The position numbers and the translations under genes are program-made. The notes below the pieces were generated by a model that had not been told where the DNA came from, searched no databases, and worked only from the letters and a program-made list of their open reading frames with translations. Shown here in pieces: positions 1 to 57,642 of a DNA stretch of 57,642 bases. The DNA comes from an uncultured Candidatus Saccharibacteria bacterium. Its GTDB lineage: Bacteria > Patescibacteriota > Minisyncoccia > Portnoybacterales > UBA2143. The stretch spans positions 1 through 57,642 of the forward strand of contig CAZQLH010000004.1 in assembly GCA_964594155.1 (NCBI GenBank). The letters are read 5' to 3'. The stretch's first letter is position 1. The number at the start of each line of letters is the position of its first letter.

Positions 1-947
1 TTCTTTTCATTTGATGGGATATTGTCTTTTAATTTATCCGCAGCAGTGCCGATTCTTGGAGAATAAGCAGAGATATAGGCCTGGGTAAAATTCATTTCTC
101 TGACTAAATTAACTGTGTTTTGAAATTGTTTGGCTGTTTCATCAGGAAAGCCAACAATAATATCAGTTGATATTTTTACTTGAGGTATTTTCTTTTTGAT
201 TTTTTTAATTAGTTTTTTATAATCTTGAACTGTGTAGCCGCGGTTCATTTTTTTTAATATTTCATTATCTCCTGATTGAATCGGCAGATGAATTTCTTTA
301 GAAACTTTTTTATTCTTCGCTATTATTTCAATTAATTCATCAGATATATCTTTAGGATGGGAAGTAAGAAATTTTATTGTAAAATTTCCTGGAATATCGC
401 AGATTAATTGAAGAAGCTGGGGGAAATCTATTTTTGAATCCTTATATGAATTTACATTCTGTCCTAATAATGTAATTTCTCTATATCCTTTTTTAATCAA
501 GCATTTAATTTCTTTAATAATTTCATTGGCTGAACGTGATTTTTCTCGTCCTCGGACATAAGGAACAGCGCAATAAGAACAGAAATTATTACAGCCAGTC
601 ATAATAGGAATTAAGGCGCTTTTAGACGACTTGTATTCAGGTTTATTTTTGAAATCAGCAATAGGCCAAATTTCATCAACTTGATTTTGGAATTGGCGTT
701 TATCTTTTTTCAAGATACAGCCAGTGAGGATAATTTTTGCTTTTGGATTTTGAGAGCGATTTTTTTTAATTCTGCTGTAAACTCTGTTAATGGCTGATTG
801 CCTGACAGAGCAAATATTGATAATAGCTAAATCAGCTAATCCTATTTTCTTGGTTTCTTGATATCCTTTTTTATTCAGTTGTCCAGCTATTCTTTCACTA
901 TCTGATTCATTCATTTGACAGCCATAGGTTTTAATATGGTATCTCAT
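1..947 (-). CDS. miaB: tRNA-2-methylthio-N6-dimethylallyladenosine synthase (partial, runs off left edge)
   Basis: Not in the ORF track. Reverse strand from CAT at 945-947 reads MRYHIKTYGCQMNESDSERIA...; later GCNNFCSYCAVPYVRGRE (radical SAM CxxxCxxC), typical of MiaB. Confidence 0.9.
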   Translation of the reverse strand, partial: MRYHIKTYGCQMNESDSERIAGQLNKKGYQETKKIGLADLAIINICSVRQSAINRVYSRIKKNRSQNPKAKIILTGCILKKDKRQFQNQVDEIWPIADFKNKPEYKSSKSALIPIMTGCNNFCSYCAVPYVRGREKSRSANEIIKEIKCLIKKGYREITLLGQNVNSYKDSKIDFPQLLQLICDIPGNFTIKFLTSHPKDISDELIEIIAKNKKVSKEIHLPIQSGDNEILKKMNRGYTVQDYKKLIKKIKKKIPQVKISTDIIVGFPDETAKQFQNTVNLVREMNFTQAYISAYSPRIGTAADKLKDNIPSNEK

Positions 948-986
948 GCTTTGTATATTATCTGAAAATATTGTATAATACAAGTA
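948..986. promoter_or_regulatory. Divergent promoter region with back-to-back -10 boxes
   Basis: TATAAT 974-979 lies 7 nt before ATG 987; TAATAT on the - strand (955-960) lies 7 nt before the miaB ATG. Confidence 0.55.
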
Positions 987-1721
987 ATGGAAAAAGTTTA
1001 TTTATCAGTTATCATACCGGCCTATAACGAGGAAAAACGCATAAGCAAAACTCTTTTGGATATTGATCAGTATCTAAGCAAGCAGGATTATTCTTATGAA
1101 ATTATTGTGAGTAATGACGGATCTAAAGACAAGACCGCTGAAAAAGTTAATAAGTTTACGAATATAATTAAGCATTTAAGGTTGATTGACAATAAGGAGA
1201 ATCACGGCAAGGGCTGGGTAGTGCGGCAAGGGATGTTAGAAGCTAAAGGCGAAGTCCGCTTATTTATGGATGCTGACAATGCCACCACTATTGATCATTT
1301 TGAAAAAATGATGCCTCTTTTTGAACAGGGCTATCAAATAGCTATTGGTTCGCGCGATAGCAAAGATGTAGCCGGAGCTAAGCAAGTGGTCTCGCAATCC
1401 TTTTTAAAGAGATTATTAGGCAATTTTGGAAATCTTTTAATTCAATTATTGGCTGTAGCTGGAATCTGGGACACTCAATGCGGCTTTAAGGCTTTTAATG
1501 ATAGAACTGCTAAAAGAATTTTTAAAAAATGCCAGATTGACCGATGGGGTTTTGATATTGAGGCATTGGCTTTGGCTAAAAAGTTTAATTACAAGATTGG
1601 GATTATTCCTGTTAAATGGATTAATGACCCAGATAGCCGTGTTAGCTGGAAGGGTTATCTAAACACTTTTAGGGAATTATTTAAGATTAAATGGAATTTA
1701 ATCAGCGGTAAATATGACTAA
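987..1721 (+). CDS. GT2 glycosyltransferase, dolichyl-phosphate beta-glucosyltransferase-like
   Basis: SVIIPAYNEE, NDGSKD, FMDAD, DTQCGFK and WGFDIE motifs. Confidence 0.88.
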   Translation: MEKVYLSVIIPAYNEEKRISKTLLDIDQYLSKQDYSYEIIVSNDGSKDKTAEKVNKFTNIIKHLRLIDNKENHGKGWVVRQGMLEAKGEVRLFMDADNATTIDHFEKMMPLFEQGYQIAIGSRDSKDVAGAKQVVSQSFLKRLLGNFGNLLIQLLAVAGIWDTQCGFKAFNDRTAKRIFKKCQIDRWGFDIEALALAKKFNYKIGIIPVKWINDPDSRVSWKGYLNTFRELFKIKWNLISGKYD

Positions 1722-2712
1722 ACAAAAATTTCCTTCAGAATTACGGATGGATTTGGTTTCTGGCGACTGGGTGGTTATTGCTACTGGACGGGCTCAAAGA
1801 CCAGAAACATTTGCTAAAAAGAAACGCAGCCAACAAGATATTTCATCCAAAGATTGTCCATTTTGCGATGAAAAGATTTTAAAGAAGGCAGTTTTAAAAT
1901 ATGATTATTCAGATGGATCTTGGTTTATTATTTCAATTCCCAATGATTTTCCCGCTTTTTCCAAAGGCAACCAGCTTAATAAGAGAAAACAAGGGCCTAA
2001 TAGGGTTATGGACGGCCTTGGTTATCAGGAAGTGATTATTACGGCTGATCATAAAAAACAAATAGCTCAGTTTTCCAAGGAGGAAATAAAGATGGTTATT
2101 GATACGTATCAGAACAGGTATTTAAATCTAATGCGCAATGATTTTGTTAAGTACATTTCTATTTTCCATAATCATGGCAAAGAAGCTGGCGCTTCTATTG
2201 CTCATCCTCATTCGCAAATGATTGCTATTCCTGTGCTTGATCCGGATTTAAGGAGAAGTTTAGACGGAGCAGAGAATTATTACCGAAATAATGGAAAATG
2301 CGTTTACTGTACTATGATTGATTGGGAAATCAAAGATAATAGAAGGGTAATTTACCAGAATGATAAATTTGTTGTTCTTTGTCCTTTTGCTCCTCAAGTT
2401 TCTTTTGAAGTAAGAGTTTATCCTAAGGATCACAAGCCATATTTTGAAGAAATAACTGAAAAAGAGAAAGAGTTTTTTGCTGATGCTTTACAGCAGGCAT
2501 TAAGCAGAGTTTATAAAGGGCTTAAAGATCCAGCATATAATTTCTATATCCATACAGCTCCTTGCGACAAGCAGGGCTATGAAAGATATCATTGGCATTT
2601 GAATATTCTGCCTAAAACAAGCATTTGGGCTGGTTTTGAATTGGGAGTTGGCATAGAAATTAGCACAATTGAACCGGAAAAAGCAGCTGAATTTTTAAGA
2701 AAGGTAAAATAA
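1714..2712 (+). CDS. galT: Galactose-1-phosphate uridylyltransferase
   Basis: N-terminal ELRxD..W...A..RAxRP, CPFC, and catalytic GASIAHPHSQ (HxHxQ). Confidence 0.92.
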   Translation: MTKQKFPSELRMDLVSGDWVVIATGRAQRPETFAKKKRSQQDISSKDCPFCDEKILKKAVLKYDYSDGSWFIISIPNDFPAFSKGNQLNKRKQGPNRVMDGLGYQEVIITADHKKQIAQFSKEEIKMVIDTYQNRYLNLMRNDFVKYISIFHNHGKEAGASIAHPHSQMIAIPVLDPDLRRSLDGAENYYRNNGKCVYCTMIDWEIKDNRRVIYQNDKFVVLCPFAPQVSFEVRVYPKDHKPYFEEITEKEKEFFADALQQALSRVYKGLKDPAYNFYIHTAPCDKQGYERYHWHLNILPKTSIWAGFELGVGIEISTIEPEKAAEFLRKVK

Positions 2713-3305
2713 TGGAAGCGATTTTGTCTTGGTTAGCGTCTTTAGTTTTAAATATTATTTTAAAAATAGGATATATTGGAGTAGCTTTATTAATGACAGT
2801 GGAAAGTTCTTTTATTCCTTTCCCATCAGAAATTGTTATTCCGCCAGCAGCTTATTTAGCCCAGCAAGGACAAATGAATGTTTTTTTAGTTATTATTGCG
2901 GGCATTGCTGGCAGCTTGCTTGGCGCTTTAATTAATTATTACATGGCCTATACATTAGGCCGTAAAGTGATTTATTCATTAATTAATAAACAGAAGATAG
3001 TTAAAGCAGAAAGTTATTTTTTAAAATACGGAAATGTTTCCACTTTGCTTGGCCGATTTGTTCCAGCAGTTAGGCAATTGATTTCTATTCCAGCTGGGTT
3101 TTCCCGGATGTCTTTGAAAAGTTTTATTTTATACACATCCATAGGTTCTGGCATCTGGGTTATTATTTTAACAGTTTTAGGTTATTCTTTTGGAGCTAAT
3201 CAGGAATTATTAGCTCAATACTATCAGCAAATTTCTTGGTTTTTTGTTGTTACAGCTTTAATTTTTATTACTGTATTAATTACAAAGAAAAAAAATGAAC
3301 AATAA
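2712..3305 (+). CDS. DedA family membrane protein
   Basis: ESSFIPFPSEIVIPPA and GRFVPAVRQLISIPAG DedA motifs. Confidence 0.9.
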   Translation: MEAILSWLASLVLNIILKIGYIGVALLMTVESSFIPFPSEIVIPPAAYLAQQGQMNVFLVIIAGIAGSLLGALINYYMAYTLGRKVIYSLINKQKIVKAESYFLKYGNVSTLLGRFVPAVRQLISIPAGFSRMSLKSFILYTSIGSGIWVIILTVLGYSFGANQELLAQYYQQISWFFVVTALIFITVLITKKKNEQ

Positions 3306-4083
3306 ACCTTTAATCATAGCTAACTGGAAATGCAATCCTATAACCCAAAAAGAAGTTGAACATCTTTTAAGTTCTCTTAAAAGAGATATTAAAGAATCAG
3401 CCAAAGCAGAAGTAATTATTTGCCCTCCTTTTATATATTTATCTCAAGTTAAGGATAAGGGTTTTACTGTTGGAGCGCAGAATTGCTTTTGGGAAGACAA
3501 AGGCCCTTATACTGGAGAAGTTTCTCCATCCATGCTTAAAGATTTAGGATGCGAATATGTCATTGTTGGCCATTCAGAAAGAAAGAAGTATTTTCAAGAA
3601 ACAGATGAGAAGATTAACAAGAAATTAAAAGCTGTTTTAAAAAATCGGCTTAAACCAATCTTATGCGTTGGCGAAGAAGCAAGAGACGCGTTTAATTCTG
3701 AAGGAAGGCCAGTTAATGAAATGAGCTTAATAATTGGCGAACAGACAGAAAAGGCATTAATAAATGTTCCTCAAGCTAAAATGAAAGAAATAGTTATTGC
3801 TTATGAGCCAATTTGGGCTATTTCCAGCAATACAGGAATTCCTTGCTTGCCAGATGATGCTATGAAAGCAGCTTTGTTTATTAGAAAAACATTAACTAAG
3901 CTTTATAGCAGAACTATAGCTGAAAAAGCTAAAATTATTTATGGCGGAAGCGTGAATAGCCAAAATGCAATGGATTATATTAAAGAAGCAAGAATGGATG
4001 GTGTTTTAGTTGGTTCAGCTTCGTTAAACGCGAGTGAATTTGCTAAAATCGTGGAAAAAGTTAAAGGATTTGATGAACATTAA
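3295..4083 (+). CDS. tpiA: Triosephosphate isomerase
   Basis: ANWK, GAQN, YTGEVS, VGHSER, AYEPIWAI and YGGSV motifs. Confidence 0.95.
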   Translation: MNNKPLIIANWKCNPITQKEVEHLLSSLKRDIKESAKAEVIICPPFIYLSQVKDKGFTVGAQNCFWEDKGPYTGEVSPSMLKDLGCEYVIVGHSERKKYFQETDEKINKKLKAVLKNRLKPILCVGEEARDAFNSEGRPVNEMSLIIGEQTEKALINVPQAKMKEIVIAYEPIWAISSNTGIPCLPDDAMKAALFIRKTLTKLYSRTIAEKAKIIYGGSVNSQNAMDYIKEARMDGVLVGSASLNASEFAKIVEKVKGFDEH

Positions 4084-4155
4084 CACTCTATAATTTCTTC
4101 GCGCTTTACCCTAAAGGGCTCCGACGCGTCTCAGAAATTTCAGAGTGTTAATCAA
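4079..4155. repeat. 77-bp palindromic element (MITE-like), copy 1; supplies the tpiA stop codon
   Basis: ATTAACACTCT...AGAGTGTTAAT terminal inverted repeat; 73/77 identical to 52517-52593. Confidence 0.85.
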
Positions 4156-4176
4156 TGCACGGTCTATGATAAAAAT

Positions 4177-5343
4177 ATGAAATTCCTTAGGGATTTTAAT
4201 TTTGAAGATAAGCGCGTTTTGGTTCGGGTTGATTTTAATGTGCCTTTAGGCAATGATAAACAGGTTGATGAAAAAGAGGATTGGCGTTTAAGAGCTGTTT
4301 TGCCAACTATTAATTATTTATCAAGACAAAAAGCAAAGATTATTCTTTTAGCTCATTTAGGAAGACCAAGAGGAAAAAAAGAAAAAGAGTTAATGCTTGA
4401 TCCAGTGTCTCAAAGATTAGAAGAATTGTTAAATCAAAAAATATTGAAATTAGATGATTGTATTGGCCCAGAAGTTGAAAAAAACATAGTTAAGATGAAT
4501 CCAGGCGAGATAGTTCTTTTAGAAAACCTCCGTTTTTATCCTGAAGAAAAAGAAAATTCTCCTGATTTTGCCAAACAACTGGCTAAATTAGGAGATTTTT
4601 ATGTTAATGACGCCTTTGGAACAAGCCATCGCGCCCATGCTTCAATAAATGGCTTGCCAAAACATTTGCCTAATTGCGCTGGCTTGCTTTTGGAAAAGGA
4701 AATTAAGAATCTTTCCAAGGTTTTAAATGAATTAGAAAATCCTTTATTAGTAATTATTGGCGGAGTTAAAATTTCAACTAAAATTAAATTCATTGAAGTA
4801 TTTTTAAAAAAAGCTGATAATTTAATTTTAGGAGGAGCTTTAGCCAATACAGTTATTAGAGCCAAGGGCTTTGCCATAGGCAAGTCTATTATTGAAGAAG
4901 AAATGGTTGATCAGGTTAAGAAATTAGAACTAACAAGCATTAAGCTTCATCTGCCAGTAGATGCTGTTGCTTCAGTTGATGTTTCTGGGAATAAGGATAG
5001 CCGTATTGCTCCTATTGGCAAAACAAAAGAAGATGAGATGATTTTAGATATTGGGCCAGAAAGCGAAGATCTTTTTAGAAAGATAATTTTTCAGGCTAAA
5101 GTGATTATCTGGAACGGGCCAATGGGGATTTTTGAAGTAGATAAGTTTGCTAAAGGAAGCAGGGAAATAGCTAAAGCAGTTGTTCAAAGTTCAGCTTTTT
5201 CAGTGGCAGGCGGCGGTGACACTATTGCTCTTTTAGAACAACTGAATTTATTTGATAAAATAGATCATGTTTCTACTGGCGGAGGATCAATGCTTAAATT
5301 TTTAGCAGGAGAAAAACTGCCAGGCATAGAAGCCTTAAATTGA
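4177..5343 (+). CDS. pgk: Phosphoglycerate kinase
   Basis: RVDFNVP, HLGRP, LENLRF, NDAFGTSHRAHAS, WNGPMGIFE and STGGGS motifs. Confidence 0.97.
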   Translation: MKFLRDFNFEDKRVLVRVDFNVPLGNDKQVDEKEDWRLRAVLPTINYLSRQKAKIILLAHLGRPRGKKEKELMLDPVSQRLEELLNQKILKLDDCIGPEVEKNIVKMNPGEIVLLENLRFYPEEKENSPDFAKQLAKLGDFYVNDAFGTSHRAHASINGLPKHLPNCAGLLLEKEIKNLSKVLNELENPLLVIIGGVKISTKIKFIEVFLKKADNLILGGALANTVIRAKGFAIGKSIIEEEMVDQVKKLELTSIKLHLPVDAVASVDVSGNKDSRIAPIGKTKEDEMILDIGPESEDLFRKIIFQAKVIIWNGPMGIFEVDKFAKGSREIAKAVVQSSAFSVAGGGDTIALLEQLNLFDKIDHVSTGGGSMLKFLAGEKLPGIEALN

Positions 5344-5344
5344 G

Positions 5345-7105
5345 ATGAAGTGGCAAGTAAAACCCAAAGCGCCAAGCGCTTTTTTTAAAAAATTTCCTGA
5401 ATATTCTCCTTTGATTGCGCAAATGCTTTATAACAGGGGATTAAAAACTCAACAACAAATTGATGAGTTTTTTAATTCTGACTATCAGGAAGATATTCAT
5501 GATCCTTTTTTGCTCAAAGGAATGAAAAAAGGAGTTAAGCGTATTCTCCAAGCAATTGAAAAGCAGGAAAAGATATTAATCTACGGCGATTTTGACGCTG
5601 ATGGCGTTTGTTCAGCAGCTGTTTTGTTTCTTACTCTTAAAGATTTAGGAGCTCAAAATATTAGCACATATATTCCTGACAGAGAAAAAGAAAATCACGG
5701 GCTTAATCAAAAATCAATTGAAGAAGCAGCTCAGAATAAAACAGATTTGATTATTACTGCTGATTGCGCCAGTGGCGATATTAAAGAAGTGGATTTAGCT
5801 AAATCTTTAGGAATGGATGTTATTATCACTGACCACCATCAAGTTGGAGATGAAATACCCAAAGTAATAGCTTTGATTAATCCTTGGCAAAAAGGAGATA
5901 AATATCCTTTTAAAGGATTGTCTGGGACTGGCGTTGCTTATAAGCTGGCCTGCGCTTTATTGTCTTCAAAAGGAAATAAAAACGACAATCTATTAGAGAA
6001 ATGGTTATTGGATTTAGTCGCTATAGCCACAGTAACTGATGTAGAATCAATAATTGGCGAGAACCGAACTTTGGTTAAATACGGCTTAGGCGTCTTAGCC
6101 CAAACCAAGTGGCTGGGATTAAAGAAATTAATGGAAATAGCTCAAGTCAATCCTCAAATAAATCATCATTCTTTGAATGGTGAAGCGCCTTTAACTAATC
6201 TTGATACCTATACTCTGGGCTTTGTATTGGGTCCGCGCTTGAATGCGGCTGGGCGAATTGGCCATGCTAATACTGCTTTTCGCCTTTTAACTACTCAAGA
6301 CAAAAAAGAAGCTAAAGAATTAGCCTTAAGACTTAATCAGAAAAATATTAAGCGACAGGGCTTGACTAATAGGGTTTTTAAAGAAGTTGTAAATCGTTTA
6401 GATGAAAAAATTGATCAAGGGAAAGATTTCAAGCTTGTTTTTGAAGGAAGTTCTGATTGGCCAATAGGTTTGGTTGGCTTAATAGCTGGCAAGATTAAGG
6501 ATAAATATTCCCGTCCAGCCATTATTTATCATCAAAGAGGCGATTTAATCCATGCTTCCTGCCGAAGCATTCCAGAATTTGATTTAATGGGCATGCTCAA
6601 ACAAGGCGCTAAGTTTTTTGATGATTTTGGCGGACGTTGCGGAACAGGCGGATTTAGAATGAATTCTAAAAAACTTAATCAAGTTAAAGAAAAATTTAGC
6701 CAGATAGCTGAAAAAAAATTGAGAAATATAGATGTAACTTCTGTTTTAGAAATTGATAAAGAATTATATTTAAAAGATGTTGATTGGAAGAATTATGATC
6801 AAATTCAGCGTTTTGCGCCTTTTGGAAAAGCTAATTCAGAGCCAAGATTTTTAATTAAAGGATTAGAAGTAAATAATTTAAGAGCAGTTGGCAATAATTC
6901 AGGGCACTTAAAAATGAAATTGACAATATTTGATAAGGATTCAAAAACAGCTAAAAGCTTTAATGCGATTGGATTTGGATTAGGCAAAAGAACAGAGGAG
7001 ATAAAAAAAGGAGACTTGATTGATGTTGTTTTTGAGCTTATAGTCAATGAATGGAATGGACAGCGTAATTTAGAAATAAAAGTAATTGATTTAAAATTAG
7101 CATAA
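5345..7105 (+). CDS. recJ: Single-stranded DNA exonuclease RecJ
   Basis: YGDFDADG, PDR...HGL, TDHH, IATVTDV, GPRLNAAGRI, PFGKAN and GHLK motifs. Confidence 0.93.
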   Translation: MKWQVKPKAPSAFFKKFPEYSPLIAQMLYNRGLKTQQQIDEFFNSDYQEDIHDPFLLKGMKKGVKRILQAIEKQEKILIYGDFDADGVCSAAVLFLTLKDLGAQNISTYIPDREKENHGLNQKSIEEAAQNKTDLIITADCASGDIKEVDLAKSLGMDVIITDHHQVGDEIPKVIALINPWQKGDKYPFKGLSGTGVAYKLACALLSSKGNKNDNLLEKWLLDLVAIATVTDVESIIGENRTLVKYGLGVLAQTKWLGLKKLMEIAQVNPQINHHSLNGEAPLTNLDTYTLGFVLGPRLNAAGRIGHANTAFRLLTTQDKKEAKELALRLNQKNIKRQGLTNRVFKEVVNRLDEKIDQGKDFKLVFEGSSDWPIGLVGLIAGKIKDKYSRPAIIYHQRGDLIHASCRSIPEFDLMGMLKQGAKFFDDFGGRCGTGGFRMNSKKLNQVKEKFSQIAEKKLRNIDVTSVLEIDKELYLKDVDWKNYDQIQRFAPFGKANSEPRFLIKGLEVNNLRAVGNNSGHLKMKLTIFDKDSKTAKSFNAIGFGLGKRTEEIKKGDLIDVVFELIVNEWNGQRNLEIKVIDLKLA

Positions 7106-7110
7106 ATATT

Positions 7111-7545
7111 ATGAAAACTGTAATTTACACTGATGGCGGGGCTAGGAATAATCCTGGACCAGCTGGTATCGGAGTTGTTATCCAAAAACAAAATCAAACT
7201 CTTAAAAAATACAGCGAGTTTATTGGAGAAGCTACTAATAACGAGGCTGAATACCAGGCAATTATTTTTGCTTTAAAAAAAGCAAAACTGCTTTTTGGCA
7301 AGAAAAAGACCAAAGAAATGGAAATAGAATTATATTCTGACAGTGAATTAATAGTTAAGCAAATGAATCACGAGTATAAGATCAAGGAAGCAAATCTTCA
7401 GCCCTTATTTATTAAGGCCTGGAACTTGACACTTGACTTCAAACAAGTTAGTTTTAAACATGTTCTTAGAGAGAAGAATGCAGAGGCAGATAGATTAGTA
7501 AATCAAGCGCTAGACGCAGAGGAAAAGACCCAGACGCTTTTGTAA
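7111..7545 (+). CDS. rnhA: Ribonuclease HI family protein
   Basis: YTDGGARNNPGPAG, TNNEAEY, YSDSELIVKQ and NAEADRL motifs. Confidence 0.9.
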   Translation: MKTVIYTDGGARNNPGPAGIGVVIQKQNQTLKKYSEFIGEATNNEAEYQAIIFALKKAKLLFGKKKTKEMEIELYSDSELIVKQMNHEYKIKEANLQPLFIKAWNLTLDFKQVSFKHVLREKNAEADRLVNQALDAEEKTQTLL

Positions 7546-7571
7546 GGTTAGTCAACCTAAGGTCCGACCTT
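7544..7571. repeat. AAGGTCNGACCTT-family short palindromes
   Basis: AAGGTTAGTCAACCT followed by AAGGTCCGACCTT, directly after the rnhA stop; same core as the elements at 53576-53719 and 55147-55215. Confidence 0.6.
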
Positions 7572-7587
7572 ATAGATATGCAAGATA

Positions 7588-7616
7588 TTGACAAACCATT
7601 ATTTATTTGCTAATAT
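7588..7616 (+). promoter_or_regulatory. Sigma70 promoter of rnpB
   Basis: TTGACA (7588-7593), 17 bp, TAATAT (7611-7616) with TGn extension; predicted start matches the P1 5' end. Confidence 0.75.
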
Positions 7617-7622
7617 AGGGAT

Positions 7623-8016
7623 ACCCAAGTAAGTTAGATAGTCGCCTTGATTATATCAGGGAGGAAAGTCCGGGCACCGTGACCCGCCTTTGCGCTACGC
7701 GCTACGGCGAGGTGAAAAAAGACAGTGGGTAACTCCCACCGTTCGTGAGAATAGGGAAAGTGCCACAGAAACAATGTTTCTTCTTTATTAGGGGTAATCT
7801 CCTAAAGAGAGGTAAAAGTGAAAAGTGAGGGCCTAAGAATCCTCTTCCCGCAAGGAAACTTGTCGGGATGGTAAACCCTGTCTGGTGCAAGAGCAAAGTG
7901 TGGCTCGCTTGATCCCGACGGTAACGTCGGGGCTAGATAAATGACTATCTTTACCCGCCTTCGCGCTTCGCGCTACGGCGTGGTGAAACAGAACCCGGCT
8001 TATTGCTTGCTTGGGT
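7623..8016 (+). ncRNA. rnpB: RNase P RNA
   Basis: GAGGAAAGTCCGGGC, AGTGCCACAGAAA, GGTAAACCC...GCAAG and ACAGAACCCGGCTTA conserved blocks; P1 ACCCAAGTAAG/CTTGCTTGGGT; P2 AGATAGTCG/TGACTATCT. Confidence 0.95.
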
Positions 8017-8038
8017 TTTTTATATTAAGATAAAGAAA

Positions 8039-9469
8039 ATGAAGAAATCCGAACTTATTTTCACAGCTATTTTAGTCCCTTTGGATTTTATAATGCTTTT
8101 AGGGGCTGGCTTAGCATCCTATTATCTACGAACTAATCCTTGGGTGGTTCAATATCGGCCAGTTCTTTTCTATTTAAACCTTCCTTTTAATGAATATTTT
8201 TTTATTGTTGCTATTATTTCTTGTTTTCTTTTAATTATTTTTGCCTTAATTGGTCTTTATAGGATTAAGACAGCGCGTCGGCTTTTTAATGATTTTTCTA
8301 AAATTGTTATTGGTGTTTCAGCTGGTATTATGGTTTTAGTTTTCTATGTTTTTCTTAGACAAGAGTTATTCAACTCTCGTTTTTTAGTTTTAGCTGGCTG
8401 GTTATTGGCAATTATCTTTGTTTTTTTTGGCCGGATTTTAATTAATCAATTGCAAAAACATTTAATGAGGAAATCTCATTTTGGAGCTCATCAAGTTTTA
8501 GTGGTTGGGCGAGACGGTTTAAGCAAGAAAGTGATTGATAATATTAAAACAGAGCCTAGCTTAGGTTATCAATTAGTTAGTAATTTAATTGAGCCGGATA
8601 TTAAAAAGATTAAAAGAAGAATTAAGAATAAAGAAATTGATGAGATTATTTTAACTGATCCAAACTGGCCAAAAGAAAGAGTTTTAGAATTAATTAATTT
8701 TGCTGAAGAAAATCATTTAGCTTTTAAATTTGTGCCTAATCTTTTTCAGACTTTAACATCTAATACTTCTGTTGAGATGCTTGGCGATATACCGATTGTT
8801 GAGGTAAAAAAAACAGTTTTAGATGGCTGGGGCAGGATTATTAAGAGATTGTTTGACATAGTTTTTTCTCTGTCTTTTATTATCATCTTTGCGCCAGTTT
8901 ATCTTTTAATTGCTTTATTGATTAAATTTGAATCTTCAGGGCCGGTTATTTATAAAGATTATCGTTATGGTTACAAAAAAAAGAAATTTGTTTTTTATAA
9001 ATTCCGTTCAATGAGAGCAGAGTTATGCGATGGAGAGTTTGGCACTAAACAAGGCAATAAGATGCTTAAAAAATTAGAGAAAGATAAAAAGAAAAATATT
9101 CGCCAGAGCAGTCCCTTGCATAAGATTAAAGATGATCCTAGGATTACTAAAATAGGCAAGTTTCTCCGCAATTATTCTTTGGATGAATTTCCGCAGTTTT
9201 TCAATGTTTTAAAAGGAGATATGAGCATAGTTGGATATCGGCCTCATATGTCTTATGAAGTAGAAAAATTCAATTTTAACCAACAAAGAATGTTCTATAT
9301 CAAACCAGGCATTACTGGATTGGCTCAAATCTCTGGCCGAAGCGATCTTGATTTTGACGAAGAAGTAAGATTAGACGTCTTTTATATGGAAAACTGGTCT
9401 TTAAGATTGGATTTAGTCATTATTTTAAAAACGCCTTTTGTGGTTTTGTTTAAGAGGCACAGAGTTTAA
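8039..9469 (+). CDS. Polyprenyl-phosphate glycosylphosphotransferase (sugar transferase, WcaJ-like)
   Basis: N-terminal TM helices plus KRLFDI...YKFRSM...DPRIT..G.FLR..SLDEFPQ..NVLKGDMSIVG.RP...KPGITGLAQ. Start moved to ATG 8039 because the longer ORF overlaps rnpB. Confidence 0.9.
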   Translation: MKKSELIFTAILVPLDFIMLLGAGLASYYLRTNPWVVQYRPVLFYLNLPFNEYFFIVAIISCFLLIIFALIGLYRIKTARRLFNDFSKIVIGVSAGIMVLVFYVFLRQELFNSRFLVLAGWLLAIIFVFFGRILINQLQKHLMRKSHFGAHQVLVVGRDGLSKKVIDNIKTEPSLGYQLVSNLIEPDIKKIKRRIKNKEIDEIILTDPNWPKERVLELINFAEENHLAFKFVPNLFQTLTSNTSVEMLGDIPIVEVKKTVLDGWGRIIKRLFDIVFSLSFIIIFAPVYLLIALLIKFESSGPVIYKDYRYGYKKKKFVFYKFRSMRAELCDGEFGTKQGNKMLKKLEKDKKKNIRQSSPLHKIKDDPRITKIGKFLRNYSLDEFPQFFNVLKGDMSIVGYRPHMSYEVEKFNFNQQRMFYIKPGITGLAQISGRSDLDFDEEVRLDVFYMENWSLRLDLVIILKTPFVVLFKRHRV

Positions 9470-9503
9470 AGATATAATATTAATGGAGGGTAGCTAAGAA
9501 TGT

Positions 9504-10616
9504 ATGCGAGTTGCTTTAGTTCATGATTATTTAAATCAGTATGGAGGGGCAGAAAGAGTATTAGAGGCATTTTGTCAGATTTTTCCCGAAGCGCCGATTT
9601 ATACTCTGCTTTATGATAAAAAAAGGACTGGCTTTGCCTTTGAAGGCCGTCAGATTTATACTTCTTTTTTACAAAAAGTTCCTTTTGTTAAATCTCATCA
9701 TCGTCCTTTTTTAATGTTAATGCCTTTGGCTGTTGAGCAGTTTGATTTTTCTCAATATGATTTGGTTCTTTCAGATTCAGCCAGTTATGCCAAAGGAATA
9801 ATCACTTCTCCAAAAACACTTCATATTTGTTATTGCCATACGCCTATTCGTTATGCCTGGGATGATTCTCATAAATACATTGAAGAGTTTGGTTATTCCA
9901 GGATAGTTAGAGGAATTATTCCTTTTTTTATGAACTATATTCGGCTTTGGGATGAACAAGCAGCAAGCAGGGTGGATAAATTTATTGCTAATTCCCAATT
10001 TGTGGCTGAACGAATAAGAAAGTACTATCATCAGGAATCAAAAGTTATTTATCCGCCAGTTAAGACAGATTTATTTCATTCAACTAAGAAGCCAGATGAC
10101 TATTTTTTAATGGTTGGCCGTTTTCTTCCTTATAAAAGGTTTGATTTAGCTATAGATGCTTTTAACCAGCTTGGCTGGCCTTTGAAAATTGTTGGAGATG
10201 GACCAGATAAAAACAAGTTAAAGAAAAGAGCTAAGGAGAATATAGAGTTTGTTGGCTTGGTTTCTGATGACAAGCTTAAAGATTATTATGCTCATTGCCA
10301 GGCATTTATCTTTCCTCAAGAAGAAGATTTTGGCATTACAGCTGTTGAAGCAATGGCTTCAGGCCGTCCAGTCATCGCTTTTGAAAGCGGCGGCGCCTTA
10401 GAAATTATTAAACCGAGCAGAACCGGCCTTTTTTTTAAGAAACAAACTTCAGATTATTTAATAGATGCTTTAAAAAAGTTTAAGACAATTGATTTTAACT
10501 CTGAAACTATCAAGCAAGAAGCAATCAAGTTTGATCAAGAAAGATTTAAAGAAAAAATTAAAAAATTTATTGATGAACATTGGAATCGACATCAGAGTTT
10601 TAGCCCGAGGAGCTAG
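9504..10616 (+). CDS. GT4 glycosyltransferase
   Basis: VALVHDYLNQYGGAERV, CYCHTP and EEDFGITAVEAMASG. Confidence 0.9.
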   Translation: MRVALVHDYLNQYGGAERVLEAFCQIFPEAPIYTLLYDKKRTGFAFEGRQIYTSFLQKVPFVKSHHRPFLMLMPLAVEQFDFSQYDLVLSDSASYAKGIITSPKTLHICYCHTPIRYAWDDSHKYIEEFGYSRIVRGIIPFFMNYIRLWDEQAASRVDKFIANSQFVAERIRKYYHQESKVIYPPVKTDLFHSTKKPDDYFLMVGRFLPYKRFDLAIDAFNQLGWPLKIVGDGPDKNKLKKRAKENIEFVGLVSDDKLKDYYAHCQAFIFPQEEDFGITAVEAMASGRPVIAFESGGALEIIKPSRTGLFFKKQTSDYLIDALKKFKTIDFNSETIKQEAIKFDQERFKEKIKKFIDEHWNRHQSFSPRS

Positions 10617-11718
10617 AACTGGCGTAGAAGAATATGCAATTAATCTTTTAGCCCATCTTTTAAGTTTAGAGAATAAGGTTAATTACAAGCTTTTCTATAA
10701 CGCCTATCAAAAAGTTAAGCTGAATTATGATTGGCTTTCTTTGGATAATGTTCAATTAAAAGACTTTAAAATTCCTAATCGTCTTTTTTTTGCCTTGGCC
10801 CGTTATTTTAACCAGCCAAAAATAGATAATTTGCTTAAAGGAGTTGATGTTTATTTCAACCCTCATTTTTTTATCGCTCCAGTATCTTCAAAATGCAAAA
10901 AGATTATTACTTTTCATGATTTGTCTTTTGAGCACTATCCAGAGTTTTTTTCTTGGCGCAAGAGAGCTTGGCATAAATTCTTAATGAACACGCGGCAAGA
11001 AGCTGAACAAGCTGATAAAATCATTGCTGTTTCAGAATCAACCAAGCAGGATTTAATTAATCTTTATGGAATTGAAAAAGAAAAGATAAAAGTAATTTAT
11101 TCAGGAGTAGGAAAGCAATTTAAAACCATATCTTCAAAATCTGATCTTAAAAACACATCTTTAAAGTATGGCCTGCCAAAAAGGTTTATCCTTTTTTTTG
11201 GCACTATTGAACCTCGCAAAAATATCATTGGATTGATTAAGGCCTTTGAAATATTAAAGGAGGGTCATTCATCAATTCCATCAGAATTGAAATTAGTTAT
11301 TGCTGGAACCAAAGGATGGCTTTATCAGGATATTTTTAGAACAGCTCAGGAATCAAGACATAGACGGGATATATTTTTTACTGGATTTATTAAAGAGCAA
11401 GACAAGCCTTGTTTATACAATTTAGCTGAGCTTTTTGTTTTCCCAAGTTTTTTTGAAGGATTCGGCTTTCCTCCTTTGGAAGCAATGGCTTGCGGTCTGC
11501 CAACAATTGTTTCTGGGAATTCTTCTTTGCCAGAAGTTGTTGGCTCAGGAGCTTTGATTATTGACCCTTTTAATATTGATGAAATGGCTTGGGCTATGGA
11601 AACAGCTTTGATTAACAAAAGCTTAAGAGAAAAGTTAATTCAAAAAGGCCTAAAACAGGCAAAAAAGTTTTCTTGGAAAAAATGCGCTCAAAAAACATTA
11701 AAAGTTCTAAAAGAATAA
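10573..11718 (+). CDS. GT4 glycosyltransferase
   Basis: Likely start MNIGIDIR at 10573; TFHDL, GTIEPRKN and EGFGFPPLEAMACG. Confidence 0.88.
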   Translation: MNIGIDIRVLARGARTGVEEYAINLLAHLLSLENKVNYKLFYNAYQKVKLNYDWLSLDNVQLKDFKIPNRLFFALARYFNQPKIDNLLKGVDVYFNPHFFIAPVSSKCKKIITFHDLSFEHYPEFFSWRKRAWHKFLMNTRQEAEQADKIIAVSESTKQDLINLYGIEKEKIKVIYSGVGKQFKTISSKSDLKNTSLKYGLPKRFILFFGTIEPRKNIIGLIKAFEILKEGHSSIPSELKLVIAGTKGWLYQDIFRTAQESRHRRDIFFTGFIKEQDKPCLYNLAELFVFPSFFEGFGFPPLEAMACGLPTIVSGNSSLPEVVGSGALIIDPFNIDEMAWAMETALINKSLREKLIQKGLKQAKKFSWKKCAQKTLKVLKE

Positions 11719-12836
11719 AGATTGGAATTGACGCACGGCTTTTTGGCCCTAAACAAACAGGGCCTGGTCGCTATGTTCAAAAGCTGATAGAGAATCTGGA
11801 AAAGATTGATTTGGATAATAAGTATATTATTTTTCTAAGAAAAGAAAATTGGGATGAATATCATCCTCAAAACCCAAACTTTAAAAAAGCTTTGGCTGAT
11901 TGTCATTGGTATACTTTAAAAGAGCAGATTATGATGCCTTTTAAGATTAGGCAGGCCAAGGTTGATTTAATGCATTTTCCTCATTTTAACGCCCCGATTT
12001 TTTGTTTTAAGCCGTTTGTGGTTACAATTCATGATTTAATCTTGAAAAGATTTCCTACTCGTCGGGATTCTGTTTCAGAGCCCTTTTTATACTGGTTTAA
12101 GAATTTAGCTTATCATTTAGTAATTTATTCAGCAGTTAAAAGGTCTAAAAAGATTATTGCTATTTCTAATTATACCAAGAAAGATATTTTGAAGTATTTC
12201 AAAGTTAATCCAAAAAAAATAAAAGTGGTTTACGAGGGCGTGCCAGATAATCCAAGGACCGTCATAGAAAATGATGTTCTTGGAACAAGGACGTCATTTT
12301 CAGGACGGTCCTTAAATAAGCCTTACTTGCTTTACGTAGGCAATGCTTATCCTCATAAAAACCTAGAGCGTTTAATCATGGCTTTTAATGGATTGAATAA
12401 AAAAAATGGGATGCAATTGGTTTTAGCTGGGCGATTAGACTATTTTTACAAAAAAATACAAAAGAGATTTTCAGGTTTTAAAAATATTGTTTTTACAGAT
12501 TTTGTTTTAGACAAAGATTTGCCAATCTTATACCAAAACGCTTCTCTTTATGTTTTTCCTTCTTTATGCGAGGGGTTTGGCTTGCCGCCTTTAGAAGCAA
12601 TGACTTTTCAAGTGCCAGTTGTTTGCTCAAAAGCAACTTGCTTGCCAGAGATTTTAGGCTCAGCTGCTGTTTATTTTAATCCAGAAGATATTGAAGACAT
12701 AGCTGAAAAAATATGGATGGTTTTAGAAGATAAAAATCTTCAGGAAAAACTAAAAATAGAAGGAAATAAGAGAATTAAAAAGTATAGCTGGCTAAAAATG
12801 GCTGAAGAAATATTGAGAGAGTATAGAAAGATATGA
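11673..12836 (+). CDS. GT4 glycosyltransferase (start uncertain, possibly ATA at 11715)
   Basis: KIGIDAR, TIHDL, GNAYPHKN and EGFGLPPLEAM; carries a 20-codon palindromic insert. Confidence 0.88.
   Translation: MEKMRSKNIKSSKRIKIGIDARLFGPKQTGPGRYVQKLIENLEKIDLDNKYIIFLRKENWDEYHPQNPNFKKALADCHWYTLKEQIMMPFKIRQAKVDLMHFPHFNAPIFCFKPFVVTIHDLILKRFPTRRDSVSEPFLYWFKNLAYHLVIYSAVKRSKKIIAISNYTKKDILKYFKVNPKKIKVVYEGVPDNPRTVIENDVLGTRTSFSGRSLNKPYLLYVGNAYPHKNLERLIMAFNGLNKKNGMQLVLAGRLDYFYKKIQKRFSGFKNIVFTDFVLDKDLPILYQNASLYVFPSLCEGFGLPPLEAMTFQVPVVCSKATCLPEILGSAAVYFNPEDIEDIAEKIWMVLEDKNLQEKLKIEGNKRIKKYSWLKMAEEILREYRKI
12254..12313. repeat. 60-bp in-frame palindromic insert in GT4
   Basis: AAGGACCGTC...GACGGTCCTT ends and inner GAAAATGATGTTCTTG/CAAGGACGTCATTTTC stem; read as PRTVIENDVLGTRTSFSGRSL. 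Confidence 0.8.
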
Positions 12837-12866
12837 TATAATATAATTAAATAATCACCTGATTTA

Positions 12867-15281
12867 ATGAGGCGTTTTTATCGTATGGAGGGAACTTCTA
12901 AAAACAAAAAAACAAAGCGTATTCTTTCTGCTTTGTTTGATGTCAGGCCTGTAACAGATGCAGGTAATTTAGATGTGGAAAAAATCAAACAGGTAAAATC
13001 AGTTATTGATTTAAGAGACATTAAAAAGGATTTTTACAAAAACAAAGAAAGAGTTTTGGATTTATCCAAAAAAAGCATTATTACCCAGCCATTAGAAGAA
13101 GAATTAACCAGAGAAGCAATATTAGCTGAATTGAATGAAATTGAATTTTCTGATAAGGTTTTGGAAGATACTCAGTTTGTTTCTGCTGAAAAGCAAAACG
13201 AAAAAAATAATCAAAAGAAAAAAAAGTTATTAAAAAAAGCATTTATTTTTGAGCAATTCTATTTTCCAGAAGTGGCTTCTAAAGCTTATTCTCCTTTAAT
13301 TCAATCTCAGCCTAAAACTTCAAAGACGTCAATAATCGGGTTTTTAATAGCTGGTTTTTTAATTGCTCTGACTATTCCTGGAGTAGCTTGGTTTGGCCAG
13401 GGAATAATTGTTAAGGATGATGTTTTAAGCAGCAGTTTATCTGCTTATCAGAATCTTTTGTCTGCCCAAGAATCATTAGAACAGGCTGACTGGCAAGCAG
13501 CTGAACAGAATTTTAATTCAGCTCATCTTAATTTTATTGAAGCTCATCAAGAAGTTAAAAAATTAGGCCAGATAACTTTGGGGATTTTAGAGCATTTGCC
13601 TGGCGGATCACTGGTTTCTTCAGGCAAGCATTTGGTTAAAGTGGGAGAAAGCTTGGCTTTTGCCGGGCAGTCCTTAGCATCAACAGTTAATCTATTTTCT
13701 TTAAACAGTTTATTAGGCAACTTTAATCTGTCTGAAAATTCTAATTCATTAACTGATTCAATTGCTTTAAGTCAGGATAATTTAGCAAAAGCATTAATGC
13801 AGATTCAGACAGCTAGTCAGGAACTTGGCCAGGTTAAATCTGAATCTCTGCCAGATGAAATTCAAACAGGAGTAATTTCTTTAAAAGAAAAATTGCCTTT
13901 GGTTGAAGAAATGCTTAACCAGTTTTTAAATTACTCAGGCGCTTTTTTAAAGATTTTAGGCCATGATAATCCCCGGCAATACCTATTAATCTTTCAGAAT
14001 AACAGCGAGATGAGAGCCACAGGAGGATTTATTGGCACTTATGGCCTTTTAACTTTAGACAAAGGGGAAATTAAAGAGCTTTTTATTGATGGCATTTTTA
14101 ATGCTGATGGCCAGCTTCATGAAAAAATCATTCCGCCAAGGCCAATTCAAAAAATTAGCACTGCTTGGTCAATGCATGATGCAAACTGGTTTGCTGATTT
14201 TCCAACTTCAGCTGAGAAAATAGAGTGGTTTTATGAAAAAACAGGCGGTGTAACAGTTGATGGGGTAATCAGTTTGACTCCAACTGTGATAGAGCGTCTT
14301 TTAAAATTAACTGGTCCAATATCCATGCCTGAATATGATGTTGTCTTAGACGCGAATAATTTTATTGAGCTGGTTCAGTATAAGGTGGAGATAGATTATG
14401 ATAAAACATTAAATAGGCCTAAGAAGATTTTAGCTGATTTTGCGCCTAAGTTTATTGAATCGCTAAACAGTCTTTCTTTTCAAGAAAGACAAAAAGCCAT
14501 AGATATTATTTTCAATTGTTTAACAGAAAAACACATCTTAGTTTATTTCAATAATCCATCTTTAGAAGAAATAGTAGTTAAGGAGGGTTGGGCAGGAGAG
14601 CTTTTAGAAACTGATAAGGATTATTTGAGCGTGGTTTCTTCTAATATTAACGGGTATAAGACGGATAAGATGATTAAAGAGACAATCAAGCATCAGGCAG
14701 AAATTCAACAGGATGGATCAATTATTGATACAATTACTATTACTCGCCATCATCAGGGCGGCAATTCAGAATATGATTGGTGGAATCGGGTTAATTCCAA
14801 TTATTTAAGAGTTTATCTGCCTTTGGGCAGTGAATTGATTTCAGCCCAAGGCCAGAGTTTGGAAATTTACCAGCCGCCAATTGATTATCAGAAACAGGGA
14901 TTTAAGACAGATTCATTGGTTAATTCCATTGAAAGCAGAATGATAATTGATAAAAAAACAGGCACTCGTATTTTTGAAGAGAATAATAAGACAGTTTTTG
15001 GCAATTGGGCTTATGTTAGTCCAGGCGAGACAGTTGTTTTGACTTATAAATACAAGCTTCCTTTTAAAATAAACTTGACTAAACCAATTAGTAATTATAG
15101 CCTATTAGCTCAGAAGCAATCAGGCAGCATTAACAGCCAATTCAGCCATCAATTGAAATTTCCAGCTGATTGGCAGGTTTCCTGGAAGTATCCAGATAAT
15201 CTAAATTTAGAATCAGGATTAATAAATCTTAATGCTGATTTAAAAACAGATAAGTTTTCTGGTGTAACTTTTGAACTATAG
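12867..15281 (+). CDS. DUF4012 domain membrane-anchored protein
   Basis: Single TM near aa 155-175 and YLLIFQNNSEMRATGGFIGTYG...DANWFADFPTSA...DGVISL, which I recognise as DUF4012-like; usual neighbour of CPR glycan clusters. Confidence 0.75.
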   Translation: MRRFYRMEGTSKNKKTKRILSALFDVRPVTDAGNLDVEKIKQVKSVIDLRDIKKDFYKNKERVLDLSKKSIITQPLEEELTREAILAELNEIEFSDKVLEDTQFVSAEKQNEKNNQKKKKLLKKAFIFEQFYFPEVASKAYSPLIQSQPKTSKTSIIGFLIAGFLIALTIPGVAWFGQGIIVKDDVLSSSLSAYQNLLSAQESLEQADWQAAEQNFNSAHLNFIEAHQEVKKLGQITLGILEHLPGGSLVSSGKHLVKVGESLAFAGQSLASTVNLFSLNSLLGNFNLSENSNSLTDSIALSQDNLAKALMQIQTASQELGQVKSESLPDEIQTGVISLKEKLPLVEEMLNQFLNYSGAFLKILGHDNPRQYLLIFQNNSEMRATGGFIGTYGLLTLDKGEIKELFIDGIFNADGQLHEKIIPPRPIQKISTAWSMHDANWFADFPTSAEKIEWFYEKTGGVTVDGVISLTPTVIERLLKLTGPISMPEYDVVLDANNFIELVQYKVEIDYDKTLNRPKKILADFAPKFIESLNSLSFQERQKAIDIIFNCLTEKHILVYFNNPSLEEIVVKEGWAGELLETDKDYLSVVSSNINGYKTDKMIKETIKHQAEIQQDGSIIDTITITRHHQGGNSEYDWWNRVNSNYLRVYLPLGSELISAQGQSLEIYQPPIDYQKQGFKTDSLVNSIESRMIIDKKTGTRIFEENNKTVFGNWAYVSPGETVVLTYKYKLPFKINLTKPISNYSLLAQKQSGSINSQFSHQLKFPADWQVSWKYPDNLNLESGLINLNADLKTDKFSGVTFEL

Positions 15282-15300
15282 TCGGCTATCCGATAGCCGA
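15282..15300. repeat. Palindrome TCGGCTATC-C-GATAGCCGA, copy 1
   Basis: Perfect inverted repeat directly after a TAG stop; same core at 16938-16956. Confidence 0.8.
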
Positions 15301-15310
15301 ATATATATTA

Positions 15311-16933
15311 ATGATTAAAAAACTTTTGAACAACCAATCAAGGAGCATTGCTTCAGCCGCTGTCATTTTAGGAGCGGCTTCTTTAATTAGCCGTGTTTTA
15401 GGCCTTATTCGCGATAGGGTTTTAGCTGGCCAATTCGGCGCTGGCAATGAATTGGATATTTATTATGCTGCTTTTCGCATTCCTGACTTAGTTTATTCTC
15501 TTTTGGTGGCTGGGGCTATTTCAGCCGGCTTTATCCCTATATTCATTGATTATTTAAATAAAGGAAAAACAAAAGAAAATTCAGATCATTGGTATTTGGC
15601 TAATAGCGTTCTTAATATTATGACTGTTTCTTTAATAGTTATTTGCTTCCTAGCTTCTATTTTTACTTCTTTGCTTGTTAAATTAGTAGCTCCTGGGTTT
15701 AGCCCTGATAAGCTTGCTGCAACTGTTGAGTTGACCAGAGTAATGTTTTTAGCGCCTATTTTCTTGGGCTTAAGCGCTGTCTTAGGCGGAATCTTACAGA
15801 GTTTCCGCCGTTTTTTTGTCTATTCTTTAGGCCCGATTATGTATAACCTAGGCATTATTTTCGGCGCTTTGGTTTTAGTTAGATATTATGGCCTTTTAGG
15901 ATTGTCTTATGGAGTGGTCATAGGCGCTTTTTGGCATATGGCAATCCAAGTTCCAGCTGCATATATGTGCGGGTTCAGATGGAAGCCAGTTTTTGATTTT
16001 AGATTTAAAGGAGTTAAGCGGATTTTAAAAGTAATGCCTCCAAGGGTTTTAAGCTTAACCTTAAGCCATATTAATTTTTGGATCATAACAATAATAGCTT
16101 CTTTTTTAGCCGTAGGCAGTATTGCTGTCTATAACTTAGCTCATAATATTTGGAGTTTTCCCTTAGGTGTTTTTGGAATTTCATTTGTTTTAGCCGCCTT
16201 TCCCAAGCTTTCAGAAACAGCTCAGAAAAATGATCTGGCTAATTTTGTAAAAACTTTTTCTTTGACTGCCCGCCAGATTCTGTTTTTTACTTTGCCAGCC
16301 ATGGTTTTTTTTATTGTTCTTAGGGCTCAAATAGTCAGGGTTATCTTAGGCACTGGCAGATTTGATTGGCAGGATACTGTTCTTACTTTGGAAACTTTAG
16401 CTTTTTTCTCCTTAGCTCTTTTTGCTGAAGCTTTAATCTTGCTTCTTTTACGAGGTTTTTTTGCCTGGGAAGACACTAAGACGCCTTTTTTGATTGGTTT
16501 GATTGCTACTGTTATTCGTTTGTCTTTAGCTTGGTTTTTTTCCCGTATTTTAGGCGTGTCTGGTTTAGCTTTAGGATTCTCAATAGGTTCTTTAATCTAT
16601 TTTTTCCTTCTTTTTATTGCTTTAAGGAAGAAAATTGGCGCTTTAGATGAGTATAGGATATTTGTTTCTGGAATAAAAATGCTATTTGCTTCTTTAGGAG
16701 CTGGAATAGCTGCATATATTACTCTTAATATATTAGCGCCTTTGGTTAATATGAATACTGGCTTAGGTATTTTTACTCAGGGATTTTTAGCTGGCCTGGT
16801 TGGCATTTTAATCTATTTCTTTTTATCCTGGCTTTTGCGCTTAAAAGAATTAAATCTTTTTTTATCTTCTTTGTTCAGTCGTTTGCCTTGGAAAAAATTT
16901 CCTGTGGAAATAAGGGAGGATAATGGGAGGTAG
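15311..16933 (+). CDS. murJ: Lipid II flippase MurJ (MviN)
   Basis: SRVLGLIRDRVLA..FGAG, AFRIPD..Y...GA.S..FIP; many TM helices; RGFFA..DTKTP. Confidence 0.92.
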   Translation: MIKKLLNNQSRSIASAAVILGAASLISRVLGLIRDRVLAGQFGAGNELDIYYAAFRIPDLVYSLLVAGAISAGFIPIFIDYLNKGKTKENSDHWYLANSVLNIMTVSLIVICFLASIFTSLLVKLVAPGFSPDKLAATVELTRVMFLAPIFLGLSAVLGGILQSFRRFFVYSLGPIMYNLGIIFGALVLVRYYGLLGLSYGVVIGAFWHMAIQVPAAYMCGFRWKPVFDFRFKGVKRILKVMPPRVLSLTLSHINFWIITIIASFLAVGSIAVYNLAHNIWSFPLGVFGISFVLAAFPKLSETAQKNDLANFVKTFSLTARQILFFTLPAMVFFIVLRAQIVRVILGTGRFDWQDTVLTLETLAFFSLALFAEALILLLLRGFFAWEDTKTPFLIGLIATVIRLSLAWFFSRILGVSGLALGFSIGSLIYFFLLFIALRKKIGALDEYRIFVSGIKMLFASLGAGIAAYITLNILAPLVNMNTGLGIFTQGFLAGLVGILIYFFLSWLLRLKELNLFLSSLFSRLPWKKFPVEIREDNGR

Positions 16934-16934
16934 C

Positions 16935-16959
16935 AATTCGGCTATCCGATAGCCGAATT
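16935..16959. repeat. Palindrome AATTCGGCTATC-C-GATAGCCGAATT, copy 2
   Basis: 12-bp perfect arms, between the murJ TAG and the lepA ATG. Confidence 0.8.
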
Positions 16960-16966
16960 ACGTTTT

Positions 16967-18763
16967 ATGTTAAATCAAAAAAACATTAGAAATTTCTGCA
17001 TTATTTCACATGTAGATCATGGCAAGTCAACTTTGGCTGACCGGTTTTTAGAATTGACTGGAGCTGTTGAGCAAAGGGAAATGCGCAAGCAGTATTTAGA
17101 TACCATGGATTTGGAAAGAGAAAAAGGAATTACGATTAAATTACAGCCAGTCAGGATGGAGTATAATAACTATATTTTAAATCTAATAGATACTCCTGGC
17201 CATGTTGATTTTACTTATGAAGTTTCAAGAAGCTTAGCTGCGGTTGAAGGCGCCATCTTGTTAGTTGATGCCAGTCAGGGCATTCAAGCCCAAACATTGG
17301 CTAATTTGCATTTAGCCCAGGACCCTTCGACAAACTCAGGGCAGGACAAAGTTATTATCCCAGTAATTAACAAGATTGATTTGAGCCATGCTCAAGTTAA
17401 AGAATCAGTTAAAGAATTAAGCCAGTTGTTGAAGATAGATGAGAAAAGTATTTTAAGAATTTCAGCTAAGCAGTCAATAAATATTGAACAGGTTTTAAAA
17501 GAAGTTATTGAAAAGATTCCAGCTCCAAAAGGAAACACTAAAGATCCTTTAAGGGCTTTAATCTTTGATTCTGTTTATGATTCATACAAAGGAGTGGTTG
17601 CTTTTGTTAGGGTTGTTGATGGACAGGTTAAAGCAGGAGATAAAATAGAGATGAAAGCTTCTAAGGCGCAAACTGATGTTATTGAGGTTGGAGTATTTAA
17701 GCCTCAATTAGATAAAACAGATATGCTTCAAGCAGGCGAGGTTGCATATATTGCCACCGGATTAAAAAATCTTGATCAATGCAGGGTTGGAGATACCATA
17801 ATTAGCATTAATGCTAAAACAGAATCTTTATCAGGGTATAAGGAGATCAGACCAGTTGTTTTTGCAAGTTTTTATCCTGCTGAAATAGATAATCATGATC
17901 TGTTAAAAGACAGCTTGGCTAGATTAAAATTAAGCGATGCTGCTTTGCAGTATGAGCCAGAGTCATGCGAAGGATTAGGCCGGGGTTTTCGCTGCGGATT
18001 CTTAGGAATGCTTCATTTGGAAATAGTTTTAGAACGGCTAAAGAGAGAATACAATTTAAATTTAGTAGTTACTTCGCCGTCAGTCAGCTACCAAGTAATT
18101 GACAAAAAACAAAAGAGCTTTATTGTTTCCTCTCCAGAAGACCTGCCTGAACCAAATCAAATTAAAGAAATTAAAGAACCTTGGGTTGATCTGGAAATTA
18201 TTGTTCCTAATCAATACTTAGGCCAAGTAATGAAATTATTGGAAGATATTAGGAATGAATACAAAGATACCCAATATTTAAGCCCAGAAAGGGTTTTAGT
18301 TAAATACCAGGCTCCGCTTAATGAAATCATTATTGATTTTTATGATAAATTAAAAAACACAACCTCTGGTTATGCTTCAATGAGCTATGAAGTAGCTGAT
18401 TATCGTTCAGCTGATTTAGTTAAATTAGATATTTTAATAGCTGGAGAAAGAACAGAAGCTTTTGCGCGCATTATTCATAAACAAAGACTTGATAAAGAAG
18501 CCAGAGCCTTAGTTAAAAGATTAAAAGAAATTATTCCTAAACAGCTTTTTGCTGTTGCTTTACAAGCTGCTGTCGGAGGAAAGGTTATTGCCAGGGAAAC
18601 AATTTCAGCTATGCGCAAGGATGTTACTGGCTATCTATATGGCGGAGATTATACCCGTAAAAAGAAATTATTGGAAAAGCAGAAAAAAGGCAAGAAGAAA
18701 ATGAAAGCTATTGGCAAAGTTAATATTCCTCAGGAAGTTTTCTTAAAAGTTTTGAGGAAATAA
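16967..18763 (+). CDS. lepA: Elongation factor 4
   Basis: IRNFCIISHVDHGKSTLADR, ERGITIK-like, DTPGHVDFTYEVSRSLAA, GFRCGFLGMLH and RKDVT...GGD.TRKKKLLEKQK. Confidence 0.97.
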   Translation: MLNQKNIRNFCIISHVDHGKSTLADRFLELTGAVEQREMRKQYLDTMDLEREKGITIKLQPVRMEYNNYILNLIDTPGHVDFTYEVSRSLAAVEGAILLVDASQGIQAQTLANLHLAQDPSTNSGQDKVIIPVINKIDLSHAQVKESVKELSQLLKIDEKSILRISAKQSINIEQVLKEVIEKIPAPKGNTKDPLRALIFDSVYDSYKGVVAFVRVVDGQVKAGDKIEMKASKAQTDVIEVGVFKPQLDKTDMLQAGEVAYIATGLKNLDQCRVGDTIISINAKTESLSGYKEIRPVVFASFYPAEIDNHDLLKDSLARLKLSDAALQYEPESCEGLGRGFRCGFLGMLHLEIVLERLKREYNLNLVVTSPSVSYQVIDKKQKSFIVSSPEDLPEPNQIKEIKEPWVDLEIIVPNQYLGQVMKLLEDIRNEYKDTQYLSPERVLVKYQAPLNEIIIDFYDKLKNTTSGYASMSYEVADYRSADLVKLDILIAGERTEAFARIIHKQRLDKEARALVKRLKEIIPKQLFAVALQAAVGGKVIARETISAMRKDVTGYLYGGDYTRKKKLLEKQKKGKKKMKAIGKVNIPQEVFLKVLRK

Positions 18764-18780
18764 GAAATTCTGATACACTT

Positions 18781-18888
18781 TTAATAGAACATCGGGGCTA
18801 TTAAAAAAACAATCATGCTTAAAACAATTAAGCTGGCTAAAATAATCCAGCTCCATCTAAATATCTTTTTTTGAGTAGATTGTTTCAT
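18781..18888 (-). CDS. Unannotated 35-aa single-pass membrane protein
   Basis: ATG 18888 to TAA 18781 reads MKQSTQKKIFRWSWIILASLIVLSMIVFLIAPMFY: basic N-terminus then one TM helix. Fills the gap exactly and has an extended -10 7 nt upstream. Confidence 0.65.
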   Translation of the reverse strand: MKQSTQKKIFRWSWIILASLIVLSMIVFLIAPMFY

Positions 18889-18907
18889 TTAATATATATT
18901 AACATAT
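18889..18907. promoter_or_regulatory. 19-bp bidirectional promoter candidate
   Basis: Perfect palindrome TTAATATATATTAA (18889-18902); a -10-like hexamer lies 7 nt before each divergent ATG. Confidence 0.5.
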
Positions 18908-19330
18908 ATGGCTCAGCAAGATCAATATAAGAAATTTATTAGAAAAATGCTTGGTTCAAAAACTTTTCTTTTTTTGATTTTTATAATCTTAATCATTTTA
19001 ACAATTAATCTTGTTCAAGAAAGCTATCACAAGTATCAATTAAAAAAAGAGATTAGCGGATTAAAATTAGAAATTGAGCGATTAGAGGGCAGTAAAGAAC
19101 AATTATCTAATTTAATGGAGTATTTTAAAAATGATTCTTATTTAGAAAAAGAAGCCAGAGTCAAGCTTAATTTAAAAAAACCGGGTGAAAAAGTAGTTAT
19201 TTTATCCCGTGATTCTGTAGTTGATGATAGTGTTCTAGAAAAGCAGGAAGAAACAGAAGCTGAATCAGAAGATATTAATATAAAAACAGCTAATTATTGG
19301 AAATGGTGGGAATACTTTTTTAAACCTTAA
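18908..19330 (+). CDS. Septum formation initiator (FtsB/DivIC family)
   Basis: N-terminal TM, coiled coil, then YLEKEARVKLNLKKPGE. Confidence 0.85.
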   Translation: MAQQDQYKKFIRKMLGSKTFLFLIFIILIILTINLVQESYHKYQLKKEISGLKLEIERLEGSKEQLSNLMEYFKNDSYLEKEARVKLNLKKPGEKVVILSRDSVVDDSVLEKQEETEAESEDINIKTANYWKWWEYFFKP

Positions 19331-19362
19331 GTAAAATTAGTATAACAAAAGAGGTTAAGGTA

Positions 19363-19397
19363 TTGACAACAATGTTATTGTCTAATATAATAGACAT
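19363..19397 (+). promoter_or_regulatory. Consensus sigma70 promoter with overlapping inverted repeats (putative TA operator)
   Basis: TTGACA, 17 bp, TATAAT; GACAA-N8-TTGTC (19365-19382) and TGTCTA-N6-TAGACA (19379-19396). Confidence 0.75.
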
Positions 19398-19973
19398 ATG
19401 TTTAATAAAATAGACAATAAAATAAAACAGGTCTTTATTTCATCAGGCGAGCAAAAAATTCTTGAAGTTTTGTCTTTTGTTGATGAGTGGAAAACAGCTA
19501 AAGAAATTAAAAAAAAGACTAAATTATCAAGAGCAGCTATTCATTTAATTTTGGATAAGTTGTTTAAATTAAATTTACTTGAACGGGATCAAAAGGGAAA
19601 AACCTATCTTTATAAGATTAATTCAAGTTTTCCTTTTTTTTGCGCTTTAAAACAGTTTAAAATTTTAGATAATTTAATTAGTTTTTTTCCTTTATTTAAG
19701 AAAATAATTTCTAAAAGCCAAAAAATTGTTTTATTTGGCAGTGTTGGTCGCGGGGAAGATTTTAAGGATAGCGATATTGATCTTTTTATTATTACGCACA
19801 ATGTTAAGGAAGTTAAAAAAATAATTGAAAAATATAGTACTAATAGAAAAATACAGGCAATTATTCGCAGGCCGATGGATTATATTAAACTAGAGCAAAC
19901 AGATCCTGTTTTTTACAATGAAATTAATTCAGGAATTATTGTTTGGGAAAAAGAAGATCATTATGCAGAATAA
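19398..19973 (+). CDS. wHTH plus minimal nucleotidyltransferase (MNT antitoxin)
   Basis: N-terminal HTH (TAKEIKKKTKLSRAAIHLIL) and LFGSVGRGED..DSDIDL (GSx10DxD). Confidence 0.85.
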   Translation: MFNKIDNKIKQVFISSGEQKILEVLSFVDEWKTAKEIKKKTKLSRAAIHLILDKLFKLNLLERDQKGKTYLYKINSSFPFFCALKQFKILDNLISFFPLFKKIISKSQKIVLFGSVGRGEDFKDSDIDLFIITHNVKEVKKIIEKYSTNRKIQAIIRRPMDYIKLEQTDPVFYNEINSGIIVWEKEDHYAE

Positions 19974-20397
19974 ATTTAAAAAATGCTTAGAATATAGAAA
20001 GATTGTGCGTTTTAATCGCGGACCAAATTTAGTTTCTAAAGAGCTTAAATTATCTTTAGATGATTTAAATTCTGCTAAAGATATTTATAAAAGGGGAAAT
20101 TACAAATGGACAACAGTTCATGCGTATTATTCAATGTTTCATGCTGGGAGAAGTTTGTTATATATAAAAAGATATCGCGAGAAAAGCCATTATTGTTTAA
20201 TTGAAGCTATTAGAGAATTATATGTTAAAGAAAAAGAATTAAGTTTTGTTTTTATAGAAAACATACAAAAAGCTAAAAGCTTAAGAGAAGAAGCAGATTA
20301 TTATGGCGAATATAAGAAATCAATGGCTAAGGATTTAATTAAAAAAGCTGAAGAATTTTTAAATGAAGCAAAGAAAATAATCAAAAATAAAAAATGA
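19963..20397 (+). CDS. HEPN domain protein (toxin partner)
   Basis: YYSMFHAGRSLL, REKSH and LREEADY; overlaps the MNT stop. Start moved to ATG 19963. Confidence 0.85.
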   Translation: MQNKFKKCLEYRKIVRFNRGPNLVSKELKLSLDDLNSAKDIYKRGNYKWTTVHAYYSMFHAGRSLLYIKRYREKSHYCLIEAIRELYVKEKELSFVFIENIQKAKSLREEADYYGEYKKSMAKDLIKKAEEFLNEAKKIIKNKK

Positions 20398-22130
20398 AAC
20401 CCAAAACAAAACAATGTCAAAACTGTAAAATCAAGTTCACTATTGAACCTGAAGATTTTGAATTTTATAAGAAGATAGATGTGCCTGAGCCGACTTGGTG
20501 TCCTGATTGCCGGATAATTAGAAGAATGAGCTTTAAAAATGAACGTTCTTTTTATCGAAGAAAATGTGATTTATGTAATAAATCAATAATAGCTATTTAT
20601 TCTCAAGACGCTCCATTTCCAGTTTATTGTCCTTCGTGTTGGTGGTCTGACAAATGGGATGCTATGGATTATGGAAAAGATTATGATTTTAATAAGCCAT
20701 TTTTTACACAATTTAAGGAATTGTTTAATACAGTACCTCGGATTAATTTATTGACAGATTATTTAAGGAGTGTAAATAGTGAATATTCTAATTATTCTGG
20801 TCCGTTAAAAAATTGTTATTTAATCATACAAGCTGAAGAGAATGAAGATTGTTCTTATTCTTCAATGATAACTCATTCACAAGATTCAATAGATTGTTTA
20901 AAGGTGACGCAGGTTCAAAGGGCTTACGAATTATTTAATTGTGAAAGTTGCTATAATACTTTTTTCTCTTCAAATTGTTTTAACTGTTCCGATGTCTATT
21001 TTTCAAAGAATTTAAATAATTGTACTAGTTGCTTTGGCTGTAATAATTTAAGGCATAAAAAATATCATATTTTTAACAAAGCTGTTTCTAAAGATGAATA
21101 TAAGGAGTTTATTAGTAGTTTTCAAAAAGGTTCTTATAAAGAAATTGAAAAGAATAAAAAAGAATCTTCAATTTTTCATTTAAAATTTCCAAATAAATAT
21201 TTTGAAGGGTTTCATAATAATAATGTCTTGGGTAATTATATCACGGCTAGCAAAAATGTTTTTAATTCTTTTGAAATTACTGGAGGAGAAGATTTGAAGT
21301 ATTGTTTTCAGTTACATATGCCAACCAGTAAGGATTGTTATGATTATGGTGATTGGGGGAATAATGCATCTTTGGTTTATGATTCTATAAATTGCGGTGA
21401 AGGTATAAATAATGTTAAATTTTCTTTTGGTGCCTGGATTGGTAGAAATTGGGAATATTGTGATACGGTTGTTTCATCTAATTATATTTTTGGAAGTATT
21501 GCAACGCGTAAGGAAAAATATTGTATTCTTAATAAGCAATATTCTAAAGAAGAATATGGAAAAATGGTAGCAAAGATCAAACAACATATGAATGAGATGC
21601 CATACACAGATAAACAAGGAAGAACATACAAATATGGAGAGTTCTTTCCAGTTGAACTATCTCCATTTGCATACAATGAAACAATAGATAATGAATACTT
21701 TCCTTTAACTAAAGAACAAGCAATAAAACAAGGTTATACATGGTATGACAAGCCTAAACCAGAATACCAAGCGACCATTAAAGCATTTAATCTACCAGAT
21801 CATATCAAAGATATAGATAATAAGATATTAAAAGAAGTCATAGAATGTAGTTCATCTAATTGCGCAGGATCTACAGTATATCGTATAATTCCTAACGAAC
21901 TTAAATTTTATCAGAAACAAAACATTCCTTTGCCTAGACTATGCCCTGATTGCAGACATAGAGAAAGAATTAAACAAAGAAATCCAATGAAGTTATGGAA
22001 AAGGCAGTGTATGAACCCGTCAGTCGACGGGTCAAGATCCAGGTGTAAGACAATATTTCAAACAACATACGCTCCAGATAGAAAAGAGATTGTTTATTGT
22101 GAGAAGTGCTATAACAAGGAGGTAGGGTAA
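20394..22130 (+). CDS. CPR-type cysteine-rich multi-CxxC protein of unknown function
   Basis: CQNC, CPDC, CDLC, CPSC, a Cys/Ser/Tyr repeat-rich middle, and C-terminal CPDCRH and YCEKCY. Confidence 0.7.
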   Translation: MKPKTKQCQNCKIKFTIEPEDFEFYKKIDVPEPTWCPDCRIIRRMSFKNERSFYRRKCDLCNKSIIAIYSQDAPFPVYCPSCWWSDKWDAMDYGKDYDFNKPFFTQFKELFNTVPRINLLTDYLRSVNSEYSNYSGPLKNCYLIIQAEENEDCSYSSMITHSQDSIDCLKVTQVQRAYELFNCESCYNTFFSSNCFNCSDVYFSKNLNNCTSCFGCNNLRHKKYHIFNKAVSKDEYKEFISSFQKGSYKEIEKNKKESSIFHLKFPNKYFEGFHNNNVLGNYITASKNVFNSFEITGGEDLKYCFQLHMPTSKDCYDYGDWGNNASLVYDSINCGEGINNVKFSFGAWIGRNWEYCDTVVSSNYIFGSIATRKEKYCILNKQYSKEEYGKMVAKIKQHMNEMPYTDKQGRTYKYGEFFPVELSPFAYNETIDNEYFPLTKEQAIKQGYTWYDKPKPEYQATIKAFNLPDHIKDIDNKILKEVIECSSSNCAGSTVYRIIPNELKFYQKQNIPLPRLCPDCRHRERIKQRNPMKLWKRQCMNPSVDGSRSRCKTIFQTTYAPDRKEIVYCEKCYNKEVG

Positions 22131-22136
22131 AATTAA

Positions 22137-22209
22137 GCCCATGTAGCTCAGTTGGCAGAGCAACACACTCGTAACGTGTAGGCCGTCAGTTCGATTCTGA
22201 CCTTGGGCT
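22137..22209 (+). tRNA. tRNA-Thr(CGT)
   Basis: Acceptor GCCCATG/CTTGGGC, D-arm TAGCTCAGTTGG, anticodon loop CTCGTAA, T-loop GTTCGAT; CCA not encoded. Confidence 0.92.
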
Positions 22210-22238
22210 CATTTACACAAATTAAAAAGAATGTTAAA

Positions 22239-23006
22239 ATGACTAAAAATAGAGATCTAACAAAAGAATTAAAAGGCAAGTATGATAAAAGAAATGCCAT
22301 TATTTCTATTTATGCTGGCGCTGGAGGAACAGATGCTCAAGATTGGGTAGAAATGCTTTTGCAAATGTATCTTAAATACATTCAAAAGAAAGAATGGAAG
22401 CATAAGATTCTTCAAATTAAACCAGGCAAAGAAGCTGGTTTAAAAAACGTTACTTTGATTGTTGAAAAACCTTATTCCTACGGCTATTTAAAGAATGAAT
22501 CAGGCGTTCATCGCTTAGTCCGGCTATCTCCTTTTAACGCTAACAATCTTAGGCATACTTCCTTTGCTTTAGTTGAAATTCTGCCTGAATTTGATGATTT
22601 AAAGGAAATAGATATTAAGCAGGATGATTTAAGGATTGAAGCTTATCGGGCAAGCGGTCCAGGAGGCCAGTATGTTAATAAGACGGATTCAGCTGTCAGA
22701 ATAACTCATTTGCCAACTGGCTTAGTTGCTGCCTGCCAAAGCGAACGCTTGCAGGGAGAAAACAAGAAAAGAGCAATGAAACTATTATACAGCAAGCTTT
22801 ATCAATACAAATTAAAAGATAGAGAAAAAGAAATAGGGGAATTAAGAGGACAGCCAACAGCTGTTGAATGGGGAAGTCAAATCCGTTCTTATGTTCTTCA
22901 TCCTTATCAAATGGTTAAAGACCATAGAACAGGAATTAAATCAGGCGATCCTGAATCAGTGCTTAATGGCAAATTAGATAAATTTATAACAGCAGAAATT
23001 AAATGA
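22239..23006 (+). CDS. prfB: Peptide chain release factor 2, lacking the N-terminal domain (255 aa)
   Basis: AGAGGTDAQDW, ESGVHRLVRLSPF (RF2 SPF), GPGGQYVN and WGSQIRSY; prfB-ftsE-ftsX synteny. Confidence 0.9.
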   Translation: MTKNRDLTKELKGKYDKRNAIISIYAGAGGTDAQDWVEMLLQMYLKYIQKKEWKHKILQIKPGKEAGLKNVTLIVEKPYSYGYLKNESGVHRLVRLSPFNANNLRHTSFALVEILPEFDDLKEIDIKQDDLRIEAYRASGPGGQYVNKTDSAVRITHLPTGLVAACQSERLQGENKKRAMKLLYSKLYQYKLKDREKEIGELRGQPTAVEWGSQIRSYVLHPYQMVKDHRTGIKSGDPESVLNGKLDKFITAEIK

Positions 23007-23686
23007 TAACCTTTAAAAAAGTATCAAAAATATATCCTCCTGATTGCCAGGCATTAGGCAATGTTGATTTATTAATAAAAGACGGAGAATTTGTCTCCAT
23101 TGCCGGGCGTTCAGGAGCTGGAAAATCAACTTTAATAAAGCTTTTAATCAGAGAAGAACTGCCAACTAAAGGCCGGATTTTCTGGAAAGAGCAGGATATT
23201 GGAATTCTTGAAAGCAAGGATATTCCTTTATGGCGTCGTCAAATCGGAATGATTTTTCAAGATTTTAGATTGCTTCCCAATAAGACAGCTTATGAAAATA
23301 TTGCTTTTGCCATGGAAGCAGGAGATCGTACAGATGAGGATATCAATAAGGATGTTCCTCAGCTTTTGAAATTGGTTAGTTTAACAGAAAGAGTAGGTCA
23401 TTTTCCTGACCAGCTTTCTGGCGGAGAACAGCAAAGAGTGGCTATTGCCAGAGCCTTAGCTCATAGGCCAAAAGTTTTAGTGGCTGATGAGCCAACTGGT
23501 AATTTAGATTTGCTTAATACCTGGGAAATTATTCGTCTTTTAATGAAAATCAATGAATTAGGAACTGTTGTTATTCTATCAACCCATGATAAGGATATTA
23601 TTAATGGAATAGATAAAAGAGTTGTTACTTTGGAAAAAGGCAAAATCATTAAAGACGATCCTAATGGAAAATATATTCTATTTTAA
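23003..23686 (+). CDS. ftsE: Cell division ATP-binding protein
   Basis: GRSGAGKS, FQDFRLLP.KT.YEN, LSGGEQQR and ADEPTGNLD; upstream of ftsX. Confidence 0.9.
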   Translation: MITFKKVSKIYPPDCQALGNVDLLIKDGEFVSIAGRSGAGKSTLIKLLIREELPTKGRIFWKEQDIGILESKDIPLWRRQIGMIFQDFRLLPNKTAYENIAFAMEAGDRTDEDINKDVPQLLKLVSLTERVGHFPDQLSGGEQQRVAIARALAHRPKVLVADEPTGNLDLLNTWEIIRLLMKINELGTVVILSTHDKDIINGIDKRVVTLEKGKIIKDDPNGKYILF

Positions 23687-23689
23687 TTT

Positions 23690-24598
23690 ATGCTTACAAC
23701 TGTAATTCGCGTTATTAAATCTGGTTGGTTGAACTTTTGGAGGAACAAGTGGCTTTCTACAGCTGCTATTTCAATAATGAGTTTAACTATTTTTAGCATT
23801 ACTAGTTTGATATTAGTAAATGTTTTAGTTAATTCTTTAACAGCTAATCTTGAAGATAAGATTGATATTAGCGTGTATTTCAAACTAGGAACTTCTGAAA
23901 AACAGATTTTGGATATTAGGAGTGAATTAGTTAAATTAAATGAAGTTCGCAGCGTTGAATATGTTTCCACTAAAGAAGCTTTAAAAAGATTTAAGGAAAA
24001 GCATAAGGATAATGAAGTTTTAATGCAGAGTTTAGGCGAATTAGATTCTAATCCTTTAGAATCCAGTTTAAGCATTAAAGCTCAAGAAACATCGCAATAC
24101 GAATCTATTGTTGAATTCTTTAATCAAGGAGATTATTTAGAAATTATTGATAAGATTAATTACTTGGAGAATAAGATTGTTATTACTAAATTAGCGTCTA
24201 TTGTCAGGGTTACTCGCCAAGTTGGTTCAATTGTTTTATTGGTTTTAATCATTATGGCTATTTTAGTGGCTTTTAATACTATTCGGTTGACGATTTACAG
24301 CTCCCGCAAGGAAATTAAGGTTATGAAATTAGTTGGAGCTAGTAATTGGTTTGCCCGAGGCCCTTTTGTAATTGAAGGAATAATCTATGGATTAATTGCC
24401 GCTCTTCTTGCTTTAATTATTTTATATCCTTTTATTTGGTATCTTTCTCCAAAAATTACTTCTTATTTGCCTGGAACTGATCTCTTTTATTTCTTCCAGA
24501 CAAATCTAATCTCGCTTTTCCTGCTTCAAATAGCAATTGGCATTGCTTTAGGATCAATTAGCAGTATTATTGCGATTAGAAGATATTTGGATGTTTAA
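23690..24598 (+). CDS. ftsX: Cell division permease
   Basis: 4 TM with extracellular domain; NTIRLTIYSSRKEIKVMKLVGAS.WF...PF.IEG. Confidence 0.9.
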   Translation: MLTTVIRVIKSGWLNFWRNKWLSTAAISIMSLTIFSITSLILVNVLVNSLTANLEDKIDISVYFKLGTSEKQILDIRSELVKLNEVRSVEYVSTKEALKRFKEKHKDNEVLMQSLGELDSNPLESSLSIKAQETSQYESIVEFFNQGDYLEIIDKINYLENKIVITKLASIVRVTRQVGSIVLLVLIIMAILVAFNTIRLTIYSSRKEIKVMKLVGASNWFARGPFVIEGIIYGLIAALLALIILYPFIWYLSPKITSYLPGTDLFYFFQTNLISLFLLQIAIGIALGSISSIIAIRRYLDV

Positions 24599-24599
24599 T

Positions 24600-24670
24600 T
24601 GCCGGGTCATCTAATGGTAGGATGCATCTCTCTGGAAGATGTCATCTAGGTTCGAGTCCTAGCCCGGCAG
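24600..24670 (+). tRNA. tRNA-Gln(CTG)
   Basis: Acceptor TGCCGGG/CCCGGCA, anticodon stem CATCT/AGATG with loop CTCTGGA, T-loop GTTCGAG. Confidence 0.92.
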
Positions 24671-24713
24671 CTAGTGTTAGCACTGGTTCGAGTGACCGTG
24701 GTGTCTCAAATAC

Positions 24714-25571
24714 ATGGTCAGTTTAAATAAAACAAAAATATTTCGATTTCATCCTTTAATTCGAAATAGGTTAATCTCTCGCGAAAGTAGTACAGTCGAA
24801 TTTAAAGAATCCTTTAATTGGTCTTCTAAGGATAAGTACGCAAAAACAATGTCTGCTTTTGCAAATAATAAAGGAGGAGTTCTTGTCTTTGGTGTAAGAA
24901 ATAATCCTCGTGAATTAGTTGGAATACAAGGCGCAAATTTTGAAAATATAGATGAGGCAAAGATTACAGAATATTTAAATAGCGTTTTTGTTCCTGAAAT
25001 ACAATTCGAAAAATATACAGATACGATACGAAGAAAACAAGTTGGTATTTTGAAAATTCATCCGTCGATCAAAAAACCAGTAATTTCTATCAAAAACGAT
25101 AGGGTTTTGAAGGAATCGGAAATTTACTATAGATATATAGCACGGAGCGAGAAGATTAAATATCCGGAACTTCAATCAATATTGGAGGAAGAGAAGGAAA
25201 AAATTGAAGAAAAATGGCGAAATCTTTTGAATAATCTTGGGAGAATTTCTGATATCGGGCAGGTAACAATGTTAAATGAGGATTCTGGTCAGCCAATGAG
25301 AATTACCGATGACCCGAATGCTCCAGTGGTCAGGATAGAAGAGGATCCAACAATTGGCGGATTTATTTTGCGATATCGAGATATCACCATTGAAATGCAT
25401 AAGAGATCAAAGTCTTTTAAACAAAATGATAAATTTCATAAATTGATGCGTAAGTTAAAAAAGAAAGAAGAGTTATGTCGTATTCGGTTTTTATATCCAA
25501 ACAATCCAGATAGCACAAAAGCTCAATTTTTTCATCCTAAGATACTCGATGAACTAGAGAAACATTATTAA
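24714..25571 (+). CDS. Schlafen/AlbA_2 domain protein with uncharacterised C-terminal domain
   Basis: ESSTVEFKES...SAFANNKGGVLVFGV AlbA_2 signature. Confidence 0.8.
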   Translation: MVSLNKTKIFRFHPLIRNRLISRESSTVEFKESFNWSSKDKYAKTMSAFANNKGGVLVFGVRNNPRELVGIQGANFENIDEAKITEYLNSVFVPEIQFEKYTDTIRRKQVGILKIHPSIKKPVISIKNDRVLKESEIYYRYIARSEKIKYPELQSILEEEKEKIEEKWRNLLNNLGRISDIGQVTMLNEDSGQPMRITDDPNAPVVRIEEDPTIGGFILRYRDITIEMHKRSKSFKQNDKFHKLMRKLKKKEELCRIRFLYPNNPDSTKAQFFHPKILDELEKHY

Positions 25572-25640
25572 ATAAATCAATATTAAATAAATCAATTTAG
25601 CTGGCTGGTTTTATTTTTATAAAACTATTTGAAATAGACT

Positions 25641-26495
25641 TTGATAATAATGAGAAGAATAAAATCACATACATTGGAAAAACTAAAATATTTCGAGAAA
25701 TATATAGAAGCTTATTTATTTGCAACTAAAAGGCTTTCTAAAAAGTATTATATTGATGCATTTGCTGGTACAGGAAAGTGTATATTTTGCGAAGAAGATT
25801 ATTGTAATTCAAAAGGAGGTTCTAGGTGTGAAAAATGTGGAAGCGGTAATTATATCGATGGGTCAGGATTAATAGCCTTAAAAGCTAAAAATAGATTTAG
25901 TGGTTACCTTTTAATAGAAGAAAACAAGAGCAATTTCATTTCTTTAAAGAAATCTATTGAGAGGGAAATGCCATATGACTTTTTTAAAGGTATTATTTTA
26001 AAGAACGATGACTGTAACAAAGTTTTATTAAATTTAAATAAACATATTGATTTCGATAAATATACAGGTTTTTTTGTTTTTTTAGATCCAGAATCATCAG
26101 AATTATCTTGGGATACTATAAAGTGTTTGTCAAAAATAGAAAAAATAGATTTGATGATATTGTATCCTTATAATATGTCATTGGTGAGATTAATAAGGGA
26201 TTATTCTAGAAGATTAGATAATTTTTATGGAACAAACGAATGGGAAAAGATTTATAAAAATAGGATCAGTCCAAATGATGCAAAAATAAAATTATTAAAC
26301 TTTTATAGAGATAATCTTAAAAAATTAGATTTTAAATACGTTGAGTATAGACAGATAAAAAGAAGCCTTAGGAGTGGTAAACCACTTTACCATCTGATGT
26401 TAGCTACTCGGAATGACACTGCTAAAAAAATAATGATTGATATCTTTGATAAAGAATTAGATGGTCAACAAAAAATAAAACTGCCCGAAAATTAA
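25641..26495 (+). CDS. TcmP-like (three-Cys-motif partner) SAM-binding methylase-fold protein
   Basis: HTLEKL..FEKY, YIDAFAGTG, NDDCN, FVFLDP, L.WDTI..L, IDLMI, FYGTNEW and PLYHLMLAT; adjacent to a radical SAM gene. Confidence 0.75.
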   Translation: MIIMRRIKSHTLEKLKYFEKYIEAYLFATKRLSKKYYIDAFAGTGKCIFCEEDYCNSKGGSRCEKCGSGNYIDGSGLIALKAKNRFSGYLLIEENKSNFISLKKSIEREMPYDFFKGIILKNDDCNKVLLNLNKHIDFDKYTGFFVFLDPESSELSWDTIKCLSKIEKIDLMILYPYNMSLVRLIRDYSRRLDNFYGTNEWEKIYKNRISPNDAKIKLLNFYRDNLKKLDFKYVEYRQIKRSLRSGKPLYHLMLATRNDTAKKIMIDIFDKELDGQQKIKLPEN

Positions 26496-26540
26496 AATTT
26501 ATTTAGATTGATATAAATAGTATAATTATTAAGGGTTAAA

Positions 26541-27380
26541 ATGAGAACTATAAAACGAAAGTCTTTACTATACAAAAGTGATGTCGAATACGCTAGTTAT
26601 GCTTTAAATCATGTTGAAGGTTGTTCCCATGGATGTCTTTATCCGTGTTATGCAATGATGATGAAAAAAAGATATGGTAGAGTGAAAAATTATCAAGATT
26701 GGATAAAACCAAGAATAGTTTTTAATACTTTAGAGTTATTAGACAAGGAATTGCCGAGATTGAAAAATAAAATTAATTATGTATTTTTGTGTTTTACAAC
26801 TGATCCTTTTATGTATCAAATGAAAGAAGTTCAAGAATTAAGTTTAAAGGTGATAAAAAGATTAAATAAGAACAATATTAAAGTTGTTTCTATAAGTAAA
26901 GGAGTATATCCGAAGGAACTTGCTAAAAAAAGTATTTATGGAGAAAATAACGAATATGGAAATACAGTTATTTCTTTATCTGAAAATTTTAAGAAAAAAT
27001 ACGAGCCATTTGCCGCTCCTATCAAGAAAAGAATTAAATCATTGAGAAAATTGCATGATAGTGGGTTAAAAACATGGGTTAGTATTGAGCCATATCCTAC
27101 GCCGAATATTATTAAACAAAATATTGAAGAAATTTTAAAAGAAGTTTCTTTTGTTGATAAAATAGTTTTTGGAAAATGGAATTACAATACGATTATCGGT
27201 TCTTTTGCAGGATATAAAAAATTTTATGATGAAACTGCTAAATATGTGATTGATTTTTGCGAAAAAAGAGGAATCAAAGCGCATATAAAAGAAGGTACAA
27301 TGATATCAAGAAAAAACAATGAGGCTTTTTGCCCTCGGTTTACAGAAAACTTGCGACAAGAATATTTTTTTATTAAATAA
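26541..27380 (+). CDS. Radical SAM protein (SPL-like family) with Cx3Cx3C motif
   Basis: NHVEGCSHGCLYPCYA, FTTDPF, ISKG, YEP.AAP...R...L..LH and TWVSIEP. Confidence 0.8.
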   Translation: MRTIKRKSLLYKSDVEYASYALNHVEGCSHGCLYPCYAMMMKKRYGRVKNYQDWIKPRIVFNTLELLDKELPRLKNKINYVFLCFTTDPFMYQMKEVQELSLKVIKRLNKNNIKVVSISKGVYPKELAKKSIYGENNEYGNTVISLSENFKKKYEPFAAPIKKRIKSLRKLHDSGLKTWVSIEPYPTPNIIKQNIEEILKEVSFVDKIVFGKWNYNTIIGSFAGYKKFYDETAKYVIDFCEKRGIKAHIKEGTMISRKNNEAFCPRFTENLRQEYFFIK

Positions 27381-27388
27381 AAAAATAC

Positions 27389-28114
27389 ATGAAACAACAC
27401 GAAGTAGTTATAAAAACAATGGAAGAAAACGGAGGTTTTGCAACGCTTGGTTTTTTAAATCAAAATGTTAATGTTTCTAATTGGAAAACAAAAACGCCGT
27501 TTGCAAGTATTAGGCGTATTGTTCAAGATGATAGATTTTTCTTTAAAATAAGACCTGGTCTTTGGGCTTTAAAAACTTATAAGGATAAATTGTCTGAAAA
27601 CATTTTTCCAACAGAGAAAATTTCTAAAGCAAAACAAGAAGAATTTAATCATTCATATTATCAAGGACTGCTTGTAGAAATAGGTAATCTTAAAAAACAA
27701 GAAACATTTGTTCCATATCAAGATAAAAATAAAAAATATTTAGGAAAAAATTTATCCGAAGTAACAACTATTGAAAAGTTTTATAATTTCACTTATGAAG
27801 ATTTACTAAGAAGCGCAATAACAATTGATGTTACTTGGTTTAATAAAAGAAAAATACCGTCTAATTTTTTTGAAGTAGAACATTCTACGGATATTAAAAA
27901 TTCTCTTGGCAAATTTGTTCAATTACAAGATTTTCATACAAAATTTTATATTGTAGCTGATATTGCCAGAAAAAGAGAATATGAAGATAAATTAAATTTA
28001 AGCATGTTTAATTCTGTTCAAGATAGAGTCAATTTTATTGATTATGAAAGTTTATCTATTTGGCATACAAAAAGTTTTGAAATATACAAGTTAGAAAATA
28101 ATTTTAAATTATAA
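27389..28114 (+). CDS. HTH plus PD-(D/E)xK restriction-endonuclease-like protein
   Basis: N-terminal W.TKTPFASIRRIVQ...F.KIRPGLWAL (HARE-HTH-like); C-terminal IDVTWF...FEVEHSTD...L.KF resembles a nuclease active site. Confidence 0.6.
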   Translation: MKQHEVVIKTMEENGGFATLGFLNQNVNVSNWKTKTPFASIRRIVQDDRFFFKIRPGLWALKTYKDKLSENIFPTEKISKAKQEEFNHSYYQGLLVEIGNLKKQETFVPYQDKNKKYLGKNLSEVTTIEKFYNFTYEDLLRSAITIDVTWFNKRKIPSNFFEVEHSTDIKNSLGKFVQLQDFHTKFYIVADIARKREYEDKLNLSMFNSVQDRVNFIDYESLSIWHTKSFEIYKLENNFKL

Positions 28115-28118
28115 AAAA

Positions 28119-28286
28119 ATGAAATTAAAAGAATTTATTCAAAAATTAAAAAGAATAGCAAAAAAACATGGAGATGATGCAAAAGTTATTATGGCTGATA
28201 ATATTCCAGCGGTTAATCCTGTTTTTTCAGAAGAATATCCAAACAAAAAGAATGTGATTATAACAGATGAAGAAGAAAAAAATTAG
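28119..28286 (+). CDS. 55-aa hypothetical protein (not in ORF track)
   Basis: MKLKEFIQKLKRIAKKHGDDAKVIMADNIPAVNPVFSEEYPNKKNVIITDEEEKN; fills the gap, 4 nt after the upstream stop. Confidence 0.55.
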   Translation: MKLKEFIQKLKRIAKKHGDDAKVIMADNIPAVNPVFSEEYPNKKNVIITDEEEKN

Positions 28287-28324
28287 AATATAAAAAGAAA
28301 AAACGTCGCCAAAGAACAAAACTA

Positions 28325-29299
28325 ATGAACATTATTGAAGTAAAAAACTTAACTAAAGAATTTAATGGCCTGATTGCAGTTAATCAGGTTTCTTTTAACG
28401 TTAAAAAAGGAGAGATATTTGGTTTTTTAGGTCCTAATGGAGCAGGTAAATCCACCGTTATTAACATGCTTTCAACTCTTTTAACTCCAACTAAAGGAGG
28501 AGCATTAGTAAATAATTTTAATATTCTTTCTCAAAGAAATGAAGTTAGAAAATCTATTGGTTTAGTATTTCAAGATTCTTCTTTAGATGATCGTTTAACA
28601 GCTGAAGAAAATCTTCGTTTTCATGCCAAGCTTTACCAGGTTCCTAAGGCAGATTATGAGGATAGAATAGAAGAAGTATTGAAATTAGTTGATTTATGGG
28701 ATCGTAAGAAAGATATCATTAAAACATTTTCTGGAGGAATGAAGCGAAGATTAGAAATTGCTCGTGGATTTATTCATTATCCTAAAATGCTTTTTTTAGA
28801 TGAACCAACTTTAGGACTTGATCCTCAAACACGCAATCATTTATGGGAATACATTTTAAAACTTAAAAAAGAGCATCAAATGACTATATTCATGACTACC
28901 CATTATATGAATGAAGCAGAGTATTGCGATCGTATAGGAATTATTGATTATGGAAAGCTTGTTGTTTTAGATACTCCAGCTAATCTTAAAAAACAAGTAG
29001 GCGGGGATATTATTAGAATGAAGGGTCAAGATAATGAATCCCTTAAAAAAGAATTAGTTAGGAGGTATAAGAGGGAAGTTAAACAAGAAAATGAATTTCT
29101 TCAATTAGAAGTTGAAAATGGAGAAGAGTTTATGCCTTGTCTTTTTAATGAATTAGATTCTAAAATTAATTCTATTGAATTAAGAAAGCCAACCCTTGAT
29201 GATGTGTTTCTTAAATTAACCGGTCATGCTATTAGAGAGGAAAAAGGAACATTTAAAGATCGTATGCGCGGGCATATGCGCGTAAGGGGGCCTAAATAA
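28325..29299 (+). CDS. ABC exporter ATP-binding subunit (DrrA-like)
   Basis: GPNGAGKS, FSGGMKRRLEIA, LDEPTLGLDP and MTTHYMNEAE. Confidence 0.9.
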   Translation: MNIIEVKNLTKEFNGLIAVNQVSFNVKKGEIFGFLGPNGAGKSTVINMLSTLLTPTKGGALVNNFNILSQRNEVRKSIGLVFQDSSLDDRLTAEENLRFHAKLYQVPKADYEDRIEEVLKLVDLWDRKKDIIKTFSGGMKRRLEIARGFIHYPKMLFLDEPTLGLDPQTRNHLWEYILKLKKEHQMTIFMTTHYMNEAEYCDRIGIIDYGKLVVLDTPANLKKQVGGDIIRMKGQDNESLKKELVRRYKREVKQENEFLQLEVENGEEFMPCLFNELDSKINSIELRKPTLDDVFLKLTGHAIREEKGTFKDRMRGHMRVRGPK

Positions 29300-29300
29300 G

Positions 29301-30083
29301 ATGGATTTTATACAAGCAGTTATTACAATTTGGCATAGAGAAGTAATTCGCTATCTTAGAGATAAGATAAGGATTGTTTCAACCTTTTTTCAGCCTTTAA
29401 TGTTTTTATTAATTTTTGGCATAGGCCTTCAGGAAACATTAGCTGATGGTAATTTTAGCATGGATTTTATTCAATTCATGTATCCAGGCATTATTGCAAT
29501 TAATGTCATGGGAGTTGCTTTTTTTGCTACAATTTCTACTGTTTGGGATAGGGAATTTGGCTTTCTTAAGGAAATATTAGTTGCCCCTATTTCAAGACTT
29601 TCTATTGTTATTGGAAAGATATTAGGGGCTACTACTGTTGCTGTATTTCAAGCATTAATTCTTTTAATTATTGCTCCTTTTGTTGGTATTAATCTTAGTT
29701 TAATGATTGTTTTAAAGCTTTTCTTTTTTATGGCTCTTTTAGCCTTTTCTATTTCATGTTTAAGTTTGTTAATTGCTTCTTTAATGACTACTATGGAAAG
29801 CTTTGGCCTTATAATGCAGCTTCTTATCTTTCCAATGTTTTTCCTTTCAGGAGCTTTTTTCCCACTTACAGCTGTGCCTTTATGGATGACAGCGCTTTCA
29901 AAGATAAATCCATTAACTTATGGAGTTGATGCTTTTAGGCAGATTATTCTTGGTCCTCAGGTTTCTGCAGAAGTGATTAACAGTGTTGCTTTGCATTCTA
30001 TTTCTGCAAATACATTGTTTCTGATCATTTTCTCCTTTATAATGGTTACAATAGCAGTATTAACTTTTGAAAGGAATAGTTAA
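29301..30083 (+). CDS. ABC-2 type permease
   Basis: 6 TM; DREFGFLKEILVAPISR, FPMFFLSGAFFP and NPLTYGVD. Confidence 0.9.
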   Translation: MDFIQAVITIWHREVIRYLRDKIRIVSTFFQPLMFLLIFGIGLQETLADGNFSMDFIQFMYPGIIAINVMGVAFFATISTVWDREFGFLKEILVAPISRLSIVIGKILGATTVAVFQALILLIIAPFVGINLSLMIVLKLFFFMALLAFSISCLSLLIASLMTTMESFGLIMQLLIFPMFFLSGAFFPLTAVPLWMTALSKINPLTYGVDAFRQIILGPQVSAEVINSVALHSISANTLFLIIFSFIMVTIAVLTFERNS

Positions 30084-30087
30084 AAAT
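30029..30087 (+). repeat. 59-bp perfect direct repeat, left copy (3' end of permease)
   Basis: Identical to 31406-31464, checked base by base. Confidence 0.95.
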
Positions 30088-30119
30088 AGAATAGATTTAT
30101 GGTTTGTGGATAAAAAGTA

Positions 30120-30148
30120 TTGACAACCGTTATTTTTTGTAATATTAT
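30120..30148 (+). promoter_or_regulatory. Sigma70 promoter of the cassette small RNA
   Basis: TTGACA, 17 bp, TATTAT; predicted +1 about 30155, the first base of the RNA closing stem. Confidence 0.7.
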
Positions 30149-30154
30149 AGCAGT

Positions 30155-30245
30155 GTGCTTGTGGGCGAAAGCCCCGTTCAGCCAAGGATTCTCCTAAGCT
30201 GAAGGCAAGCACAACAAAGATACCGCTTTTGAGCGGTGTTTTTGT
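30155..30245 (+). ncRNA. Putative ~90-nt three-way-junction RNA ending in an intrinsic terminator
   Basis: Stems GTGCTTG/CAAGCAC, GGGC-GAAA-GCCC, TTCAGC/GCTGAA with inner AGGA/TCCT; terminator ATACCGCT-TTTG-AGCGGTGT-TTTT. Confidence 0.6.
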
Positions 30246-30284
30246 TTATTTACATTTTGTTTAAAAAATGAGAAGATATTATAT

Positions 30285-30746
30285 ATGGAGGATGTAAAGT
30301 ATTTTAATGAAAAAAAGAAGAAGGCAAGAGAATTATATAATAAGCAAAAAGATGTTTATAATCCTTATTTAGAAAGCCAGGTTGTTTTTAATTCTGATGG
30401 TTTTCATCATTTACAATTTTCAGCAAGAAGAGAAAGAAACAAGAAAGAACAAATTCTTAAATTTAATCTTTTGTTATTAGCTATTAAGGTTATTAAAAAA
30501 TCAGGCACTCTTCAGGAATATAGGAAAGATTTATTAGCCATAGGTAAAAAATCAAAAGATGGATTAAGGAAAACAAAAGAAGTTCAATATTGGGGATTTG
30601 TTGCTATTATTGGTAGTCCAAGCATTAAGATTAGAGTAATATTAAGAAGAGTTGGTGATGGTAATATTATTTTCTGGAGTGTTTTACCCGATTCTAATCT
30701 TAAAAAAGGACAAAAGCTATATACTCAAGGAATTAAAGACGAATAA
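30285..30746 (+). CDS. Putative BECR-fold (PBECR/RelE-like) ribonuclease
   Basis: V.FNSDGFHHL..S...R...EQ..K..LL..A..VI...G..QE...YW.F.A...I.V.VI.R.VG.G...FWSV.P; fold assigned from memory of similar CPR proteins. Confidence 0.55.
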   Translation: MEDVKYFNEKKKKARELYNKQKDVYNPYLESQVVFNSDGFHHLQFSARRERNKKEQILKFNLLLLAIKVIKKSGTLQEYRKDLLAIGKKSKDGLRKTKEVQYWGFVAIIGSPSIKIRVILRRVGDGNIIFWSVLPDSNLKKGQKLYTQGIKDE

Positions 30747-30750
30747 ATAT

Positions 30751-31401
30751 ATGAAAATTACTAAATATCCTCAATCATGTTTTCTAATTAAATATAATGG
30801 GATGAATATTTTAATTGATCCTGGAACTTATGTTTTTAACTTAATGAATATTAATCCAAGTGATTTTAGAAACATTGATATTGTGTTATTGACTCATGAA
30901 CATTCAGATCATACATATCCAGAAGCATTAAAAGAAATTTATCAAAATAATAAATGTCCTATTATTTGTAATAAACCGGTTTATGACATTTTGCAAAAAG
31001 AATTAGTTCCATCTGAAGTTTTAAAGTATGGCGATATTAATGAAATTAAGGGAGTGAAAATAAAAGGCACTAAGTCAACGCATGGCGATTTGCCGTCGGG
31101 TAAGCTAAAGCCAGAAGTGATTGGATTTTTGATTGATAATAAAATTTATCATCCAGGAGACACAGTTTATCTTAAAGAAAAGCCGTATGCAGATGTTGTA
31201 TTTGTGCCTATTTGTGGAACAGTAGTTATGGATGCGGCCCATGCTGTTAAATTTGTGAAAGACATAAATCCTAAGTTAGTCATACCAATGCATTACGATA
31301 ATCCAAGCTATTCTCAAGATACTAAGAGTTTTGTTAATCTTATAAAAGAAAATTCTTTGAATGTTAAGGTTTTGGAATTTGGTGAAAGTATTGAGTTTTA
31401 A
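30751..31401 (+). CDS. Metallo-beta-lactamase fold hydrolase (UlaG/YtkL-like)
   Basis: QSCFLIK, IDPG, THEHSDH (HxHxDH), YHPGDT and IPMHY; start moved to ATG 30751. Confidence 0.88.
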   Translation: MKITKYPQSCFLIKYNGMNILIDPGTYVFNLMNINPSDFRNIDIVLLTHEHSDHTYPEALKEIYQNNKCPIICNKPVYDILQKELVPSEVLKYGDINEIKGVKIKGTKSTHGDLPSGKLKPEVIGFLIDNKIYHPGDTVYLKEKPYADVVFVPICGTVVMDAAHAVKFVKDINPKLVIPMHYDNPSYSQDTKSFVNLIKENSLNVKVLEFGESIEF

Positions 31402-31405
31402 AAAC

Positions 31406-31464
31406 TTTCTCCTTTATAATGGTTACAATAGCAGTATTAACTTTTGAAAGGAATAGTTAAAAAT
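31406..31464 (+). repeat. 59-bp perfect direct repeat, right copy
   Basis: Identical to 30029-30087; ends 1 nt before the FKBP ATG. Confidence 0.95.
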
Positions 31465-31465
31465 T

Positions 31466-31963
31466 ATGAAAAACATTATCTCAACAATTATTATTTTAGC
31501 GGTTATTGCAGCTGGCTTTTATCTTCTTTCTCAGCTAACTGGAAAAGATGAAATTAAAGGAGTGAATTTTGAAGCAAATGAAGTTCAAAATCAGGAAACT
31601 CCAGCAGATAGCTCCCAGCAAGGAATTAAAAAAGTTACAGAATTAGCAGCTGAAATTGTAAAAGAGGGTACTGGCCAGGAAGCTAAGAATGGCGATAAAG
31701 TAACTGTTCACTATGTAGGAGTTTTAGAAGATGGAACTAAATTTGATTCTAGCTTAGATAGAAATCAGCCTTTTACTTTTGATTTAGGAGCTGGCCAAGT
31801 GATTCAGGGCTGGGATTTAGGCGTAGTTGGAATGAAAATAGGGGAAGCAAGAATGCTGTACATTCCATCAGAATTTGGCTATGGAGAAACAGGCACTCCA
31901 GGAGGCCCTATTCCTCCTAATGCAAACCTTATTTTTCAAGTAGAGTTATTAGGAATAGAATAA
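31466..31963 (+). CDS. FKBP-type peptidyl-prolyl isomerase with N-terminal anchor
   Basis: [34 protein letters not shown] and YG......IPPNA.LIF.VEL. Confidence 0.93.
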
Positions 31964-31970
31964 AAATACA

Positions 31971-33563
31971 ATGAAAAAGAAAAAAGCTTTTCAAGTTATT
32001 GTTTTGATTTTTTTGCTGGCTTGGTATGGCTTTTTTTTATTACACAAAATTGATTTAACCACAGCTGATTTAGGACGTCATATTAAAAACGGAGAAATGG
32101 CCTTAAAAGGAGATTTTGGGATTTTAGGATCTAATTTTTATTCATATACAGAGCCGGATTTTCCAGTCGTTAATCATCATTGGGCCAGCGGAGTAATCTT
32201 TTATTTTATTTGGAAAATAGCTGGTTTTACTGGCCTTTCTTTTTTTTATTTTATCTTGAGCTTGTTTATTTTTTACTTATTTTTTCGCTTAGCTGAAAAA
32301 GAGTCCAGTTTTAATATTGCTGCTTTTGTTTCTTTGTTAGTTATTCCTTTAATTGCCCAAAGAACTGAAATCAGGCCAGAGATATTCAGTTATCTTTTTA
32401 TGGCTTTGTTTTTTTGGATTCTTTGGCATTGGCAAAATGGAAAATTAGACAGCAAATGGCTTTTTATATTGCCAGCTTTAGAGTTTTTTTGGGTTAATAC
32501 TCATATCTATTTTGTTTTTGGCTTTGGTTTAATAGGATTGTTTTGGCTAAAAAGCGTTTTTAAGACTTTTCTTGTAAAGAAAAGAATATCTTTAACGCTT
32601 TCAAAGGTATTAGCTTTAACTGTTTTAGCAGCTTTAATTAATCCTTTTACCTGGAAAGGATTAATTTATCCTTTTAATATTTTCAGGAATTATGGTTATC
32701 GGATTGTGGAAAATCAATCAATTTGGTTTTTGGAGAATTTAGGCATTATTAACAATCCTAATCTGCTTCTTTTTAAGATTGTTTTCATAATTCTTGTTTT
32801 AAGCTTTGTTTTGGTTTTAATAAAGAATCGCGAGTCGTTTTCCCCGACGTCCTTTGAGTCGGGATCCCGACCTTGCGTCGGGACATTCATTTATTTCTGC
32901 TTAGCGATTCTTTTTAGTATTATGGGCTGGTTTGCTATTCGCAATTTCACAATTTTTGGTCTTTTTGCTTTGTTAATAATCTGTTTTAATATTAAAAATG
33001 GATTAGGAGAAAAGATTAAAATCAGGTCTTTTAATATTAAATTAACTTTTGTTTTTTTATGCTTAGCTATTTTTTTAATTGGTTTTACAGTTTATTCTCA
33101 AAAGCTTCCTTTGAATAAACATATGCTTGGTTTTGGATTAGTGCCAGAAAATAATAAGTCAGCTGAATTTTTTAAGGAAAAAAATATTCAAGGGCCTGTG
33201 TTTAATAATTATGATATTGGCGGCTATCTAATCTTTCATCTTTATCCTCAAGAAAAGGTTTTTACTGATAATCGGCCAGAAGCCTATTCAGTTTCTTTTT
33301 TTGAAGATATATATATTCCTGCCCAGCAAAATGATTCTGTTTGGCAGGAACAAATGGAAAAGCATAATTTTAACAGCATTTTCTTTATGCACAGGGATTA
33401 CACTCCCTGGGGACAAAGGTTTTTAATTGAACGAGTTAAAGATCCTGATTGGGCAGTAGTCTATTACGACTCCTTTGCCATTATTTTTCTCAAAAGAAAT
33501 GATTTAAACCAGTCAGTTATTAAAGATTATGAGATTCCTCAATCATATTTTAGAACTTATTAA
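31971..33563 (+). CDS. Multi-pass membrane protein (GT-C-like, uncharacterised)
   Basis: DLGRHI..G, WVNHHW-like, RPEIFS, WVNTH, INPF, FNNYDIGGYLI and DNRPEAY; about 11 hydrophobic segments. Confidence 0.6.
   Translation: MKKKKAFQVIVLIFLLAWYGFFLLHKIDLTTADLGRHIKNGEMALKGDFGILGSNFYSYTEPDFPVVNHHWASGVIFYFIWKIAGFTGLSFFYFILSLFIFYLFFRLAEKESSFNIAAFVSLLVIPLIAQRTEIRPEIFSYLFMALFFWILWHWQNGKLDSKWLFILPALEFFWVNTHIYFVFGFGLIGLFWLKSVFKTFLVKKRISLTLSKVLALTVLAALINPFTWKGLIYPFNIFRNYGYRIVENQSIWFLENLGIINNPNLLLFKIVFIILVLSFVLVLIKNRESFSPTSFESGSRPCVGTFIYFCLAILFSIMGWFAIRNFTIFGLFALLIICFNIKNGLGEKIKIRSFNIKLTFVFLCLAIFLIGFTVYSQKLPLNKHMLGFGLVPENNKSAEFFKEKNIQGPVFNNYDIGGYLIFHLYPQEKVFTDNRPEAYSVSFFEDIYIPAQQNDSVWQEQMEKHNFNSIFFMHRDYTPWGQRFLIERVKDPDWAVVYYDSFAIIFLKRNDLNQSVIKDYEIPQSYFRTY
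32841..32884. repeat. 44-bp double-hairpin CCCGAC element, in-frame
   Basis: 37/44 identical to the reverse complement of 37996-38039. Confidence 0.85.
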
Positions 33564-33566
33564 TCT

Positions 33567-33595
33567 TTGACAATTAAGATATTTCTTGGTAATAT
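33567..33595 (+). promoter_or_regulatory. Sigma70 promoter of iscS (leaderless geometry)
   Basis: TTGACA, 17 bp, TGnTAATAT; ATG 6 nt downstream. Confidence 0.65.
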
Positions 33596-33601
33596 ATTGT
33601 A

Positions 33602-34783
33602 ATGAAGAAAAAAGAAATTTATCTTGATAATTCAGCTACAACATCGGTTGACCCGGCTGTTTTTAAAAAAATGCAGCCGTATTTTTATCAAGAATACGGC
33701 AATCCTTCATCTGTTCATAAGTTAGGCGAAAGATCCCGTAAAGCAATGGAAAAAGCTCGCGAACAATCAGCTGATTTTTTAAATTGCCTTGATGAAGAAA
33801 TATATTTTACTGCTGGAGCAACTGAAAGCAATAATTGGCTGATTTACGGAGTAATTGATAAAATCGCGGAAGAGGGTTCAGTTAAGCCGCATATTATCAT
33901 TTCTGCTTTTGAGCATAAGTCAGTTATTGAGCCAGCAAAGAATTTAGAAAAGAATGACTTGGCTGAGCTAACTCTTTTGACAGTTAGCAAAGATGGATTG
34001 GTTGAATTAGAAGTTCTAAAAAAAGCAATTAAGAAAAATACCAGATTGATTTCAATAATGTATGCTAATAATGAAGTGGGTACTGTTCAGCCGATTAGAG
34101 AAATAGGCAAGCTAATTAAAGAAATTAATCAGAAAAGAAAACATAAAATCATTTTCCACACTGACGCAGTTCAGGCAATTAATTACCTTGATTGCAATGT
34201 TGATTCCCTGGGAATAGACGCCTTATCTCTTTCCAGCCATAAGATTTACGGGCCTAAAGGAGTAGGCATCTTATACCTTAAAAAAGGAATACAAATTAAT
34301 CCTTTAATTCAAGGAGGCGGGCAGGAAAGAAATATGAGATCAGGCACAGAGAATATAGCAGGCATAGTTGGCTTGGGCCAAGCATTAAAAAGAATTAAGT
34401 CTTTAGATTCTAATCAAAGCATTAAAAAATTAAGGAACAAATTAATCACTGGTATTTTAAAAGATATTCCTGATTCGCAGGTAAATGGTTCCATGGAATA
34501 TCGTTTGCCTAATAATGCTCATATTAGCTTTAAGGGAGCAGAAGGCGAAAGCATTGTTATGGCTTTATCGCAGAAAGGCATTTTTGCTTCTACTGCTTCA
34601 GCTTGCGCCAGTCGTTCTCTAAAACCTTCCTATGTCCTATTAGCCATTGGCTTATCTCCAGAACAAGCTCATTGCAGCGTTCGTTTTTCTTTGGGCAGAT
34701 GGACAACTAATCAAGATATAGAATATGTTTTAAAGATTCTGTCAGATATTATTAAAAGATTAAGGAAAATATCAGGGAAATAA
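33602..34783 (+). CDS. iscS: Cysteine desulfurase
   Basis: YLDNSATT, GNPSS.H, AGATESNN, EH.SV, ANNEVG, HTDAVQA, SSHKIYGPKG, RSGTEN and STASAC. Confidence 0.93.
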   Translation: MKKKEIYLDNSATTSVDPAVFKKMQPYFYQEYGNPSSVHKLGERSRKAMEKAREQSADFLNCLDEEIYFTAGATESNNWLIYGVIDKIAEEGSVKPHIIISAFEHKSVIEPAKNLEKNDLAELTLLTVSKDGLVELEVLKKAIKKNTRLISIMYANNEVGTVQPIREIGKLIKEINQKRKHKIIFHTDAVQAINYLDCNVDSLGIDALSLSSHKIYGPKGVGILYLKKGIQINPLIQGGGQERNMRSGTENIAGIVGLGQALKRIKSLDSNQSIKKLRNKLITGILKDIPDSQVNGSMEYRLPNNAHISFKGAEGESIVMALSQKGIFASTASACASRSLKPSYVLLAIGLSPEQAHCSVRFSLGRWTTNQDIEYVLKILSDIIKRLRKISGK

Positions 34784-34787
34784 AAAT

Positions 34788-36308
34788 ATGTATACTAAAA
34801 AAGTTATTGATCACTTTCAAAAACCTAAGAATATGGGTAAGATGAAAAACCCAGATATTGTATCTGAGGTTGGTAATCCAACCTGCTTACTTCCTAGTGA
34901 AAAAGTTTTCCTTAACCCTGAATTTACAGCAATAAAAAACACAGATAAGAAAGATTTGATTTTTTCTCATGATGCTTCAAGAAATAAAATTATTGGTAAA
35001 AGTTCAAGAAATTACAAAGGAAAAATAATTGAGTTTAAGAATGCCTTGGGTAAAATATCTTTAACACCAGAACATCTTATTTATGCTTTAAAACTTCCTA
35101 AGCATTCTAAGTATTTTAGGATAAAACATAAACAAGAATTAATTCCTGCTTGGTATCATGCAGAATATTTAAAAAAAAGAGATGTAGTCCTTTATCCTAT
35201 TTCTAAAGAAGTAAGAGATATAAAATATATTGAAATTGATATTTCTAAGAAAAAGTTCGATTTTAAAAGCATTGATATTCCTAAAAAAGTTAAATTGAAT
35301 TCTGAGTTATTAAGATTATTTGGCTATTTTTTAAGTGAAGGCAATATTCAAGATAAACCTAGTAAAACATATATTTCGTTTAGTTTGAATATAAAAGAAG
35401 AAGATATAGTAGAAGATATTAAAAAAACATCTAAAAGATTATTTGGATTAGATGTAAAAATAAAGGAAATTCCAGAAAGAAAAGTAGTTAGAGTATTTAT
35501 TTATAATGCTCAATTAGCAAGATTTTTTAAACAATTATTTGGAAATGGCGCAGAGCATAAAAAAATTCCTGATTTTATTATGACTCTTCCTTTAGGTAAG
35601 CAAAAATCATTAATAAAGGGATTTTGGAAAGGCGATGGTTATATTAATTTGGATAGGATTGGATCAAGAGCTGGATATGCAACAATTTCATATCATTTAG
35701 CTCAACAAATAAAACTACTTTTAATAAGGCAAAAAATTATCCCTTCAATATATGAAGAAAAAGAAAAAGAAGTCAATGGAGTAAAACATAAAAAAGCTTA
35801 TAGAATACATGTAGGACATAGAGATTCATTGAAAAAGTTGTGTAAGATTTTAGGAATAAAATATTATTCCAATAGTTCTTATAAAGCAACTATTTCTTGG
35901 TTTGATAATAAATTTTTATACACCCCTATAACTAAAATAAGCAAAAGAAATTATAAAGGAAAAGTCTATAATTTAGAAGTTGAAAATACACATTCTTTTT
36001 TATCAGAAGCTTTTGCGCTTCATAATTGCGGCGATACAATGCGCCTTTATCTTAAAATTAAGGATAATATAATAAAAGACATTTCTTTTGAAACAATGGG
36101 TTGCGTAGCAGTCATATCAACTTCATCAATGATTACTGAAATGGCTAAAGGTAAAACACTTGATCAAGCAATGAAAATTTCATATAATGATGTAGCTGAA
36201 GAATTGGGCAAGTTGCCGCCTATTAAAATGCATTGCGCTGGCTTAGCAGTAGAAGCTTTGCAAAAAGCAATTAAAAATTATGGCTGTTCCAAAACAAAGA
36301 CACACTAA
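34788..36308 (+). CDS. iscU: Fe-S scaffold IscU/NifU interrupted by an intein (125-aa extein)
   Basis: YTKKVIDHFQKPKNMG...GNPT | CGD.M.LYLKI...F.T.GC..AI.TSS...K.HC..LA; downstream of iscS. Confidence 0.92.
   Translation: MYTKKVIDHFQKPKNMGKMKNPDIVSEVGNPTCLLPSEKVFLNPEFTAIKNTDKKDLIFSHDASRNKIIGKSSRNYKGKIIEFKNALGKISLTPEHLIYALKLPKHSKYFRIKHKQELIPAWYHAEYLKKRDVVLYPISKEVRDIKYIEIDISKKKFDFKSIDIPKKVKLNSELLRLFGYFLSEGNIQDKPSKTYISFSLNIKEEDIVEDIKKTSKRLFGLDVKIKEIPERKVVRVFIYNAQLARFFKQLFGNGAEHKKIPDFIMTLPLGKQKSLIKGFWKGDGYINLDRIGSRAGYATISYHLAQQIKLLLIRQKIIPSIYEEKEKEVNGVKHKKAYRIHVGHRDSLKKLCKILGIKYYSNSSYKATISWFDNKFLYTPITKISKRNYKGKVYNLEVENTHSFLSEAFALHNCGDTMRLYLKIKDNIIKDISFETMGCVAVISTSSMITEMAKGKTLDQAMKISYNDVAEELGKLPPIKMHCAGLAVEALQKAIKNYGCSKTKTH
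34884..36026 (+). mobile_element. 381-aa intein with LAGLIDADG homing endonuclease
   Basis: Starts CLLP (C1), block B LTPEH, LFGYFLSEG and IKGFWKGDG motifs, block F VYNLEV, ends LHN followed by Cys+1. Confidence 0.93.
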
Positions 36309-36561
36309 ATCAAGAAGAAATAAAAGACGTTCACACCATGCTTTGAAAAAGAAAGCGCTTTTTACTTGTCCAAAATGCAAAGAACTTGTTTTGCCTCATC
36401 GGCTTTGTCAAAGCTGCGGAACTTATGCTGGTCGAGAAATAATTGATGTTTTATCTAAATTAAATAAAAAAGAGCGGAAGAAAAGAGAAAAAGAAATGGC
36501 TGAGCAGGAAAAAGAACAGGTTAAAGAAAAAGAATTAAGCATGCAAGAACTTTCAAAATAA
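36280..36561 (+). CDS. rpmF: 50S ribosomal protein L32
   Basis: [23 protein letters not shown]...PHR.C..CG.Y; charged C-terminal extension. Confidence 0.95.
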
Positions 36562-36574
36562 TAAACTTATAATT

Positions 36575-37012
36575 ATGGCTAATCGTCACTTATCCCGTTC
36601 CATTGCCATGCAATCTCTTTATGAGTGGGATTTTAAAGGAAAAGATCCTGCTAAACTAAAAGAGTTTGTTGATAAGAATATTAAGGAATTTGGCCCAGGC
36701 ATAGAAGAAAGCGATTTTATCTGGCAAATAGTTAATGGTGTTATTGAAAATCTTGCCAAGTTAGACAAAATTATTGAAAAATCTGCTCCTGAATGGCCTT
36801 TGGACCAAATTACTATTGTTGATCGCAATGTTTTAAGAATCGGCCTTTACGAACTTCTTTTTGCAGACCGCAAAGAAGTTCCTCCTAAAGTAGCTATTAA
36901 CGAAGCTATTGAATTAGCCAAATCTTTTGGCGGCGAATCATCAAGCAAATTTATTAATGGAGTTTTAGGAACAGTTTATCGGGAAATTGGCGAACCAGGC
37001 AAAGACGAATAA
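36575..37012 (+). CDS. nusB: Transcription antitermination factor NusB
   Basis: [33 protein letters not shown] and FINGVLG. Confidence 0.93.
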
Positions 37013-37016
37013 ATCA

Positions 37017-37706
37017 ATGAATAACTTATCTTCTCTTGAAAAAATAATTAAAATAGATTTTAATAATAAAGATTTGCTTCAGCAGGCGTTTGTTCATCGT
37101 TCATATTTGAATGAGAATCCAGAATTTCATTTAAAAGACAATGAAAGACTTGAATTTTTAGGCGATGCTGTGTTAGAAATGGTAGTAACAGAATACCTTT
37201 ATCAGTTATATCCTAATTCAGAAGGAGAATTGACCAATTGGCGAGCAGCTTTAGTTAATGCTAAGATGCTGGCTAAAATTGCTGATAAGATTAAATTAAA
37301 TAATTATTTGCTTTTAAGCCGCGGAGAAGCAAAGGATACTGGCCGAGCCAGACAATATATTTTAGCTAATGCTTTTGAAGCATTAATCGGAGCAATCTAT
37401 TTAGACCAAGGATATGAAAAATCTTATCAGTTTATTAAAAGAGAAATCTTAAAAGAATTGCCAGAAATTATTAAACAAAAGCTTTATCAGGACCCTAAGA
37501 GCGAATTTCAGGAAAAAGCCCAGGACAAGGTTGGAATAACCCCGTCTTATGAGGTTATTAAAGAATGGGGGCCAGATCATGCCAAGAATTTTATTATTGG
37601 AGTTTATCTTGACAAAGAATTAGTTGCTAAAGGACAGGGCGTTTCTAAACAAGAAGCGCAGGAAAAAGCAGCCCAAGCAGGTTTAAAAGAGAAAGGCTGG
37701 AATTAA
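37017..37706 (+). CDS. rnc: Ribonuclease III
   Basis: AFVHRSY, NERLEFLGDAVL, ANAFEALIGAIYLD and dsRBD DPKS.FQE...GPDH.K.F; start moved to ATG 37017. Confidence 0.95.
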   Translation: MNNLSSLEKIIKIDFNNKDLLQQAFVHRSYLNENPEFHLKDNERLEFLGDAVLEMVVTEYLYQLYPNSEGELTNWRAALVNAKMLAKIADKIKLNNYLLLSRGEAKDTGRARQYILANAFEALIGAIYLDQGYEKSYQFIKREILKELPEIIKQKLYQDPKSEFQEKAQDKVGITPSYEVIKEWGPDHAKNFIIGVYLDKELVAKGQGVSKQEAQEKAAQAGLKEKGWN

Positions 37707-37707
37707 T

Positions 37708-38115
37708 ATGCTAACTATCCGCTTAATTAGAATAGGTAAAAAAAACGCTTCTAGTTTTAGAATTGTTTTAATTGAGAAAAAAGCCGCCCCTCAAAGCGGA
37801 AAGTTTTTAGAAGTTTTAGGCCACTATAATCCAAGATTATCTGCTAAAAATGGAAAAGAAATTAATCTAAAAGAAGATCGGATAAAATATTGGCTGTCTC
37901 AAGGAGCTCAAACTTCTAAAACAGTTCATAATTTATTGGTTAAAAAAGGAGTTATTAAAGGGCCTAAGATTAAAAAGAATATTAAAACAAAAAAAGTCCC
38001 GATGCAAGATCGGGATCCCGACCCAGAAGGCGTCGGGAAAAAACCTGAAAAAAAAGAAAAACCTGATAAGAAAGAAACAAAAGAAAAAAAAGTTGACAAA
38101 CCGCCAAAAGTATAA
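37708..38115 (+). CDS. rpsP: 30S ribosomal protein S16 with Lys-rich extension
   Basis: LTIRLIRIGKK...FRIV, G..LE.LG.YNP and YWLSQGAQ.S.TV. Confidence 0.93.
   Translation: MLTIRLIRIGKKNASSFRIVLIEKKAAPQSGKFLEVLGHYNPRLSAKNGKEINLKEDRIKYWLSQGAQTSKTVHNLLVKKGVIKGPKIKKNIKTKKVPMQDRDPDPEGVGKKPEKKEKPDKKETKEKKVDKPPKV
37996..38039. repeat. 44-bp double-hairpin CCCGAC element, in-frame in rpsP tail
   Basis: GTCCCGATGCAAGATCGGGATCCCGACCCAGAAGGCGTCGGGAA; inverted relative to 32841-32884. Confidence 0.85.
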
Positions 38116-38207
38116 TAAAATATAAGGAGAGTGGCAGTCAAATTCAGAAAGAAAGGTCGGACTGCTATGAATTTTATCAGAAAAAAACTAAGACTAAGTT
38201 AAGAATT

Positions 38208-38549
38208 ATGGCTAAGAACACAGATCAGGATTTCTTAGAGTTTGTTGTCAAGTCCATAGTTAACAATGCTAATGATGTTAAAATCACTAGAACTGTTGAT
38301 GAAATGGGGGTTTTGCTAAACCTCAAGGTTAACCCAGAAGATATGGGTCAAATTATTGGACGACAGGGCTCTACTGCTCGGGCAATTCGAACTATTTTAA
38401 GGGTTATTGGCGTTAAGAATAATGCTAGAATTAACCTTAAGATTGAAGAGCCAGAAGGCGGCAGAGTTACAGCTCCAAGAGAAACAGCTGCTTCTAAAGA
38501 AGAACCTAAAAAAGGCGTTGATGAAGTAGTTGATGAATTAAAACTGTAA
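38208..38549 (+). CDS. khpA: KH domain RNA-binding protein
   Basis: L.V.PEDMGQIIGRQG.TARAIRTIL; follows rpsP as in many genomes. Confidence 0.85.
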   Translation: MAKNTDQDFLEFVVKSIVNNANDVKITRTVDEMGVLLNLKVNPEDMGQIIGRQGSTARAIRTILRVIGVKNNARINLKIEEPEGGRVTAPRETAASKEEPKKGVDEVVDELKL

Positions 38550-38616
38550 GATTATTGTTTTTACAGAATCGCAAAGACTGTGCCACTCTATATAGGCGCG
38601 GTTTTTGTATTTGAAT

Positions 38617-39282
38617 ATGCAATTCGACATTATTACAATTTTTCCAAAGATCTTTGATTCATATTTTAATGAATCCATTATTAAGCGAGCCCAGCAAAAA
38701 AAGCTGGTTAAAATTAATATTCATAATTTGCGTGATTACACCCTTGATCGGCATAAAACAGTGGATGATCGGCCTTATGGCGGAGGTTCAGGCATGGTTT
38801 TAATGGTTGAGCCAATTAAAAAAGCTGTAAAAGATATTAAAAAGATTTACCCCGCCAGCCGGGGCAAGAAAAATAAAATTATTCTTTTATCTGCTAAAGG
38901 AAAAAAGCTTGATCAAAAAATGGCTCGTGAATTTTCCAAATTAGACCAACTAATCTTAGTTTCCGGACGCTACGAAGGAGTTGATGAAAGAGTAGCTAAA
39001 TATATTGCTGATCAAGAAATTTCAATCGGAGATTATGTTTTAACTGGCGGCGAGCTGCCAGCTATGGTTTTGGTTGATGCAGTAACCCGGCTGATTCCAG
39101 GGGTAATTGCCAAAGAATCTTTAAAAGAAGAAAGTTTTTCTAAGGGTAAAAATATTGAATATCCCCATTATACTAGGCCGGAAAGCATAAGGATTAATGG
39201 AAAAGAAAGAAAGGTTCCTAAGGTATTATTATCTGGTGATCACAAGAAAATTGAAAAGTGGCGGAGGAAACATAGCAATTAG
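38617..39282 (+). CDS. trmD: tRNA (guanine-N1)-methyltransferase
   Basis: [42 protein letters not shown] and EYPHYTRP. Confidence 0.96.
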
Positions 39283-39523
39283 TAATTGGCAAATGTGGAT
39301 AATTGTCTTGGTATCTATTTGTGTACATATTATCATTCGATTATAAAGCCTCCTGTGCCCGCTTGCGGTGTGCATGATTTTTTATTTTATGATATAATAC
39401 TGGCAAGAATTAGTTGCATTGTTTATATATCCGATAGAGACTTTGTTTTTAGTAGATTGGGTGAGAAATCACGAGCGTAAGAATATTAAATTTATTTGGG
39501 ATATTCTAGTTAAATTTAAAATT

Positions 39524-41473
39524 ATGCAAGAAAAAATTTTATTACCAGAACAATTCATTAAACAAAAAAAACTCATAGAAGAAAAGAAGCAGAACAAAGA
39601 AATTGTTGATCATTTACAATTTTTAATTGAAAACGATCAAAACGTAAATGACAATTTTTATATTGACAGGCAAAAACAAGTTAAAGAAAAAATCAACAAC
39701 CAGATTAAAGAGATAAAAAATATAAGCTATGAAAAAGTTGTTAATATTCATTTAAGATATAGACTCGCGCAAAATATTTTATCTCAAATTCCCTGTGCTT
39801 CAGAATTGACAGACAGATTGGAAATTCGTAACAATGAATCACAAAATAAAATAATAAAGCATACTGATAAATATGATATAAATTTACCTGAAAAGAATAA
39901 TGAGTTTAAACAAAATAGTGAAGAAATTTTTCAAGAATTAAATGAAGCCGTTGACAAGCAAGGCAAAATTGCTGAAACTTTACAAGATTTATTAGTATCT
40001 GACGATGAATTCAGGGAAGAATATATAGAACTTCTTAATCAGGCTAGTAAAAATTTAAGTGCCAAAGAAAGGGGGAAAGATATATTAGCGTTAAATAAAG
40101 CAGAAGAAGTTTTAACAGGGTTGCCTTTTTCTTCTAAGTTTTTAGGCCAAATAACAGAATTAAAAGAAAAAATTGAGCAAATAAATCAAGAAGAGAAAGA
40201 GGTATTGGAAGAACGAGTTGATTGGGAAATATTGCCGGCAGGAGAAAAACCTATTGGTTTATTTGCACCCAAAAATAAGCATGAAAATGAATGGAATGAC
40301 TTAAAGAACGAGGAGAGATTAGAATATATTAAGAATTTAGGTCCAGATGCAATATATAGTATGGCAAGTCCTGTTATGGGCAGAGATTATGAGATGTATC
40401 AATTTTCTAATTGTATTGTTTTGGCTTCTGTTTGGGCAAGACATGCGGTTTATATCATGCCAAAGGAAAATTTAAAAGAATTGGCGCAAAAGGATAAAAT
40501 GGAATTAAAATTTCGCGGGGCGATACAGCTTAAAAATATTCCAGGATGGCAAGAAAAATTAGAAAATATTCTTACAGGCGATATTAATATTGAAGTTGAT
40601 TTGGATAAATCTTATCAGCCAAGAATCCAAGAATCTTGGGGAGACGACCCAGAAAAATGGAAACAAAAAGTGCGTAATGCTATTTTTTTGGAATACCCTG
40701 AAATTGCATTAACAATTAAGCAAGGCGACAATGATCGGGCCAAACAATTGCTAAAAAATATTTTAAGTCAAGACATGTCCAGAATGCGAATTTCAACTGC
40801 TATTTGGAAATTTGGTAGCCGCGGTAACGCTTTAATTAATTCTTTTCTAGAGGCAAAACTAACTAAAGAGGATTTTCCTGTTAAAAAATATAAATGGAAG
40901 AATGCGACCAAAGAAAAAAAGAGGCAAAATATAAGAAATGCAATATCCGAAAATTTACCCGAAGTAGATCAAGCAATAAAAAATGGCGAATTAGAAGAAG
41001 CGGCTGAATGGTTGTCAATACTTAAGGATGAAGATTTTAAATCAAAAGCATTTGGTTTAGGATATATCGCGAGTGGTAAAGATAATTATCTTCGCACTAG
41101 AAAAGTAGCTCTGATAAAAAGTTATCCCGAATTAAAAAATCTTAAGGATTTATTTAGAAAAGGCAGAAGATATAAAGATAAAAATGAAAAATTAGAAAAG
41201 TGGGGCGAAAGATTTAGAAATGTATTATTAGAACAAGTTTTTGATTTAGAAAATACGGTAAAAAGTGGCAATCTTAAACAAGCCAAGTTATTAATTTTAA
41301 AAACATTAAATGAAGCTGGGGCGTCAAATTTTGTCGACAAGCACATTAAAAGCATTAGAGGGGTGAAAGAAATCTCGGAGATGGAAATATCAGGATGTAG
41401 GAGGTATTTAATGTTAGCATTTCCGGAAATTAGTTGGTCGGATATAAGTTTTCAAAAAGGGCCTAGAAAATAA
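39524..41473 (+). CDS. Hypothetical protein with three C-terminal helical repeats
   Basis: Long open frame; start moved to ATG 39524; repeated W..K..IRNAI.E..PE...IK.G...A units. Confidence 0.7.
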   Translation: MQEKILLPEQFIKQKKLIEEKKQNKEIVDHLQFLIENDQNVNDNFYIDRQKQVKEKINNQIKEIKNISYEKVVNIHLRYRLAQNILSQIPCASELTDRLEIRNNESQNKIIKHTDKYDINLPEKNNEFKQNSEEIFQELNEAVDKQGKIAETLQDLLVSDDEFREEYIELLNQASKNLSAKERGKDILALNKAEEVLTGLPFSSKFLGQITELKEKIEQINQEEKEVLEERVDWEILPAGEKPIGLFAPKNKHENEWNDLKNEERLEYIKNLGPDAIYSMASPVMGRDYEMYQFSNCIVLASVWARHAVYIMPKENLKELAQKDKMELKFRGAIQLKNIPGWQEKLENILTGDINIEVDLDKSYQPRIQESWGDDPEKWKQKVRNAIFLEYPEIALTIKQGDNDRAKQLLKNILSQDMSRMRISTAIWKFGSRGNALINSFLEAKLTKEDFPVKKYKWKNATKEKKRQNIRNAISENLPEVDQAIKNGELEEAAEWLSILKDEDFKSKAFGLGYIASGKDNYLRTRKVALIKSYPELKNLKDLFRKGRRYKDKNEKLEKWGERFRNVLLEQVFDLENTVKSGNLKQAKLLILKTLNEAGASNFVDKHIKSIRGVKEISEMEISGCRRYLMLAFPEISWSDISFQKGPRK

Positions 41474-41540
41474 AGATTAAATTACGCAGACTAATGTTTT
41501 ATCGTGAGAAAAACGCCAAAATGTATGTCTGTTAAAAATT

Positions 41541-42008
41541 ATGGGAGAATTAATACAATTTGGCGACTTTAAGAAAAAAGAATCCTTAAAGTTAAAAAAT
41601 AATGTAAATGAGCAAAAAGCTGGCGACTCAACAAGTAAGAACGAATCAGTTGCTTTGAAAGTCGCTCCGAAGGAAGAAAAAACTGAAAATATTGACAGTC
41701 CTTATGTCGAAATTGATAAACCTAAAGAAGAATTAATTTTGCAAATTAAAAAATCCTCAATTCAATTGAATAAAGAAACTATTTCAAACGCGCAAAAACA
41801 TTTTGATGGATGGACAAATACTGAAATAGCAGAATTTATTAACAATACCGATGAGTCAATGATCAAGAAAAAACCAAGCTTCTTTATTTATGCGTATAAC
41901 AAAATGCGATCAAAAGATTCTATGATTAAATTATCACCAGAAGATATGAATCCAATAAAAGATGGCAAAGATTCTCGTGAAAAGTTTTTTGATGATTTTT
42001 TTAAATAA
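41541..42008 (+). CDS. Hypothetical protein
   Basis: 155-aa charged ORF with no recognisable motif. Confidence 0.6.
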   Translation: MGELIQFGDFKKKESLKLKNNVNEQKAGDSTSKNESVALKVAPKEEKTENIDSPYVEIDKPKEELILQIKKSSIQLNKETISNAQKHFDGWTNTEIAEFINNTDESMIKKKPSFFIYAYNKMRSKDSMIKLSPEDMNPIKDGKDSREKFFDDFFK

Positions 42009-42195
42009 ATTGCTAAAATTATTAAAGCGAAGAATGTTTTTTATTGCTTTTCTGCTTTTGTTTTAATCATACTGCGTTTGAGCTCTATTTTATTTTTCTC
42101 AGGACACATAAAATATCCTTAACATCTTTGCGGCTAATGATATTACAAATTATCCTATCAAAATGTTTAACTATGCACCCGTCAGGTACACAAGG

Positions 42196-42242
42196 TTGAC
42201 AGCGGATTTGGGATAATATAGAATAATAATGTTCTTTGAAAA
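42196..42242 (+). promoter_or_regulatory. rRNA promoter and boxA-like element
   Basis: TTGACA, 17 bp, TAGAAT (42219-42224); TGTTCTTTGAAAA at about 42230-42242. Confidence 0.7.
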
Positions 42243-42524
42243 TAGAATAAGAAATTAAACAATTGCAATTTTGTGCAGTTGTCCCAAATTATTTTTATTG
42301 AGAGTTTGATCCTAGCTCAGGATGAACGCTGGCGACGTGGATAAGGCATGCAAGTCGAACGACCCCGAGTTTATCGAGGGGTAGTGGCGAACGGGTTAGT
42401 AATACGTAGGGATCTACCCTGAAGTCTGGAATAACTTGGAGAAATCTAAGTTAATACCAGATAGTCCCGCAAGGGTAAAGTTCCCCGCAATACTGCGGGG
42501 TTGCGCTTCAGGAGGAACCTGCGC

Positions 42525-42564
<40 letters not shown>

Positions 42565-42790
42565 TGACGGGTAGGGGGAGTGAGAGCTTGACCCCCAACA
42601 ATGGGACTTAGACAAGGCCCATACACCTACGGGTGGCAGCAGTCAAGAACCTTCCACAATGGGCGAAAGCCTGATGGAGCGACGTCGCGTGAATGAAGAC
42701 GCTCTTCGGAGTGTAAAATTCTTTTCTAGAGGAACAATTTTGGCTTGCCAAAATGAGCGTACTTTAGGAATAAGGGGCGGCTAACTTCGT

Positions 42791-43710
42791 GCATTGGCGC
42801 GACCTCTGACGGTAACGTCAGAGAGAGAATCTAGTGCTAAGCTCGCACTAGAGAGAAACTCGGCTTATATGCTGGAACCCATTTATTTGATATTTAAAAT
42901 AAATGGCAATCAGCAGGGAAGTCGTTTATAATGGAAGTATGAGATCGTTAAATACAAATCTAATTTCTAAAACCCAACAAAAGATTATTATTGGTAATAT
43001 CTTAGGAGATGGGTCTTTAGAATTTAATGGATTTCGTGGAACACGATTACAGATAAAACAATCATTGAGATATAAAGAATATGTATTTTGGTTGTATGAT
43101 CAATTAAAAGACCTTTGTATTTCTAGTCCAAAACAGAGAAAAGACAATGATCAATGGTACTTTAGTACAAAATATTTAGCAGAATTAACTATTCTTCATA
43201 GAATTTTCTATCCTAATGGTAAAAAAGTAATTCCTAAAGATATTTCGAAATTACTTATTTCACCACTAACTTTGGCAATTTGGTATATGGACGATGGTTC
43301 ATTATACTGGCGGCCAAAAGAACATAATGGTTTTAGATTATGTACTAATTGTTTTTCTGTAAAAGACACACATCGATTAAAAAATGTTTTATATGATAAT
43401 TTTGGCATAGAATCTACAGTTCAAAGAACTTCATGTAGAGGCAAAAATTATCCTAGAATATATATTGGAGTAGCAGGTAGAAATAAATTTTTGAAAGTTA
43501 TCAAATCATATATATTAAACTGTTTTTCTCATAAATTACCTCCATTATAAATTGACCCTTCAGAGACTGATCCCTTTTATGGGAGAGATAATGGGTTCTG
43601 GATAATCCAGGTTTAAACCATTATCACACGCCGAGCCCCCGTTAAATATTTTTATATTTAATTGGGTGGTGATATAGTCCAGTAGAATTTTATATTATTG
43701 AATTCTATTA
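42791..43710 (+). mobile_element. Group I intron after 16S U516 (920 nt)
   Basis: P1 CGUGC/GCGCG with U-G pair, P10 with GCCA, AATCAGCAGGG, CAGAGACT and GATATAGTCC; exons rejoin as TTCGT|GCCAG. Confidence 0.9.
42939..43550 (+). CDS. Intron-encoded LAGLIDADG endonuclease (two motifs)
   Basis: IIGNILGDGSL and LAIWYMDDGS; ATG 42939 is 6 nt after a TATAAT. Confidence 0.9.
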   Translation: MRSLNTNLISKTQQKIIIGNILGDGSLEFNGFRGTRLQIKQSLRYKEYVFWLYDQLKDLCISSPKQRKDNDQWYFSTKYLAELTILHRIFYPNGKKVIPKDISKLLISPLTLAIWYMDDGSLYWRPKEHNGFRLCTNCFSVKDTHRLKNVLYDNFGIESTVQRTSCRGKNYPRIYIGVAGRNKFLKVIKSYILNCFSHKLPPL

Positions 43711-44083
43711 GCCAGAAGCCTCGGTAATACGAAGGCCCCAAGCGTTATCCGGATTTATTGGGCGTAAAGCGTGTGTAGGCGGTTTTAATAGTGATTGGTT
43801 AAATTCCGAAGCTCAACTTCGGAGCTGCTAGTCAAACGTTAAAACTAGAGCAAGTAAGAGGCTAATGGAACTTACCAAGTAGGGGTGAAATCCGTTGATA
43901 TGGTAGGGAACACCAAAGGCGAAGGCAATTAGCTGGTACTTAGCTGACGCTGAGACACGAAAGCGTAGGTAGCGAACGGGATTAGATACCCCGGTAGTCT
44001 ACGCCGTAAACGATGTCAACTAGCCGTTTGGAGTATCGACCCTCTGAGTGGCGAAGCTAACGCGTTAAGTTGACCGCCTGGGA

Positions 44084-44115
<32 letters not shown>

Positions 44116-44582
44116 AGACGGGGACTTGCACAAGCGGTGGATCATGTGGTTTAATTCGACATTACGCGAGGAACCTTACCAGGACTAGACATCCTGATGA
44201 CCGTTTACCGAAAGGTAGACTTTCTTTAGACATCAGGGTCAGGTGGTGCACGGTTGCCGTCAGCATGTGCCTTGAGGTGCTCCCTTAAATGGGTTAACAT
44301 GCGCAACCCTCGCCCTGTGTTACAAGTGTCACAGGGAACTGCCTCCGGACAGGAGGAGGAAGGCGAGGACGACGTCAAATCAGCGTGTCCCTAGATGTCC
44401 TGGGCGACACACATGATACAATGGTTAGGACAATGGGTTGCCAAACCGCAAGGTGGAGCCAATCCCATCAAACCTAGCCCCAGTTCGGATTGAGGGCTGC
44501 AACTCGCCCTCATGAAGCCGGAATCGCTAGTAATCGCAGATCAGCCACGCTGCGGTGAATACGTTCTCAAGTCTTGTACTCA

Positions 44583-45404
44583 AAAATAAATGTGCCTGGC
44601 AGCTATTATAATGCTAAATTGTTAAAATCAATTCCTCCAATATTTATTGGAGCGTAGCGAACAGACAGGTCTCGCACCGCGAGGTAGAGACTGAAGGGTC
44701 TTAGTAGCAAAAGACAGCCCTGTCATTAAAAGGATTCTTACGACCTATACGGTGAGTTATAGGGAAGTAAGCATAGTTAATAATCCGATAGGGATGCCCG
44801 GAATAGTATAAATAGTGACCCAGGGAGATCTTTGTGATATAATAGAGTTATGTTATGAAGTCACAAAGAAGTCAGCTGCGTCGTAGTAGCTCTAATTCGT
44901 TAGAGCGAAGGACAAAACCGACGGTCTCTCTAGATTATATTGTTGGTCTTACAGATGGCGAAGGATGTTTTTATGTTTGTATTAGACCGCCATACAATAA
45001 GAATGGCGGAGCAATGATTTTACTTTCGTTTTATATCAAGATGCAAGCAAAAGATAAATTTCTTTTAGAGAAGGTTAAAAATACGCTTGATTGTGGAAAT
45101 GTGTATTTCCAGAATGAAAAGCGTCCAAATCATACTCAATGTTATCGCTATACAGTTGCTTCGCATCGTGATATCTTAGGAAAGGTTATTCCATTTTTTA
45201 AGAAATATCCTTTACAAAGTACGAAAGTAAAAAACTTTAATATTTTTTGTAGTATTGCTGAAATGGTTCGCAATGGCGAACATCATAATCAAAAGGGAAT
45301 TGAAAAGATTAGATTATTAAAATCTAAAATGAATCGTCGGGCTCGCTGAGTGCGGGAAATCCGCTCGCTCAGTGGGGATTCGAAAGAACTCTACTTATCG
45401 AAAT
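44583..45404 (+). mobile_element. Group II intron after 16S A1398 (822 nt)
   Basis: Domain V CGCTGAGTGCGG-GAAA-TCCGCTCGCTCAGTG, DVI-like end in AT, GTGCC near the 5' end, EBS loop CGGTGAGT complementary to the spliced junction ACTCA|CCG. Confidence 0.8.
44855..45349 (+). CDS. Single-motif LAGLIDADG endonuclease in group II intron domain IV
   Basis: YIVGLTDGEGCF, F.I.M...D..LL..VK..L.CG.V, VIPFF.KYPL...K...F..F; stop codon lies inside domain V. Confidence 0.9.
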   Translation: MKSQRSQLRRSSSNSLERRTKPTVSLDYIVGLTDGEGCFYVCIRPPYNKNGGAMILLSFYIKMQAKDKFLLEKVKNTLDCGNVYFQNEKRPNHTQCYRYTVASHRDILGKVIPFFKKYPLQSTKVKNFNIFCSIAEMVRNGEHHNQKGIEKIRLLKSKMNRRAR

Positions 45405-45685
45405 CCGCCCGTCATATTAGGGAAGTCGGTAGTACCCGAAGTCTCTTCATTAGAAGGGCCTAAGGTAAGATCGGTGACCAGAATAAAGTCGTAACAAGGC
45501 ATGCGTAGCGGAAGCTGTGCATGGATCACCTCCTTTCTATATATTTAATATATATGGGGTGTCGATACAGGTTGAGATATAGAATTCTTATCTCAACTCG
45601 TGGGTATTGGTCTTGGAGCCCTAAATTAAGACCTGATAGTTCTAATGAACTTCATTTGGGACAACTACACGAGATTGCAACAGGA

Positions 45686-45711
45686 AATACTTGCTTTGGC
45701 AGGTGTTTTTT
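45686..45711 (+). terminator. Terminator-like hairpin between 16S and tRNA-Ile
   Basis: AATACTTGC-TTTG-GCAGGTGTT followed by T run. Confidence 0.5.
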
Positions 45712-45730
45712 GATAGGATTGTTAATAGTC

Positions 45731-45804
45731 GGGCGTATAGCTCAGTTGGTTAGAGCGCATCTCTGATAAGGATGAGGTCCTTGGTTCGAATCCAAGTACG
45801 CCCA
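45731..45804 (+). tRNA. tRNA-Ile(GAT)
   Basis: Acceptor GGGCGTA/TACGCCC, anticodon loop CTGATAA, T-loop GTTCGAA. Confidence 0.95.
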
Positions 45805-45906
45805 CAAGGTTATCCACAGGCATATTGTGGATTTTTTTGTTACAATATAGGTAGTAAAATTATCTTGAAAAAACTTAGCTTATAATGAAAGGGGGTGAAA
45901 AATGGA

Positions 45907-46587
45907 ATGGTTATTCAAACATGGACAGAAGTGGTAACAGCTTCTCTTCAAACACTCTGGTCTGGTTTTATTGGTTTTTTGCCAAATCTGTTAGGGGCAA
46001 TTATAGTTTTTATTATTGGTTGGATAATTGCTGTTCTTTTAGGCAAGTTGGCTTCTCAGATTATCAGAACTTTAAGAGTTGATCAGGTTTTAGAGAAGAT
46101 GGGTTTTAAGAAGAGTTTTGAAAGAGCTAATTTAAAGTTGGACTCAAGCATGTTTTTTGGCGAATTAGTGCGATGGTTCTTTATTATCGTCTTTTTAATG
46201 GCTGCTACTGATATTCTTGGTCTTTACCAAGTAACAGAATTTCTAAGAAGGGTTCTTCTTTATATTCCTCAGTTAATTGTTGCTGTTTTGATTTTATTAG
46301 CTGCTGTATTGATTGCTAGTTTTATGCAAAAACTTGTTAAGGCTAGCGTGGAAGCAGCTGGTTTTGGAGCATCTAATTTTTTAGCAACATTAACTAAATG
46401 GAGTATCCTGGTTTTTGCTGGTTTGGCTGCTTTGTTGCAATTAGGTATTGTTCCGTCTTTAATTCAAACCATCTTTACGGGAGTAATAGCTGCCTTTGTT
46501 GTTGCATCTGGCTTAGCTTTTGGACTAGGAGGAAAGGATTTTGCAACTGAGGTTCTTGGCAAGATAAAAAGAGACATTTTAGGATAA
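45907..46587 (+). CDS. TM-helix-repeat membrane protein (mechanosensitive-channel/CmpX-like) inside the rRNA spacer
   Basis: Repeated FLP.L.GA.I.FIIGW and YIPQLIVAVLIL units, A.GLAFGLGGKD; SD-like GGGGGTG upstream of ATG 45907. Confidence 0.82.
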   Translation: MVIQTWTEVVTASLQTLWSGFIGFLPNLLGAIIVFIIGWIIAVLLGKLASQIIRTLRVDQVLEKMGFKKSFERANLKLDSSMFFGELVRWFFIIVFLMAATDILGLYQVTEFLRRVLLYIPQLIVAVLILLAAVLIASFMQKLVKASVEAAGFGASNFLATLTKWSILVFAGLAALLQLGIVPSLIQTIFTGVIAAFVVASGLAFGLGGKDFATEVLGKIKRDILG

Positions 46588-46646
46588 ACTTTAAGAGGAT
46601 TATATAAATTAATTGAAAAATCCGAGATCTTTCGGTTGTTATGGTA

Positions 46647-46675
46647 TTGACATAGATTAGGAATAAATATAATAT
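46647..46675 (+). promoter_or_regulatory. Separate promoter upstream of 23S
   Basis: TTGACA, 17 bp, TAATAT. Confidence 0.65.
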
Positions 46676-46688
46676 TATATATATAGAT

Positions 46689-46730
46689 ATGAATAAACTA
46701 AAAAGATCATTATACATAGAAAGCGGTTAA
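46689..46730 (+). CDS. Possible 13-aa leader peptide MNKLKRSLYIESG
   Basis: Short ORF just after the promoter; last codons GAAAGCGGT are complementary to the terminator 5' arm. Confidence 0.3.
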   Translation: MNKLKRSLYIESG

Positions 46731-46763
46731 TAACTGTCTATTTGTTATTTGTCTCTGAAATGA

Positions 46764-46787
46764 AGACCGCTTTCAAGCGGTCTTTTT
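46764..46787 (+). terminator. Intrinsic terminator in the 23S leader
   Basis: AGACCGCT-TTCA-AGCGGTCT then TTTT. Confidence 0.7.
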
Positions 46788-48983
46788 AGTTTAATAGGGC
46801 AATTAGGATAGTTTTTTGACAATTAGGAAAAGTAGTTTTTCCGTCAATAGTAAAATTGGAAAAGTAATTTGTCTAAATTTTTAGTGGTAAAATTTAGACG
46901 GATAAATATTAAGGGCCTGTGACGGATGCCTTGACATAAAGAGCCGATGAAGGACGTGGTGTGACTGCGATAAGCCTCGGGAAGGTGTCTAACAACCTTT
47001 GATCCGGGGATGTCCGAATGGGGAAACCTAATTTTGCGATAAACAAAATTAGCCTGGTCGAATGACTGGGCAGGGAACTCGGGGAAGTGAAACATCTCAG
47101 TACCCGGAGGAAAAGAAAATAAGTCCCGACGTAAAGTCGGGAAATATTCCCTAAGTAGCGGCGAGCGAAAAGGGAAAAGCCCAAACTTATTTTATTTAAT
47201 TTATTAAGTAAGATGAGGGTTGCAAGGTAGTAACGCTCTGAAGCGTCCCTTGGTTGCTTTAAAGTAACTAAAGGATGTCTCAGAAGAAGTTTATTAAATA
47301 AAGGCTGGTTAATTGAATCTTGCTGGAAAGCAGAACCAAAGAGGGTAATAGTCCCGTAAGTGAAAATTCCTTTATGCTTCTAGTTATTATTCTTAAGTAC
47401 CTCGGGACCAGACTATCCCGTGGGAAGCTGGCAGTCCTATGCTGCCAAGGCTAAATACTCTTTATGATCGATAGCGCACCAGTACCGTGAGGGAAAGGTG
47501 AAAAGTAGCCCGTTGAGGGCGGTGAAATAGAACCTGAAATCATGGGCCTACAAAGAGTCGGAGCCCCGATTACGCTTGCGTAATCGTGGGTGACGGCGTG
47601 CTTTTTGCAGAACGAGCCAACGAGTGTATGTAAACGGCTTGTTTAAGTCCGTTAAGGACGGAGACATAGTGAAAGCGAGGATTAATAGTCCGTCCCGACT
47701 TTACGTCGGGGTAGTCGTTTGTATACGACCCGAAGCCAGAGCGAGCTAACCATGGCCAGGATGAAATCTCGACGAAAGTCGGATGGAGGTCCGCACCCAC
47801 TAACTGTGCAACGTTAGGGGATGAGCTGTGGTTAGAAGTGAAAAGCTAATCGAGCCTGGTAATAGCTGGTTCTTCCCGAAATAGCTTTAGGGTTAGCTCT
47901 CTGTTAATGTCTTAGGGGGTAGAGCACTGGATGGGATATGGATGGGTTCGTCCCGCCTATCTCAATCAAACTCCGAATACCTATAATTTCTGCGAAGGAG
48001 TCAGACTGTGGGGGCTAAGCTCCATGGTCAAAAGGGAAACAGCCCAGACTGTCGTCTAAGGTCCCTAAATCAAACTAAGTGGGAAAGGAAGTGAAGTTTC
48101 TCTGACAGCTAGGAGGTTGGCTTAGAAGCAGCCATCCTTTAAAGAGTGCGTAACAGCTCACTAGTTCAGAGATTTTGCGCCGAAGATTTAACGGGGCTAA
48201 AGTTTGATACCGAAGACACAGCTGTCCATCTTTTAGATGGGCGGGGTAGGGAAGCGTTCTCTAATGCGTTGAAGTCCACGACGTGAGTCGGGATGGAGTT
48301 TAGAGAAGTGAGAATGTTGGCATAAGTAACCACAAATCCGGTGAGATACCGGATCGCCGAAAACCCAAGGTTTCCTTGGCAATGAACATCAGCCAAGGGT
48401 TAGGCGGGCCTAAGTTGCGGCCGCGATAAGCGGTCAGTAGCGATGGACAGACGGTTAATATTCCGTCCCCTCAGTATTTTTTCGATGAAAGGACGAGGTT
48501 TAGTAGCTTGAGCGTCTTATTGGATTGTCGTTCTTGGCTTAAGAGCGCTGGTTAGGCAAATCCGGCCAGCATCAACTCAAGAGTTGAGAAAAGGTTTTTC
48601 TACGGAATAACCAATTCAAGTGAGCAGGCCTCCAAGAAAAGTTTCTAGAGTTAAGGATATTGAGTCCGTACCGTAAACCGACACAGGTGGGTAGGTCGAG
48701 TAGACCAAGGCGAACGAGTGATTCCTTGTGAAGGAACTCGGCAAAACAGCGGGTGTAACTTCGGGATAAACCCTGCCATTATCACTTGTGATATTGGCCG
48801 CAGCGAAAGATTCCTGACGACTGTTTATCAAAAACACAGCTCCCTGCTAACTCGCAAGAGGATGTATAGGGGGTGACGCCTGACCAATGCTAGAAGGTTA
48901 ACGTTTGACGTCTTTCTCTTCGGAGTTAGGCGAAAGGCCGAAGCCCTAGTGAATGTCAGCGATAACTATAATCGTTCTAAGGT

Positions 48984-49207
48984 GAATTAGTTGCCTTAGT
49001 AAAATTCGGCTATATGCTGGAATAGCTGTGTATCTTGAGCTACTCATAATATGAGTAACAATGCTACAAGTGCAGCCAATCAGCAGGGAAGTCTTAGTGA
49101 CCCCTCAGAGACTACACGCCGAACTCTGTAATATTACAGGGAAGATATAGTCCGATCTTTATAGCGATATAAAGAAGTCTTGAGCGAATCAAGACGATAA
49201 CAGCTTG
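48984..49207 (+). mobile_element. Group I intron after 23S U1931 (224 nt, no ORF)
   Basis: P1 AAGGU/GCCUU, AATCAGCAGGG, CAGAGACT, AAGATATAGTCC, terminal G; exons rejoin as CTAAGGT|AGCGAAA. Confidence 0.9.
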
Positions 49208-49227
49208 AGCGAAATTCCTTGGCTGGT

Positions 49228-49477
49228 GAGAAATTTGCCAGGCTAGAAAGTGATTTCTAGTAAAAATTCAACTTATAACGGTGAATTCTATATGGTATAA
49301 TATAGATAATACCGTGGGAAGTTTGATAAAATATCAAACCCCGTAACGACTTAGTTAACTTAGTTGACTAGACGATAGGGAATACAGAAATGTTTAAACT
49401 ATCGTAATACGTTGACTCTTACTTGATAAGTAAGATGAAGATATAGTCTATGCCATTAGTAATAATGGAGTGATATG
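49228..49477 (+). mobile_element. Group I intron after 23S U1951 (250 nt, no ORF)
   Basis: P1 CUGGU/GCCAG, ACCGTGGGAAG, CCGTAACGACT, AAGATATAGTCT, terminal G; GCTGGT|AAGTTC. Confidence 0.9.
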
Positions 49478-49969
49478 AAGTTCAGTCCTGCACGAATGGC
49501 GTCACGATCGGGAAACTGTCTCCACAAGGAGCTCGGTGAAAATGCAGTGGGGGTGAAGATGCCCTCTACTTGCGGCAAGACGGAAAGACCCCGGAAGCTT
49601 TACTACAGGTTCTCATTGGGGTTTTGTTTTAGATGCGTAGCATAGCGGGGAGGCTTTGAAGCTTGTTTTTCGGAATGAGTGGAGCCGCCAGTGAAATACC
49701 CGTCTTTTAAAATAATGCTTCTAATCCTGATTTTACTTTGGGAAACAGTGGGTGCTGGGTAGTTTGAGTGGGGCGCTCGCCTCGTAAAAGGTAACCGAGG
49801 CGCTTAAAGGTCAGCTAGGTCCGGATGGAAATCGGACTGGTCGTGTAAAGGCACAAGCTGGCTTTACTGCAAGACGGACATGTCGCGCAGTTGCGAAAGC
49901 AGAACTTAATGAACTGATGGTGGGTTATAGAACCGCCAGAGATTAACGGATAAAAGTTACTCCGGGGAT

Positions 49970-50214
49970 AACAAACGTTGTCCCGAGATGAAAGTAATTT
50001 CATTTCTAGTACACAGCTAATAACGGTGGAGGTTGTTTAATACAATTAATACCGTGGGAAGTCTTCGTGACCCCGTAACGACTGAGTCGCTTTAAGCGAC
50101 GAAATAAAAGGTTCCTGATAATCAGGGATATAAAAACTTTTATTATACGCTGTGCTCCGCATTTAAGCGGATGAAGATATAGTCTGCTCTAATAGCAATA
50201 TTAAGATTAAAGTG
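49970..50214 (+). mobile_element. Group I intron after 23S U2449 (245 nt, no ORF)
   Basis: P1 GGGAU/GUCCC, same core blocks, terminal G; GGGGAT|AACAGG. Confidence 0.9.
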
Positions 50215-50276
50215 AACAGGCTAATAGCGTCTAAGAGTCCCTATCGACGACGCTGTTTGGCACCTCGATGTCGGCT

Positions 50277-51131
50277 TACCAATTTAAGATAGGCCGCTGT
50301 TGGGAGTAATCCCAACTGACAAAATTCAACTTATAACGGTGAATGCTATATAATATAGTTAATACCGTGGGAAGTTAGAGAAATTTATGAAGTTATCATA
50401 TAGACAAAAAGAAATTCTAATAGGTTCTTTATTAGGTGATGGTCATTTAGAGAAAAATGGAGATAATGTTCGTTTAAGAATAGAACATAAAGAAAATCAG
50501 GAAAATTATTTAAAATGGAAACAATTAGAATTTAAAAATTTGTCTTGTGGTAAATCAAGATTAGTTTGTAAAATTGATAAAAGAAATAATAAAATGTATA
50601 AATCTTGGCATTTTTCGACATATTCTTTAGAAATATTCAATTCTTATCAACAAAAGTTTTATAAGAATAGAATTAAAATTATTCCAAAGAATATTATAGA
50701 ATTAATGTTTTCTCCTTTGTCCTTAGCTATTTGGTTTATGGATGATGGTCATAAAAGAACTGATTGTAATGCACTAAGATTAAGTACAGATTCATTTCGG
50801 CTTTACGAACAAAAATTATTATTGAAATGTCTAAAAATAAATTTTGGAATAAATAGTAGGCTACATAAAAAGAAAGATACTTGGAATATTTATATTCCAA
50901 GTGCAGAAGCAAGAAAATTTTGTAAGATAGTAAAGCCATATATTATTCCAGAAATGAATTATAAGATTTCTTTAACCCCGTAACGACTGAGTCTATATAA
51001 GATAGACGAGATAGTGGGTACCTAATATTTAGGATTTAAACCATTATCACACGTTGAGCCCCTATTGAATAATGAACATTTAATAGGGTGATGATATAGT
51101 CTATACATGTAGTAATACGTGAAATAATATG
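50277..51131 (+). mobile_element. Group I intron after 23S U2511 (855 nt)
   Basis: P1 CGGCU/GGCCG, core blocks, terminal G; GTCGGCT|CATC. Confidence 0.9.
50387..50983 (+). CDS. Intron-encoded LAGLIDADG endonuclease (two motifs)
   Basis: ILIGSLLGDGHL and LAIWFMDDG. Confidence 0.9.
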   Translation: MKLSYRQKEILIGSLLGDGHLEKNGDNVRLRIEHKENQENYLKWKQLEFKNLSCGKSRLVCKIDKRNNKMYKSWHFSTYSLEIFNSYQQKFYKNRIKIIPKNIIELMFSPLSLAIWFMDDGHKRTDCNALRLSTDSFRLYEQKLLLKCLKINFGINSRLHKKKDTWNIYIPSAEARKFCKIVKPYIIPEMNYKISLTP

Positions 51132-51156
51132 CATCTCATCCTGGGGGTGGAGAAGC

Positions 51157-51187
<31 letters not shown>

Positions 51188-51204
51188 AGGTACGTGAGCT
51201 GGGT

Positions 51205-52028
51205 AAGTGAAAATGAGCCCAGAATAAACTGACTAATAACGATGAAGTCCGTAATTTTATGCTATAATAAAGTTATATGGGTAATATCGTGGGAAGACAA
51301 AATTTTATATCTAATTTTCAAAAACAGGCCATTATCAGCTGTCTTTTAGGAGATGGGAGATTAGAGTGTAGATCAAAAAATGGAACTGCAAGATTAAGAA
51401 TTCATCATGGAGAAAAACAGAAAAATTATGTGTTTTGGAAATATGATATTTTCAAGAATATAGTTAACAGTAAGCCTAAAAGAATAGTATGGAAAGATAA
51501 AAAAAGAGATATAAATAATATATCTTGGTATTTTCATACTTCAACAATTAAAGAGTTAGGAAATTTACATTCATTGTTTTACAATAATGATAAAAAGATT
51601 TTACCTAAGAATCTTTATAATTTGTTAACACCACTGTCTTTAGCAATTTGGACAATGGATGATGGTGATAATGATAAAAATTCTATAAGGTACAATATAC
51701 AATCCTTTTCTTATAGAGAACAAAGAATGTTAATAGAATTATTAAAAAAGAAATATCAATTAAAATCGAATCTTAATAAAGATAGAAATAGTTATCGATT
51801 AAGAGTAAATAAAGAGAGTAAAACTAAATTGATTAAATTGATTAGCCCATTTATAATTCATTCAATGAAATACAAAATTTTGTCCCCGTAACGACTTAAT
51901 CATTTTAGATGATTGGGCGATAGGTGCTTAATATTTAAGATTTAAACTATCGCAATACGTCAGTCTAGTTTTTTATAAAAGAACTAGAAAGTTATAGTCT
52001 GTACTTTTAGCAATAAAAGAATAATATG
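51205..52028 (+). mobile_element. Group I intron after 23S U2584 (824 nt)
   Basis: P1 CUGGGU/GCCCAG, core blocks, terminal G; GCTGGGT|TCAGACC. Confidence 0.9.
51277..51891 (+). CDS. Intron-encoded LAGLIDADG endonuclease (two motifs)
   Basis: IISCLLGDGRL and LAIWTMDDG; N-terminus NIVGR is translated from intron core sequence. Confidence 0.9.
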   Translation: MGNIVGRQNFISNFQKQAIISCLLGDGRLECRSKNGTARLRIHHGEKQKNYVFWKYDIFKNIVNSKPKRIVWKDKKRDINNISWYFHTSTIKELGNLHSLFYNNDKKILPKNLYNLLTPLSLAIWTMDDGDNDKNSIRYNIQSFSYREQRMLIELLKKKYQLKSNLNKDRNSYRLRVNKESKTKLIKLISPFIIHSMKYKILSP

Positions 52029-52178
52029 TCAGACCGGCGTGAGCCAGGTTGGTCCCTATCTGCCGCAAGCGTTGATACTTGAAGGAAGTTGTCCATTGTA
52101 CGAGAGGATCCGGATGAACAAACCTCTGGTCTGCCAGTTGTCCTGCCAAGGGCATTGCTGGGTAGCTAAGTTTGGACG

Positions 52179-52211
<33 letters not shown>

Positions 52212-52384
52212 CCTCCTAAGATTAGGTATCATAGATTTGTAGAAGATGACTACATTGATAGGCTCTAGGTGTAAGCGCGGTAACGCGTTAAGCCGAGGAG
52301 TACTAATAAATCATCATTTATCCGTCTAAATTTTTTTACTAAGAATTTAGGCAAATTACCTTTCCAATTTTTTTTGCTTAGTCA

Positions 52385-52492
52385 TTGGGTGACTATACTA
52401 AAGGTGTTCCACCCGTTCTCATTCCGAACACGGAAGTGAAATCCTTTGAGGCCGATGATAGTGCTTTTGCGCGAAAGTAGGTAGTCGCCTAA
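52385..52492 (+). rRNA. rrf: 5S rRNA
   Basis: CCACCCGTTCTCATTCCGAACACGGAAGTGAA, GCCGATGATAG and GAAAGTAGGTAGTCGCC; flanked by an extended stem. Confidence 0.93.
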
Positions 52493-52516
52493 TGACTGAG
52501 CAAAAAAGTAAAGTTG

Positions 52517-52593
52517 ATTAACACTCTATAATTTCTTCGCGTTTTACCCTAAAGGGCTCCGACGCGTCTCAAAAATTACAGAATGTTAATCAA
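52517..52593. repeat. 77-bp palindromic element (MITE-like), copy 2
   Basis: TTGATTAACA/TGTTAATCAA ends; 73/77 identical to 4079-4155. Confidence 0.85.
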
Positions 52594-52622
52594 GATACGG
52601 CCTTAACCGCTTTACTATATTT

Positions 52623-52660
52623 AATAAAAGCCCTATACTAATTAGTAAGGGTTTTTATTT
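52623..52660 (+). terminator. Terminator after 5S
   Basis: AAAAGCCCT...AGGGTTTTT with inner TACTA/TAGTA. Confidence 0.5.
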
Positions 52661-52733
52661 TCGAGCAAGTGAGAGATAACGAAAATTTATTTTCGTTTCC
52701 GAACGAGCGATGAAAATATAGACTTGTTATATT

Positions 52734-53555
52734 ATGACTAAGCGAACAGTTAAACAAATAATTATTGCTTTAATTTTTTTCCTGATATTATTTAGTTTTT
52801 GTTTTTTAATTTATTATTTTACCAAATCAGGACCAACTTGTACTGATGGAATTAAGAATCAAGAAGAAGAAGGAATTGACTGCGGCGGCCCTTGTTCTTC
52901 TTGCGAATTAATTAATATAGAAGACATAGAGGTCTTATGGGTTAAGGCTATTTCAAGCCAGAAAGATTTTTATGATTTGGCCGCTCAAATCAGAAATCCG
53001 AATCAGAATTATGGCAGTGGCCAGGTTCCTTATCAGTTTGAACTTTACAATACTCAAAACGAACTTGTAACTAAATATTCTGGTTCAACATTTATTCTGC
53101 CTAATCAAACTAAATATCTTATTCAAATTAAAGCAGAAAGCAATAATATAATTAGCAGAGCTGAGCTTTCTTTTGGCCAGATAGAATGGCAAAAACCAGA
53201 GAATTATCAATCATTGCAATTAATAGTTCAACAAAAAGAATACCGTCTTTTAAGCGGCCAAGAAACAGGATTTAGCCAAGCTAAAGCTATTGTGATTAAT
53301 AAAACAAACTTTGATTTTGATAAAATAGAAATTGATATATTATTATTTGATTCATTTCGCAATTTAATTGCTGTTAATAGCACTGAAGTTAGAACCTTAT
53401 TAGCTAATCAAGAACGTGATTTTATCGCGATTTGGTTTAATAAGATAGACGGACAAGCGGTTTTTGTAGAAATAGAGCCAGAAACAAATATTTTTAATCC
53501 AGATAATTATTTGCCAGTCAGCAGAGGAAAACAAGAGAGATTTCAGGAATACTAA
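52734..53555 (+). CDS. CPR-type membrane-anchored protein with Cys-rich motif
   Basis: N-terminal TM then PTCTDGIKNQEEEGIDCGGPCSSC and two beta-rich domains. Confidence 0.7.
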   Translation: MTKRTVKQIIIALIFFLILFSFCFLIYYFTKSGPTCTDGIKNQEEEGIDCGGPCSSCELINIEDIEVLWVKAISSQKDFYDLAAQIRNPNQNYGSGQVPYQFELYNTQNELVTKYSGSTFILPNQTKYLIQIKAESNNIISRAELSFGQIEWQKPENYQSLQLIVQQKEYRLLSGQETGFSQAKAIVINKTNFDFDKIEIDILLFDSFRNLIAVNSTEVRTLLANQERDFIAIWFNKIDGQAVFVEIEPETNIFNPDNYLPVSRGKQERFQEY

Positions 53556-53575
53556 TATTTAACATTTTAAAGCTC

Positions 53576-53719
53576 AAGGTCTGACCTATTAAGCGGGACC
53601 TTCTGCTTCGCGTAATGTCCCTACTTAATTATGTCAGACCTTATATTCAGTTGGCTTAAGGTCCGACATAGGAAAGTAGAAACCTTATTCAAAAGGTTTC
53701 GCTTGACAGGTCGGACCTT
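53576..53719. repeat. Two tandem AAGGTCYGAC...GTCRGACCTT palindromic elements (53576-53642, 53658-53719)
   Basis: 10-bp terminal inverted repeats; the first is an inverted copy of 55147-55215. Confidence 0.85.
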
Positions 53720-53747
53720 GAACAAAGAAATTTATAATTATATTTCT

Positions 53748-54827
53748 ATGTATAATCATCTTAGAAAACTTGATTGGCCTCTTGCTGTTATTGCCTTGCT
53801 TCTTTCTGGAGTAGGGCTTTTAACTATTAATGGCATTGGTCCCTTAGAGTCAATAGTTTTTTTTCAAAAACAAGCTGTTTTTATTTGTATTGGGTTTTTA
53901 ATTATGATTGCTATAAGTTTTTTTGATTATCGGATTTTTAAAAACAATTCATCTGTTTTAATTATTCTTTATTTGATTTCTTTAGCTGCTTTATTTTTTG
54001 TTCTTTTTTCTAAAGAGGTTAGGGGAGCTTCTAGCTGGTTTCATATAGGCTCTTTTCGTTTTGAGCCGATAGAATTTATTAAAATAATTACCATTTTGTT
54101 TTTAGCTAAATATTTTTCTTTTCGGCATATTGAAATGTATAGAGTTCGCCATCTTATTGTTTCTGGTTTTTATATAGGTCTTTTTATTATTGCGGTTATT
54201 CTTCAGCCTGATTTTGGATCAGCTTTGGTTCTAATTTGTATTTGGCTGGGAATAATTATTGTAGCTGGAATTAAAACACGCCATTTGGTTGTTCTTTCAT
54301 TAATTATGGCGCTTTTGTTTATTGGAAGCTGGTTTGGCGTTCTTAAGGATTATCAAAAACAAAGAATTCTTACTTTTCTTAATCCTCAAGAAGATCCTTA
54401 TGGCAGAGGATATCATATTAGCCAATCATTGATTGCTGTTGGATCAGGAGGGTTATTTGGACAAGGACTGGGTTTAAATTCTCAAGCTGGTCTTAAGTTT
54501 TTACCTGAACAGCATACTGACTTTATTTTTGCCGCTTTGTCTGAACAAAGGGGATTGGTTGGCGTTTCTTTTTTGCTTATTCTTTTTGCTTTTTTGTTTT
54601 GGAGAATTATTAAAATAGCTTTGGATTCTTCAAATAATTTTTCTCGTCTTTTTGCTGTTGGTTTAGCAATAATGATTTTTGCTCAAGTGATTATTAATGT
54701 TGGCATGAATATGGCTATTCTGCCGATTACTGGATTAACTTTGCCTTTGGTTAGTTATGGCGGCAGCAGTTTATTAAGTATTTTTATAGGATTAGGCATT
54801 CTTCAGAGTATTAAAGCGCGGATTTAG
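53748..54827 (+). CDS. rodA: SEDS family peptidoglycan polymerase RodA/FtsW
   Basis: GASSWF.IG...EP.EF.K, LQPDFGSA, YQKQRI..FL.P..DP.G.GY...QS..A.GSGG, PEQHTDFIF and LPLVSYGGSS; true start likely 53748. Confidence 0.9.
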   Translation: MYNHLRKLDWPLAVIALLLSGVGLLTINGIGPLESIVFFQKQAVFICIGFLIMIAISFFDYRIFKNNSSVLIILYLISLAALFFVLFSKEVRGASSWFHIGSFRFEPIEFIKIITILFLAKYFSFRHIEMYRVRHLIVSGFYIGLFIIAVILQPDFGSALVLICIWLGIIIVAGIKTRHLVVLSLIMALLFIGSWFGVLKDYQKQRILTFLNPQEDPYGRGYHISQSLIAVGSGGLFGQGLGLNSQAGLKFLPEQHTDFIFAALSEQRGLVGVSFLLILFAFLFWRIIKIALDSSNNFSRLFAVGLAIMIFAQVIINVGMNMAILPITGLTLPLVSYGGSSLLSIFIGLGILQSIKARI

Positions 54828-54916
54828 TTATCCACTTGACCTATGTTCAGCAAAAAAGCTATAATAGATAAAGATTAATATACATTACAAAACATTAATA
54901 AAATCTGTTAAAAACT

Positions 54917-55126
54917 ATGAAATACCTTACTATTAAAAAAGCTGCTAAACTGCTTCATGTTACTCCTTTGACTTTAAGAAACTGGGATAAAAAAGGAATT
55001 CTAAAACCATATCGCAATCCAGTTAATAATTATAGGGTTTACCGCCTTGATCAAATAGAAGGGTTTTTAAGAAAACTGGAATTAAGCCGGGCTAAACAGG
55101 CAAAAAGGAAAATGGACTTGTTTTAG
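54917..55126 (+). CDS. Small MerR/excisionase-type HTH protein
   Basis: LTIKKAAKLLHVTPLTLRNWD..G.L...R.P.NNYRVY. Confidence 0.85.
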   Translation: MKYLTIKKAAKLLHVTPLTLRNWDKKGILKPYRNPVNNYRVYRLDQIEGFLRKLELSRAKQAKRKMDLF

Positions 55127-55146
55127 GAATTGAAGTTAGTATTTTT

Positions 55147-55215
55147 AAGGTCTGACATAATCAAGTAGGGACATTACGCCATAGGCGGAAGGTCCCGCTT
55201 GATAGGTCAGACCTT
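55147..55215. repeat. 69-bp palindromic element, inverted copy of 53576-53642
   Basis: Reverse complement AAGGTCTGACCTATCAAGCGGGACCTTCCGCC...GCGTAATGTCCCTACTTGATTATGTCAGACCTT matches the first element. Confidence 0.85.
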
Positions 55216-55419
55216 TCTATTAAACTTAATTCACCAAAACCACCATATCAAAATCTCATCTGTGGATAACTAAACAGGTAAAAATTAAAAAAGCTGGATT
55301 AAAAATATTTAAATTGATAGCCGATAGGGCTTTTTTTGTTTATTTAAGCCATAAATCAGCGTCAAAAATAAAGATTATCAGTTGATGTTTTAATTCATCC
55401 GATACTATCGGATAACACC

Positions 55420-55531
55420 TTGACGCGGTTTTTGTCTAAATGTATAATAGAATTACAATTCGATAAATAAGTTTTCTTGCAGGAAACCTTAGAATTCTTT
55501 TCAGAATTCGTTTTTAGGTTTCCTGCTTTTT
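55420..55531 (+). promoter_or_regulatory. Promoter and structured leader of the giant-protein gene
   Basis: TTGACG, 17 bp, TATAAT (55420-55448); hairpin GCAGGAAACCT...AGGTTTCCTGC (55479-55526) plus T run, 11 nt before ATG. Confidence 0.6.
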
Positions 55532-55537
55532 ATTTTA

Positions 55538-57642
55538 ATGGCCCAAGACAAGAATAAAATTAAATATATTTCTCTTAAACAAGCGTCTGAGAATTGTCAA
55601 TATTCGCAGGATTATTTAAGTTTGAGGGCCCGGCAAGGGAAATTAAAAGCAATTAAGATGGGCCGTAATTGGGTAACTACTTCAGAATGGTTAGAAAATT
55701 ACATTAAACAAGTTCAAGAATACACAGAACAGATTCAAGATTCTAAAAAAGAGAAAAAAAGAATTTTAGATATACTTGACAGGTACGATGTATCTGATCT
55801 TATTAAAGTAAAAAACAATATTAAAGATATTTTGCTTGAATTTAAGAATATTGTTTCTGAAAATGAAATAAAAGATATTTCAGAAGAATTTATTAGTCAG
55901 CCCATAGATAAGGGATTGGCTTTTATTGATGACGCAGTTTCTCAATTTAATCAGATTAAACAGAAGCTGTCCCATCCGAAATTTGCTTTTAGCGCTCTTT
56001 TAATAATTTCTTTGATAATCAGCTCATTTTTAGCTTTTAATCCTAATGCGCGGGCCTCTCTGGCTCAATGGGCAGATAATTCTATTAAAGCGTTAGCCAG
56101 TACTGGAGAAAAAGCAACTGATTATATTTTTAGACAAACGCAAAGTATAGTTGATTTAAGCAAAAACACAGGAGAGAGAATAATTGAAATGCCTGTTGAA
56201 GCATCTGAACAAGCGCCTCTTGTTAAAGATTTATTACTGCGAGAAATAAGCAGATTGCCTGAAATACCTAATAAACTTGCTGTTATATCTAAAAATATAG
56301 GCAGAAAAGCGTTTTTAGGCATAAGAGATAACGGCTTTTTCTTAAAACAAAGTTTTTATAAAGGATTAATAGAAATGCAAAATGGATTTAATAAAACATT
56401 GGTTTTTGTCCAGGATTTGCCTCAAGCAACTATTCAATTTGTTCAGAAATCAGATCAAAGAAATAAAAAACTAAAATCAGATTTTAAGATTATTCTTATA
56501 GAAAATTACGTGAAAATAAAGAAATTGCCAGGTCAAATCCAAAAAACAGGACAAGAATTACCCCAAATTACTCAAATTACTAGAAATAAAATAGAAATGC
56601 TTGATAATAAGATAGAAGCATTTCCTGATTTAATTTCTCATTTGCCTGCTTTGCCTCAATTAGCTTCTTTAACTTATTCAAAGGCAAGCGCATGGATATA
56701 TGGTTTATCCGATACTTTATCCAATACGCTGTATAATATTGTATCCGATATACCTAAAAAGTTATCCGATATAGGCAAAAACCTTTCAAATAAAGGATTA
56801 TCAATTAAAGAAACAATAGAAGATAATATTTATGAAATAAGTGATTTTAGAATAGAAAAAAGCGAAGCAACAGCTAATTTTCTAAAAACTATTGGTCAGT
56901 TAGGCAATGAATTTTCTCAAGAAACAACCCAAGTTATTTCTACTACCCAAAAAACATATAATAGAACGCGCAATATCGTTAAAAATAAGTTTGCCAATAC
57001 ATATTTTAAATTAGCTGATTTTTTAATTCCTGATTATCTTTTTGAAACAACAGATAGCAGAGTAAGAGGATTAAAAGAAACAGTTGTTCAAACTAAAAAA
57101 ATAACTAAAACAATTGTTCAAACCCAAGCCACGCAAACAATCACCAAAACCATAGATTCAGACGATTTAACCAAACTAAACCAAGACATAGACAATCTAT
57201 CTCAATCAATAACAACTTTAGGCAATCAGATAGACAGCAGAATTGGCTATTCCACGCCGTCATACGCGCCAATCTATATTCCATCTTCTGGATTGCAAGT
57301 ATCAGGCCATTCCTTATTATCTACTCTTAATGTTTCTGGCTCTGGATCAATTGGCGGTTCTTTATCAGTTGGCGAGAATGCCGCTTTTGGCGATCCTAAC
57401 GCTTCCATAGATAACACCTTTAATGTCTATGCTGACGCTAGCTTTGCTAATCCAACTACCTTTAGCAAAGGCATCACTGTTACAGAAGGATTAACCTCTG
57501 ACACGCTTACAGTCAGCGGTAATGGAAGCATAGGAGGATCATTATCATCTGCTACTACTACCATTACAGGAAGCTTTACAGTTCAGGATGCTAATAGCGC
57601 GGTTCATCTCTATGTAGATAACAATTCAGGCAATGTTGGCAT
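55538..57642 (+). CDS. Giant surface protein (partial): N-terminal HTH, TM anchor, helical stalk, Gly/Ser/Thr beta-repeat region
   Basis: Not in the ORF track (no stop in window). MAQDKNKIKYISLKQAS...YSQDYLSLRARQGKLKAIKMGRNWVTT; TM FAFSALLIISLIISSFLAF; ends ...LYVDNNSGNVG in the same frame. Continuity checked at both ends and several points, not every codon. Confidence 0.8.
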   Translation, partial: MAQDKNKIKYISLKQASENCQYSQDYLSLRARQGKLKAIKMGRNWVTTSEWLENYIKQVQEYTEQIQDSKKEKKRILDILDRYDVSDLIKVKNNIKDILLEFKNIVSENEIKDISEEFISQPIDKGLAFIDDAVSQFNQIKQKLSHPKFAFSALLIISLIISSFLAFNPNARASLAQWADNSIKALASTGEKATDYIFRQTQSIVDLSKNTGERIIEMPVEASEQAPLVKDLLLREISRLPEIPNKLAVISKNIGRKAFLGIRDNGFFLKQSFYKGLIEMQNGFNKTLVFVQDLPQATIQFVQKSDQRNKKLKSDFKIILIENYVKIKKLPGQIQKTGQELPQITQITRNKIEMLDNKIEAFPDLISHLPALPQLASLTYSKASAWIYGLSDTLSNTLYNIVSDIPKKLSDIGKNLSNKGLSIKETIEDNIYEISDFRIEKSEATANFLKTIGQLGNEFSQETTQVISTTQKTYNRTRNIVKNKFANTYFKLADFLIPDYLFETTDSRVRGLKETVVQTKKITKTIVQTQATQTITKTIDSDDLTKLNQDIDNLSQSITTLGNQIDSRIGYSTPSYAPIYIPSSGLQVSGHSLLSTLNVSGSGSIGGSLSVGENAAFGDPNASIDNTFNVYADASFANPTTFSKGITVTEGLTSDTLTVSGNGSIGGSLSSATTTITGSFTVQDANSAVHLYVDNNSGNVG

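Follow-up and report, generated by a model that had tools for sequence, protein, structure and literature searches.

Several unrelated miniature repeat families in the genes, spacers and RNA loci of a 0.63-Mb Patescibacteria genome

In Rickettsia, short palindromic elements (RPEs) of roughly 100–150 nt occur in frame in protein genes, and in RNA genes as well; their host genome is reduced and AT-rich, and they are tolerated as extra surface peptides. Yeast mitochondrial GC clusters and the double-hairpin elements of Allomyces are GC-rich hairpins scattered through a small AT-rich genome—in spacers, in variable regions of rRNA and occasionally in frame—with no encoded transposase. In REP/REPIN–RAYT systems, such as TnpA-REP of E. 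coli and the REPINs of Pseudomonas (PMC3116915, PMC3337134, PMC5581495), a HUH/Y1 gene in single copy lies between REPs of its own, these REPs are also dispersed, mostly as inverted doublets that form long hairpins, and they are lineage-specific while the genomic neighborhood of the RAYT is kept. GTAG- and CGTC-tagged REPs are described in PMC3733652 as small palindromes, several types to a genome and mostly downstream of genes, with the tag defined as sitting at an unpaired end; intragenic REPs are reported there, as are CGTC REPs that lack a dedicated transposase, and its abstract names eight phyla and does not mention Patescibacteria. Our literature search found no paper that mentions both REPIN–RAYT and Patescibacteria.

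The elements described here are a variant of those of the REPIN and RPE type. They lie in a 57,642-nt stretch of DNA (the window) from a small Patescibacteria genome of 629 kb (G000), in which genes were called crudely as ORFs. Presence and absence were judged against G001, a genome of the same genus, fetched whole and about 82–91% identical to G000; because G001 is the sole close relative compared, gain and loss of a spacer element look alike. A preliminary description of the window had proposed at least five unrelated repeat families, all GC-rich. Each element that it listed is present, and repeated above the level of chance, and at least six families can be told apart—C, AAGG...CCTT, B, E, F and G—that are mutually dissimilar in sequence. 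GC-richness holds for B, E, F and the single CCCGAC hairpins (58–75% GC), but not for C, G and the AAGG...CCTT elements (only 36–49%). Overall, 75 GC-rich hairpins having a stem of 7 bp were counted, versus 4–9 in codon-block shuffles, an enrichment of about 10-fold. The reading that we favor, and consider likely to be right, is that several independent miniature repeat families without self-encoded mobility populate the whole genome, of which the window gives a sample. Patescibacteria genomes are among the smallest and most streamlined in bacteria; in the present one, repeats are nonetheless tolerated, and continue to be exchanged, within essential genes (lepA, rpsP, trmD, a glycosyltransferase gene), the RNase P ribozyme and 23S rRNA.

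The AAGG...CCTT elements of the window are these:

7559–7571, no strand assigned: single AAGGTCCGACCTT module upstream of rnpB, from a palindromic-module scan
12254–12314, no strand assigned: REPIN-like doublet, subfamily A2, in frame in a GT4 glycosyltransferase gene (11673–12836)
53576–53643, minus strand: composite hairpin, subfamily D, upstream of ftsW (z = −6.5)
53656–53720, plus strand: second D-type hairpin, a variant also in G001 (z = −7.5)
55146–55215, plus strand: subfamily D hairpin downstream of ftsW (z = −8.1)

The scan counted 14 modules of the first kind in G000 versus 0–4 in shuffles. The A2 doublet, whose subfamily has about 10 copies in G000, folds at −37.5 kcal/mol (z = −10.6) and is translated as PRTVIENDVLGTRTSFSGRSL between the two Pfam domains of the glycosyltransferase. 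Subfamily D has five copies; the first two D-type hairpins listed form an array, and the G001 site that matches the third holds a related, larger one.

That no transposase is in view is true of the window, but not of the genome, which encodes a RAYT (HUH tyrosine transposase) with HIH and YIHFNP motifs on contig C2, at 6057–6640. Its match to PF01797 (53 bits, cut-off 23) is the only one in G000 over the cut-off, making it single-copy, and it scores 85 bits against the NCBIfam equivalog NF047646 (cut-off 80). AAGG...CCTT REPs of another subfamily, A1, flank it: AAGGAACGTCCTTAAAAYATACGTCCTT units lie 12 nt upstream and across the 3′ end, where the final residues of the RAYT and its stop codon are encoded by REP sequence. 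The A1 28-mer has 17 matches in G000, none of them in the window, mostly paired at 34-nt spacing to give some 7–8 full 62-nt doublets; it occurs 20 times in G001, 0–2 times in any other of 41 genomes, and not at all in controls. RAYT orthologs in relatives keep the same neighboring genes, each with its own lineage-specific flanking palindrome. A2 (12254) and D (53576–55215) share the AAGG-N-CCTT/AAAA-spacer architecture of A1, not its sequence. An origin as MITEs derived from IS200/IS605 was rejected: the only Y1 gene is of the RAYT type (20 bits against NF033573, cut-off 55), and searches of the G000 genome found no TnpB and no IS-like long repeats.

Judged by sequence, the AAGG...CCTT doublets appear to be REPINs of a classical REPIN–RAYT system, A2 and D being linked to the RAYT by shared architecture only. 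The flanking REPs, the dispersed inverted doublets, the lineage-specific repeats and the conserved RAYT neighborhood are all as in E. coli and Pseudomonas. The differences are that the host genome measures 0.63 Mb and carries about 10 doublets per subfamily rather than hundreds, that at least one doublet is translated in frame within a gene, that a REP encodes the end of its own RAYT, and that the genome also contains several unrelated families for which the RAYT does not account. CGTC, the tag of some described REPs (PMC3733652), is contained in the A1 and A2 units and in family B, a comparison of sequence presence alone. The RAYT would cut and rejoin the folded REP hairpin on single-stranded DNA at the replication fork, a route that would leave no target duplication; any role for it beyond its own REP family would likewise be an inference.

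Family C is a hairpin of 72–77 nt, with about 20 copies in G000, all intergenic. Two are in the window:

4079–4155, plus strand: family C hairpin of the ATTAACACTCT subfamily, in the tpiA–pgk spacer (repeat search, fold, comparison with G001)
52517–52593, plus strand: family C hairpin, 24 nt past 5S rRNA, in a block that extends to about 52609

The first folds at −26.3 kcal/mol (z = −5.7); its inserted block extends to about 4170, and the first bases provide the stop codon of tpiA. The second is 91% identical to it. Both are absent from G001, where the matching tpiA–pgk site is empty and the other locus (L112) lacks the element. Among family C sites generally, four are empty in G001, three to five are filled and five are occupied by another family, instead. 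All 20 copies examined lie in the orientation of the GC-skew leading strand, although the skew is near zero at two, and the family, found in five genera, combines a conserved 37-nt core with compensatory changes in the outer stem. In the Rfam search no match covers the hairpin; the best, to IS009, scores 19.8 bits against a gathering score of 117 and falls mostly in the end of tpiA, and the remaining matches have E ≥ 0.7.

Runs in which co-oriented C copies bracket single genes (C1 at 13.7–15.6 kb, C9, C10 and C11) could suggest attC-like recombination sites of an integron-like cassette system. We find this very hard to credit: the window copies are solo, with the same flanking gene order in G001; G001 lacks the element of C1:15526 but keeps the genes; and family C has a conserved center and variable ends, the reverse of attC sites, whose center varies and whose ends are conserved. 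A second alternative is that C and the other elements are not mobile DNA at all but selected functional modules—RNA signals for termination, processing or stability, or useful additions to peptides and RNAs. Selected RNA function would give the very pattern of core, compensatory changes and orientation that C displays, with three to five pair types at outer-stem positions, and the spacer elements do lie between co-directional genes; outside family C, variable rnpB slots are hairpin-filled in most relatives, and F is identical across an order. Yet housekeeping sites (tpiA–pgk, 5S, lepA, rpsP) are empty in the congener, unrelated families replace each other in one spacer, C matches no Rfam family, and, as described next, one element is read in more than one frame and from either strand, and stands in both orientations in 23S rRNA. 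We regard selected function as a rather improbable account of the whole, and secondary use by the host can coexist with mobility.

Family B is a 42-nt CCCGAC double hairpin with 11 full copies in G000, all within ORFs; single CCCGAC hairpins occur in 23S rRNA:

32842–32883, minus strand: family B double hairpin, antisense, in frame in a 530-aa ORF (comparison with G001)
37996–38037, plus strand: family B double hairpin within rpsP, read in frame in the C-terminal tail of its product, ribosomal protein S16
47124–47142, plus strand: single CCCGAC hairpin at the tip of a helix in 23S rRNA (z = −5.6)
47693–47711, minus strand: CCCGAC hairpin in opposite orientation at another 23S helix tip (Rfam LSU model)

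The 530-aa ORF is conserved in G001 and has no Pfam match; S16 was identified by Pfam. Both B copies are cleanly absent from G001 as 42-nt units, the first with no target duplication, and just one of 10 syntenic B sites is filled there, most of the others being empty or replaced. Family B uses two sense frames and one antisense frame, reading PTQGRDPDPEGVG in five copies, SRRKVGIPTQKASG in four, and antisense in two. In 23S rRNA the site at 47124–47142 has 20 nt where the Rfam LSU model has 2, and that at 47693–47711 has 18 nt where the model has 1; the second hairpin is the reverse complement of the first except for one base. The coding copies are of DNA-level origin: B and F are read in several frames, the 23S hairpin stands in both orientations, and in G001 a family E hairpin is nested within a family C copy. 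In this identity at the level of DNA rather than peptide, and in a repeated unit that sits in frame in conserved genes and is absent from their orthologs (rpsP, the 530-aa ORF, lepA), the elements resemble RPEs; they differ in unit length (18–42 nt) and in comprising several unrelated families, one of them shared across an order, and have no sequence relationship with RPEs. The likeness to yeast and Allomyces mitochondrial hairpins, in GC-rich single or double form and in placement, is one of analogy only, those elements being organellar, eukaryotic and unrelated in sequence.

The preliminary description had held that coding inserts keep the frame, and in rpsP, the 530-aa ORF, lepA and the GT4 glycosyltransferase gene they do. 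It had also named a lack of presence/absence polymorphism among close relatives as grounds for refutation, and on those grounds it is not refuted: G001 lacks the two B and two C copies of the window, the insert in lepA and the second of the rnpB copies. Filled and empty junctions compared closely (two B, two C) reveal no clear target-site duplication; the lepA junction is ambiguous in this respect. More broadly, 385 aligned G000/G001 gene pairs contain 149 indels of at least 9 nt, and 29 of these have a GC content of 60% or more, versus 3% of length-matched coding windows. Among inserts with at least 50% GC, 35 of 46 are a multiple of three in length; many GC-rich inserts fold as hairpins, and many are singleton hairpin indels. 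To call the inserts a remodeling of the genome overstates matters: they add only 5–14 residues in loops or tails, or short hairpins at RNA helix tips. Under the favored reading, C, B, E, F and G would be distinct families of broader or different phylogenetic range, to which no mobilizer could be assigned, entering and leaving as discrete units with no clear target duplication. Selection would decide which copies survive: stop-free inserts of a multiple of three in protein loops and tails, hairpins at tips and variable slots of RNase P RNA and 23S rRNA, and spacer elements. Positions once occupied would be re-used, and sister genomes often differ in the family that a given spacer or RNA slot contains.

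Re-use of positions extends to rnpB, which carries two copies of family E (dispersed CCCGCC...GGCGAGG hairpins; nine matches at about seven loci, none in shuffles):

7682–7717, plus strand: family E hairpin in RNase P RNA, just past the P4 5′ strand (insert in the RF00010 alignment)
7953–7988, plus strand: another family E hairpin in RNase P RNA; its slot lies between P2 and the P4 3′ strand
38847–38864, plus strand: CCCCGCC hairpin in trmD, read YPASRG, a putative insert by its match to an insert at C2:59614

The rnpB copies, 92% identical to each other, are both inserts against the Rfam RNase P model. The first is present in G001; of 16 relatives, 6 have nothing in its slot and the remainder have other hairpins there. 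The second is absent in G001, where an unrelated AT-rich hairpin occupies the position. In most relatives the variable slots carry some hairpin, at fixed positions. A third candidate in rnpB, the CCCGAC hairpin at 7914–7931, was rejected as an insert, alignment identifying it as the native P18 helix. The trmD hairpin shares 17 of 18 bases with the 18-nt insert at C2:59614, itself absent in G001, and lies in a loop four residues longer than that of the solved TrmD structure 4ypw; it and the rnpB element appear to be variant members of a single CCC(C)GCC hairpin group.

Hairpins might also spread with no transposase, by template switching during replication and short-patch gene conversion that overwrites slots. 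Different hairpins do stand at fixed rnpB positions; P18 differs between the congeners at 8 of 12 stem positions with its length unchanged; singleton GC-rich hairpin indels abound; and where the element of a syntenic occupied spacer is not shared (15 cases), G001 has a different family in 9, against a background occupancy there of 26%. Against this, units of 42 nt and 17 nt recur unchanged at many unrelated sites, which requires a source to copy rather than de novo fold-back, the clean 42-nt insertions lack flanking homology to seed conversion, and the RAYT–REP association is textbook. We judge such a process unlikely as the general explanation.

The family F element of the window is the lepA insert:

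17323–17340, plus strand: 18-nt module of family F (CCTTCGACAAACTCAGG), in frame within lepA, where it places the residues PSTNSG ahead of the NKID motif

The module is absent from lepA in G001 and from the solved LepA structure 2ywe. With a z of −0.4 it fails to fold and so is no palindrome; the description of all the elements as palindromes applies to most of them, as hairpins, but not to this one. All seven G000 copies are coding and in sense orientation, in two reading frames (PSTSSG in five, ALRQAQ in two). F is present in 20 of 41 relatives, and its 17-nt unit is identical across an order; by sequence it more closely resembles a recognition site under constraint than a selfish repeat in decay. 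Of the 20 genomes with F, 13 have a Y1 transposase gene, as do 12 of the 21 without F, so that the two show no association; G033, which is 97% complete and lacks any Y1 gene, has 11 copies of F.

These counts bear on the proposal that a single HUH mechanism, the RAYT, moves every family, all of them being substrates of one cut-and-paste reaction on single-stranded hairpins. In its favor, G000 yielded no transposase-like gene besides the RAYT, the closely examined junctions lack clear target duplications, orientation is biased in C (20/20) and F (7/7), different families substitute for one another in the same spacer, and the elements behave as units that are inserted or lost. The proposal is only partly supported, however, because AAGG...CCTT alone is tied to the RAYT, whose REPs flank it, and F and B are independent of Y1 genes. 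The RAYT REP is genus-specific, yet B (in G016 and G008), C and F occur in other genera; G016 has nine B copies and only a remnant of a Y1 gene; G001 has the same RAYT, yet the B junction motif occurs there once; F does not fold; and no common end motif is seen among the families. That the RAYT moves them all thus strikes us as quite unlikely. We raise more tentatively, as a doubtful but genuine possibility, that Patescibacteria may write short fixed DNA modules into tolerant slots independently of Y1 transposases. Such modules would include the 17-nt F unit, the CCCGAC double hairpin of 42 nt and hairpins of the CCCGCC type; the places that receive them would be loops of proteins, helix tips of rRNA and RNase P RNA, and gene spacers; some enzyme or replication-linked process would swap hairpins at the same position; and the RAYT system would be only one of several players.

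If the favored reading is correct, REPIN–RAYT biology extends to Patescibacteria, the inserts provide natural insertion-tolerance maps for essential proteins and RNAs, and part of the odd inserts and length variation in Patescibacteria rRNA and RNase P RNA is accounted for; it also raises the question of what moves families such as F and B, independent as they are of Y1 transposases. Of practical concern, the repeats break metagenome assemblies and place spurious peptide motifs in protein databases. Metagenome contigs from four marine runs showed filled sites only, breaking at the repeats, and no movement was seen in them.

Family G, a GGCTATC palindrome, lies at two sites in the window:

15279–15303, no strand assigned: family G palindrome upstream of murJ (z = −4.3)
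16935–16959, no strand assigned: family G palindrome between murJ and lepA (z = −5.8)

It has five copies in G000 and three in G001, and in the murJ–lepA spacer of G001 an element of the AAGG...CCTT type is found in its place.

The genome that contains the window, G000, comprises 629 kb in 20 contigs at 33% GC; the window, its contig C4, has nearly all of its genes on the plus strand and includes an intron-rich rRNA operon. GC-rich hairpins exceed the chance level about tenfold (75 observed, against 4-9 in shuffles), and self-comparison of the genome, together with k-mer counts, yields several repeat families. All but one of these, family F, form much stronger folds than shuffled sequence does (z of -2.3 to -10.6); no folding was found for F in the same comparison.

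Copies of families B and C and of subfamilies A2 and D in the window
4079-4155, family C
12254-12314, subfamily A2
32842-32883, family B
37996-38037, family B
52517-52593, family C
53576-53643, subfamily D
53656-53720, subfamily D
55146-55215, subfamily D

The AAGG...CCTT group consists of subfamilies A1, A2, A3, A4 and D, which share a common layout: an outer AAGG-N-CCTT module is joined by an A-rich spacer to an inner module that ends in CCTT, and beyond the loop the whole is mirrored. The window's A2 doublet lies in a GT4 glycosyltransferase gene, where it is read through in frame between the protein's two domains. Family B is a 42-nt double hairpin, TCCCGACGCAAGGTCGGGATCCCGACNCAGAAGGCGTCGGGA, and all 11 of its full copies in G000 lie within ORFs. 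Family C, with about 20 copies in G000, every one intergenic, has a conserved core, GCGCTTTACCCTAAAGGGCTCCGACGCGTCTCA, enclosed by an outer stem of 15-18 bp that varies between subfamilies by compensatory changes; a permissive Rfam scan for C as a known RNA returned nothing relevant. The CCCGCC...GGCGAGG hairpin of family E has a C-A mismatch that is conserved in its stem. The family has nine matches at about seven loci (none in shuffles), among them both 36-nt copies in rnpB, and the insert in trmD is a close CCCCGCC variant. Family F, CCTTCGACAAGCTCAGG, occurs seven times in G000, always within coding sequence and in the sense orientation; a literature search on its sequence and its peptides found no relevant paper. 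These single sense-strand copies are unlike the paired ones of some relatives: in G011 (C7, C33) and G039 (C15) a 17-nt F unit forms inverted pairs 46-69 nt apart that resemble a REPIN-type doublet. Family G is the palindrome TTCGGCTATC(C/G)GATAGCCGAA, with five copies, two of which flank murJ (15279-16959) in the window. The ftsW gene (53.6-55.2 kb) is similarly bracketed, by inverted D hairpins; both genes belong to cell-wall lipid II, and their shared bracketing may be coincidence. The ftsW region was also considered as an IS, a 1.6-kb unit in which 68-nt inverted ends enclose the ORF at 53631-54827, and rejected: the ORF is no transposase, because Pfam identifies it as FtsW and the ends of the unit are two independent D hairpins.

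As the general insertion process proposed in the preliminary description would have it, presence/absence polymorphism between close relatives is abundant. The closest relative compared is a Patescibacteria MAG of the same genus, G001, taken whole (113 contigs, 672 kb), with about 82-91% identity to G000 in syntenic DNA. Both window copies of family B are clean 42-nt absences in this sister genome, without target duplication, and genome-wide it has one of the ten syntenic B sites filled; two are in stretches too variable for a call, and most others are empty or replaced. Neither window copy of family C is present there, while the tpiA-pgk and 5S flanks remain collinear. In G000, the first bases of the inserted C element (4079-4083) supply the TAA stop codon of tpiA; the protein ends ...VKGFDEH*, versus ...VIELE* in the sister, which has no C element at this place. 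An 18-mer in lepA is missing both from G001 and from solved LepA structures, and is therefore a gain in the G000 lineage. The trmD insert matches, at 17 of 18 bases, an insert elsewhere in G000 that is polymorphic against G001, whose assembly has neither a trmD contig nor 23S; the TrmD loop in G000 exceeds that of solved TrmD by four residues. Indels of at least 9 nt were counted blind in 385 aligned gene pairs; of the 149 obtained, 29 have at least 60% GC, compared with 3% of length-matched coding windows. Inserts of at least 50% GC are multiples of three in 35 of 46 cases, and many form hairpins. Marine metagenome contigs from four runs contain filled forms only and end at repeats, although such contigs would drop rare variants.

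RNA genes are occupied as well. Alignment to Rfam shows both 36-nt E copies to be inserts in RNase P RNA; the first is kept in G001, and the second site there holds an unrelated AT-rich hairpin. Across 16 relatives, rnpB has three slots, each either empty or filled by a hairpin whose sequence differs from genus to genus. In the relative G007 (L175), a variable rnpB slot after GCAAGAGCAAA contains CTCCGACGCAAGGTCGGAG, almost identical to family B's first hairpin. Rejected as an insert was the CCCGAC hairpin at 7914-7931, which the alignment shows to be native helix P18; relatives have it too. The P18 stem itself (7909-7932) differs from that of G001 (L064) at 8 of 12 stem positions, CCCGAC/GTCGGG versus CTTAAT/ATTAGG, with length equal and flanks about 95% identical; the GC-rich form recurs in G013 and G014. 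In 23S rRNA, one 19-nt CCCGAC hairpin sits at two helix tips in opposite orientations, at positions where the bacterial model has 1-2 nt. The 23S gene is flanked by a 56-nt inverted repeat, 89% complementary (46852-46907 and 52316-52371), that is probably an rRNA processing stem. The operon (42302-52493) is heavily interrupted: its 16S matches the Rfam model as two pieces, and it includes several internal ORFs and the following introns or intron parts.

44834-44913, match to group II D1-D4
48905-49174, group I intron

Sites are re-used. In many spacers the two sister genomes have different families: A1 versus C at C10:4060 and C11:2026, C versus D at C10:5396 and C10:15374, A1 versus A3 at C2:5448 and, ahead of lepA, G versus an AAGG...CCTT element. 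Leaving aside the syntenic occupied spacers with one and the same element in both genomes, 9 of the remaining 15 have another family in G001, against a background of some repeat in about 26% of G001 spacers. Such a pattern suggests slots that are hot or tolerant, or the exchange of one hairpin for another.

What moves these elements? The preliminary description saw no transposase, which is true of the window but not of the genome: C2:6057-6640 encodes a 194-aa Y1/HUH protein that scores above the cut-off of NCBIfam's curated REP-associated tyrosine transposase (RAYT) model. A1 REP units flank this gene, 12 nt upstream and across its 3' end, such that the last nine codons and the stop (KDVLFKDVP*) come from the enzyme's own REP (C2:6016-6086, L004). 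The A1 28-mer occurs 17 times in G000, 20 times in G001, and 0-2 times in every other genome. This is a textbook REPIN-RAYT arrangement. RAYT-family matches are found in 24 of 41 relatives; each copy examined has its own lineage-specific flanking palindrome, and the next gene is sigma-factor-like (from its N-terminus) or rfbA-like. The palindrome in these relatives starts where the RAYT frame ends, or just past it. Many relatives, among them G001 (contigs C96 and C12), also have Y1-like genes of a second type, which G000 lacks: these ORFs run to about 220-250 aa, and their match to PF01797 is confined to its C-terminal two-thirds. No TnpB/IS605 was found in G000, and no IS-like long repeats; its long repeats are nearly all paralogous Cys-rich genes (about 578 aa, 65-91% DNA identity), located as follows.

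Window, 20394-22130
C5, 39.9-46.1 kb
C8

The window also contains a perfect 59-nt direct repeat (30029-30087 and 31406-31464), its copies 1377 nt apart.

A single HUH mechanism for all of the families, as was first proposed, is another matter; their ranges and the distribution of Y1 genes speak against it. Family B has nine copies in G016 and five in G008, within open frames and encoding the same peptides; family C extends to four genera besides that of G000; and family F spans the order, with copies in 20 of 41 genomes and no match in controls. A Y1 gene above the Pfam cut-off occurs in 13 of the 20 genomes with F versus 12 of the 21 without. G033, 97% complete, lacks any Y1 gene while carrying 11 copies of F; the Y1 of G016 is a 28-residue fragment only; and G001, with the same RAYT as G000, matches the B junction motif just once. 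The AAGG...CCTT elements are therefore well explained by the RAYT, which for the other families is no more than a candidate mover. The mover of the families that do not follow it is the more interesting part.

Among the closest known systems are REPIN-RAYT itself—among the top 20 papers of our literature search, none links it with Patescibacteria/CPR—and the RPEs of Rickettsia; mitochondrial GC clusters are close by analogy. The tagged REPs of Di Nocera and colleagues (PMC3733652), intragenic ones included, also belong here.

The repeat units are discrete, and no clear target duplication is seen at the junctions read closely. The units are read in several frames and from both strands, and their identity is therefore one of DNA. 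An insertion of one family into another is seen in a C copy of G001 (L116, near 1405), whose inner CCC/GGG hairpin has an E-type hairpin, CCTGCCAGCCGGCGTGGCA, within its loop. REPINs, we suppose, would move as single-stranded DNA by way of the HUH enzyme, and the other families by some other or shared activity, with selection sparing only copies in spacers, hairpins at the tips of RNA helices and, in loops and tails, inserts of 3n length that lack stops. Family C could have a selected RNA role, which is compatible with mobility. Its copies are strand-biased, and the GC-skew and gene-strand signals for their orientation are inseparable, disagreeing in two copies only, both at near-zero skew.

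Follow-up and report, generated by a model that had tools for sequence, protein, structure and literature searches.

Does an RNase P RNA gene in which the same hairpin stands at two separate places owe the pair to a dispersed repeat that has settled in tolerant parts of the ribozyme, or to an event within the gene itself? The question is raised by rnpB in the window (the whole stretch of 57,642 nt analysed here), where a pattern search with a 36-mer (ACCCGCCTTYGCGCTWCGCGCTACGGCGWGGTGAAA) gives exactly two matches, both inside the gene and on the plus strand (Table 1), and where the same pattern has 0 matches in 100 dinucleotide shuffles of the window. The source genome (G000), of the Patescibacteria (CPR), is a metagenome bin of 629 kb in 20 contigs, 100% complete and with 32.8% G+C. 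In a preliminary description made from the sequence of the window, the pair, together with a third hairpin, had been read as repeat elements that colonised tolerant loops of the ribozyme and act there as peripheral helices.

Architecture of rnpB and of its two hairpins

The locus holds a full-length bacterial type-A RNase P RNA gene, matched by RF00010 over model positions 1-367 with 178.3 bits against a gathering score of 100. The conserved P4 strands (GAGGAAAGUCCGGGC and ACAGAACCCGGCUUA) are found at 7661-7675 and 7988-8002, the type-A feature P18 is present with a GNRA-type loop, and the rest of the RNA is also type A, with P13 and P14 present and P10.1 and P15.1 absent. The P6 pseudoknot with P16/P17 was not found in the cmscan alignment of rnpB, in which 3 nt stand in place of 39 model positions, and a hairpin occupies the place of the P6 strand at J5/7. 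Losses of the P6/P16/P17 type are reportedly common in RNase P RNAs of the CPR, and diverged CPR RNAs without P13, P14, P16, and P17 have been reported in a text that makes no mention of P5.1 or P19 (PMC8172020). The P7 pairing was missed by the Rfam alignment, and relatives keep (G/A)(G/A)CAG with a complementary CTG(C/T)C(T/C). RnpA is encoded in the source genome as a 139-aa frame.

Table 1. Positions of rnpB features, of copies matched by the covariance model R1 in the source genome, and of module copies in rnpB genes of Patescibacteria (window coordinates without prefix; other positions carry their contig or locus label)
Feature	Position	Strand	Basis or remark
Promoter-like −35 TTGACA (7588-7593) and −10 TAATAT (7611-7616), 17-nt spacer	7588-7616	+	read from sequence
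rnpB, bacterial type-A RNase P RNA	7626-8017	+	RF00010 match
P4 5' strand (GAGGAAAGTCCGGGC) and P5 5' strand (GCACC, 7674-7678)	7661-7678	+	cmscan alignment
Hairpin module copy 1, J5/7 (P5.1-like site); hairpin proper 7682-7713, then tail GAAA	7682-7717	+	pattern, fold, 47.3 bits to R1; with copy 2 top-scoring in G000
P7 5' strand AGACAG, pairs with CTGTCT at 7878-7883	7720-7725	+	read by eye
P7 3' strand CTGTCT (7878-7883) and P5 3' strand GGTGC (7884-7888)	7878-7888	+	
P15 region without P16/P17 hairpin	7889-7912	+	cmscan alignment
Helix P18, GGUAAC loop	7913-7932	+	RF00010 alignment, high posterior
P2 3' strand GACTATC	7943-7949	+	cmscan alignment
Hairpin module copy 2, J2/4 (P19 site); hairpin proper 7953-7984	7953-7988	+	pattern, fold, 50.0 bits to R1
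P4 3' strand (ACAGAACCCGGCTTA), P1 3' strand, and T-run (terminator-like end)	7988-8023	+	
R1 copy beyond a TATAAT box and the stop codon of a 607-aa frame; the AU-rich hairpin (CGC...GCG) behind it ends exactly at tRNA-Ile +1	C2:79546-79580		
R1 copy before tmRNA, same arrangement as at tRNA-Ile (AU-rich hairpin up to +1)	C6:30565-30596	−	
R1 copy abutting the tRNA-Ser 3' end	C2:51009-51049		antisense orientation
R1 copies upstream of protein genes	C2:4453-4487, C1:120482-120513, C13:4007-4038		
R1 copy, ninth of G000	C3:42758-42788		
rnpB of G471: module in a branch of P12			
rnpB of G574: module in P12 and in an expanded P3	L186		
rnpB of G007 and G008: module in an expanded P3	L278:156-290 (G007), L252 (G008)		
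rnpB of G494: module in a ~170-nt four-hairpin array at J5/7	L211:507-665		
rnpB of G021: module at P19			
rnpB of G000: module at J5/7 and P19; rnpB of G001: module at J5/7			

Copy 1 follows GGGCACC (P4/P5) and precedes P7, so that it lies in the J5/7 junction, which is the P5.1 site in type-B RNAs and the site of the 5' strand of the P6 pseudoknot in type-A RNAs, and copy 2 lies between the 3' strands of P2 and P4, which is the P19 position. Pattern search and the Rfam alignment thus agree with the preliminary description on the existence of the two copies, on their identity at 33 of 36 positions, and on both placements. The third hairpin that it had called foreign (CCCGAC-GGTAAC-GTCGGG at 7914-7931) is indeed there, and it is the canonical P18, with the consensus GGUAAC loop and the same sequence in three other genomes (G013, G039, and G040). 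The copies differ at an internal-loop base (T/C at 7691/7962), at the middle base of the apical triloop (A/T at 7697/7968), and at the bulged base (A/T at 7710/7981), all of which are unpaired in the predicted fold, and every paired position is identical between them. Each copy is predicted to form a singly bulged outer stem of 7 bp, a 3x3 internal loop, an inner stem of 4 bp (GCGC/GCGC), and a triloop, with folding energies in 50-nt contexts of -17.5 kcal/mol for copy 1 and -19.6 kcal/mol for copy 2. A kissing-loop contact between the copies was considered and rejected, as the apical triloops are too small and G001 has one copy only; a K-turn or tandem G.A motif at the base of the hairpin was also discarded by eye, the sequence being off consensus.

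A dispersed hairpin family and its candidate mobilisers

In the module to which both copies conform, a one-base bulge interrupts the outer stem ACCCGCC/GGCG(N)GGU. A 3x3 internal loop (UNC/UNC) separates this stem from an inner one of 4 bp, which is closed by a UNC triloop, and the hairpin is followed by a short A-rich tail; internal loop and triloop together give three UNC triplets with 7-nt spacing. The core of the module, GCCTTNGCGCTNCGCGCTACGGC, which has 21 specified bases, was searched across species genomes and is found in more than 120 contigs at least, from Acidobacteriota, Alphaproteobacteria (including Bradyrhizobium isolates), cyanobacteria, Planctomycetota, Bacteroidota, and others. 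Aligned copies have sharp borders at -3 and about +32, beyond which the flanks are unconserved, and their consensus reads YCC GCC TTC GCGC TNC GCGC TAC GGC G(N)GG CA(A/G)GC; copy 2 of the window is identical to this cross-phylum consensus over 27-30 nt, including the position of the bulge. Five GC-rich genomes of unrelated bacteria hold 70, 31, 25, 8, and 5 copies, with 0 matches to a reversed control pattern, and the copies in them stand alone, form tandem arrays, or make up inverted pairs, and are present in both orientations. Rfam contains no family for the module, and literature string searches with the core sequence and its spurious peptide returned no match.

Compensatory changes are observed at the sequence level in several sets of copies. 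For example, an even sample of 400 Patescibacteria genomes contains seven two-mismatch matches besides the own copies, of which five have a compensatory inner-stem pair (GCCC/GGGC, GCTC/GAGC) and one has its two internal-loop strands swapped; similarly, all four two-mismatch matches in one Bradyrhizobium are compensatory, and no selection for pairing entered either count. In an alignment of 44 sequences, the outer pair of columns 4-28, which was not used in selection, is CG in 31, AU in six, UA in two, UG in one, and unpaired in four, and the proposed structure is better than all slid registers; the inner-stem counts of this alignment are circular, since it was restricted to matches whose inner stems can pair; the relaxed pattern itself had matched about as often as the reversed control. 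At the centre of the internal loop there is no covariation (TTC/TAC, TAC/TTC, TAC/TAC, and TTC/TTC are all found), which indicates a real loop with a conserved U..C on both strands. The covariance model R1 detects nine copies in the source genome and 0-12 in each of 26 relatives, with copy 2 as the best match across the 27 genomes. Judged from these comparisons of sequence, the structural repeat family is real.

In the 629 kb of the source genome, an exact or near-exact 36-mer (≤3 mismatches) was found nowhere outside rnpB, and the two rnpB copies share a GCGC inner stem and a TGAA tail (not CAAG) that the other family members of the genome are without, as well as the outer stem ACCC/GGU and the bulge position. 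Four copies of the genome have the ACCCGCC/GGCG(A or U)GG outer stem also seen in rnpB, and the other members have different inner stems (GCCC/GGGC) or are short forms; recent transposition within this genome is therefore not supported.

Candidate mobilisers were sought among resident genes. A RAYT is encoded in the source genome by a 231-aa frame at C2:6057-6752 (NF047646, 84.6 bits against a cut-off of 80), within a region (C2:5448-6752, L277) where its flanks belong to a different palindrome family, AAGGACGT/AAGGAACGTCCTT, with 22 strand-hits at ~11 loci of the genome. As the gene is flanked by another repeat, it was rejected as the mobiliser of the rnpB hairpin; among relatives, the presence of a RAYT has no correlation with module number, and a PDB sequence search with the RAYT gave nothing at E≤0.001. 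The source genome has no gene of PF05635 (four-helix-bundle, 23S rRNA IVS protein), and with an HMM built from CPR sequences only, such a gene was found at one of 120 GC-rich module loci, 7 kb away. Relatives carry up to seven PF05635 genes per genome (L279-L298), which lie in inverted arms of AT-rich 7-8-nt tandem repeats without a GC core, and several of these genes directly adjoin tRNA genes; a link between the module and cassettes with a PF05635 gene found no support in these samples.

Helix sites in relatives and copies at tRNA and tmRNA gene ends

The comparison with relatives covered 30 rnpB genes of the family and order, in 28 of which J5/7 is readable. A hairpin of some kind stands at J5/7 in 19 of these 28 genes and at P19 in 20 of the 30, and both helices are therefore old in this order. 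The helix sequences at the two sites are variable, and many have the form UCCGCC-tetraloop-GGCGGA, which occupies both sites in G002 and one site in G004, G013, and G023, and which is also found at the P16/17 site in G005, G015, G023, and G024. The same long hairpin as in the source genome is carried at J5/7 by G001, a member of the same genus, and by the independent metagenome contig L154, where U-A replaces one C-G pair of the outer stem as a compensatory change, and the P19 of both is an unrelated AT-rich hairpin. In G021, which belongs to another genus of the same family, P19 is a hairpin of the same architecture (ACCC UCC GUC GCCC UUU GGGC UAU GGC GGGU). The rnpB genes of G000 and G001 have a core that is ~95% identical and wholesale changes in P12, P16/17, P18, and P19, with a hairpin in G001 at the P16/P17 site where G000 has none. 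The P18 stem is GC-rich (CCCGACGGUAACGUCGGG) in G000, G013, G039, and G040 and AU-rich in G001 and G009; its difference within one genus, around so similar a core, suggests helix swapping or recombination between rnpB alleles.

In Patescibacteria at large, 10 module copies are found in rnpB genes of eight genomes, at five kinds of site and in sense orientation in 10 of 10 cases (Table 1), and when counted by site and lineage these copies represent at least five independent events. The gene makes up ~0.06% of the genomes but accounts for 5-6 of 96 R1 matches among the matches listed. Multi-hairpin insertions lower Rfam scores and shorten or lose rnpB calls in Patescibacteria: Rfam matches begin too late in G007, G008, and G574, and G494 falls below the threshold. 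The reading of the preliminary description, that repeats had colonised tolerant loops of rnpB, is therefore only partly supported. By the measure which that description had itself set, namely the genome-wide number of the 36-mer and the helices of relatives at the same places, it fails for the exact 36-mer, which lies only in rnpB of a lineage where most relatives have helices at both sites, and it survives at the level of the structural family, which is dispersed, recurs in peripheral helices of rnpB in several Patescibacteria, and occupies many intergenic places. Both sites do tolerate extra helices, as the description had supposed, and the mobility and functional helix role that it had added are putative.

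Copies of the family also stand at the ends of other stable-RNA genes. In addition to the copies before tRNA-Ile and tmRNA in the source genome (Table 1), a short form (UCCGCC-AGA-GGCGGA) followed by the identical AU hairpin precedes tRNA-Ala. The tmRNA leaders of G001, G007, and G015 carry the module, that of G005 carries it as a short form, and the copy of G007 (CCCGCCTTCGCGCTACGCGCTTCGGCGAGG) comes very close to those in rnpB of the source genome. In Alphaproteobacteria and in G393 of the Patescibacteria, the first base of the element directly follows the encoded CCA of tRNA genes, with UGG pairing with CCA.

Several further features were observed at these genes. One and the same AU-rich leader hairpin of 44 nt (CGCUAAAUUUAUU...AAUAAAUUUGCG; C2:79581-79618 and 81217-81257) precedes tRNA-Ile and tRNA-Ala and reaches exactly to the mature 5' end, and tmRNA has an analogous AU-rich leader hairpin; RNase P substrates do not usually have a leader that is fully paired up to -1. 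In G013, G016, and G029 (L255, L257, and L270), the module is antisense to tRNA-Gly and overlaps its first 6 nt, its outer stem ACCCGC/GCGGGU being the acceptor stem of tRNA-Gly, and this arrangement is conserved across two families. A boxB/boxA-like antitermination signal was also considered, as some copies have the tail UGCUCAAAUUU, but was rejected, because the boxA-like TGTTCTTTGAAAA of the 16S leader is without the module; in the window, this TGTTCTTTGAAAA lies within 42190-42240, directly after a TTGACA/TAATAT promoter and upstream of the 16S rRNA gene. That gene (42302-44638) gives two Rfam matches (42302-42817 and 43577-44638) split by ~760 nt of inserted sequence, and a match to group II intron domains D1-D4 follows just after it (44834-44913). 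The 23S rRNA gene (46899-50008) contains a group I intron at 48905-49174 (RF00028, 83.9 bits) and several long helix expansions in the Rfam alignment.

Origin of the pair and meaning for the ribozyme

The two 36-mers are probably copies of one REP-like, GC-rich palindromic hairpin module seated in two tolerant peripheral helices of rnpB. The module would fill a P5.1-like helix in J5/7 and P19 in J2/4 of an otherwise ordinary type-A RNA. Both junctions branch off the P2/P4/P5 core, and most relatives, like type-B RNAs, have extra helices there, so that the catalytic core would be undisturbed. The hairpins would be transcribed as part of the ribozyme; the organism being AT-rich and its rnpB without P16/P17 and the P6 pseudoknot, their most likely use would be that of stable helical extensions. 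The helices at both sites are older than the module, so that 'insertion' may mean the replacement of a helix tip. From their shared GCGC inner stem and TGAA tail, the two copies are more closely related to each other than to any other member in the genome, and one therefore most likely came from the other, or both from one source copy; the pair most likely arose in a hairpin-precise copy or gene-conversion event within rnpB. The loops of copy 2 (TTC, TTC, TAC) equal the cross-phylum consensus and copy 1 shares TTT and TAC with G001, so that a recent duplication from P5.1 to P19 would need three later changes, all in copy 2; in addition, the module-type P19 already present in G021 counts against a simple recent duplication in that direction.

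An intragenic event might even suffice by itself: a P5.1-like helix and P19 would both be ancestral, the tip of one would have been copied onto the other by duplication or gene conversion, and likeness elsewhere would reflect a pool of GC-rich stable-RNA hairpins exchanged by recombination, with no mobile element. The restriction of the exact 36-mer to rnpB of the source genome agrees with this, as do the helices at both sites in most relatives, often with the UCCGCC/GGCGGA stem and a tetraloop (both sites in G002, one in G004, G013, and G023), the derived TGAA tail and ACCC/GGU stem shared by the copies, and the swaps of whole helices between G000 and G001. However, 27-30 nt of copy 2 equal the consensus of a repeat that genomes of unrelated phyla carry in 5-70 copies, and the module at four other kinds of rnpB site in other families and at the flanks of tRNA and tmRNA genes is left unexplained by a local duplication, which makes an account without a dispersed element rather unlikely.

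The hairpin could alternatively be bound by a putative partner, protein or RNA, which would recognise the module in the flanks of RNase P substrates as well; selection for this binding would then have kept the copies. Such a partner would fit the modules that in the source genome precede tRNA-Ile and tmRNA (and, as a short form, tRNA-Ala) and are followed by an AU-rich hairpin up to +1, the RNase P cleavage site, the tmRNA leaders of G001, G007, G015, and G005, among which the G007 copy is near-identical to those in rnpB, and the copies that start exactly after the tRNA CCA in Alphaproteobacteria and G393. The conservation of loops across phyla over covarying stems and the sense orientation of 10 of 10 rnpB copies would fit as well, and RNase P RNA-binding proteins besides RnpA do exist (YlxR/RnpM, PMC11622646). 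Many copies, however, lie in 5'UTRs or in plain intergenic DNA, some are antisense to the adjoining tRNA (the tRNA-Ser trailer of the source genome and the tRNA-Gly leaders of G013, G016, and G029), many relatives have rnpB genes and tmRNA leaders without the module, and the GC-rich genomes hold both orientations and tandem arrays, like selfish repeats; selection for a binding partner is accordingly quite an improbable reason for the pair. In a more far-reaching form, to which a still slighter chance is given, the hairpin would be a shared recognition module of the tRNA-processing system that marks the RNase P ribozyme as well as the leaders and trailers of its substrates (tRNA-Ile, tRNA-Ala, and tmRNA here, and tRNA 3' ends in other phyla). 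If this were true, one factor or a direct RNA-RNA contact would link the enzyme to its substrates or set the sequence of 5' and 3' processing, and the conservation of the loops from Patescibacteria to Acidobacteriota together with stem covariation would be explained.

Transcript and read-level contigs bear on the integrity of the locus. In two metatranscriptome runs of one study, contigs covering 7623-7883 and 7653-7878 contain copy 1 with no gap and at most one difference, DNA carry-over being possible, and the start of one of them at 7623 is close to the predicted start of rnpB; these contigs leave 7884-8017 uncovered, and hence copy 2 is outside the RNA comparison. Logan contigs from DNA runs of two studies, whose samples may be the source of the assembly, hold both copies with 0 differences. 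Contigs that skip 7680-7717 or 7897-7988 occur in the same samples and were rejected as a polymorphism of this rnpB, since at a likeness of 90-95% they represent the rnpB of other organisms. A metagenome mis-join that placed the same GC-rich piece twice, conceivable in a bin of 20 contigs, has a very small probability, given that the copies differ at three positions and each sits at a structurally sensible junction, that both are reproduced in unitig-level contigs from several runs of the two studies, with copy 1 in RNA contigs as well, and that the first site holds the same hairpin in G001 and in a metagenome contig of independent origin.

The copies of the hairpin module in rnpB have partial parallels among known repeats. 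Rickettsia palindromic elements (RPE) have been described inside tmRNA and RNase P (M1) RNA genes (Ogata et al., 2002, as cited in PMC2229807). Like the present module, an RPE is a dispersed palindrome inside an essential stable-RNA gene, apparently tolerated and also found in intergenic places and other genes; RPE are 105-146 bp long and Rickettsia-specific, whereas the module is ~36 nt long, crosses phyla, and occurs twice in one rnpB and in five different rnpB helices across Patescibacteria. In heterocyst-forming cyanobacteria, STRR heptamer repeats have been described in P12 of rnpB (Vioque, 1997, NAR 25:3471, cited in PMC2858038). They share with the module the condition of a genome-wide short repeat within a peripheral helix of RNase P RNA, and the hairpin has a 7-nt periodicity of its own (TNCGSSC x3). 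The STRRs are reportedly tandem arrays that lengthen P12, unlike the module, which is a discrete self-complementary unit at J5/7 and J2/4. REP-type palindromes form cross-phylum super-families with compensatory sub-families and can be located within genes or small palindromes (PMC3733652). Similarly to REP/REPIN and other GTAG/CGTC-tagged palindromes (PMC3733652, PMC3116915), the module is an imperfect, GC-rich palindrome of 20-40 nt whose inner GC stem-loop is set off by unpaired di- or trinucleotides; it is dispersed as single copies, in tandem, or as inverted pairs, is divided into compensatory sub-families, and is occasionally placed within genes or small palindromes; it is also a short dispersed palindrome of mostly extragenic position, with only ~9 copies in the source genome. 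Unlike REP, it has no GTAG/CGTC tag outside its stem (the only GTAG lies within the hairpin, on its other strand) and has a conserved tail CA(A/G)GC, and unlike in a REPtron, the resident RAYT is flanked by another palindrome and not by the module. The classical helix table lists P5.1 for type B only (PMC2858038). The helices described here resemble P5.1 and P19 of type-B (Bacillus-type) RNAs in lying at the same junctions, J5/7 and J2/4, of an RNA without P6/P16/P17, a likeness of position only; unlike type B, the RNA is otherwise type A and the helices are filled by a repeat module, with no homology implied.

Palindromic repeats inside RNase P RNA genes were therefore already known from Rickettsia and cyanobacteria. 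What is new is a cross-phylum element of ~36 nt that is not in Rfam and is present in two copies in one ribozyme, together with its recurrence at five rnpB helices in Patescibacteria and its position at tRNA and tmRNA genes, exactly at their ends. As the family is absent from Rfam, has conserved loops with covarying stems, and is strikingly associated with the exact ends of tRNA, tmRNA, and rnpB genes, it is a candidate for a new RNA motif or a small mobile element. RNase P RNA is the classic model of a ribozyme core that tolerates and uses peripheral helices, and with the module in two helices here and in three further helices in relatives, the periphery of this ribozyme has apparently been built from a reusable cassette.

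Follow-up and report, generated by a model that had tools for sequence, protein, structure and literature searches.

Genes and direct repeat at the locus

In the window, i.e., the whole 57.6-kb stretch of DNA analysed, an intact ABC-2 type transporter permease gene (29301..30083; Pfam ABC2_membrane, E = 1.9e-36; NCBIfam drrB subfamily) and the gene of an FKBP-type peptidyl-prolyl isomerase endowed with a signal or anchor helix (31466..31963; Pfam FKBP_C, E = 3.3e-37) lie on the forward strand on either side of a segment delimited by a 59-nt direct repeat. A repeat search over the whole window places the two copies, 100% identical, at 30029..30087 and 31406..31464 of the forward strand with a start-to-start spacing of 1377; no other perfect repeat of at least 28 nt is present in the window. 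The 1318 bp enclosed by the copies hold, on the same strand, a promoter (30120..30148), a terminator-bearing small RNA (sRNA) gene (30155..30250), an open reading frame for a conserved protein of 153 amino acids (ORF153; 30285..30746) and the gene of an MBL-fold metal-dependent hydrolase (30751..31401; Pfam Lactamase_B_3, E = 2.7e-30), and none of the predicted genes between the copies is a recombinase gene. The original prediction is borne out on these points, having described a perfect duplication of the permease 3′ end around precisely such a cargo, with no recombinase inside.

With a reading frame that opens at 29301 and a stop codon at 30081–30083, the permease gene has its last 55 nt inside copy 1; its best relatives are 87–88% identical. 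Copy 1 comprises the permease 3′ end, the stop codon and AAAT, whereas copy 2 is a non-coding vestige of the same 3′ end placed directly 5′ of the FKBP gene. The repeat had been predicted to consist of the last 18 codons, the stop and 4 nt; the stop and the 4 nt are confirmed, but the coding part amounts to 1 nt of a codon followed by 17 full codons. Both edges are sharp: on the left ...GATCAT| precedes copy 1 and ...AAAAAC| precedes copy 2, on the right |AGAATAG follows the former and |TATGAAA the latter. In the occupied form the left junction reads CTGATCAT + 59-mer + AGAATAGATT and the right junction TTTTAAAAAC + 59-mer + TATGAAAAAC. Since just one T separates copy 2 from the FKBP ATG (31466), as had been broadly anticipated, deletion of one unit would give permease-TAA-AAAT-T-ATG-FKBP, i.e., the compact junction already predicted and now read directly from the sequence. 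This topology is the one expected if a circle had entered the 3′ end of the permease gene by one crossover.

The 59-mer is ordinary coding sequence that does not fold as DNA (−3.5 kcal/mol, z = −0.23), and neither a hairpin nor an inverted repeat nor a recognisable recombination core or core-type motif was found in it; terminal inverted repeats were likewise not found at the ends of the segment, the duplication being of 59 bp. Copy 2 holds a TATAAT (31415–20) and an AGGA motif resembling a Shine-Dalgarno sequence, and a promoter-like TTGAGT-18-TATAAT (31391–31420) straddles the end of the MBL gene and copy 2, sites of this kind being no more numerous in the region than in the shuffled background. 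The heptamer TTAAAAA at the end of the MBL gene (31397..31403, forward strand) is the same that ends both repeat copies (30079–85 and 31456–62) and represents a possible microhomology; the ending T+TAAAAA occurs in only 2 of the 50 long open reading frames of the window.

The end of the repeat, TAAAAA(A)T, is also the point at which the sequences flanking the permease diverge in two relatives (L018 and L020) and in both copies of the window. The counterpart of copy 1 differs by 2 nt and one indel in L018 and by 4 nt in L020, where the permease end also serves the following gene as its ribosome-binding site. The 59-mer is plain host sequence that ends where the homology of the two contexts ends, as befits the scar of a Campbell-type event or of a duplication.

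The same two junctions recur in more than 24 independent metagenome contigs, belonging to JGI and ENA assemblies of many samples. In three exact-protein look-ups, in each of which 24 contigs were read and those long enough to reach both junctions were judged, every such contig carries the same two junctions, and 20 aligned contigs are ~100% identical over up to 5.3 kb. No empty permease–FKBP site was seen among the 24 contigs of each look-up, all from a clonal population. The arrangement is fixed in this population.

The sRNA, ORF153 and the interval in which they reside

The sRNA promoter, TTGACA-17-TATTAT, matches the consensus at 11 of 12 positions and has a TGTGGATAAAAA box 5′ of it; both box and promoter are kept 5′ of the sRNA in relatives. 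The transcript is predicted to form a three-way junction followed by an intrinsic terminator (30213–30246), with helices P1 (30155–61/30206–12), P2 (GGGC-GAAA-GCCC) and P3 (30177–82/30198–203) and a minimum free energy of −48.8 kcal/mol (z = −6.9). In an alignment of 40 distinct sequences standard pairs occupy 96% of the cells and compensatory changes affect two P1 pairs; P2 and P3 are almost invariant and hence uninformative on covariation, the variants of the tetraloop being GAAA, GCAA and GUAA. Promoter and terminator are kept in both gene arrangements in which the sRNA occurs. By sequence, structure, covariation and possession of its own promoter and terminator, the sRNA qualifies as a conserved structured RNA family. 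No Rfam family matched it at gathering or E-value thresholds, a literature search for a patescibacterial sRNA of this kind returned nothing relevant, and the metatranscriptome runs searched held no sequence of the window's organism. Identity with SRP RNA, considered because the motif GCCAAGG is shared, was dropped, the SRP model having given no match and the architecture being that of a three-way junction.

ORF153 has 842 relatives (~61–85% identity) and no significant sequence match in Pfam, PHROG, NCBIfam, PADLOC or the PDB sequences. Its AF2 model (pLDDT 80) matched no PDB fold; against BFVD weak matches (probability 0.97–1.0, TM ~0.5, E ~7e-3) suggest a weak resemblance in fold to the “large polyvalent protein-associated domain 3” of phage polyvalent proteins, which reportedly combine nuclease and accessory domains (Iyer et al. 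2017). Type III toxin–antitoxin systems such as ToxIN are modules made of a small RNA and a small RNase, and the window likewise has a structured RNA, putatively strongly expressed, beside a small basic protein with this polyvalent-domain similarity. Unlike the RNA of such modules, however, the RNA of the window is a single three-way junction and not an array of tandem repeats; any nuclease activity of ORF153 would be putative, and the gene order of the pair is stable and its sequence nearly invariant. To judge from this conservation, the sRNA and ORF153 look more like a housekeeping RNA–protein pair than like a toxin–antitoxin system.

Of 80 metagenome loci examined, ~74 have the sRNA adjoining the ORF153 homologue, in one or the other of two constant arrangements, and gene order is constant across deep divergences (e.g., MurJ-ORF-sRNA-LepA in L011, L016, L045 and L052), which is what is expected under vertical inheritance. 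Comparison of these loci indicates that the sRNA and ORF153 are a resident pair, conserved across Patescibacteria and vertically inherited. The sRNA gene has a large serine recombinase gene as its immediate neighbour in a single distant relative, L094.

In the window, the pair lies in an interval anchored on the left by tRNA-Gln(CTG) (24600..24671, forward strand; ARAGORN), which is followed by variable genes and the sRNA–ORF153 module, and on the right by the FKBP gene. The pair occupies the tRNA-Gln ... FKBP interval also in L031/L026, L032, L013/L028, L038 and L040, and a common backbone, tRNA-Thr-RF2-FtsE-FtsX-tRNA-Gln-{variable}-sRNA-ORF153-{variable}-FKBP-IscS-NifU-L32-NusB, can be traced through the window, L031/L026 and L032. 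FtsX is followed by tRNA-Gln also in L018, L031 and L032; the backbone proteins RF2, FtsE and FtsX are 68–91% identical, and the FKBP orthologues of L018, L026 and L013 share 82%, 69% and 66% identity, respectively, with that of the window. In the sister lineage L018, with backbone proteins 88–91% identical, the interval is kept and the sRNA–ORF153 pair is absent, the gap between permease and FKBP being filled by four other genes with no module. The tRNA-Gln ... FKBP interval is hypervariable in the clade of the window.

The MBL gene has a different history. Its nearest homologue is only 64% identical and has an unrelated context (GrpE ... DnaK), others are known from Patescibacteria and from archaea of the DPANN group, and an MBL gene adjoining ORF153 was never seen at the other ORF153 loci. 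With such a patchy distribution, the MBL gene is evidently a lineage-specific accessory addition; the three-part unit sRNA–ORF153–MBL is absent from ~90 related loci and was seen only in the lineage of the window.

Origin of the duplicated permease end

The reading we favour, with a probability of roughly 0.62, is that the 1.3-kb segment does not constitute a mobile cassette in its own right and that a rearrangement inside the hypervariable interval, which took place once and was driven by homology or replication, left the 59-mers as its scar around the resident pair and the MBL gene. Indeed, the 59-mers bracket a vertically inherited pair at its usual spot and are for this reason scar-like, rather than the mark of a new recombinase-free mobile cassette. 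They would have arisen in a single recombination event mediated by the ordinary homology or replication machinery, with no part played by a dedicated att/recombinase system.

Two routes could have led to this outcome. The one slightly favoured is a Campbell-type single crossover, in which a circularised fragment of ~1.38 kb from the same population, made of the last 59 bp of the permease and the module, would have crossed over with the 3′ end of the permease gene in a recipient whose permease and FKBP genes were adjacent and coupled in translation; the right boundary of the repeat would then be the end of homology and the left boundary the point at which the fragment was closed. Merodiploids or partial duplications are described as arising during natural transformation (PMC3784515). 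As in Campbell-type integration, the insert lies between identical homologous copies that have no special features, the repeat ends with the homology and the target gene is intact; on the other hand, the homology measures only 59 bp, there is no vector or replicon, the donor DNA would come from the lineage's own chromosome or from that of a sister, and the product is fixed in a natural clonal population in which no precursor is seen. This route needs a donor having the permease followed by the module and a recipient lacking the module, a condition that sits awkwardly with a module ancestral in the interval.

The second route, which fits about equally well, would consist of a local duplication followed by loss, placing the permease end before FKBP, or, in a variant, of a template switch at the TTAAAAA microhomology that copied the permease end to this position. 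Tandem duplication with random loss and template-switch insertions are processes that leave short gene vestiges beside an intact copy, and in the window too a vestige accompanies an intact gene and the 7-nt TTAAAAA is found at the relevant ends. Several precise deletions or a double switch would be required, however: the duplication-then-loss route needs several precise steps and, under the template-switch variant, the joint AAAAAC|TTTCTCC is without microhomology. By either route the permease would remain intact through copy 1, and copy 2 was presumably retained because it now provides the ribosome-binding site (AGGA) and possibly the −10 box of FKBP. We infer route, timing and the role of copy 2 from the present arrangement.

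A related but unlikely alternative is homology-facilitated illegitimate recombination, in which linear DNA from a related strain having the permease next to the module would have been anchored by homology in the permease gene and joined by its far end 59 bp before the stop codon of the recipient gene, a step that would duplicate these 59 bp. The topology fits this process, homology accounting for one side and the other being a new blunt joint (AAAAAC|TTTCTCC); the process is reportedly established in Acinetobacter and Streptococcus (de Vries and Wackernagel 2002; Prudhomme et al. 2002), and in related populations strains do differ by the replacement of blocks that end at gene boundaries. Yet the recipient must have been without the conserved module at this site, and genomes of the donor and recipient types were looked for and not found; on the present data, moreover, the process is indistinguishable from the Campbell-type route. 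As to the arrangement preceding the event, whether donor or recipient, none was found and no genome of the collections is closer than 88% permease identity; a degenerate permease 3′-end pattern matched only the L018 genome in the genome collection and nothing in the metagenome contig collection, which excludes the samples of the window.

The original prediction saw here the integration of a small circle at an att site within a coding sequence, mobilised in trans; in this scheme a dedicated recombinase-less cassette, made of the sRNA, ORF153, the MBL gene and a 59-bp attP, would be inserted into the permease 3′ end by an Xer-like tyrosine or a serine recombinase encoded elsewhere. Phages and ICEs integrate at att sites that lie in genes for tRNA, tmRNA or proteins, bringing with them a new 3′ end for the gene they enter, and integrase-less elements mobilisable in cis exist. 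In accordance with such 3′-end integrative elements, the 59-nt copies are flanking direct repeats derived from the target that begin within the gene and reach slightly beyond its stop, a layout shared with many att sites, the gene is restored and no internal integrase is present; the boundaries of the cargo are tight, removal of one unit leaves a native-looking coupled junction, and both the serine recombinase gene beside the sRNA gene of L094 and a relative's module (L089/L090) lying between 80-bp repeats ~90% identical can be counted on the same side. Against this stand the nature of the cargo, whose core is a conserved pair with stable gene order in its usual interval, only the MBL gene being patchy; the uniqueness of the sRNA–ORF153–MBL unit to the lineage of the window; and a 59-mer displaying no hairpin, inverted repeat, core-type motif or core and arm sites. 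Moreover, the cassette was not found at other sites: no copy was found on viral contigs, phages or plasmids or at the ~90 related loci, within the window a second copy or vestige (e.g., at a site vacated after tRNA-Gln) was sought and nothing beyond short matches at chance level emerged, no empty site appeared in the three look-ups of 24 contigs each, and no circle junction was seen. The repeats of L089 are fragments of the 5′ end of a hydrolase gene, both of them truncated, and therefore fit a clean att duplication poorly. A mobile cassette thus finds no support in these searches and is improbable.

Like integron cassettes, whose attC sites are also termed “59-base elements”, the segment is a small recombinase-less unit in a one-directional row of genes, the length of 59 being coincidental; unlike attC, a folding imperfect palindrome that differs between cassettes, the 59-mer does not fold and repeats a coding end exactly and in the same orientation. 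An integron cassette is usually a promoterless single reading frame, whereas the segment contains a near-consensus promoter together with an RNA gene and two open reading frames. An attC reading is rejected by the fold of the 59-mer and by the lack of inverted repeats at the segment ends; a transposon or insertion sequence is rejected by the lack of terminal inverted repeats and by a duplication of 59 bp as opposed to the 2–15 bp of target-site duplications.

Related populations differ in whole blocks, whose breakpoints coincide with gene boundaries and whose flanking repeats are older and have diverged (L021 vs L024; L089/L090); in L021 a NUDIX-sRNA-ORF152 block lies between 58-nt repeats ~84% identical. 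Direct repeats enclosing ORF153 number 11, against 4.5 expected from a sliding control, and belong mostly to dispersed repeat or promoter families; among the loci tested only L089/L090 and L021 have flanking repeats like those of the window. It is conceivable, albeit quite improbable, that Patescibacteria shuffle small self-expressed gene blocks in hypervariable intervals via circular intermediates across target-derived sequences of 59–80 bp, by means of an Xer-like or serine recombinase acting in trans or of a RecA pathway using very short homology; the window would then be a fresh, still perfect case and the repeats of L089/L090 and L021 older ones.

The least tenable explanation is a misassembly across the repeat, be it of a permease–FKBP chromosome with a separate 1377-bp circle or of two strains: although Logan contigs and unitigs, built with k = 31 and hence with words shorter than the 59-bp repeat, break there in an ambiguous graph and cannot show the joints, two scaffolds (L005 and L119) have an N-gap at copy 2, and in two Logan runs the repeat unitig has a depth of 76, a little above that of both flanks added together (~61), an excess judged uninformative, different samples and pipelines agree on both junctions with none showing permease–FKBP, the depth of the cassette in Logan unitigs is about that of the flanks, and the repeat was presumably resolved by the assemblers, whose words as a rule exceed 59 and which also draw on read pairs. 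The many independent contigs with identical junctions, including the 20 that align at ~100% identity, show that the arrangement is no assembly artefact.

Implications

If the segment were a mobile cassette after all, it would represent a recombinase-free cassette with an attachment site in a coding sequence, in a phylum whose mobile elements are poorly known. The evidence favours the more ordinary reading, namely that a rearrangement within a hypervariable interval left a scar, now fixed, in a streamlined genome. This scar illustrates a manner of gene reordering in which the duplicated overlap keeps both the 3′ end of the upstream gene and the translation signals of the next one. The sRNA–ORF153 pair, undescribed, very conserved and often linked to tRNA-Gln, is a more promising object than the insertion itself, whose interest is modest.

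Layout and properties of the 59-nt repeat

A repeat search found two identical 59-nt stretches in the window, at 30029-30087 and 31406-31464 (spacing 1377 nt), and these are the only perfect repeats of at least 28 nt returned by a search of the whole 57.6 kb. The first copy covers the 3' end of an ABC-2 permease gene (29301-30083; Pfam ABC2_membrane) and comprises one codon base, 17 codons, the TAA stop and AAAT; the second begins 4 nt past the stop codon of a gene for an MBL-fold hydrolase (MBL, 30751-31401) and ends 1 nt ahead of the ATG (31466) of a peptidyl-prolyl isomerase gene (FKBP, 31466-31963). Between them lie a near-consensus promoter (TTGACA-17-TATTAT), a structured RNA of ~96 nt (sRNA, 30155-30250; folding z = -6.9) that ends in an intrinsic terminator, a 153-aa ORF (ORF153, 30285-30746) without a family match in Pfam or in further family and sequence searches, and the MBL gene, which completes the four-feature cargo. 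Repeat and cargo are as originally described, except that the "18 codons" of the copy are one base and 17 codons.

The 59-mer has no fold (DNA z = -0.23) and no inverted repeats were found at or near the ends of the segment. The corresponding permease end differs from the window at two positions plus an indel in the sister lineage L018 and at four positions in another relative, L020, so that each window copy resembles the other more than it does any orthologue; because the copies show zero differences in 59 nt, we estimate the event to be probably younger than roughly 5% neutral divergence. The right boundary of the repeat is the exact end of the permease flank conserved in all relatives (TAAAAA(A)T), beyond which the genomes diverge. 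The permease end contains an AGGA at normal spacing to the following start codon, the permease end of L020 plays the same role for its own next gene and the end of the FKBP gene has the same architecture ahead of the gene that follows it, all of which points to copy 2 as a native-type coupling signal for FKBP. The TATAAT of copy 2 and a TTGAGT within the final stretch of MBL together form a promoter-like site, this being weak evidence since the regional count of such sites does not exceed the shuffled expectation. The TTAAAAA that ends the MBL gene and both repeat copies, and only two of 50 long window ORFs, may represent microhomology or coincidence.

The arrangement is not an artefact. Exact-protein look-ups with ORF153, FKBP and the permease (24 contigs read for each, from JGI and ENA assemblies that include many marine samples) yielded the same two junctions in every contig spanning both, and a direct permease-FKBP joint in none. 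Twenty contigs are ~100% identical to the window over up to 5.3 kb, with four variants in total; the population is clonal and therefore uninformative on how old the event is. Logan contigs (k=31) are interrupted at the 59-mer, where the occupied form is indistinguishable from an empty site plus circle, and no sequences of the organism were found in RNA runs. One of the four variants, a 1-nt deletion at 30546 in an A6 run of ORF153, occurs in two independent contigs (L112 and L115, whose records turn up again as L122 and L125); it shortens the ORF to 93 aa and is either a homopolymer sequencing or assembly error or a real frameshift variant.

The interval between tRNA-Gln and FKBP

The window and several relatives share a backbone consisting of tRNA-Thr, RF2, FtsE, FtsX, tRNA-Gln, a variable interval, FKBP, IscS, NifU, L32 and NusB. 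The contents of the interval vary by lineage. In the window it holds a five-gene island, an ABC ATPase, the permease, sRNA, ORF153, MBL and copy 2; in L031 and L026 (backbone 70-73% vs the window) an S51 peptidase, a Ser-hydrolase, the sRNA and ORF152, the 152-aa counterpart of ORF153, precede FKBP; in L032 (68-81%) sRNA and ORF153 lie immediately past tRNA-Gln. In L013 and L028 (FKBP 66%, ORF152/153 78-84%) the interval follows dnaX instead of FtsX and contains another tRNA-Gln, the sRNA, ORF152 and three or four accessory genes ahead of FKBP, and in L038 and L040 ORF153 (79-82%) is found a short distance upstream of FKBP. The sister L018 (backbone 88-91%) has the ABC ATPase, the permease and four small genes, without sRNA or ORF153. 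To judge from these gene orders, the sRNA-ORF153 pair is in all probability a backbone resident of the interval, around which other genes come and go.

The five-gene block (24714-28286: AlbA_2, a 281-aa protein, radical SAM, an NmeDI_C-type nuclease and a 55-aa protein) is missing from L018, where the ABC ATPase gene lies 2 nt past the tRNA, and is therefore an insertion in the lineage of the window. TTCGAGWGACCGWGGTGYCT, a motif with a single window occurrence (24687-24706), lies right behind tRNA-Gln at the start of the island. It is present also in L021 (4460-4479), upstream of NUDIX, with a diverged copy near 6519 upstream of His_Phos_1, so that the NUDIX-sRNA-ORF152 block is bracketed; the end of the first copy is the strain breakpoint between L021 and L024. 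A second conserved non-coding element of ~95 nt (CGACCGGGGTG...GATAGTCCAAGAAAG...AATCTGGACCGA...CAGC), with zero Rfam matches at gathering score, follows ORF152 in two lineages (L013 5460-5565, with a second occurrence at 7346-7451; L021 5459-5559).

As to MBL, its nearest homologue (64% identical) lies between DUF3467 and DnaK on an unrelated contig, and the further ones, at most 64% identical, are spread across Patescibacteria and DPANN archaea (Woesearchaeota, Nanoarchaeota), which hints at gene exchange among ultra-small episymbionts. The product matches Anti-Pycsar Apyc1 weakly in Pfam.

Origin of the duplication

We favor, with a probability of about 0.6 for its two routes taken jointly, a one-off event of general recombination or replication. 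By the first route, a Campbell-type single crossover, a circularised ~1.38-kb fragment from the same or a sister population, carrying the permease end and the module, would have recombined by crossover at the permease end of a recipient whose permease and FKBP genes were adjacent and coupled. Such an origin would account for the repeat being perfect, for the left boundary being arbitrary (closure joint AAAAAC/TTTCTCC, without microhomology) and for the right one being natural; the module would have to be absent from the recipient, as it is from L018. By the second, in-place route, losses would have come after a tandem duplication, or TTAAAAA would have served a template switch that copied the permease end ahead of FKBP; no second lineage would be needed, but the steps would have to be several and precise, or one of the joints would lack microhomology. 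A related variant of these routes is homology-facilitated illegitimate recombination after DNA uptake.

The reading originally proposed, a recently integrated circle mobilised in trans at a CDS-type att site, is supported only in part: it fits the topology, but a dedicated mobile element predicts foreign cargo, other copies, empty sites and site structure, all four of which were sought and none found in the window, the related loci and the contigs read, so that mobility, att site and mobilisation in trans are left without support and the reading is improbable. MBL adjoins ORF153 in none of the other loci compared, so the three-part "cassette" is found here only, and neither sRNA nor ORF153 was found on viral contigs, phage records or plasmids.

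Flanking repeats are seen in related populations, where block exchanges have breakpoints that coincide exactly with gene boundaries (L021 vs L024; L089 vs L090). In L021 older, diverged repeats surround the module block (58 nt, ~84%; 64 nt, 78% by an ungapped measure). In L089 (906-985 and 1671-1750) and L090 (1997-2076 and 2759-2838) 80-bp direct repeats, likewise older and diverged (~90% identical), enclose the ORF153-sRNA module; they are made up of the promoter of a Ser-hydrolase-like gene plus its first ~25 codons, both copies being truncated, and the two contigs part just right of the second copy. These cases accord with a general tendency to duplicate junction sequences bearing expression signals, and leave a small door to genuine cassette shuffling. 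ORF153 lies between direct repeats 11 times vs 4.5 expected in a sliding control, most of these repeats belonging to dispersed repeat or promoter families. In a distant relative, L094, a gene for a large serine recombinase (832-2208), with domains of the Resolvase, Recombinase and zinc-ribbon types, has its start 119 nt away from the sRNA gene's 5' end, suggesting that a mobile element has inserted next to the sRNA locus or has it as its target.

Taken by itself the feature is of modest interest, being one more case of a familiar kind of event, an insertion or duplication scar bracketed by host sequence.

The sRNA-ORF153 pair

ORF153 has 842 relatives (~61-85% identity), all from Patescibacteria-type sources, and in ~74 of 80 metagenome loci the ORF has the sRNA next to it, in one of two fixed arrangements: upstream and co-oriented, as in the closest relatives of the window, or downstream and convergent, as in most other loci. 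In either case the sRNA comes with a TTGACA/TATAAT promoter and a terminator of its own. Nearly invariant across loci, the sRNA (~65 nt plus terminator) folds into a three-way junction with a GNRA tetraloop (GAAA, GCAA or GUAA), and its helix P1 displays compensatory U-A to C-G and G-C to A-U changes with G-U intermediates. The structure model of ORF153 (pLDDT 80) has zero matches among PDB folds and weakly resembles the "large polyvalent protein-associated domain 3" of phage polyvalent proteins; therefore "nuclease-like" stays a guess.

Gene order holds across deep divergence, e.g., MurJ-ORF-sRNA-LepA in four lineages, so that this is a conserved gene pair, its stability in accord with vertical inheritance, rather than a wandering cassette. 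One lineage has a tandem second pair (L101 1950-2429 and 2761-3219; also L102), with an ORF153 paralogue 37% identical and its own diverged sRNA (GGGGC-GTCA-GCCC arm). Furthermore, at least six lineages have a tRNA-Gln, of the CTG or TTG isoacceptor depending on the lineage, upstream of the sRNA and in the same orientation, three of them directly upstream (sites: L013 4698-4772, L028 1965-2036, L032 2220-2293, L031 4060-4133, L047/L049 and window 24600-24671); this linkage may reflect an old gene order or a functional link.

Across Patescibacteria, sRNA and ORF153 (window 30120-30746; loci L011-L107) look like an undescribed RNA-protein pair, neither of them having an Rfam or Pfam family, and the pair and its recurrent linkage to tRNA-Gln merit a study of their own.

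Follow-up and report, generated by a model that had tools for sequence, protein, structure and literature searches.

A probable mobile double-hairpin DNA element in protein and RNA genes of a Patescibacteria genome

Fungal mitochondria reportedly carry double-hairpin elements in rRNA variable regions, intergenic DNA and protein genes, for which Paquin, Laforest and Lang are said to have presented evidence of mobility in 2000; we know of no enzyme that acts on these elements. In Rickettsia, comparable insertions are the RPEs, of which RPE-1 is about 100–150 bp long. The RPEs, grouped in families RPE-1 to RPE-8, are palindromic repeats that lie in frame in known and often essential genes and are translated, and that also occur outside protein genes; RPE-4 and RPE-6, which are short, count as intragenic CGTC REPs, and RPE/REP dimers encoding 20–30 residues are common (PMC3733652). 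In a further system, small domain-only GIY-YIG single-strand nucleases (Ssn) are found with the NTS/SRM hairpin repeats (Chenal et al. 2025, PMC11893778).

The hairpins described here lie in a 629-kb Patescibacteria genome and were predicted from one stretch of it, 57,642 nucleotides long, that is referred to below as the window. We consider it likely that they are copies of a very small, non-autonomous, selfish, mobile DNA element, and that the 42-nt paired version is the form that spread through this genome. No description of the element came up in the literature, whether it was searched for the element itself, for the 14-mer core or for GIY-YIG together with Patescibacteria.

Structure and abundance of the hairpin unit

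The pattern CCCGAC-N3-12-GTCGGG occurs six times in the window, compared with 0.00 expected from 100 dinucleotide-preserving shuffles, and a genome-wide search found 25 matches versus four for the next most frequent GC-rich stem class, which confirms that the hairpin is present above chance. A single module is a perfect hairpin of 19–23 nt, T-CCCGAC-loop-GTCGGG-A with a loop of 5–9 nt, and its consensus is Y-CCCGAC...GTCGGG-R with flanks AG and AAA. The paired unit consists of two different hairpins that abut head to tail with an AT linker between them, and measures 19 + 23 = 42 nt, or 14 codons. All six frames of this unit are devoid of stop codons, and because its length is also a multiple of three, it is predicted to be read through in any frame in which it lands. 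The genome contains 13 paired copies, 11 intact and two decayed, that have their loops, their AT linker and the order of the two hairpins in common. Compensated stem changes (CCCGAT/ATCGGG and CCCGAG/CTCGGG) are found among the copies, and the membrane-protein copy described below folds as RNA into two hairpins at -22.5 kcal/mol. At gathering thresholds Rfam matched no family at the element sites and detected only rRNA, rnpB, tRNAs and introns.

Using an exact match to 20 specified bases, the double hairpin was found in more than 116 DNA stretches from many Patescibacteria lineages, with stems that are nearly invariant across distant lineages and loops that vary. The frame-preservation check proposed in the original prediction gave a positive result: the length is divisible by three in 24 of the 35 copies within ORFs of at least 200 aa versus 21 of the 53 outside ORFs (Fisher p = 0.0095).

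Copies in protein genes

Two of the paired copies are located in the window. The first occupies positions 32842–32883 on the reverse strand, where its two modules lie in reverse orientation and in frame within the gene for a 530-aa membrane protein (31971–33563, forward strand; no Pfam family matched) and are read as SPTSFESGSRPCVG. The second, at 37997–38038 on the forward strand, is read as VPMQDRDPDPEGVG in the Lys-rich C-terminal tail of ribosomal protein S16 (rpsP, 37708–38115, forward strand; identified by Pfam), after the Pfam S16 domain at residues 8–70, and its hairpin 1 carries the compensated change CCCGAT/ATCGGG. The double hairpin had been described as a 44-bp sequence inverted between these two genes; the coordinates and the identity were reproduced (37/44 between the reverse complement of 32841–32884 and 37996–38039, both in frame), whereas the unit itself measures 42 nt.

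All 13 paired copies lie within ORFs, although an intragenic excess could not be demonstrated from 0/13 intergenic copies at a coding density of 88.6% (p = 0.21). The hosts are ribosomal proteins L18, S9, L7/L12, S12 and S16, together with RpoB, NusA (twice), GatB and SSB, and finally a pilus/secretion ATPase, the membrane protein and a nuclease-like ORF, so that 10 of the 13 copies are in information-processing genes. Pfam confirmed the identities of the hosts and mapped the inserts to linkers and tails, and the flanks of the copies are enriched in Lys (p = 0.002) and in A (p = 0.0004). Linkers, tails and loops of housekeeping proteins are where most of the copies persist. Both orientations and three reading frames are used, and the predicted readings are VPTQGRDPDPEGVGK in seven copies, SRRKVGIPTQKTSGK in four and SPTSFESGSRPCVGT in two (reverse strand). 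A function at the level of the peptide was rejected since the three frames yield three unrelated peptides. In three metatranscriptomes, no RNA contig covered rpsP.

Comparison with a relative of the same genus (G001) showed its membrane-protein gene without the 42 bp, as a clean empty site (tttt^catt) that has no target duplication, and the S16 ortholog of this relative is 42 nt shorter at the insert site, again with a clean gap. Its L7/L12, L18 and S12 are also shorter than those of the analysed genome. The GatB insert is missing in 29 relatives, including one of the same genus at 89% identity. Sequence comparison therefore lends good support to the view that the copies in protein genes were inserted recently, as DNA, because the sites are empty in the membrane protein and S16 of G001 and in the 29 GatB relatives; to this extent, and also by the use of three frames, the claim of DNA-level insertion made in the original prediction was upheld for protein genes, but not for rnpB or for the 23S rRNA hairpin at 47125 (see below). 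Entry into protein genes occurs without target duplication, and copies are gained and lost between close relatives. NusA and SSB of G001 contain older, decaying orthologous copies. Within the family the copy number is patchy, with 11 in the analysed genome, nine in G016, five in G008 and none or one elsewhere, and in other genera NusA, S9 and S12 carry independent insertions at different sites and in different frames. G016 also contains a nested composite copy.

Of nine sites that were compared with G001, only two are clean insertions; elsewhere, G001 has a short A-rich stretch in the place that the element takes up in the analysed genome, and this may stem from breaks that were repaired at the cost of some sequence, or simply from a rapid turnover of indels in low-complexity DNA. 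Such replacement of local sequence at most sites, in place of clean addition, is what would be seen if each palindrome arose anew at its site by template switching or hairpin-primed repair and not by copying. This explanation is barely credible, as it is already contradicted by the non-palindromic parts that the copies share: local template switching cannot yield the same loops, the same AT linker and the same order of hairpins.

It is also conceivable, if quite improbable, that the CCCGAC/GUCGGG stem acts as an RNA or DNA signal, perhaps as the binding or processing site of a protein conserved in Patescibacteria, that is selected in transcripts for translation and transcription, with insertion being secondary. 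The 10 of 13 copies in information-processing genes, the further modules in rRNA and RNase P RNA and the presence of modules in rRNA transcripts would fit such a signal, as would the compensated changes to CCCGAT/ATCGGG and CCCGAG/CTCGGG and the near-invariance of the stems, with variable loops, across distant lineages. Near-identical stems in very distant lineages could also mean that a cellular function, and not mobility alone, keeps the sequence. A signal of this kind would likewise be served by either orientation of the element. The opposite orientations of the copies had been put forward as an argument for insertion of DNA over selection on RNA; this argument is weak because the arms are reverse complements of each other, so that transcripts of both strands contain an identical CCCGAC/GUCGGG stem and differ only in the loop. 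A selected signal is nevertheless difficult to reconcile with a distribution that is patchy even within the genus, where G001 lacks nearly all of the copies of the analysed genome, with the decay of the old copies in NusA and SSB of G001, and with the finding that none of the copies occupies a position shared throughout the relatives examined. The preponderance of information-processing genes also has an explanation in their Lys-rich tails and linkers.

Modules in structural RNAs

Single modules sit on the tips of variable helices in structural RNAs and are present in rRNA transcripts. In the 23S rRNA, the module TCCCGACGTAAAGTCGGGA at 47124–47142 (forward strand) forms the tip of a variable hairpin (site 1), and another at 47693–47711 (reverse strand) lies in a second variable region (site 2). 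As had been predicted for hairpins at about 47124–47142 and 47694–47710, the two are exact reverse complements (CCCGACGTAAAGTCGGG at 47125–47141 and CCCGACTTTACGTCGGG at 47694–47710). Site 1 comprises 20 nt in the LSU model alignment versus 2 in the bacterial consensus, and each of the 11 aligned relatives also forms a hairpin at this place, from different covarying sequences. At site 2, an unrelated hairpin is present in roughly half of the relatives, and the others lack any. The full double hairpin is present in the 23S rRNA of G016 and G006, at a site where the other ten aligned genomes have no insert. With respect to transcripts, an 83-nt RNA contig from the metatranscriptome runs X21 and X22 crosses site 1, and site 2 is crossed by RNA contigs without mismatches in X6, X21 and X22. 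A gap in RNA coverage over site 1 in run X6 resembled cleavage of the rRNA at the hairpin at first sight, but the X21 and X22 contigs cross the site. The X22 contig has unlike sequence beyond 47175 and may derive from a related strain.

In the RNase P RNA (7626–8017), the module-like hairpin TCCCGAC-GGTAAC-GTCGGGG at 7913–7932 (forward strand) forms the tip of the hairpin that follows GCTCGCTTGA; the hairpin predicted at 7914–7931 is present there, as the 18-mer CCCGACGGTAACGTCGGG. The rnpB helix of relatives has a GNRA-type loop and different covarying stems. The same 18-mer is found within the rnpB match of G039, a member of a different family, and G019 has an exact hairpin 1 at another rnpB site. 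Modules were also found inside the loops of pre-existing hairpins, namely at 23S site 1, in a terminator-like stem at C2:736 and in the nested copies of G016.

The sharing of these helices by distant relatives had been named as the observation that would speak against insertion, and at rnpB and 23S 47125 the position of the helix is indeed shared, but the sequence is not. Because all relatives have these helices with other sequences, the alignments of the rnpB and 23S site-1 hairpins suggest that a helix tip was captured or replaced, and do not look like plain insertions. Alternatively, the hairpins at rnpB 7914 and 23S 47125 might be native helices that drifted to element-like stems, with only the copies in protein genes being mobile. 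This is unlikely in our view. All relatives do have a hairpin at both positions, and in G018 the rnpB hairpin reads TCCGAT...ATCGGA and that of 23S site 1 TCCTGAC...GTCAGGA, possibly as intermediate states. Drift does not, however, explain why the 17-mer of site 1 equals both hairpin 1 of the GatB copy and the hairpin 1 seen most often among the Patescibacteria copies listed, and why its reverse complement equals the site-2 hairpin, nor why the rnpB 18-mer is exact in another family (G039) and missing from closer relatives, or why G019 carries hairpin 1 exactly elsewhere in rnpB.

A related hairpin had also been proposed in an insertion of the 16S rRNA gene. The hairpin CTCTGAC-GGTAAC-GTCAGAG at 42804–42823 (forward strand) lies at the point at which the match to 16S rRNA ends and gives way to an insertion of about 760 nt. 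It is without the CCCGAC stem, and its membership of the family is doubtful because only the 12-mer GACGGTAACGTC is shared with the rnpB hairpin.

Candidate enzymes and relation to described systems

The element would move as hairpin-forming, probably single-stranded DNA under the action of a nuclease supplied in trans, with a preference for A-rich tracts and for loops in DNA with a pre-existing hairpin; every copy that breaks a frame or a fold would then be lost to selection. A domain-only UPF0213-type GIY-YIG protein is the best candidate for the mobilising nuclease, and this assignment is the weakest step of the proposal. The genome has one GIY-YIG gene (C2:79855–80079), encoding a putative nuclease of 86 aa and located between tRNA-Ile and tRNA-Val, in front of the latter; the best solved relatives of the protein are UPF0213 proteins (PDB 1ywl and 1zg2). 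In other Patescibacteria such a gene would often directly adjoin an element copy: at eight of 116 element loci of other genomes, the distance to a GIY-YIG ORF is no more than 350 nt, where about two are expected by chance on a rough estimate. The counts of nuclease genes and hairpins correlate modestly across 41 genomes, without correction for phylogeny (Spearman 0.38, p = 0.013). The analysed genome, although richest in copies, encodes just a single GIY-YIG protein, whose gene has no clear CCCGAC module beside it; G019 has six hairpins and no GIY-YIG match, and several nuclease-rich genomes are without any of the hairpins.

Tentatively, the hairpin module and the domain-only UPF0213-type GIY-YIG nuclease may form a two-part, so far undescribed mobile system of Patescibacteria. 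In such a system the nuclease would recognise the shape of DNA, that is extruded hairpins and single-stranded loops. The autonomous form would be a nuclease cassette in tRNA genes that keeps an intact tRNA beside it, and the 19–23-nt modules would be its non-autonomous passengers. Targets would be hairpin loops (those of tRNA, the helix tips of rRNA and RNase P RNA, and terminators) and A-rich tracts of highly transcribed genes.

Other enzymes and element classes were considered. The genome contains a RAYT (NF047646, 85 bits, C2:6264–6596) that is flanked by a different repeat family, AAGGAACGTCC / ACGTCCTTAAGGACGT, and not by CCCGAC hairpins; a RAYT/Y1 transposase was rejected as the driver on account of this flanking repeat of its own and because its presence does not track copy number. 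A mini-element derived from IS200/IS605 was rejected since Y1 presence does not follow copy number; the single orientation expected of such elements is also not seen, because a single contig with positive GC skew along its whole length carries copies in both orientations. A MITE was rejected as no target-site duplication is present at the clean empty site of the membrane protein.

These findings imply that even the smallest, most streamlined bacterial genomes tolerate selfish DNA in their most conserved genes, such as those for RpoB, ribosomal proteins, 23S rRNA and RNase P RNA. Copies of the element break short-read assemblies at the repeats, and lineage-specific inserts of 14 residues could pass for adaptive features of ribosomal proteins and rRNA. 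The presence or absence of copies can serve as a marker for strain tracking. If the link to the nuclease is true, a structure-directed DNA nuclease and its target would be of interest for the study of mobile elements and for single-strand DNA tools, and the two-part system, if real, would be a third pairing of hairpin and enzyme beside REP/RAYT and SRM/Ssn.

With the Ssn system the element would share a small, domain-only GIY-YIG protein and a genome-wide hairpin repeat, with the nuclease gene often beside copies (here in other genomes). Membership of the SRM/Ssn system was rejected at the level of the motif, as the published SRM pattern HGTCWYN(0-2)YYVSBRHN(0-5)WNVSBRGN(0-2)RNCYNB has no match in the genome and none in the element consensus. 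The candidate nuclease considered here resembles UPF0213 proteins, and any place for it in the Ssn clade (cd10448) would be tentative; copies number in the tens compared with hundreds, and the nuclease gene of the analysed genome is not flanked by the repeat. REP/REPIN repeats with their RAYT are similar in being short GC-rich hairpins, often paired, whose movement is attributed to an enzyme encoded in single copy that acts on hairpins in trans. REPs are mostly extragenic, whereas all 13 paired copies are intragenic here, and no unpaired GTAG/CGTC tetranucleotide tag was found at the palindrome ends of the element consensus.

The resemblance to RPEs lies in palindromic repeats placed in frame in ORFs of a small AT-rich genome, here with a predicted reading in three frames and no stop, and in their occurrence outside protein genes as well. 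The host phylum differs, and the element spans many lineages of Patescibacteria whereas RPEs are confined to one genus. Compared by description, the features of RPE-4 and RPE-6 (the CGTC tag, stems of 8–9 bp starting with AT and a CCA tail) are absent; the stem here is of 6–7 bp and GC-rich, and the unit is only 42 nt, in contrast to the larger RPE-1. Like the mitochondrial double-hairpin elements and GC clusters, the element consists of a pair of short GC-rich hairpins side by side, is found in an AT-rich genome densely packed with genes, and is dispersed in rRNA variable regions and coding sequence. The mitochondrial elements belong to organelles and are unrelated in sequence, so the likeness is one of form and behaviour and not of family. 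On such comparisons, the closest analogues of the element appear to be the Rickettsia RPEs, intragenic REP dimers and the mitochondrial double-hairpin elements.

Abundance and structure of the hairpin element

The original prediction placed one CCCGAC...GTCGGG hairpin family at 32841–47712, and the hairpins it described are present at every stretch named. The window has six matches to CCCGAC-N3-12-GTCGGG, 100 dinucleotide-preserving shuffles have none, and the family was borne out genome-wide, where a search of the whole assembly (G000; 629 kb in 20 contigs, about 33% G+C, the window being contig C4) gave 25 such hairpins as against 4 for the next commonest GC-rich stem class. With a profile made from the copies, we found 11 intact and two decayed double hairpins in the genome, together with single hairpins at two places in the 23S rRNA gene, one in rnpB and one on another contig (C2:736). 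The consensus, Y-CCCGAC-GCAAG-GTCGGG-AT-CCCGAC-CCAGAAGGC-GTCGGG-R, consists of two abutting T-CCCGAC-loop-GTCGGG-A modules of 19 and 23 nt (42 nt in total), and the 14-mer at their junction, GTCGGGATCCCGAC, is a perfect palindrome on its own. Both modules form predicted hairpins on folding. The inner stem of hairpin 2 varies between CC..GG and TC..GA with pairing preserved, as it also is in the CCCGAT/ATCGGG stem change of the copy in the S16 gene (37996–38039). This copy matches the reverse complement of the one in the membrane-protein gene (32841–32884) at 37 of 44 positions, and the two 23S hairpins (site 1, about 47125, and site 2, about 47694) are exact reverse complements of one another. 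In one DNA run (X1), the short-read contigs at 37930–38045 end at the element, and one contig passes from the S16 copy into DNA beside the L18 copy; the length of the repeat thus suffices to confuse assembly.

Copies in protein genes and their empty sites

All 13 paired copies lie within long ORFs, and the count of intergenic copies (0/13) is not significant on its own at 88.6% coding density. The consensus has no stop codon in any of the six frames; the predicted reading is VPTQGRDPDPEGVGK in seven copies, SRRKVGIPTQKTSGK in four and, from the opposite strand, SPTSFESGSRPCVGT in two. The hosts confirmed by Pfam are L18, S9, L7/L12, S12, S16, RpoB, NusA (two copies), GatB, SSB and a T2SSE-type ATPase, the remaining two being a PD-(D/E)XK-like ORF and the membrane protein of the window. 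Judged by Pfam domain boundaries, the inserts fall in N- or C-terminal extensions (S9, L7/L12, S12, S16, SSB and NusA site 2), in an inter-domain linker (the MshEN-T2SSE junction of the ATPase) or in expanded loops, as in L18, in the N-terminal domain of NusA and between the Cys pairs of GatB. Lys is frequent near the insert sites, with a mean of 4.1 per 20 surrounding residues versus 2.0 genome-wide (p = 0.002), and the 60 nt of flanking DNA are rich in A (p = 0.0004).

The 11-residue net insert is missing from the GatB orthologs of 29 relatives, one of which, G001, belongs to the same genus (89% identity). Nine host sites were aligned with G001 at the DNA level. Clean 42-bp gaps are found at the membrane-protein and S16 sites, the former having the empty form tttt^catt without a target duplication. 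At L7/L12, L18, S12 and RpoB, G001 is shorter by 30, 27, 36 and 12 nt, respectively, and carries a short A-rich stretch at the position of the element. NusA site 1 and SSB of G001 contain decayed copies, so these insertions are older and common to both genomes. At the ATPase site, G001 has a GC hairpin of another kind. This linker site (locus L062) and a few places in G000 (C2:59617, C3:33450) carry CCCCGCC-N-GGCGGGG, a second small type of GC hairpin that may represent another module family.

Within the family, the junction 14-mer is found 11 times in G000, 9 times in G016, 5 times in G008, once in each of five genomes and not at all in 25. The G016 and G008 copies likewise lie within ORFs, NusA, S9 and S12 being among the hosts, and at least their NusA copies differ from those of G000 in position or frame, which argues for independent hits on the same tolerant regions. 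A composite is present in G016, in which one element is nested in the hairpin 1 loop of another. We conclude with high confidence that the element has a selfish, DNA-level origin. Insertion at the DNA level, as originally proposed, thus holds for the protein-gene copies on the evidence of the GatB orthologs and the G001 gaps, with rpsP (S16) providing an empty site, whereas plain insertion is not supported at rnpB and 23S site 1, where relatives also have a hairpin.

Copies in RNA genes and their transcripts

In an alignment of 23S genes from 12 genomes, every relative has a hairpin of other sequence at site 1 (TCCTGAC-TTTAA-GTCAGGA in G018 and CCCGA-T7-TCGGG in G020), and the Rfam LSU alignment has 20 nt here versus 2 in the bacterial consensus. 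At site 2, roughly half of the aligned relatives carry an unrelated hairpin and the others none, and a third site holds the full double hairpin in G016 and G006 and is empty in the other aligned genomes. The rnpB copy (7914) is the native hairpin after GCTCGCTTGA, which in relatives has a GNRA-type loop and covarying stems; its exact 18-mer also occurs in the rnpB match of a genome of another family (G039), and G019 has an exact hairpin 1 at a different rnpB position, where G000 has no hairpin. The C2:736 module lies within a longer stem with a T run behind it, between two same-strand genes. From these placements, modules tend to sit where the DNA already forms a hairpin, at its loop or tip, and at rnpB and 23S site 1 the event looks like helix-tip capture or replacement, not plain insertion. 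A loop in the 16S intron, originally counted as a relative, is a doubtful member of the family, its hairpin having just one 12-mer in common with that of rnpB. A predicted tmRNA gene in a Candidatus Uhrbacteria MAG (locus L205, 713–1151) contains a copy of the double hairpin.

Insertions in 16S and 23S genes are a known trait of Patescibacteria (CPR), and both genes of G000 contain them. The rRNA of this organism is present in three metatranscriptome runs, represented by assembled contigs, whose depth is no quantitative measure and which may include some carried-over DNA; no RNA contig covers rpsP in these runs. The site 2 module is spanned by zero-mismatch RNA contigs in all three runs and the site 1 module by an 83-nt contig in two, that of run X22 being unlike the sequence beyond 47175 and possibly from a related strain. 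In run X6, RNA depth is zero at about 48984–49207, which overlaps an Rfam group I intron match (48905–49174), and at about 49228–49477. Joints with sides of only about 20 nt bridge both stretches and are missing from the DNA runs. Together with the contigs across the modules, these joints suggest that the intervening sequences are removed while the modules appear to remain in the rRNA. An insertion of about 760 nt (42818–43576) interrupts the 16S gene after model position 546, with an Rfam group II intron D1-D4 match just downstream of the gene (44834–44913). An intein containing a LAGLIDADG endonuclease domain splits a NifU/IscU-like scaffold protein (34788–36308), with Pfam matches to NifU_N in two pieces, LAGLIDADG_3 and Intein_splicing.

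Distribution, candidate enzymes and known systems

When one genome per species was scanned for exact matches to CCCGAC-N5-GTCGGGATCCCGAC, at least 116 stretches of DNA matched. Among the matches listed are Nomura-, Jorgensen-, Gottesman-, Roizman-, Falkow-, Magasanik-, Uhr-, Doudna-, Zambryski- and Buchananbacteria and others, as well as some MAGs under the labels Omnitrophota, Gammaproteobacteria or Planctomycetes; the most frequent form in this listing is CCCGACGTAAAGTCGGG-AT-CCCGAC-CGAAGC-GTCGGG, in which the hairpin 2 loop varies and is sometimes long, and the genus of the window has its own 42-nt subfamily. For the 111 copies parsed among these matches, length is divisible by three in 24 of 35 within ORFs of at least 200 aa versus 21 of 53 outside ORFs (<100 aa; p = 0.0095), which is the frame-preservation bias in coding sequences that the original prediction put forward as a check.

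G000 encodes a REP-associated tyrosine transposase (NF047646, 85 bits; C2:5400–6700, outside the window), flanked on both sides by an unrelated repeat family, AAGGAACGTCC / ACGTCCTTAAGGACGT, found at about a dozen loci. This layout is that of a classical RAYT/REP system, here in a CPR genome of 629 kb. We rejected the RAYT as driver of the element, as its flanking repeats are of another family and its presence does not track copy number. One 86-aa GIY-YIG gene lies between tRNA-Ile(TAT) and tRNA-Val(GAC) (C2:79619–80197), the nearest solved relatives of its product being UPF0213 proteins; about 40 nt upstream of its start is an imperfect hairpin, CCCCGAGTTAATCGAGGGG, with the direct repeat GAGCGAA on either side. 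Among the 116 element loci listed, 13 contain a small GIY-YIG ORF, which in 8 is within 350 nt of the element (rough gene-density expectation about 2), with the order element, nuclease gene, tRNA exemplified by L143 and L159. Nuclease and hairpin counts correlate modestly across 41 relatives (Spearman 0.38, p = 0.013; Fisher p = 0.04; kinship ignored). Two genomes speak against this link: G000, the richest in copies, has a single nuclease gene that no clear module adjoins, and in G019 there are hairpins but no nuclease match. Our confidence in the GIY-YIG nuclease as the enzyme of the element is low.

No description of the element was found in a literature search. It is an in-frame palindromic mini-element of Patescibacteria. 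The nearest precedent for nuclease-hairpin pairing is that of Ssn GIY-YIG nucleases with SRM hairpins (PMC11893778), although the SRM pattern does not fit the element, which lacks the defining sequence features of both SRM and tagged REPs and, unlike MITEs, has no target duplication. In form it resembles the double-hairpin elements of fungal mitochondria. In behaviour it is like the Rickettsia palindromic elements and intragenic REP dimers (PMC3733652).
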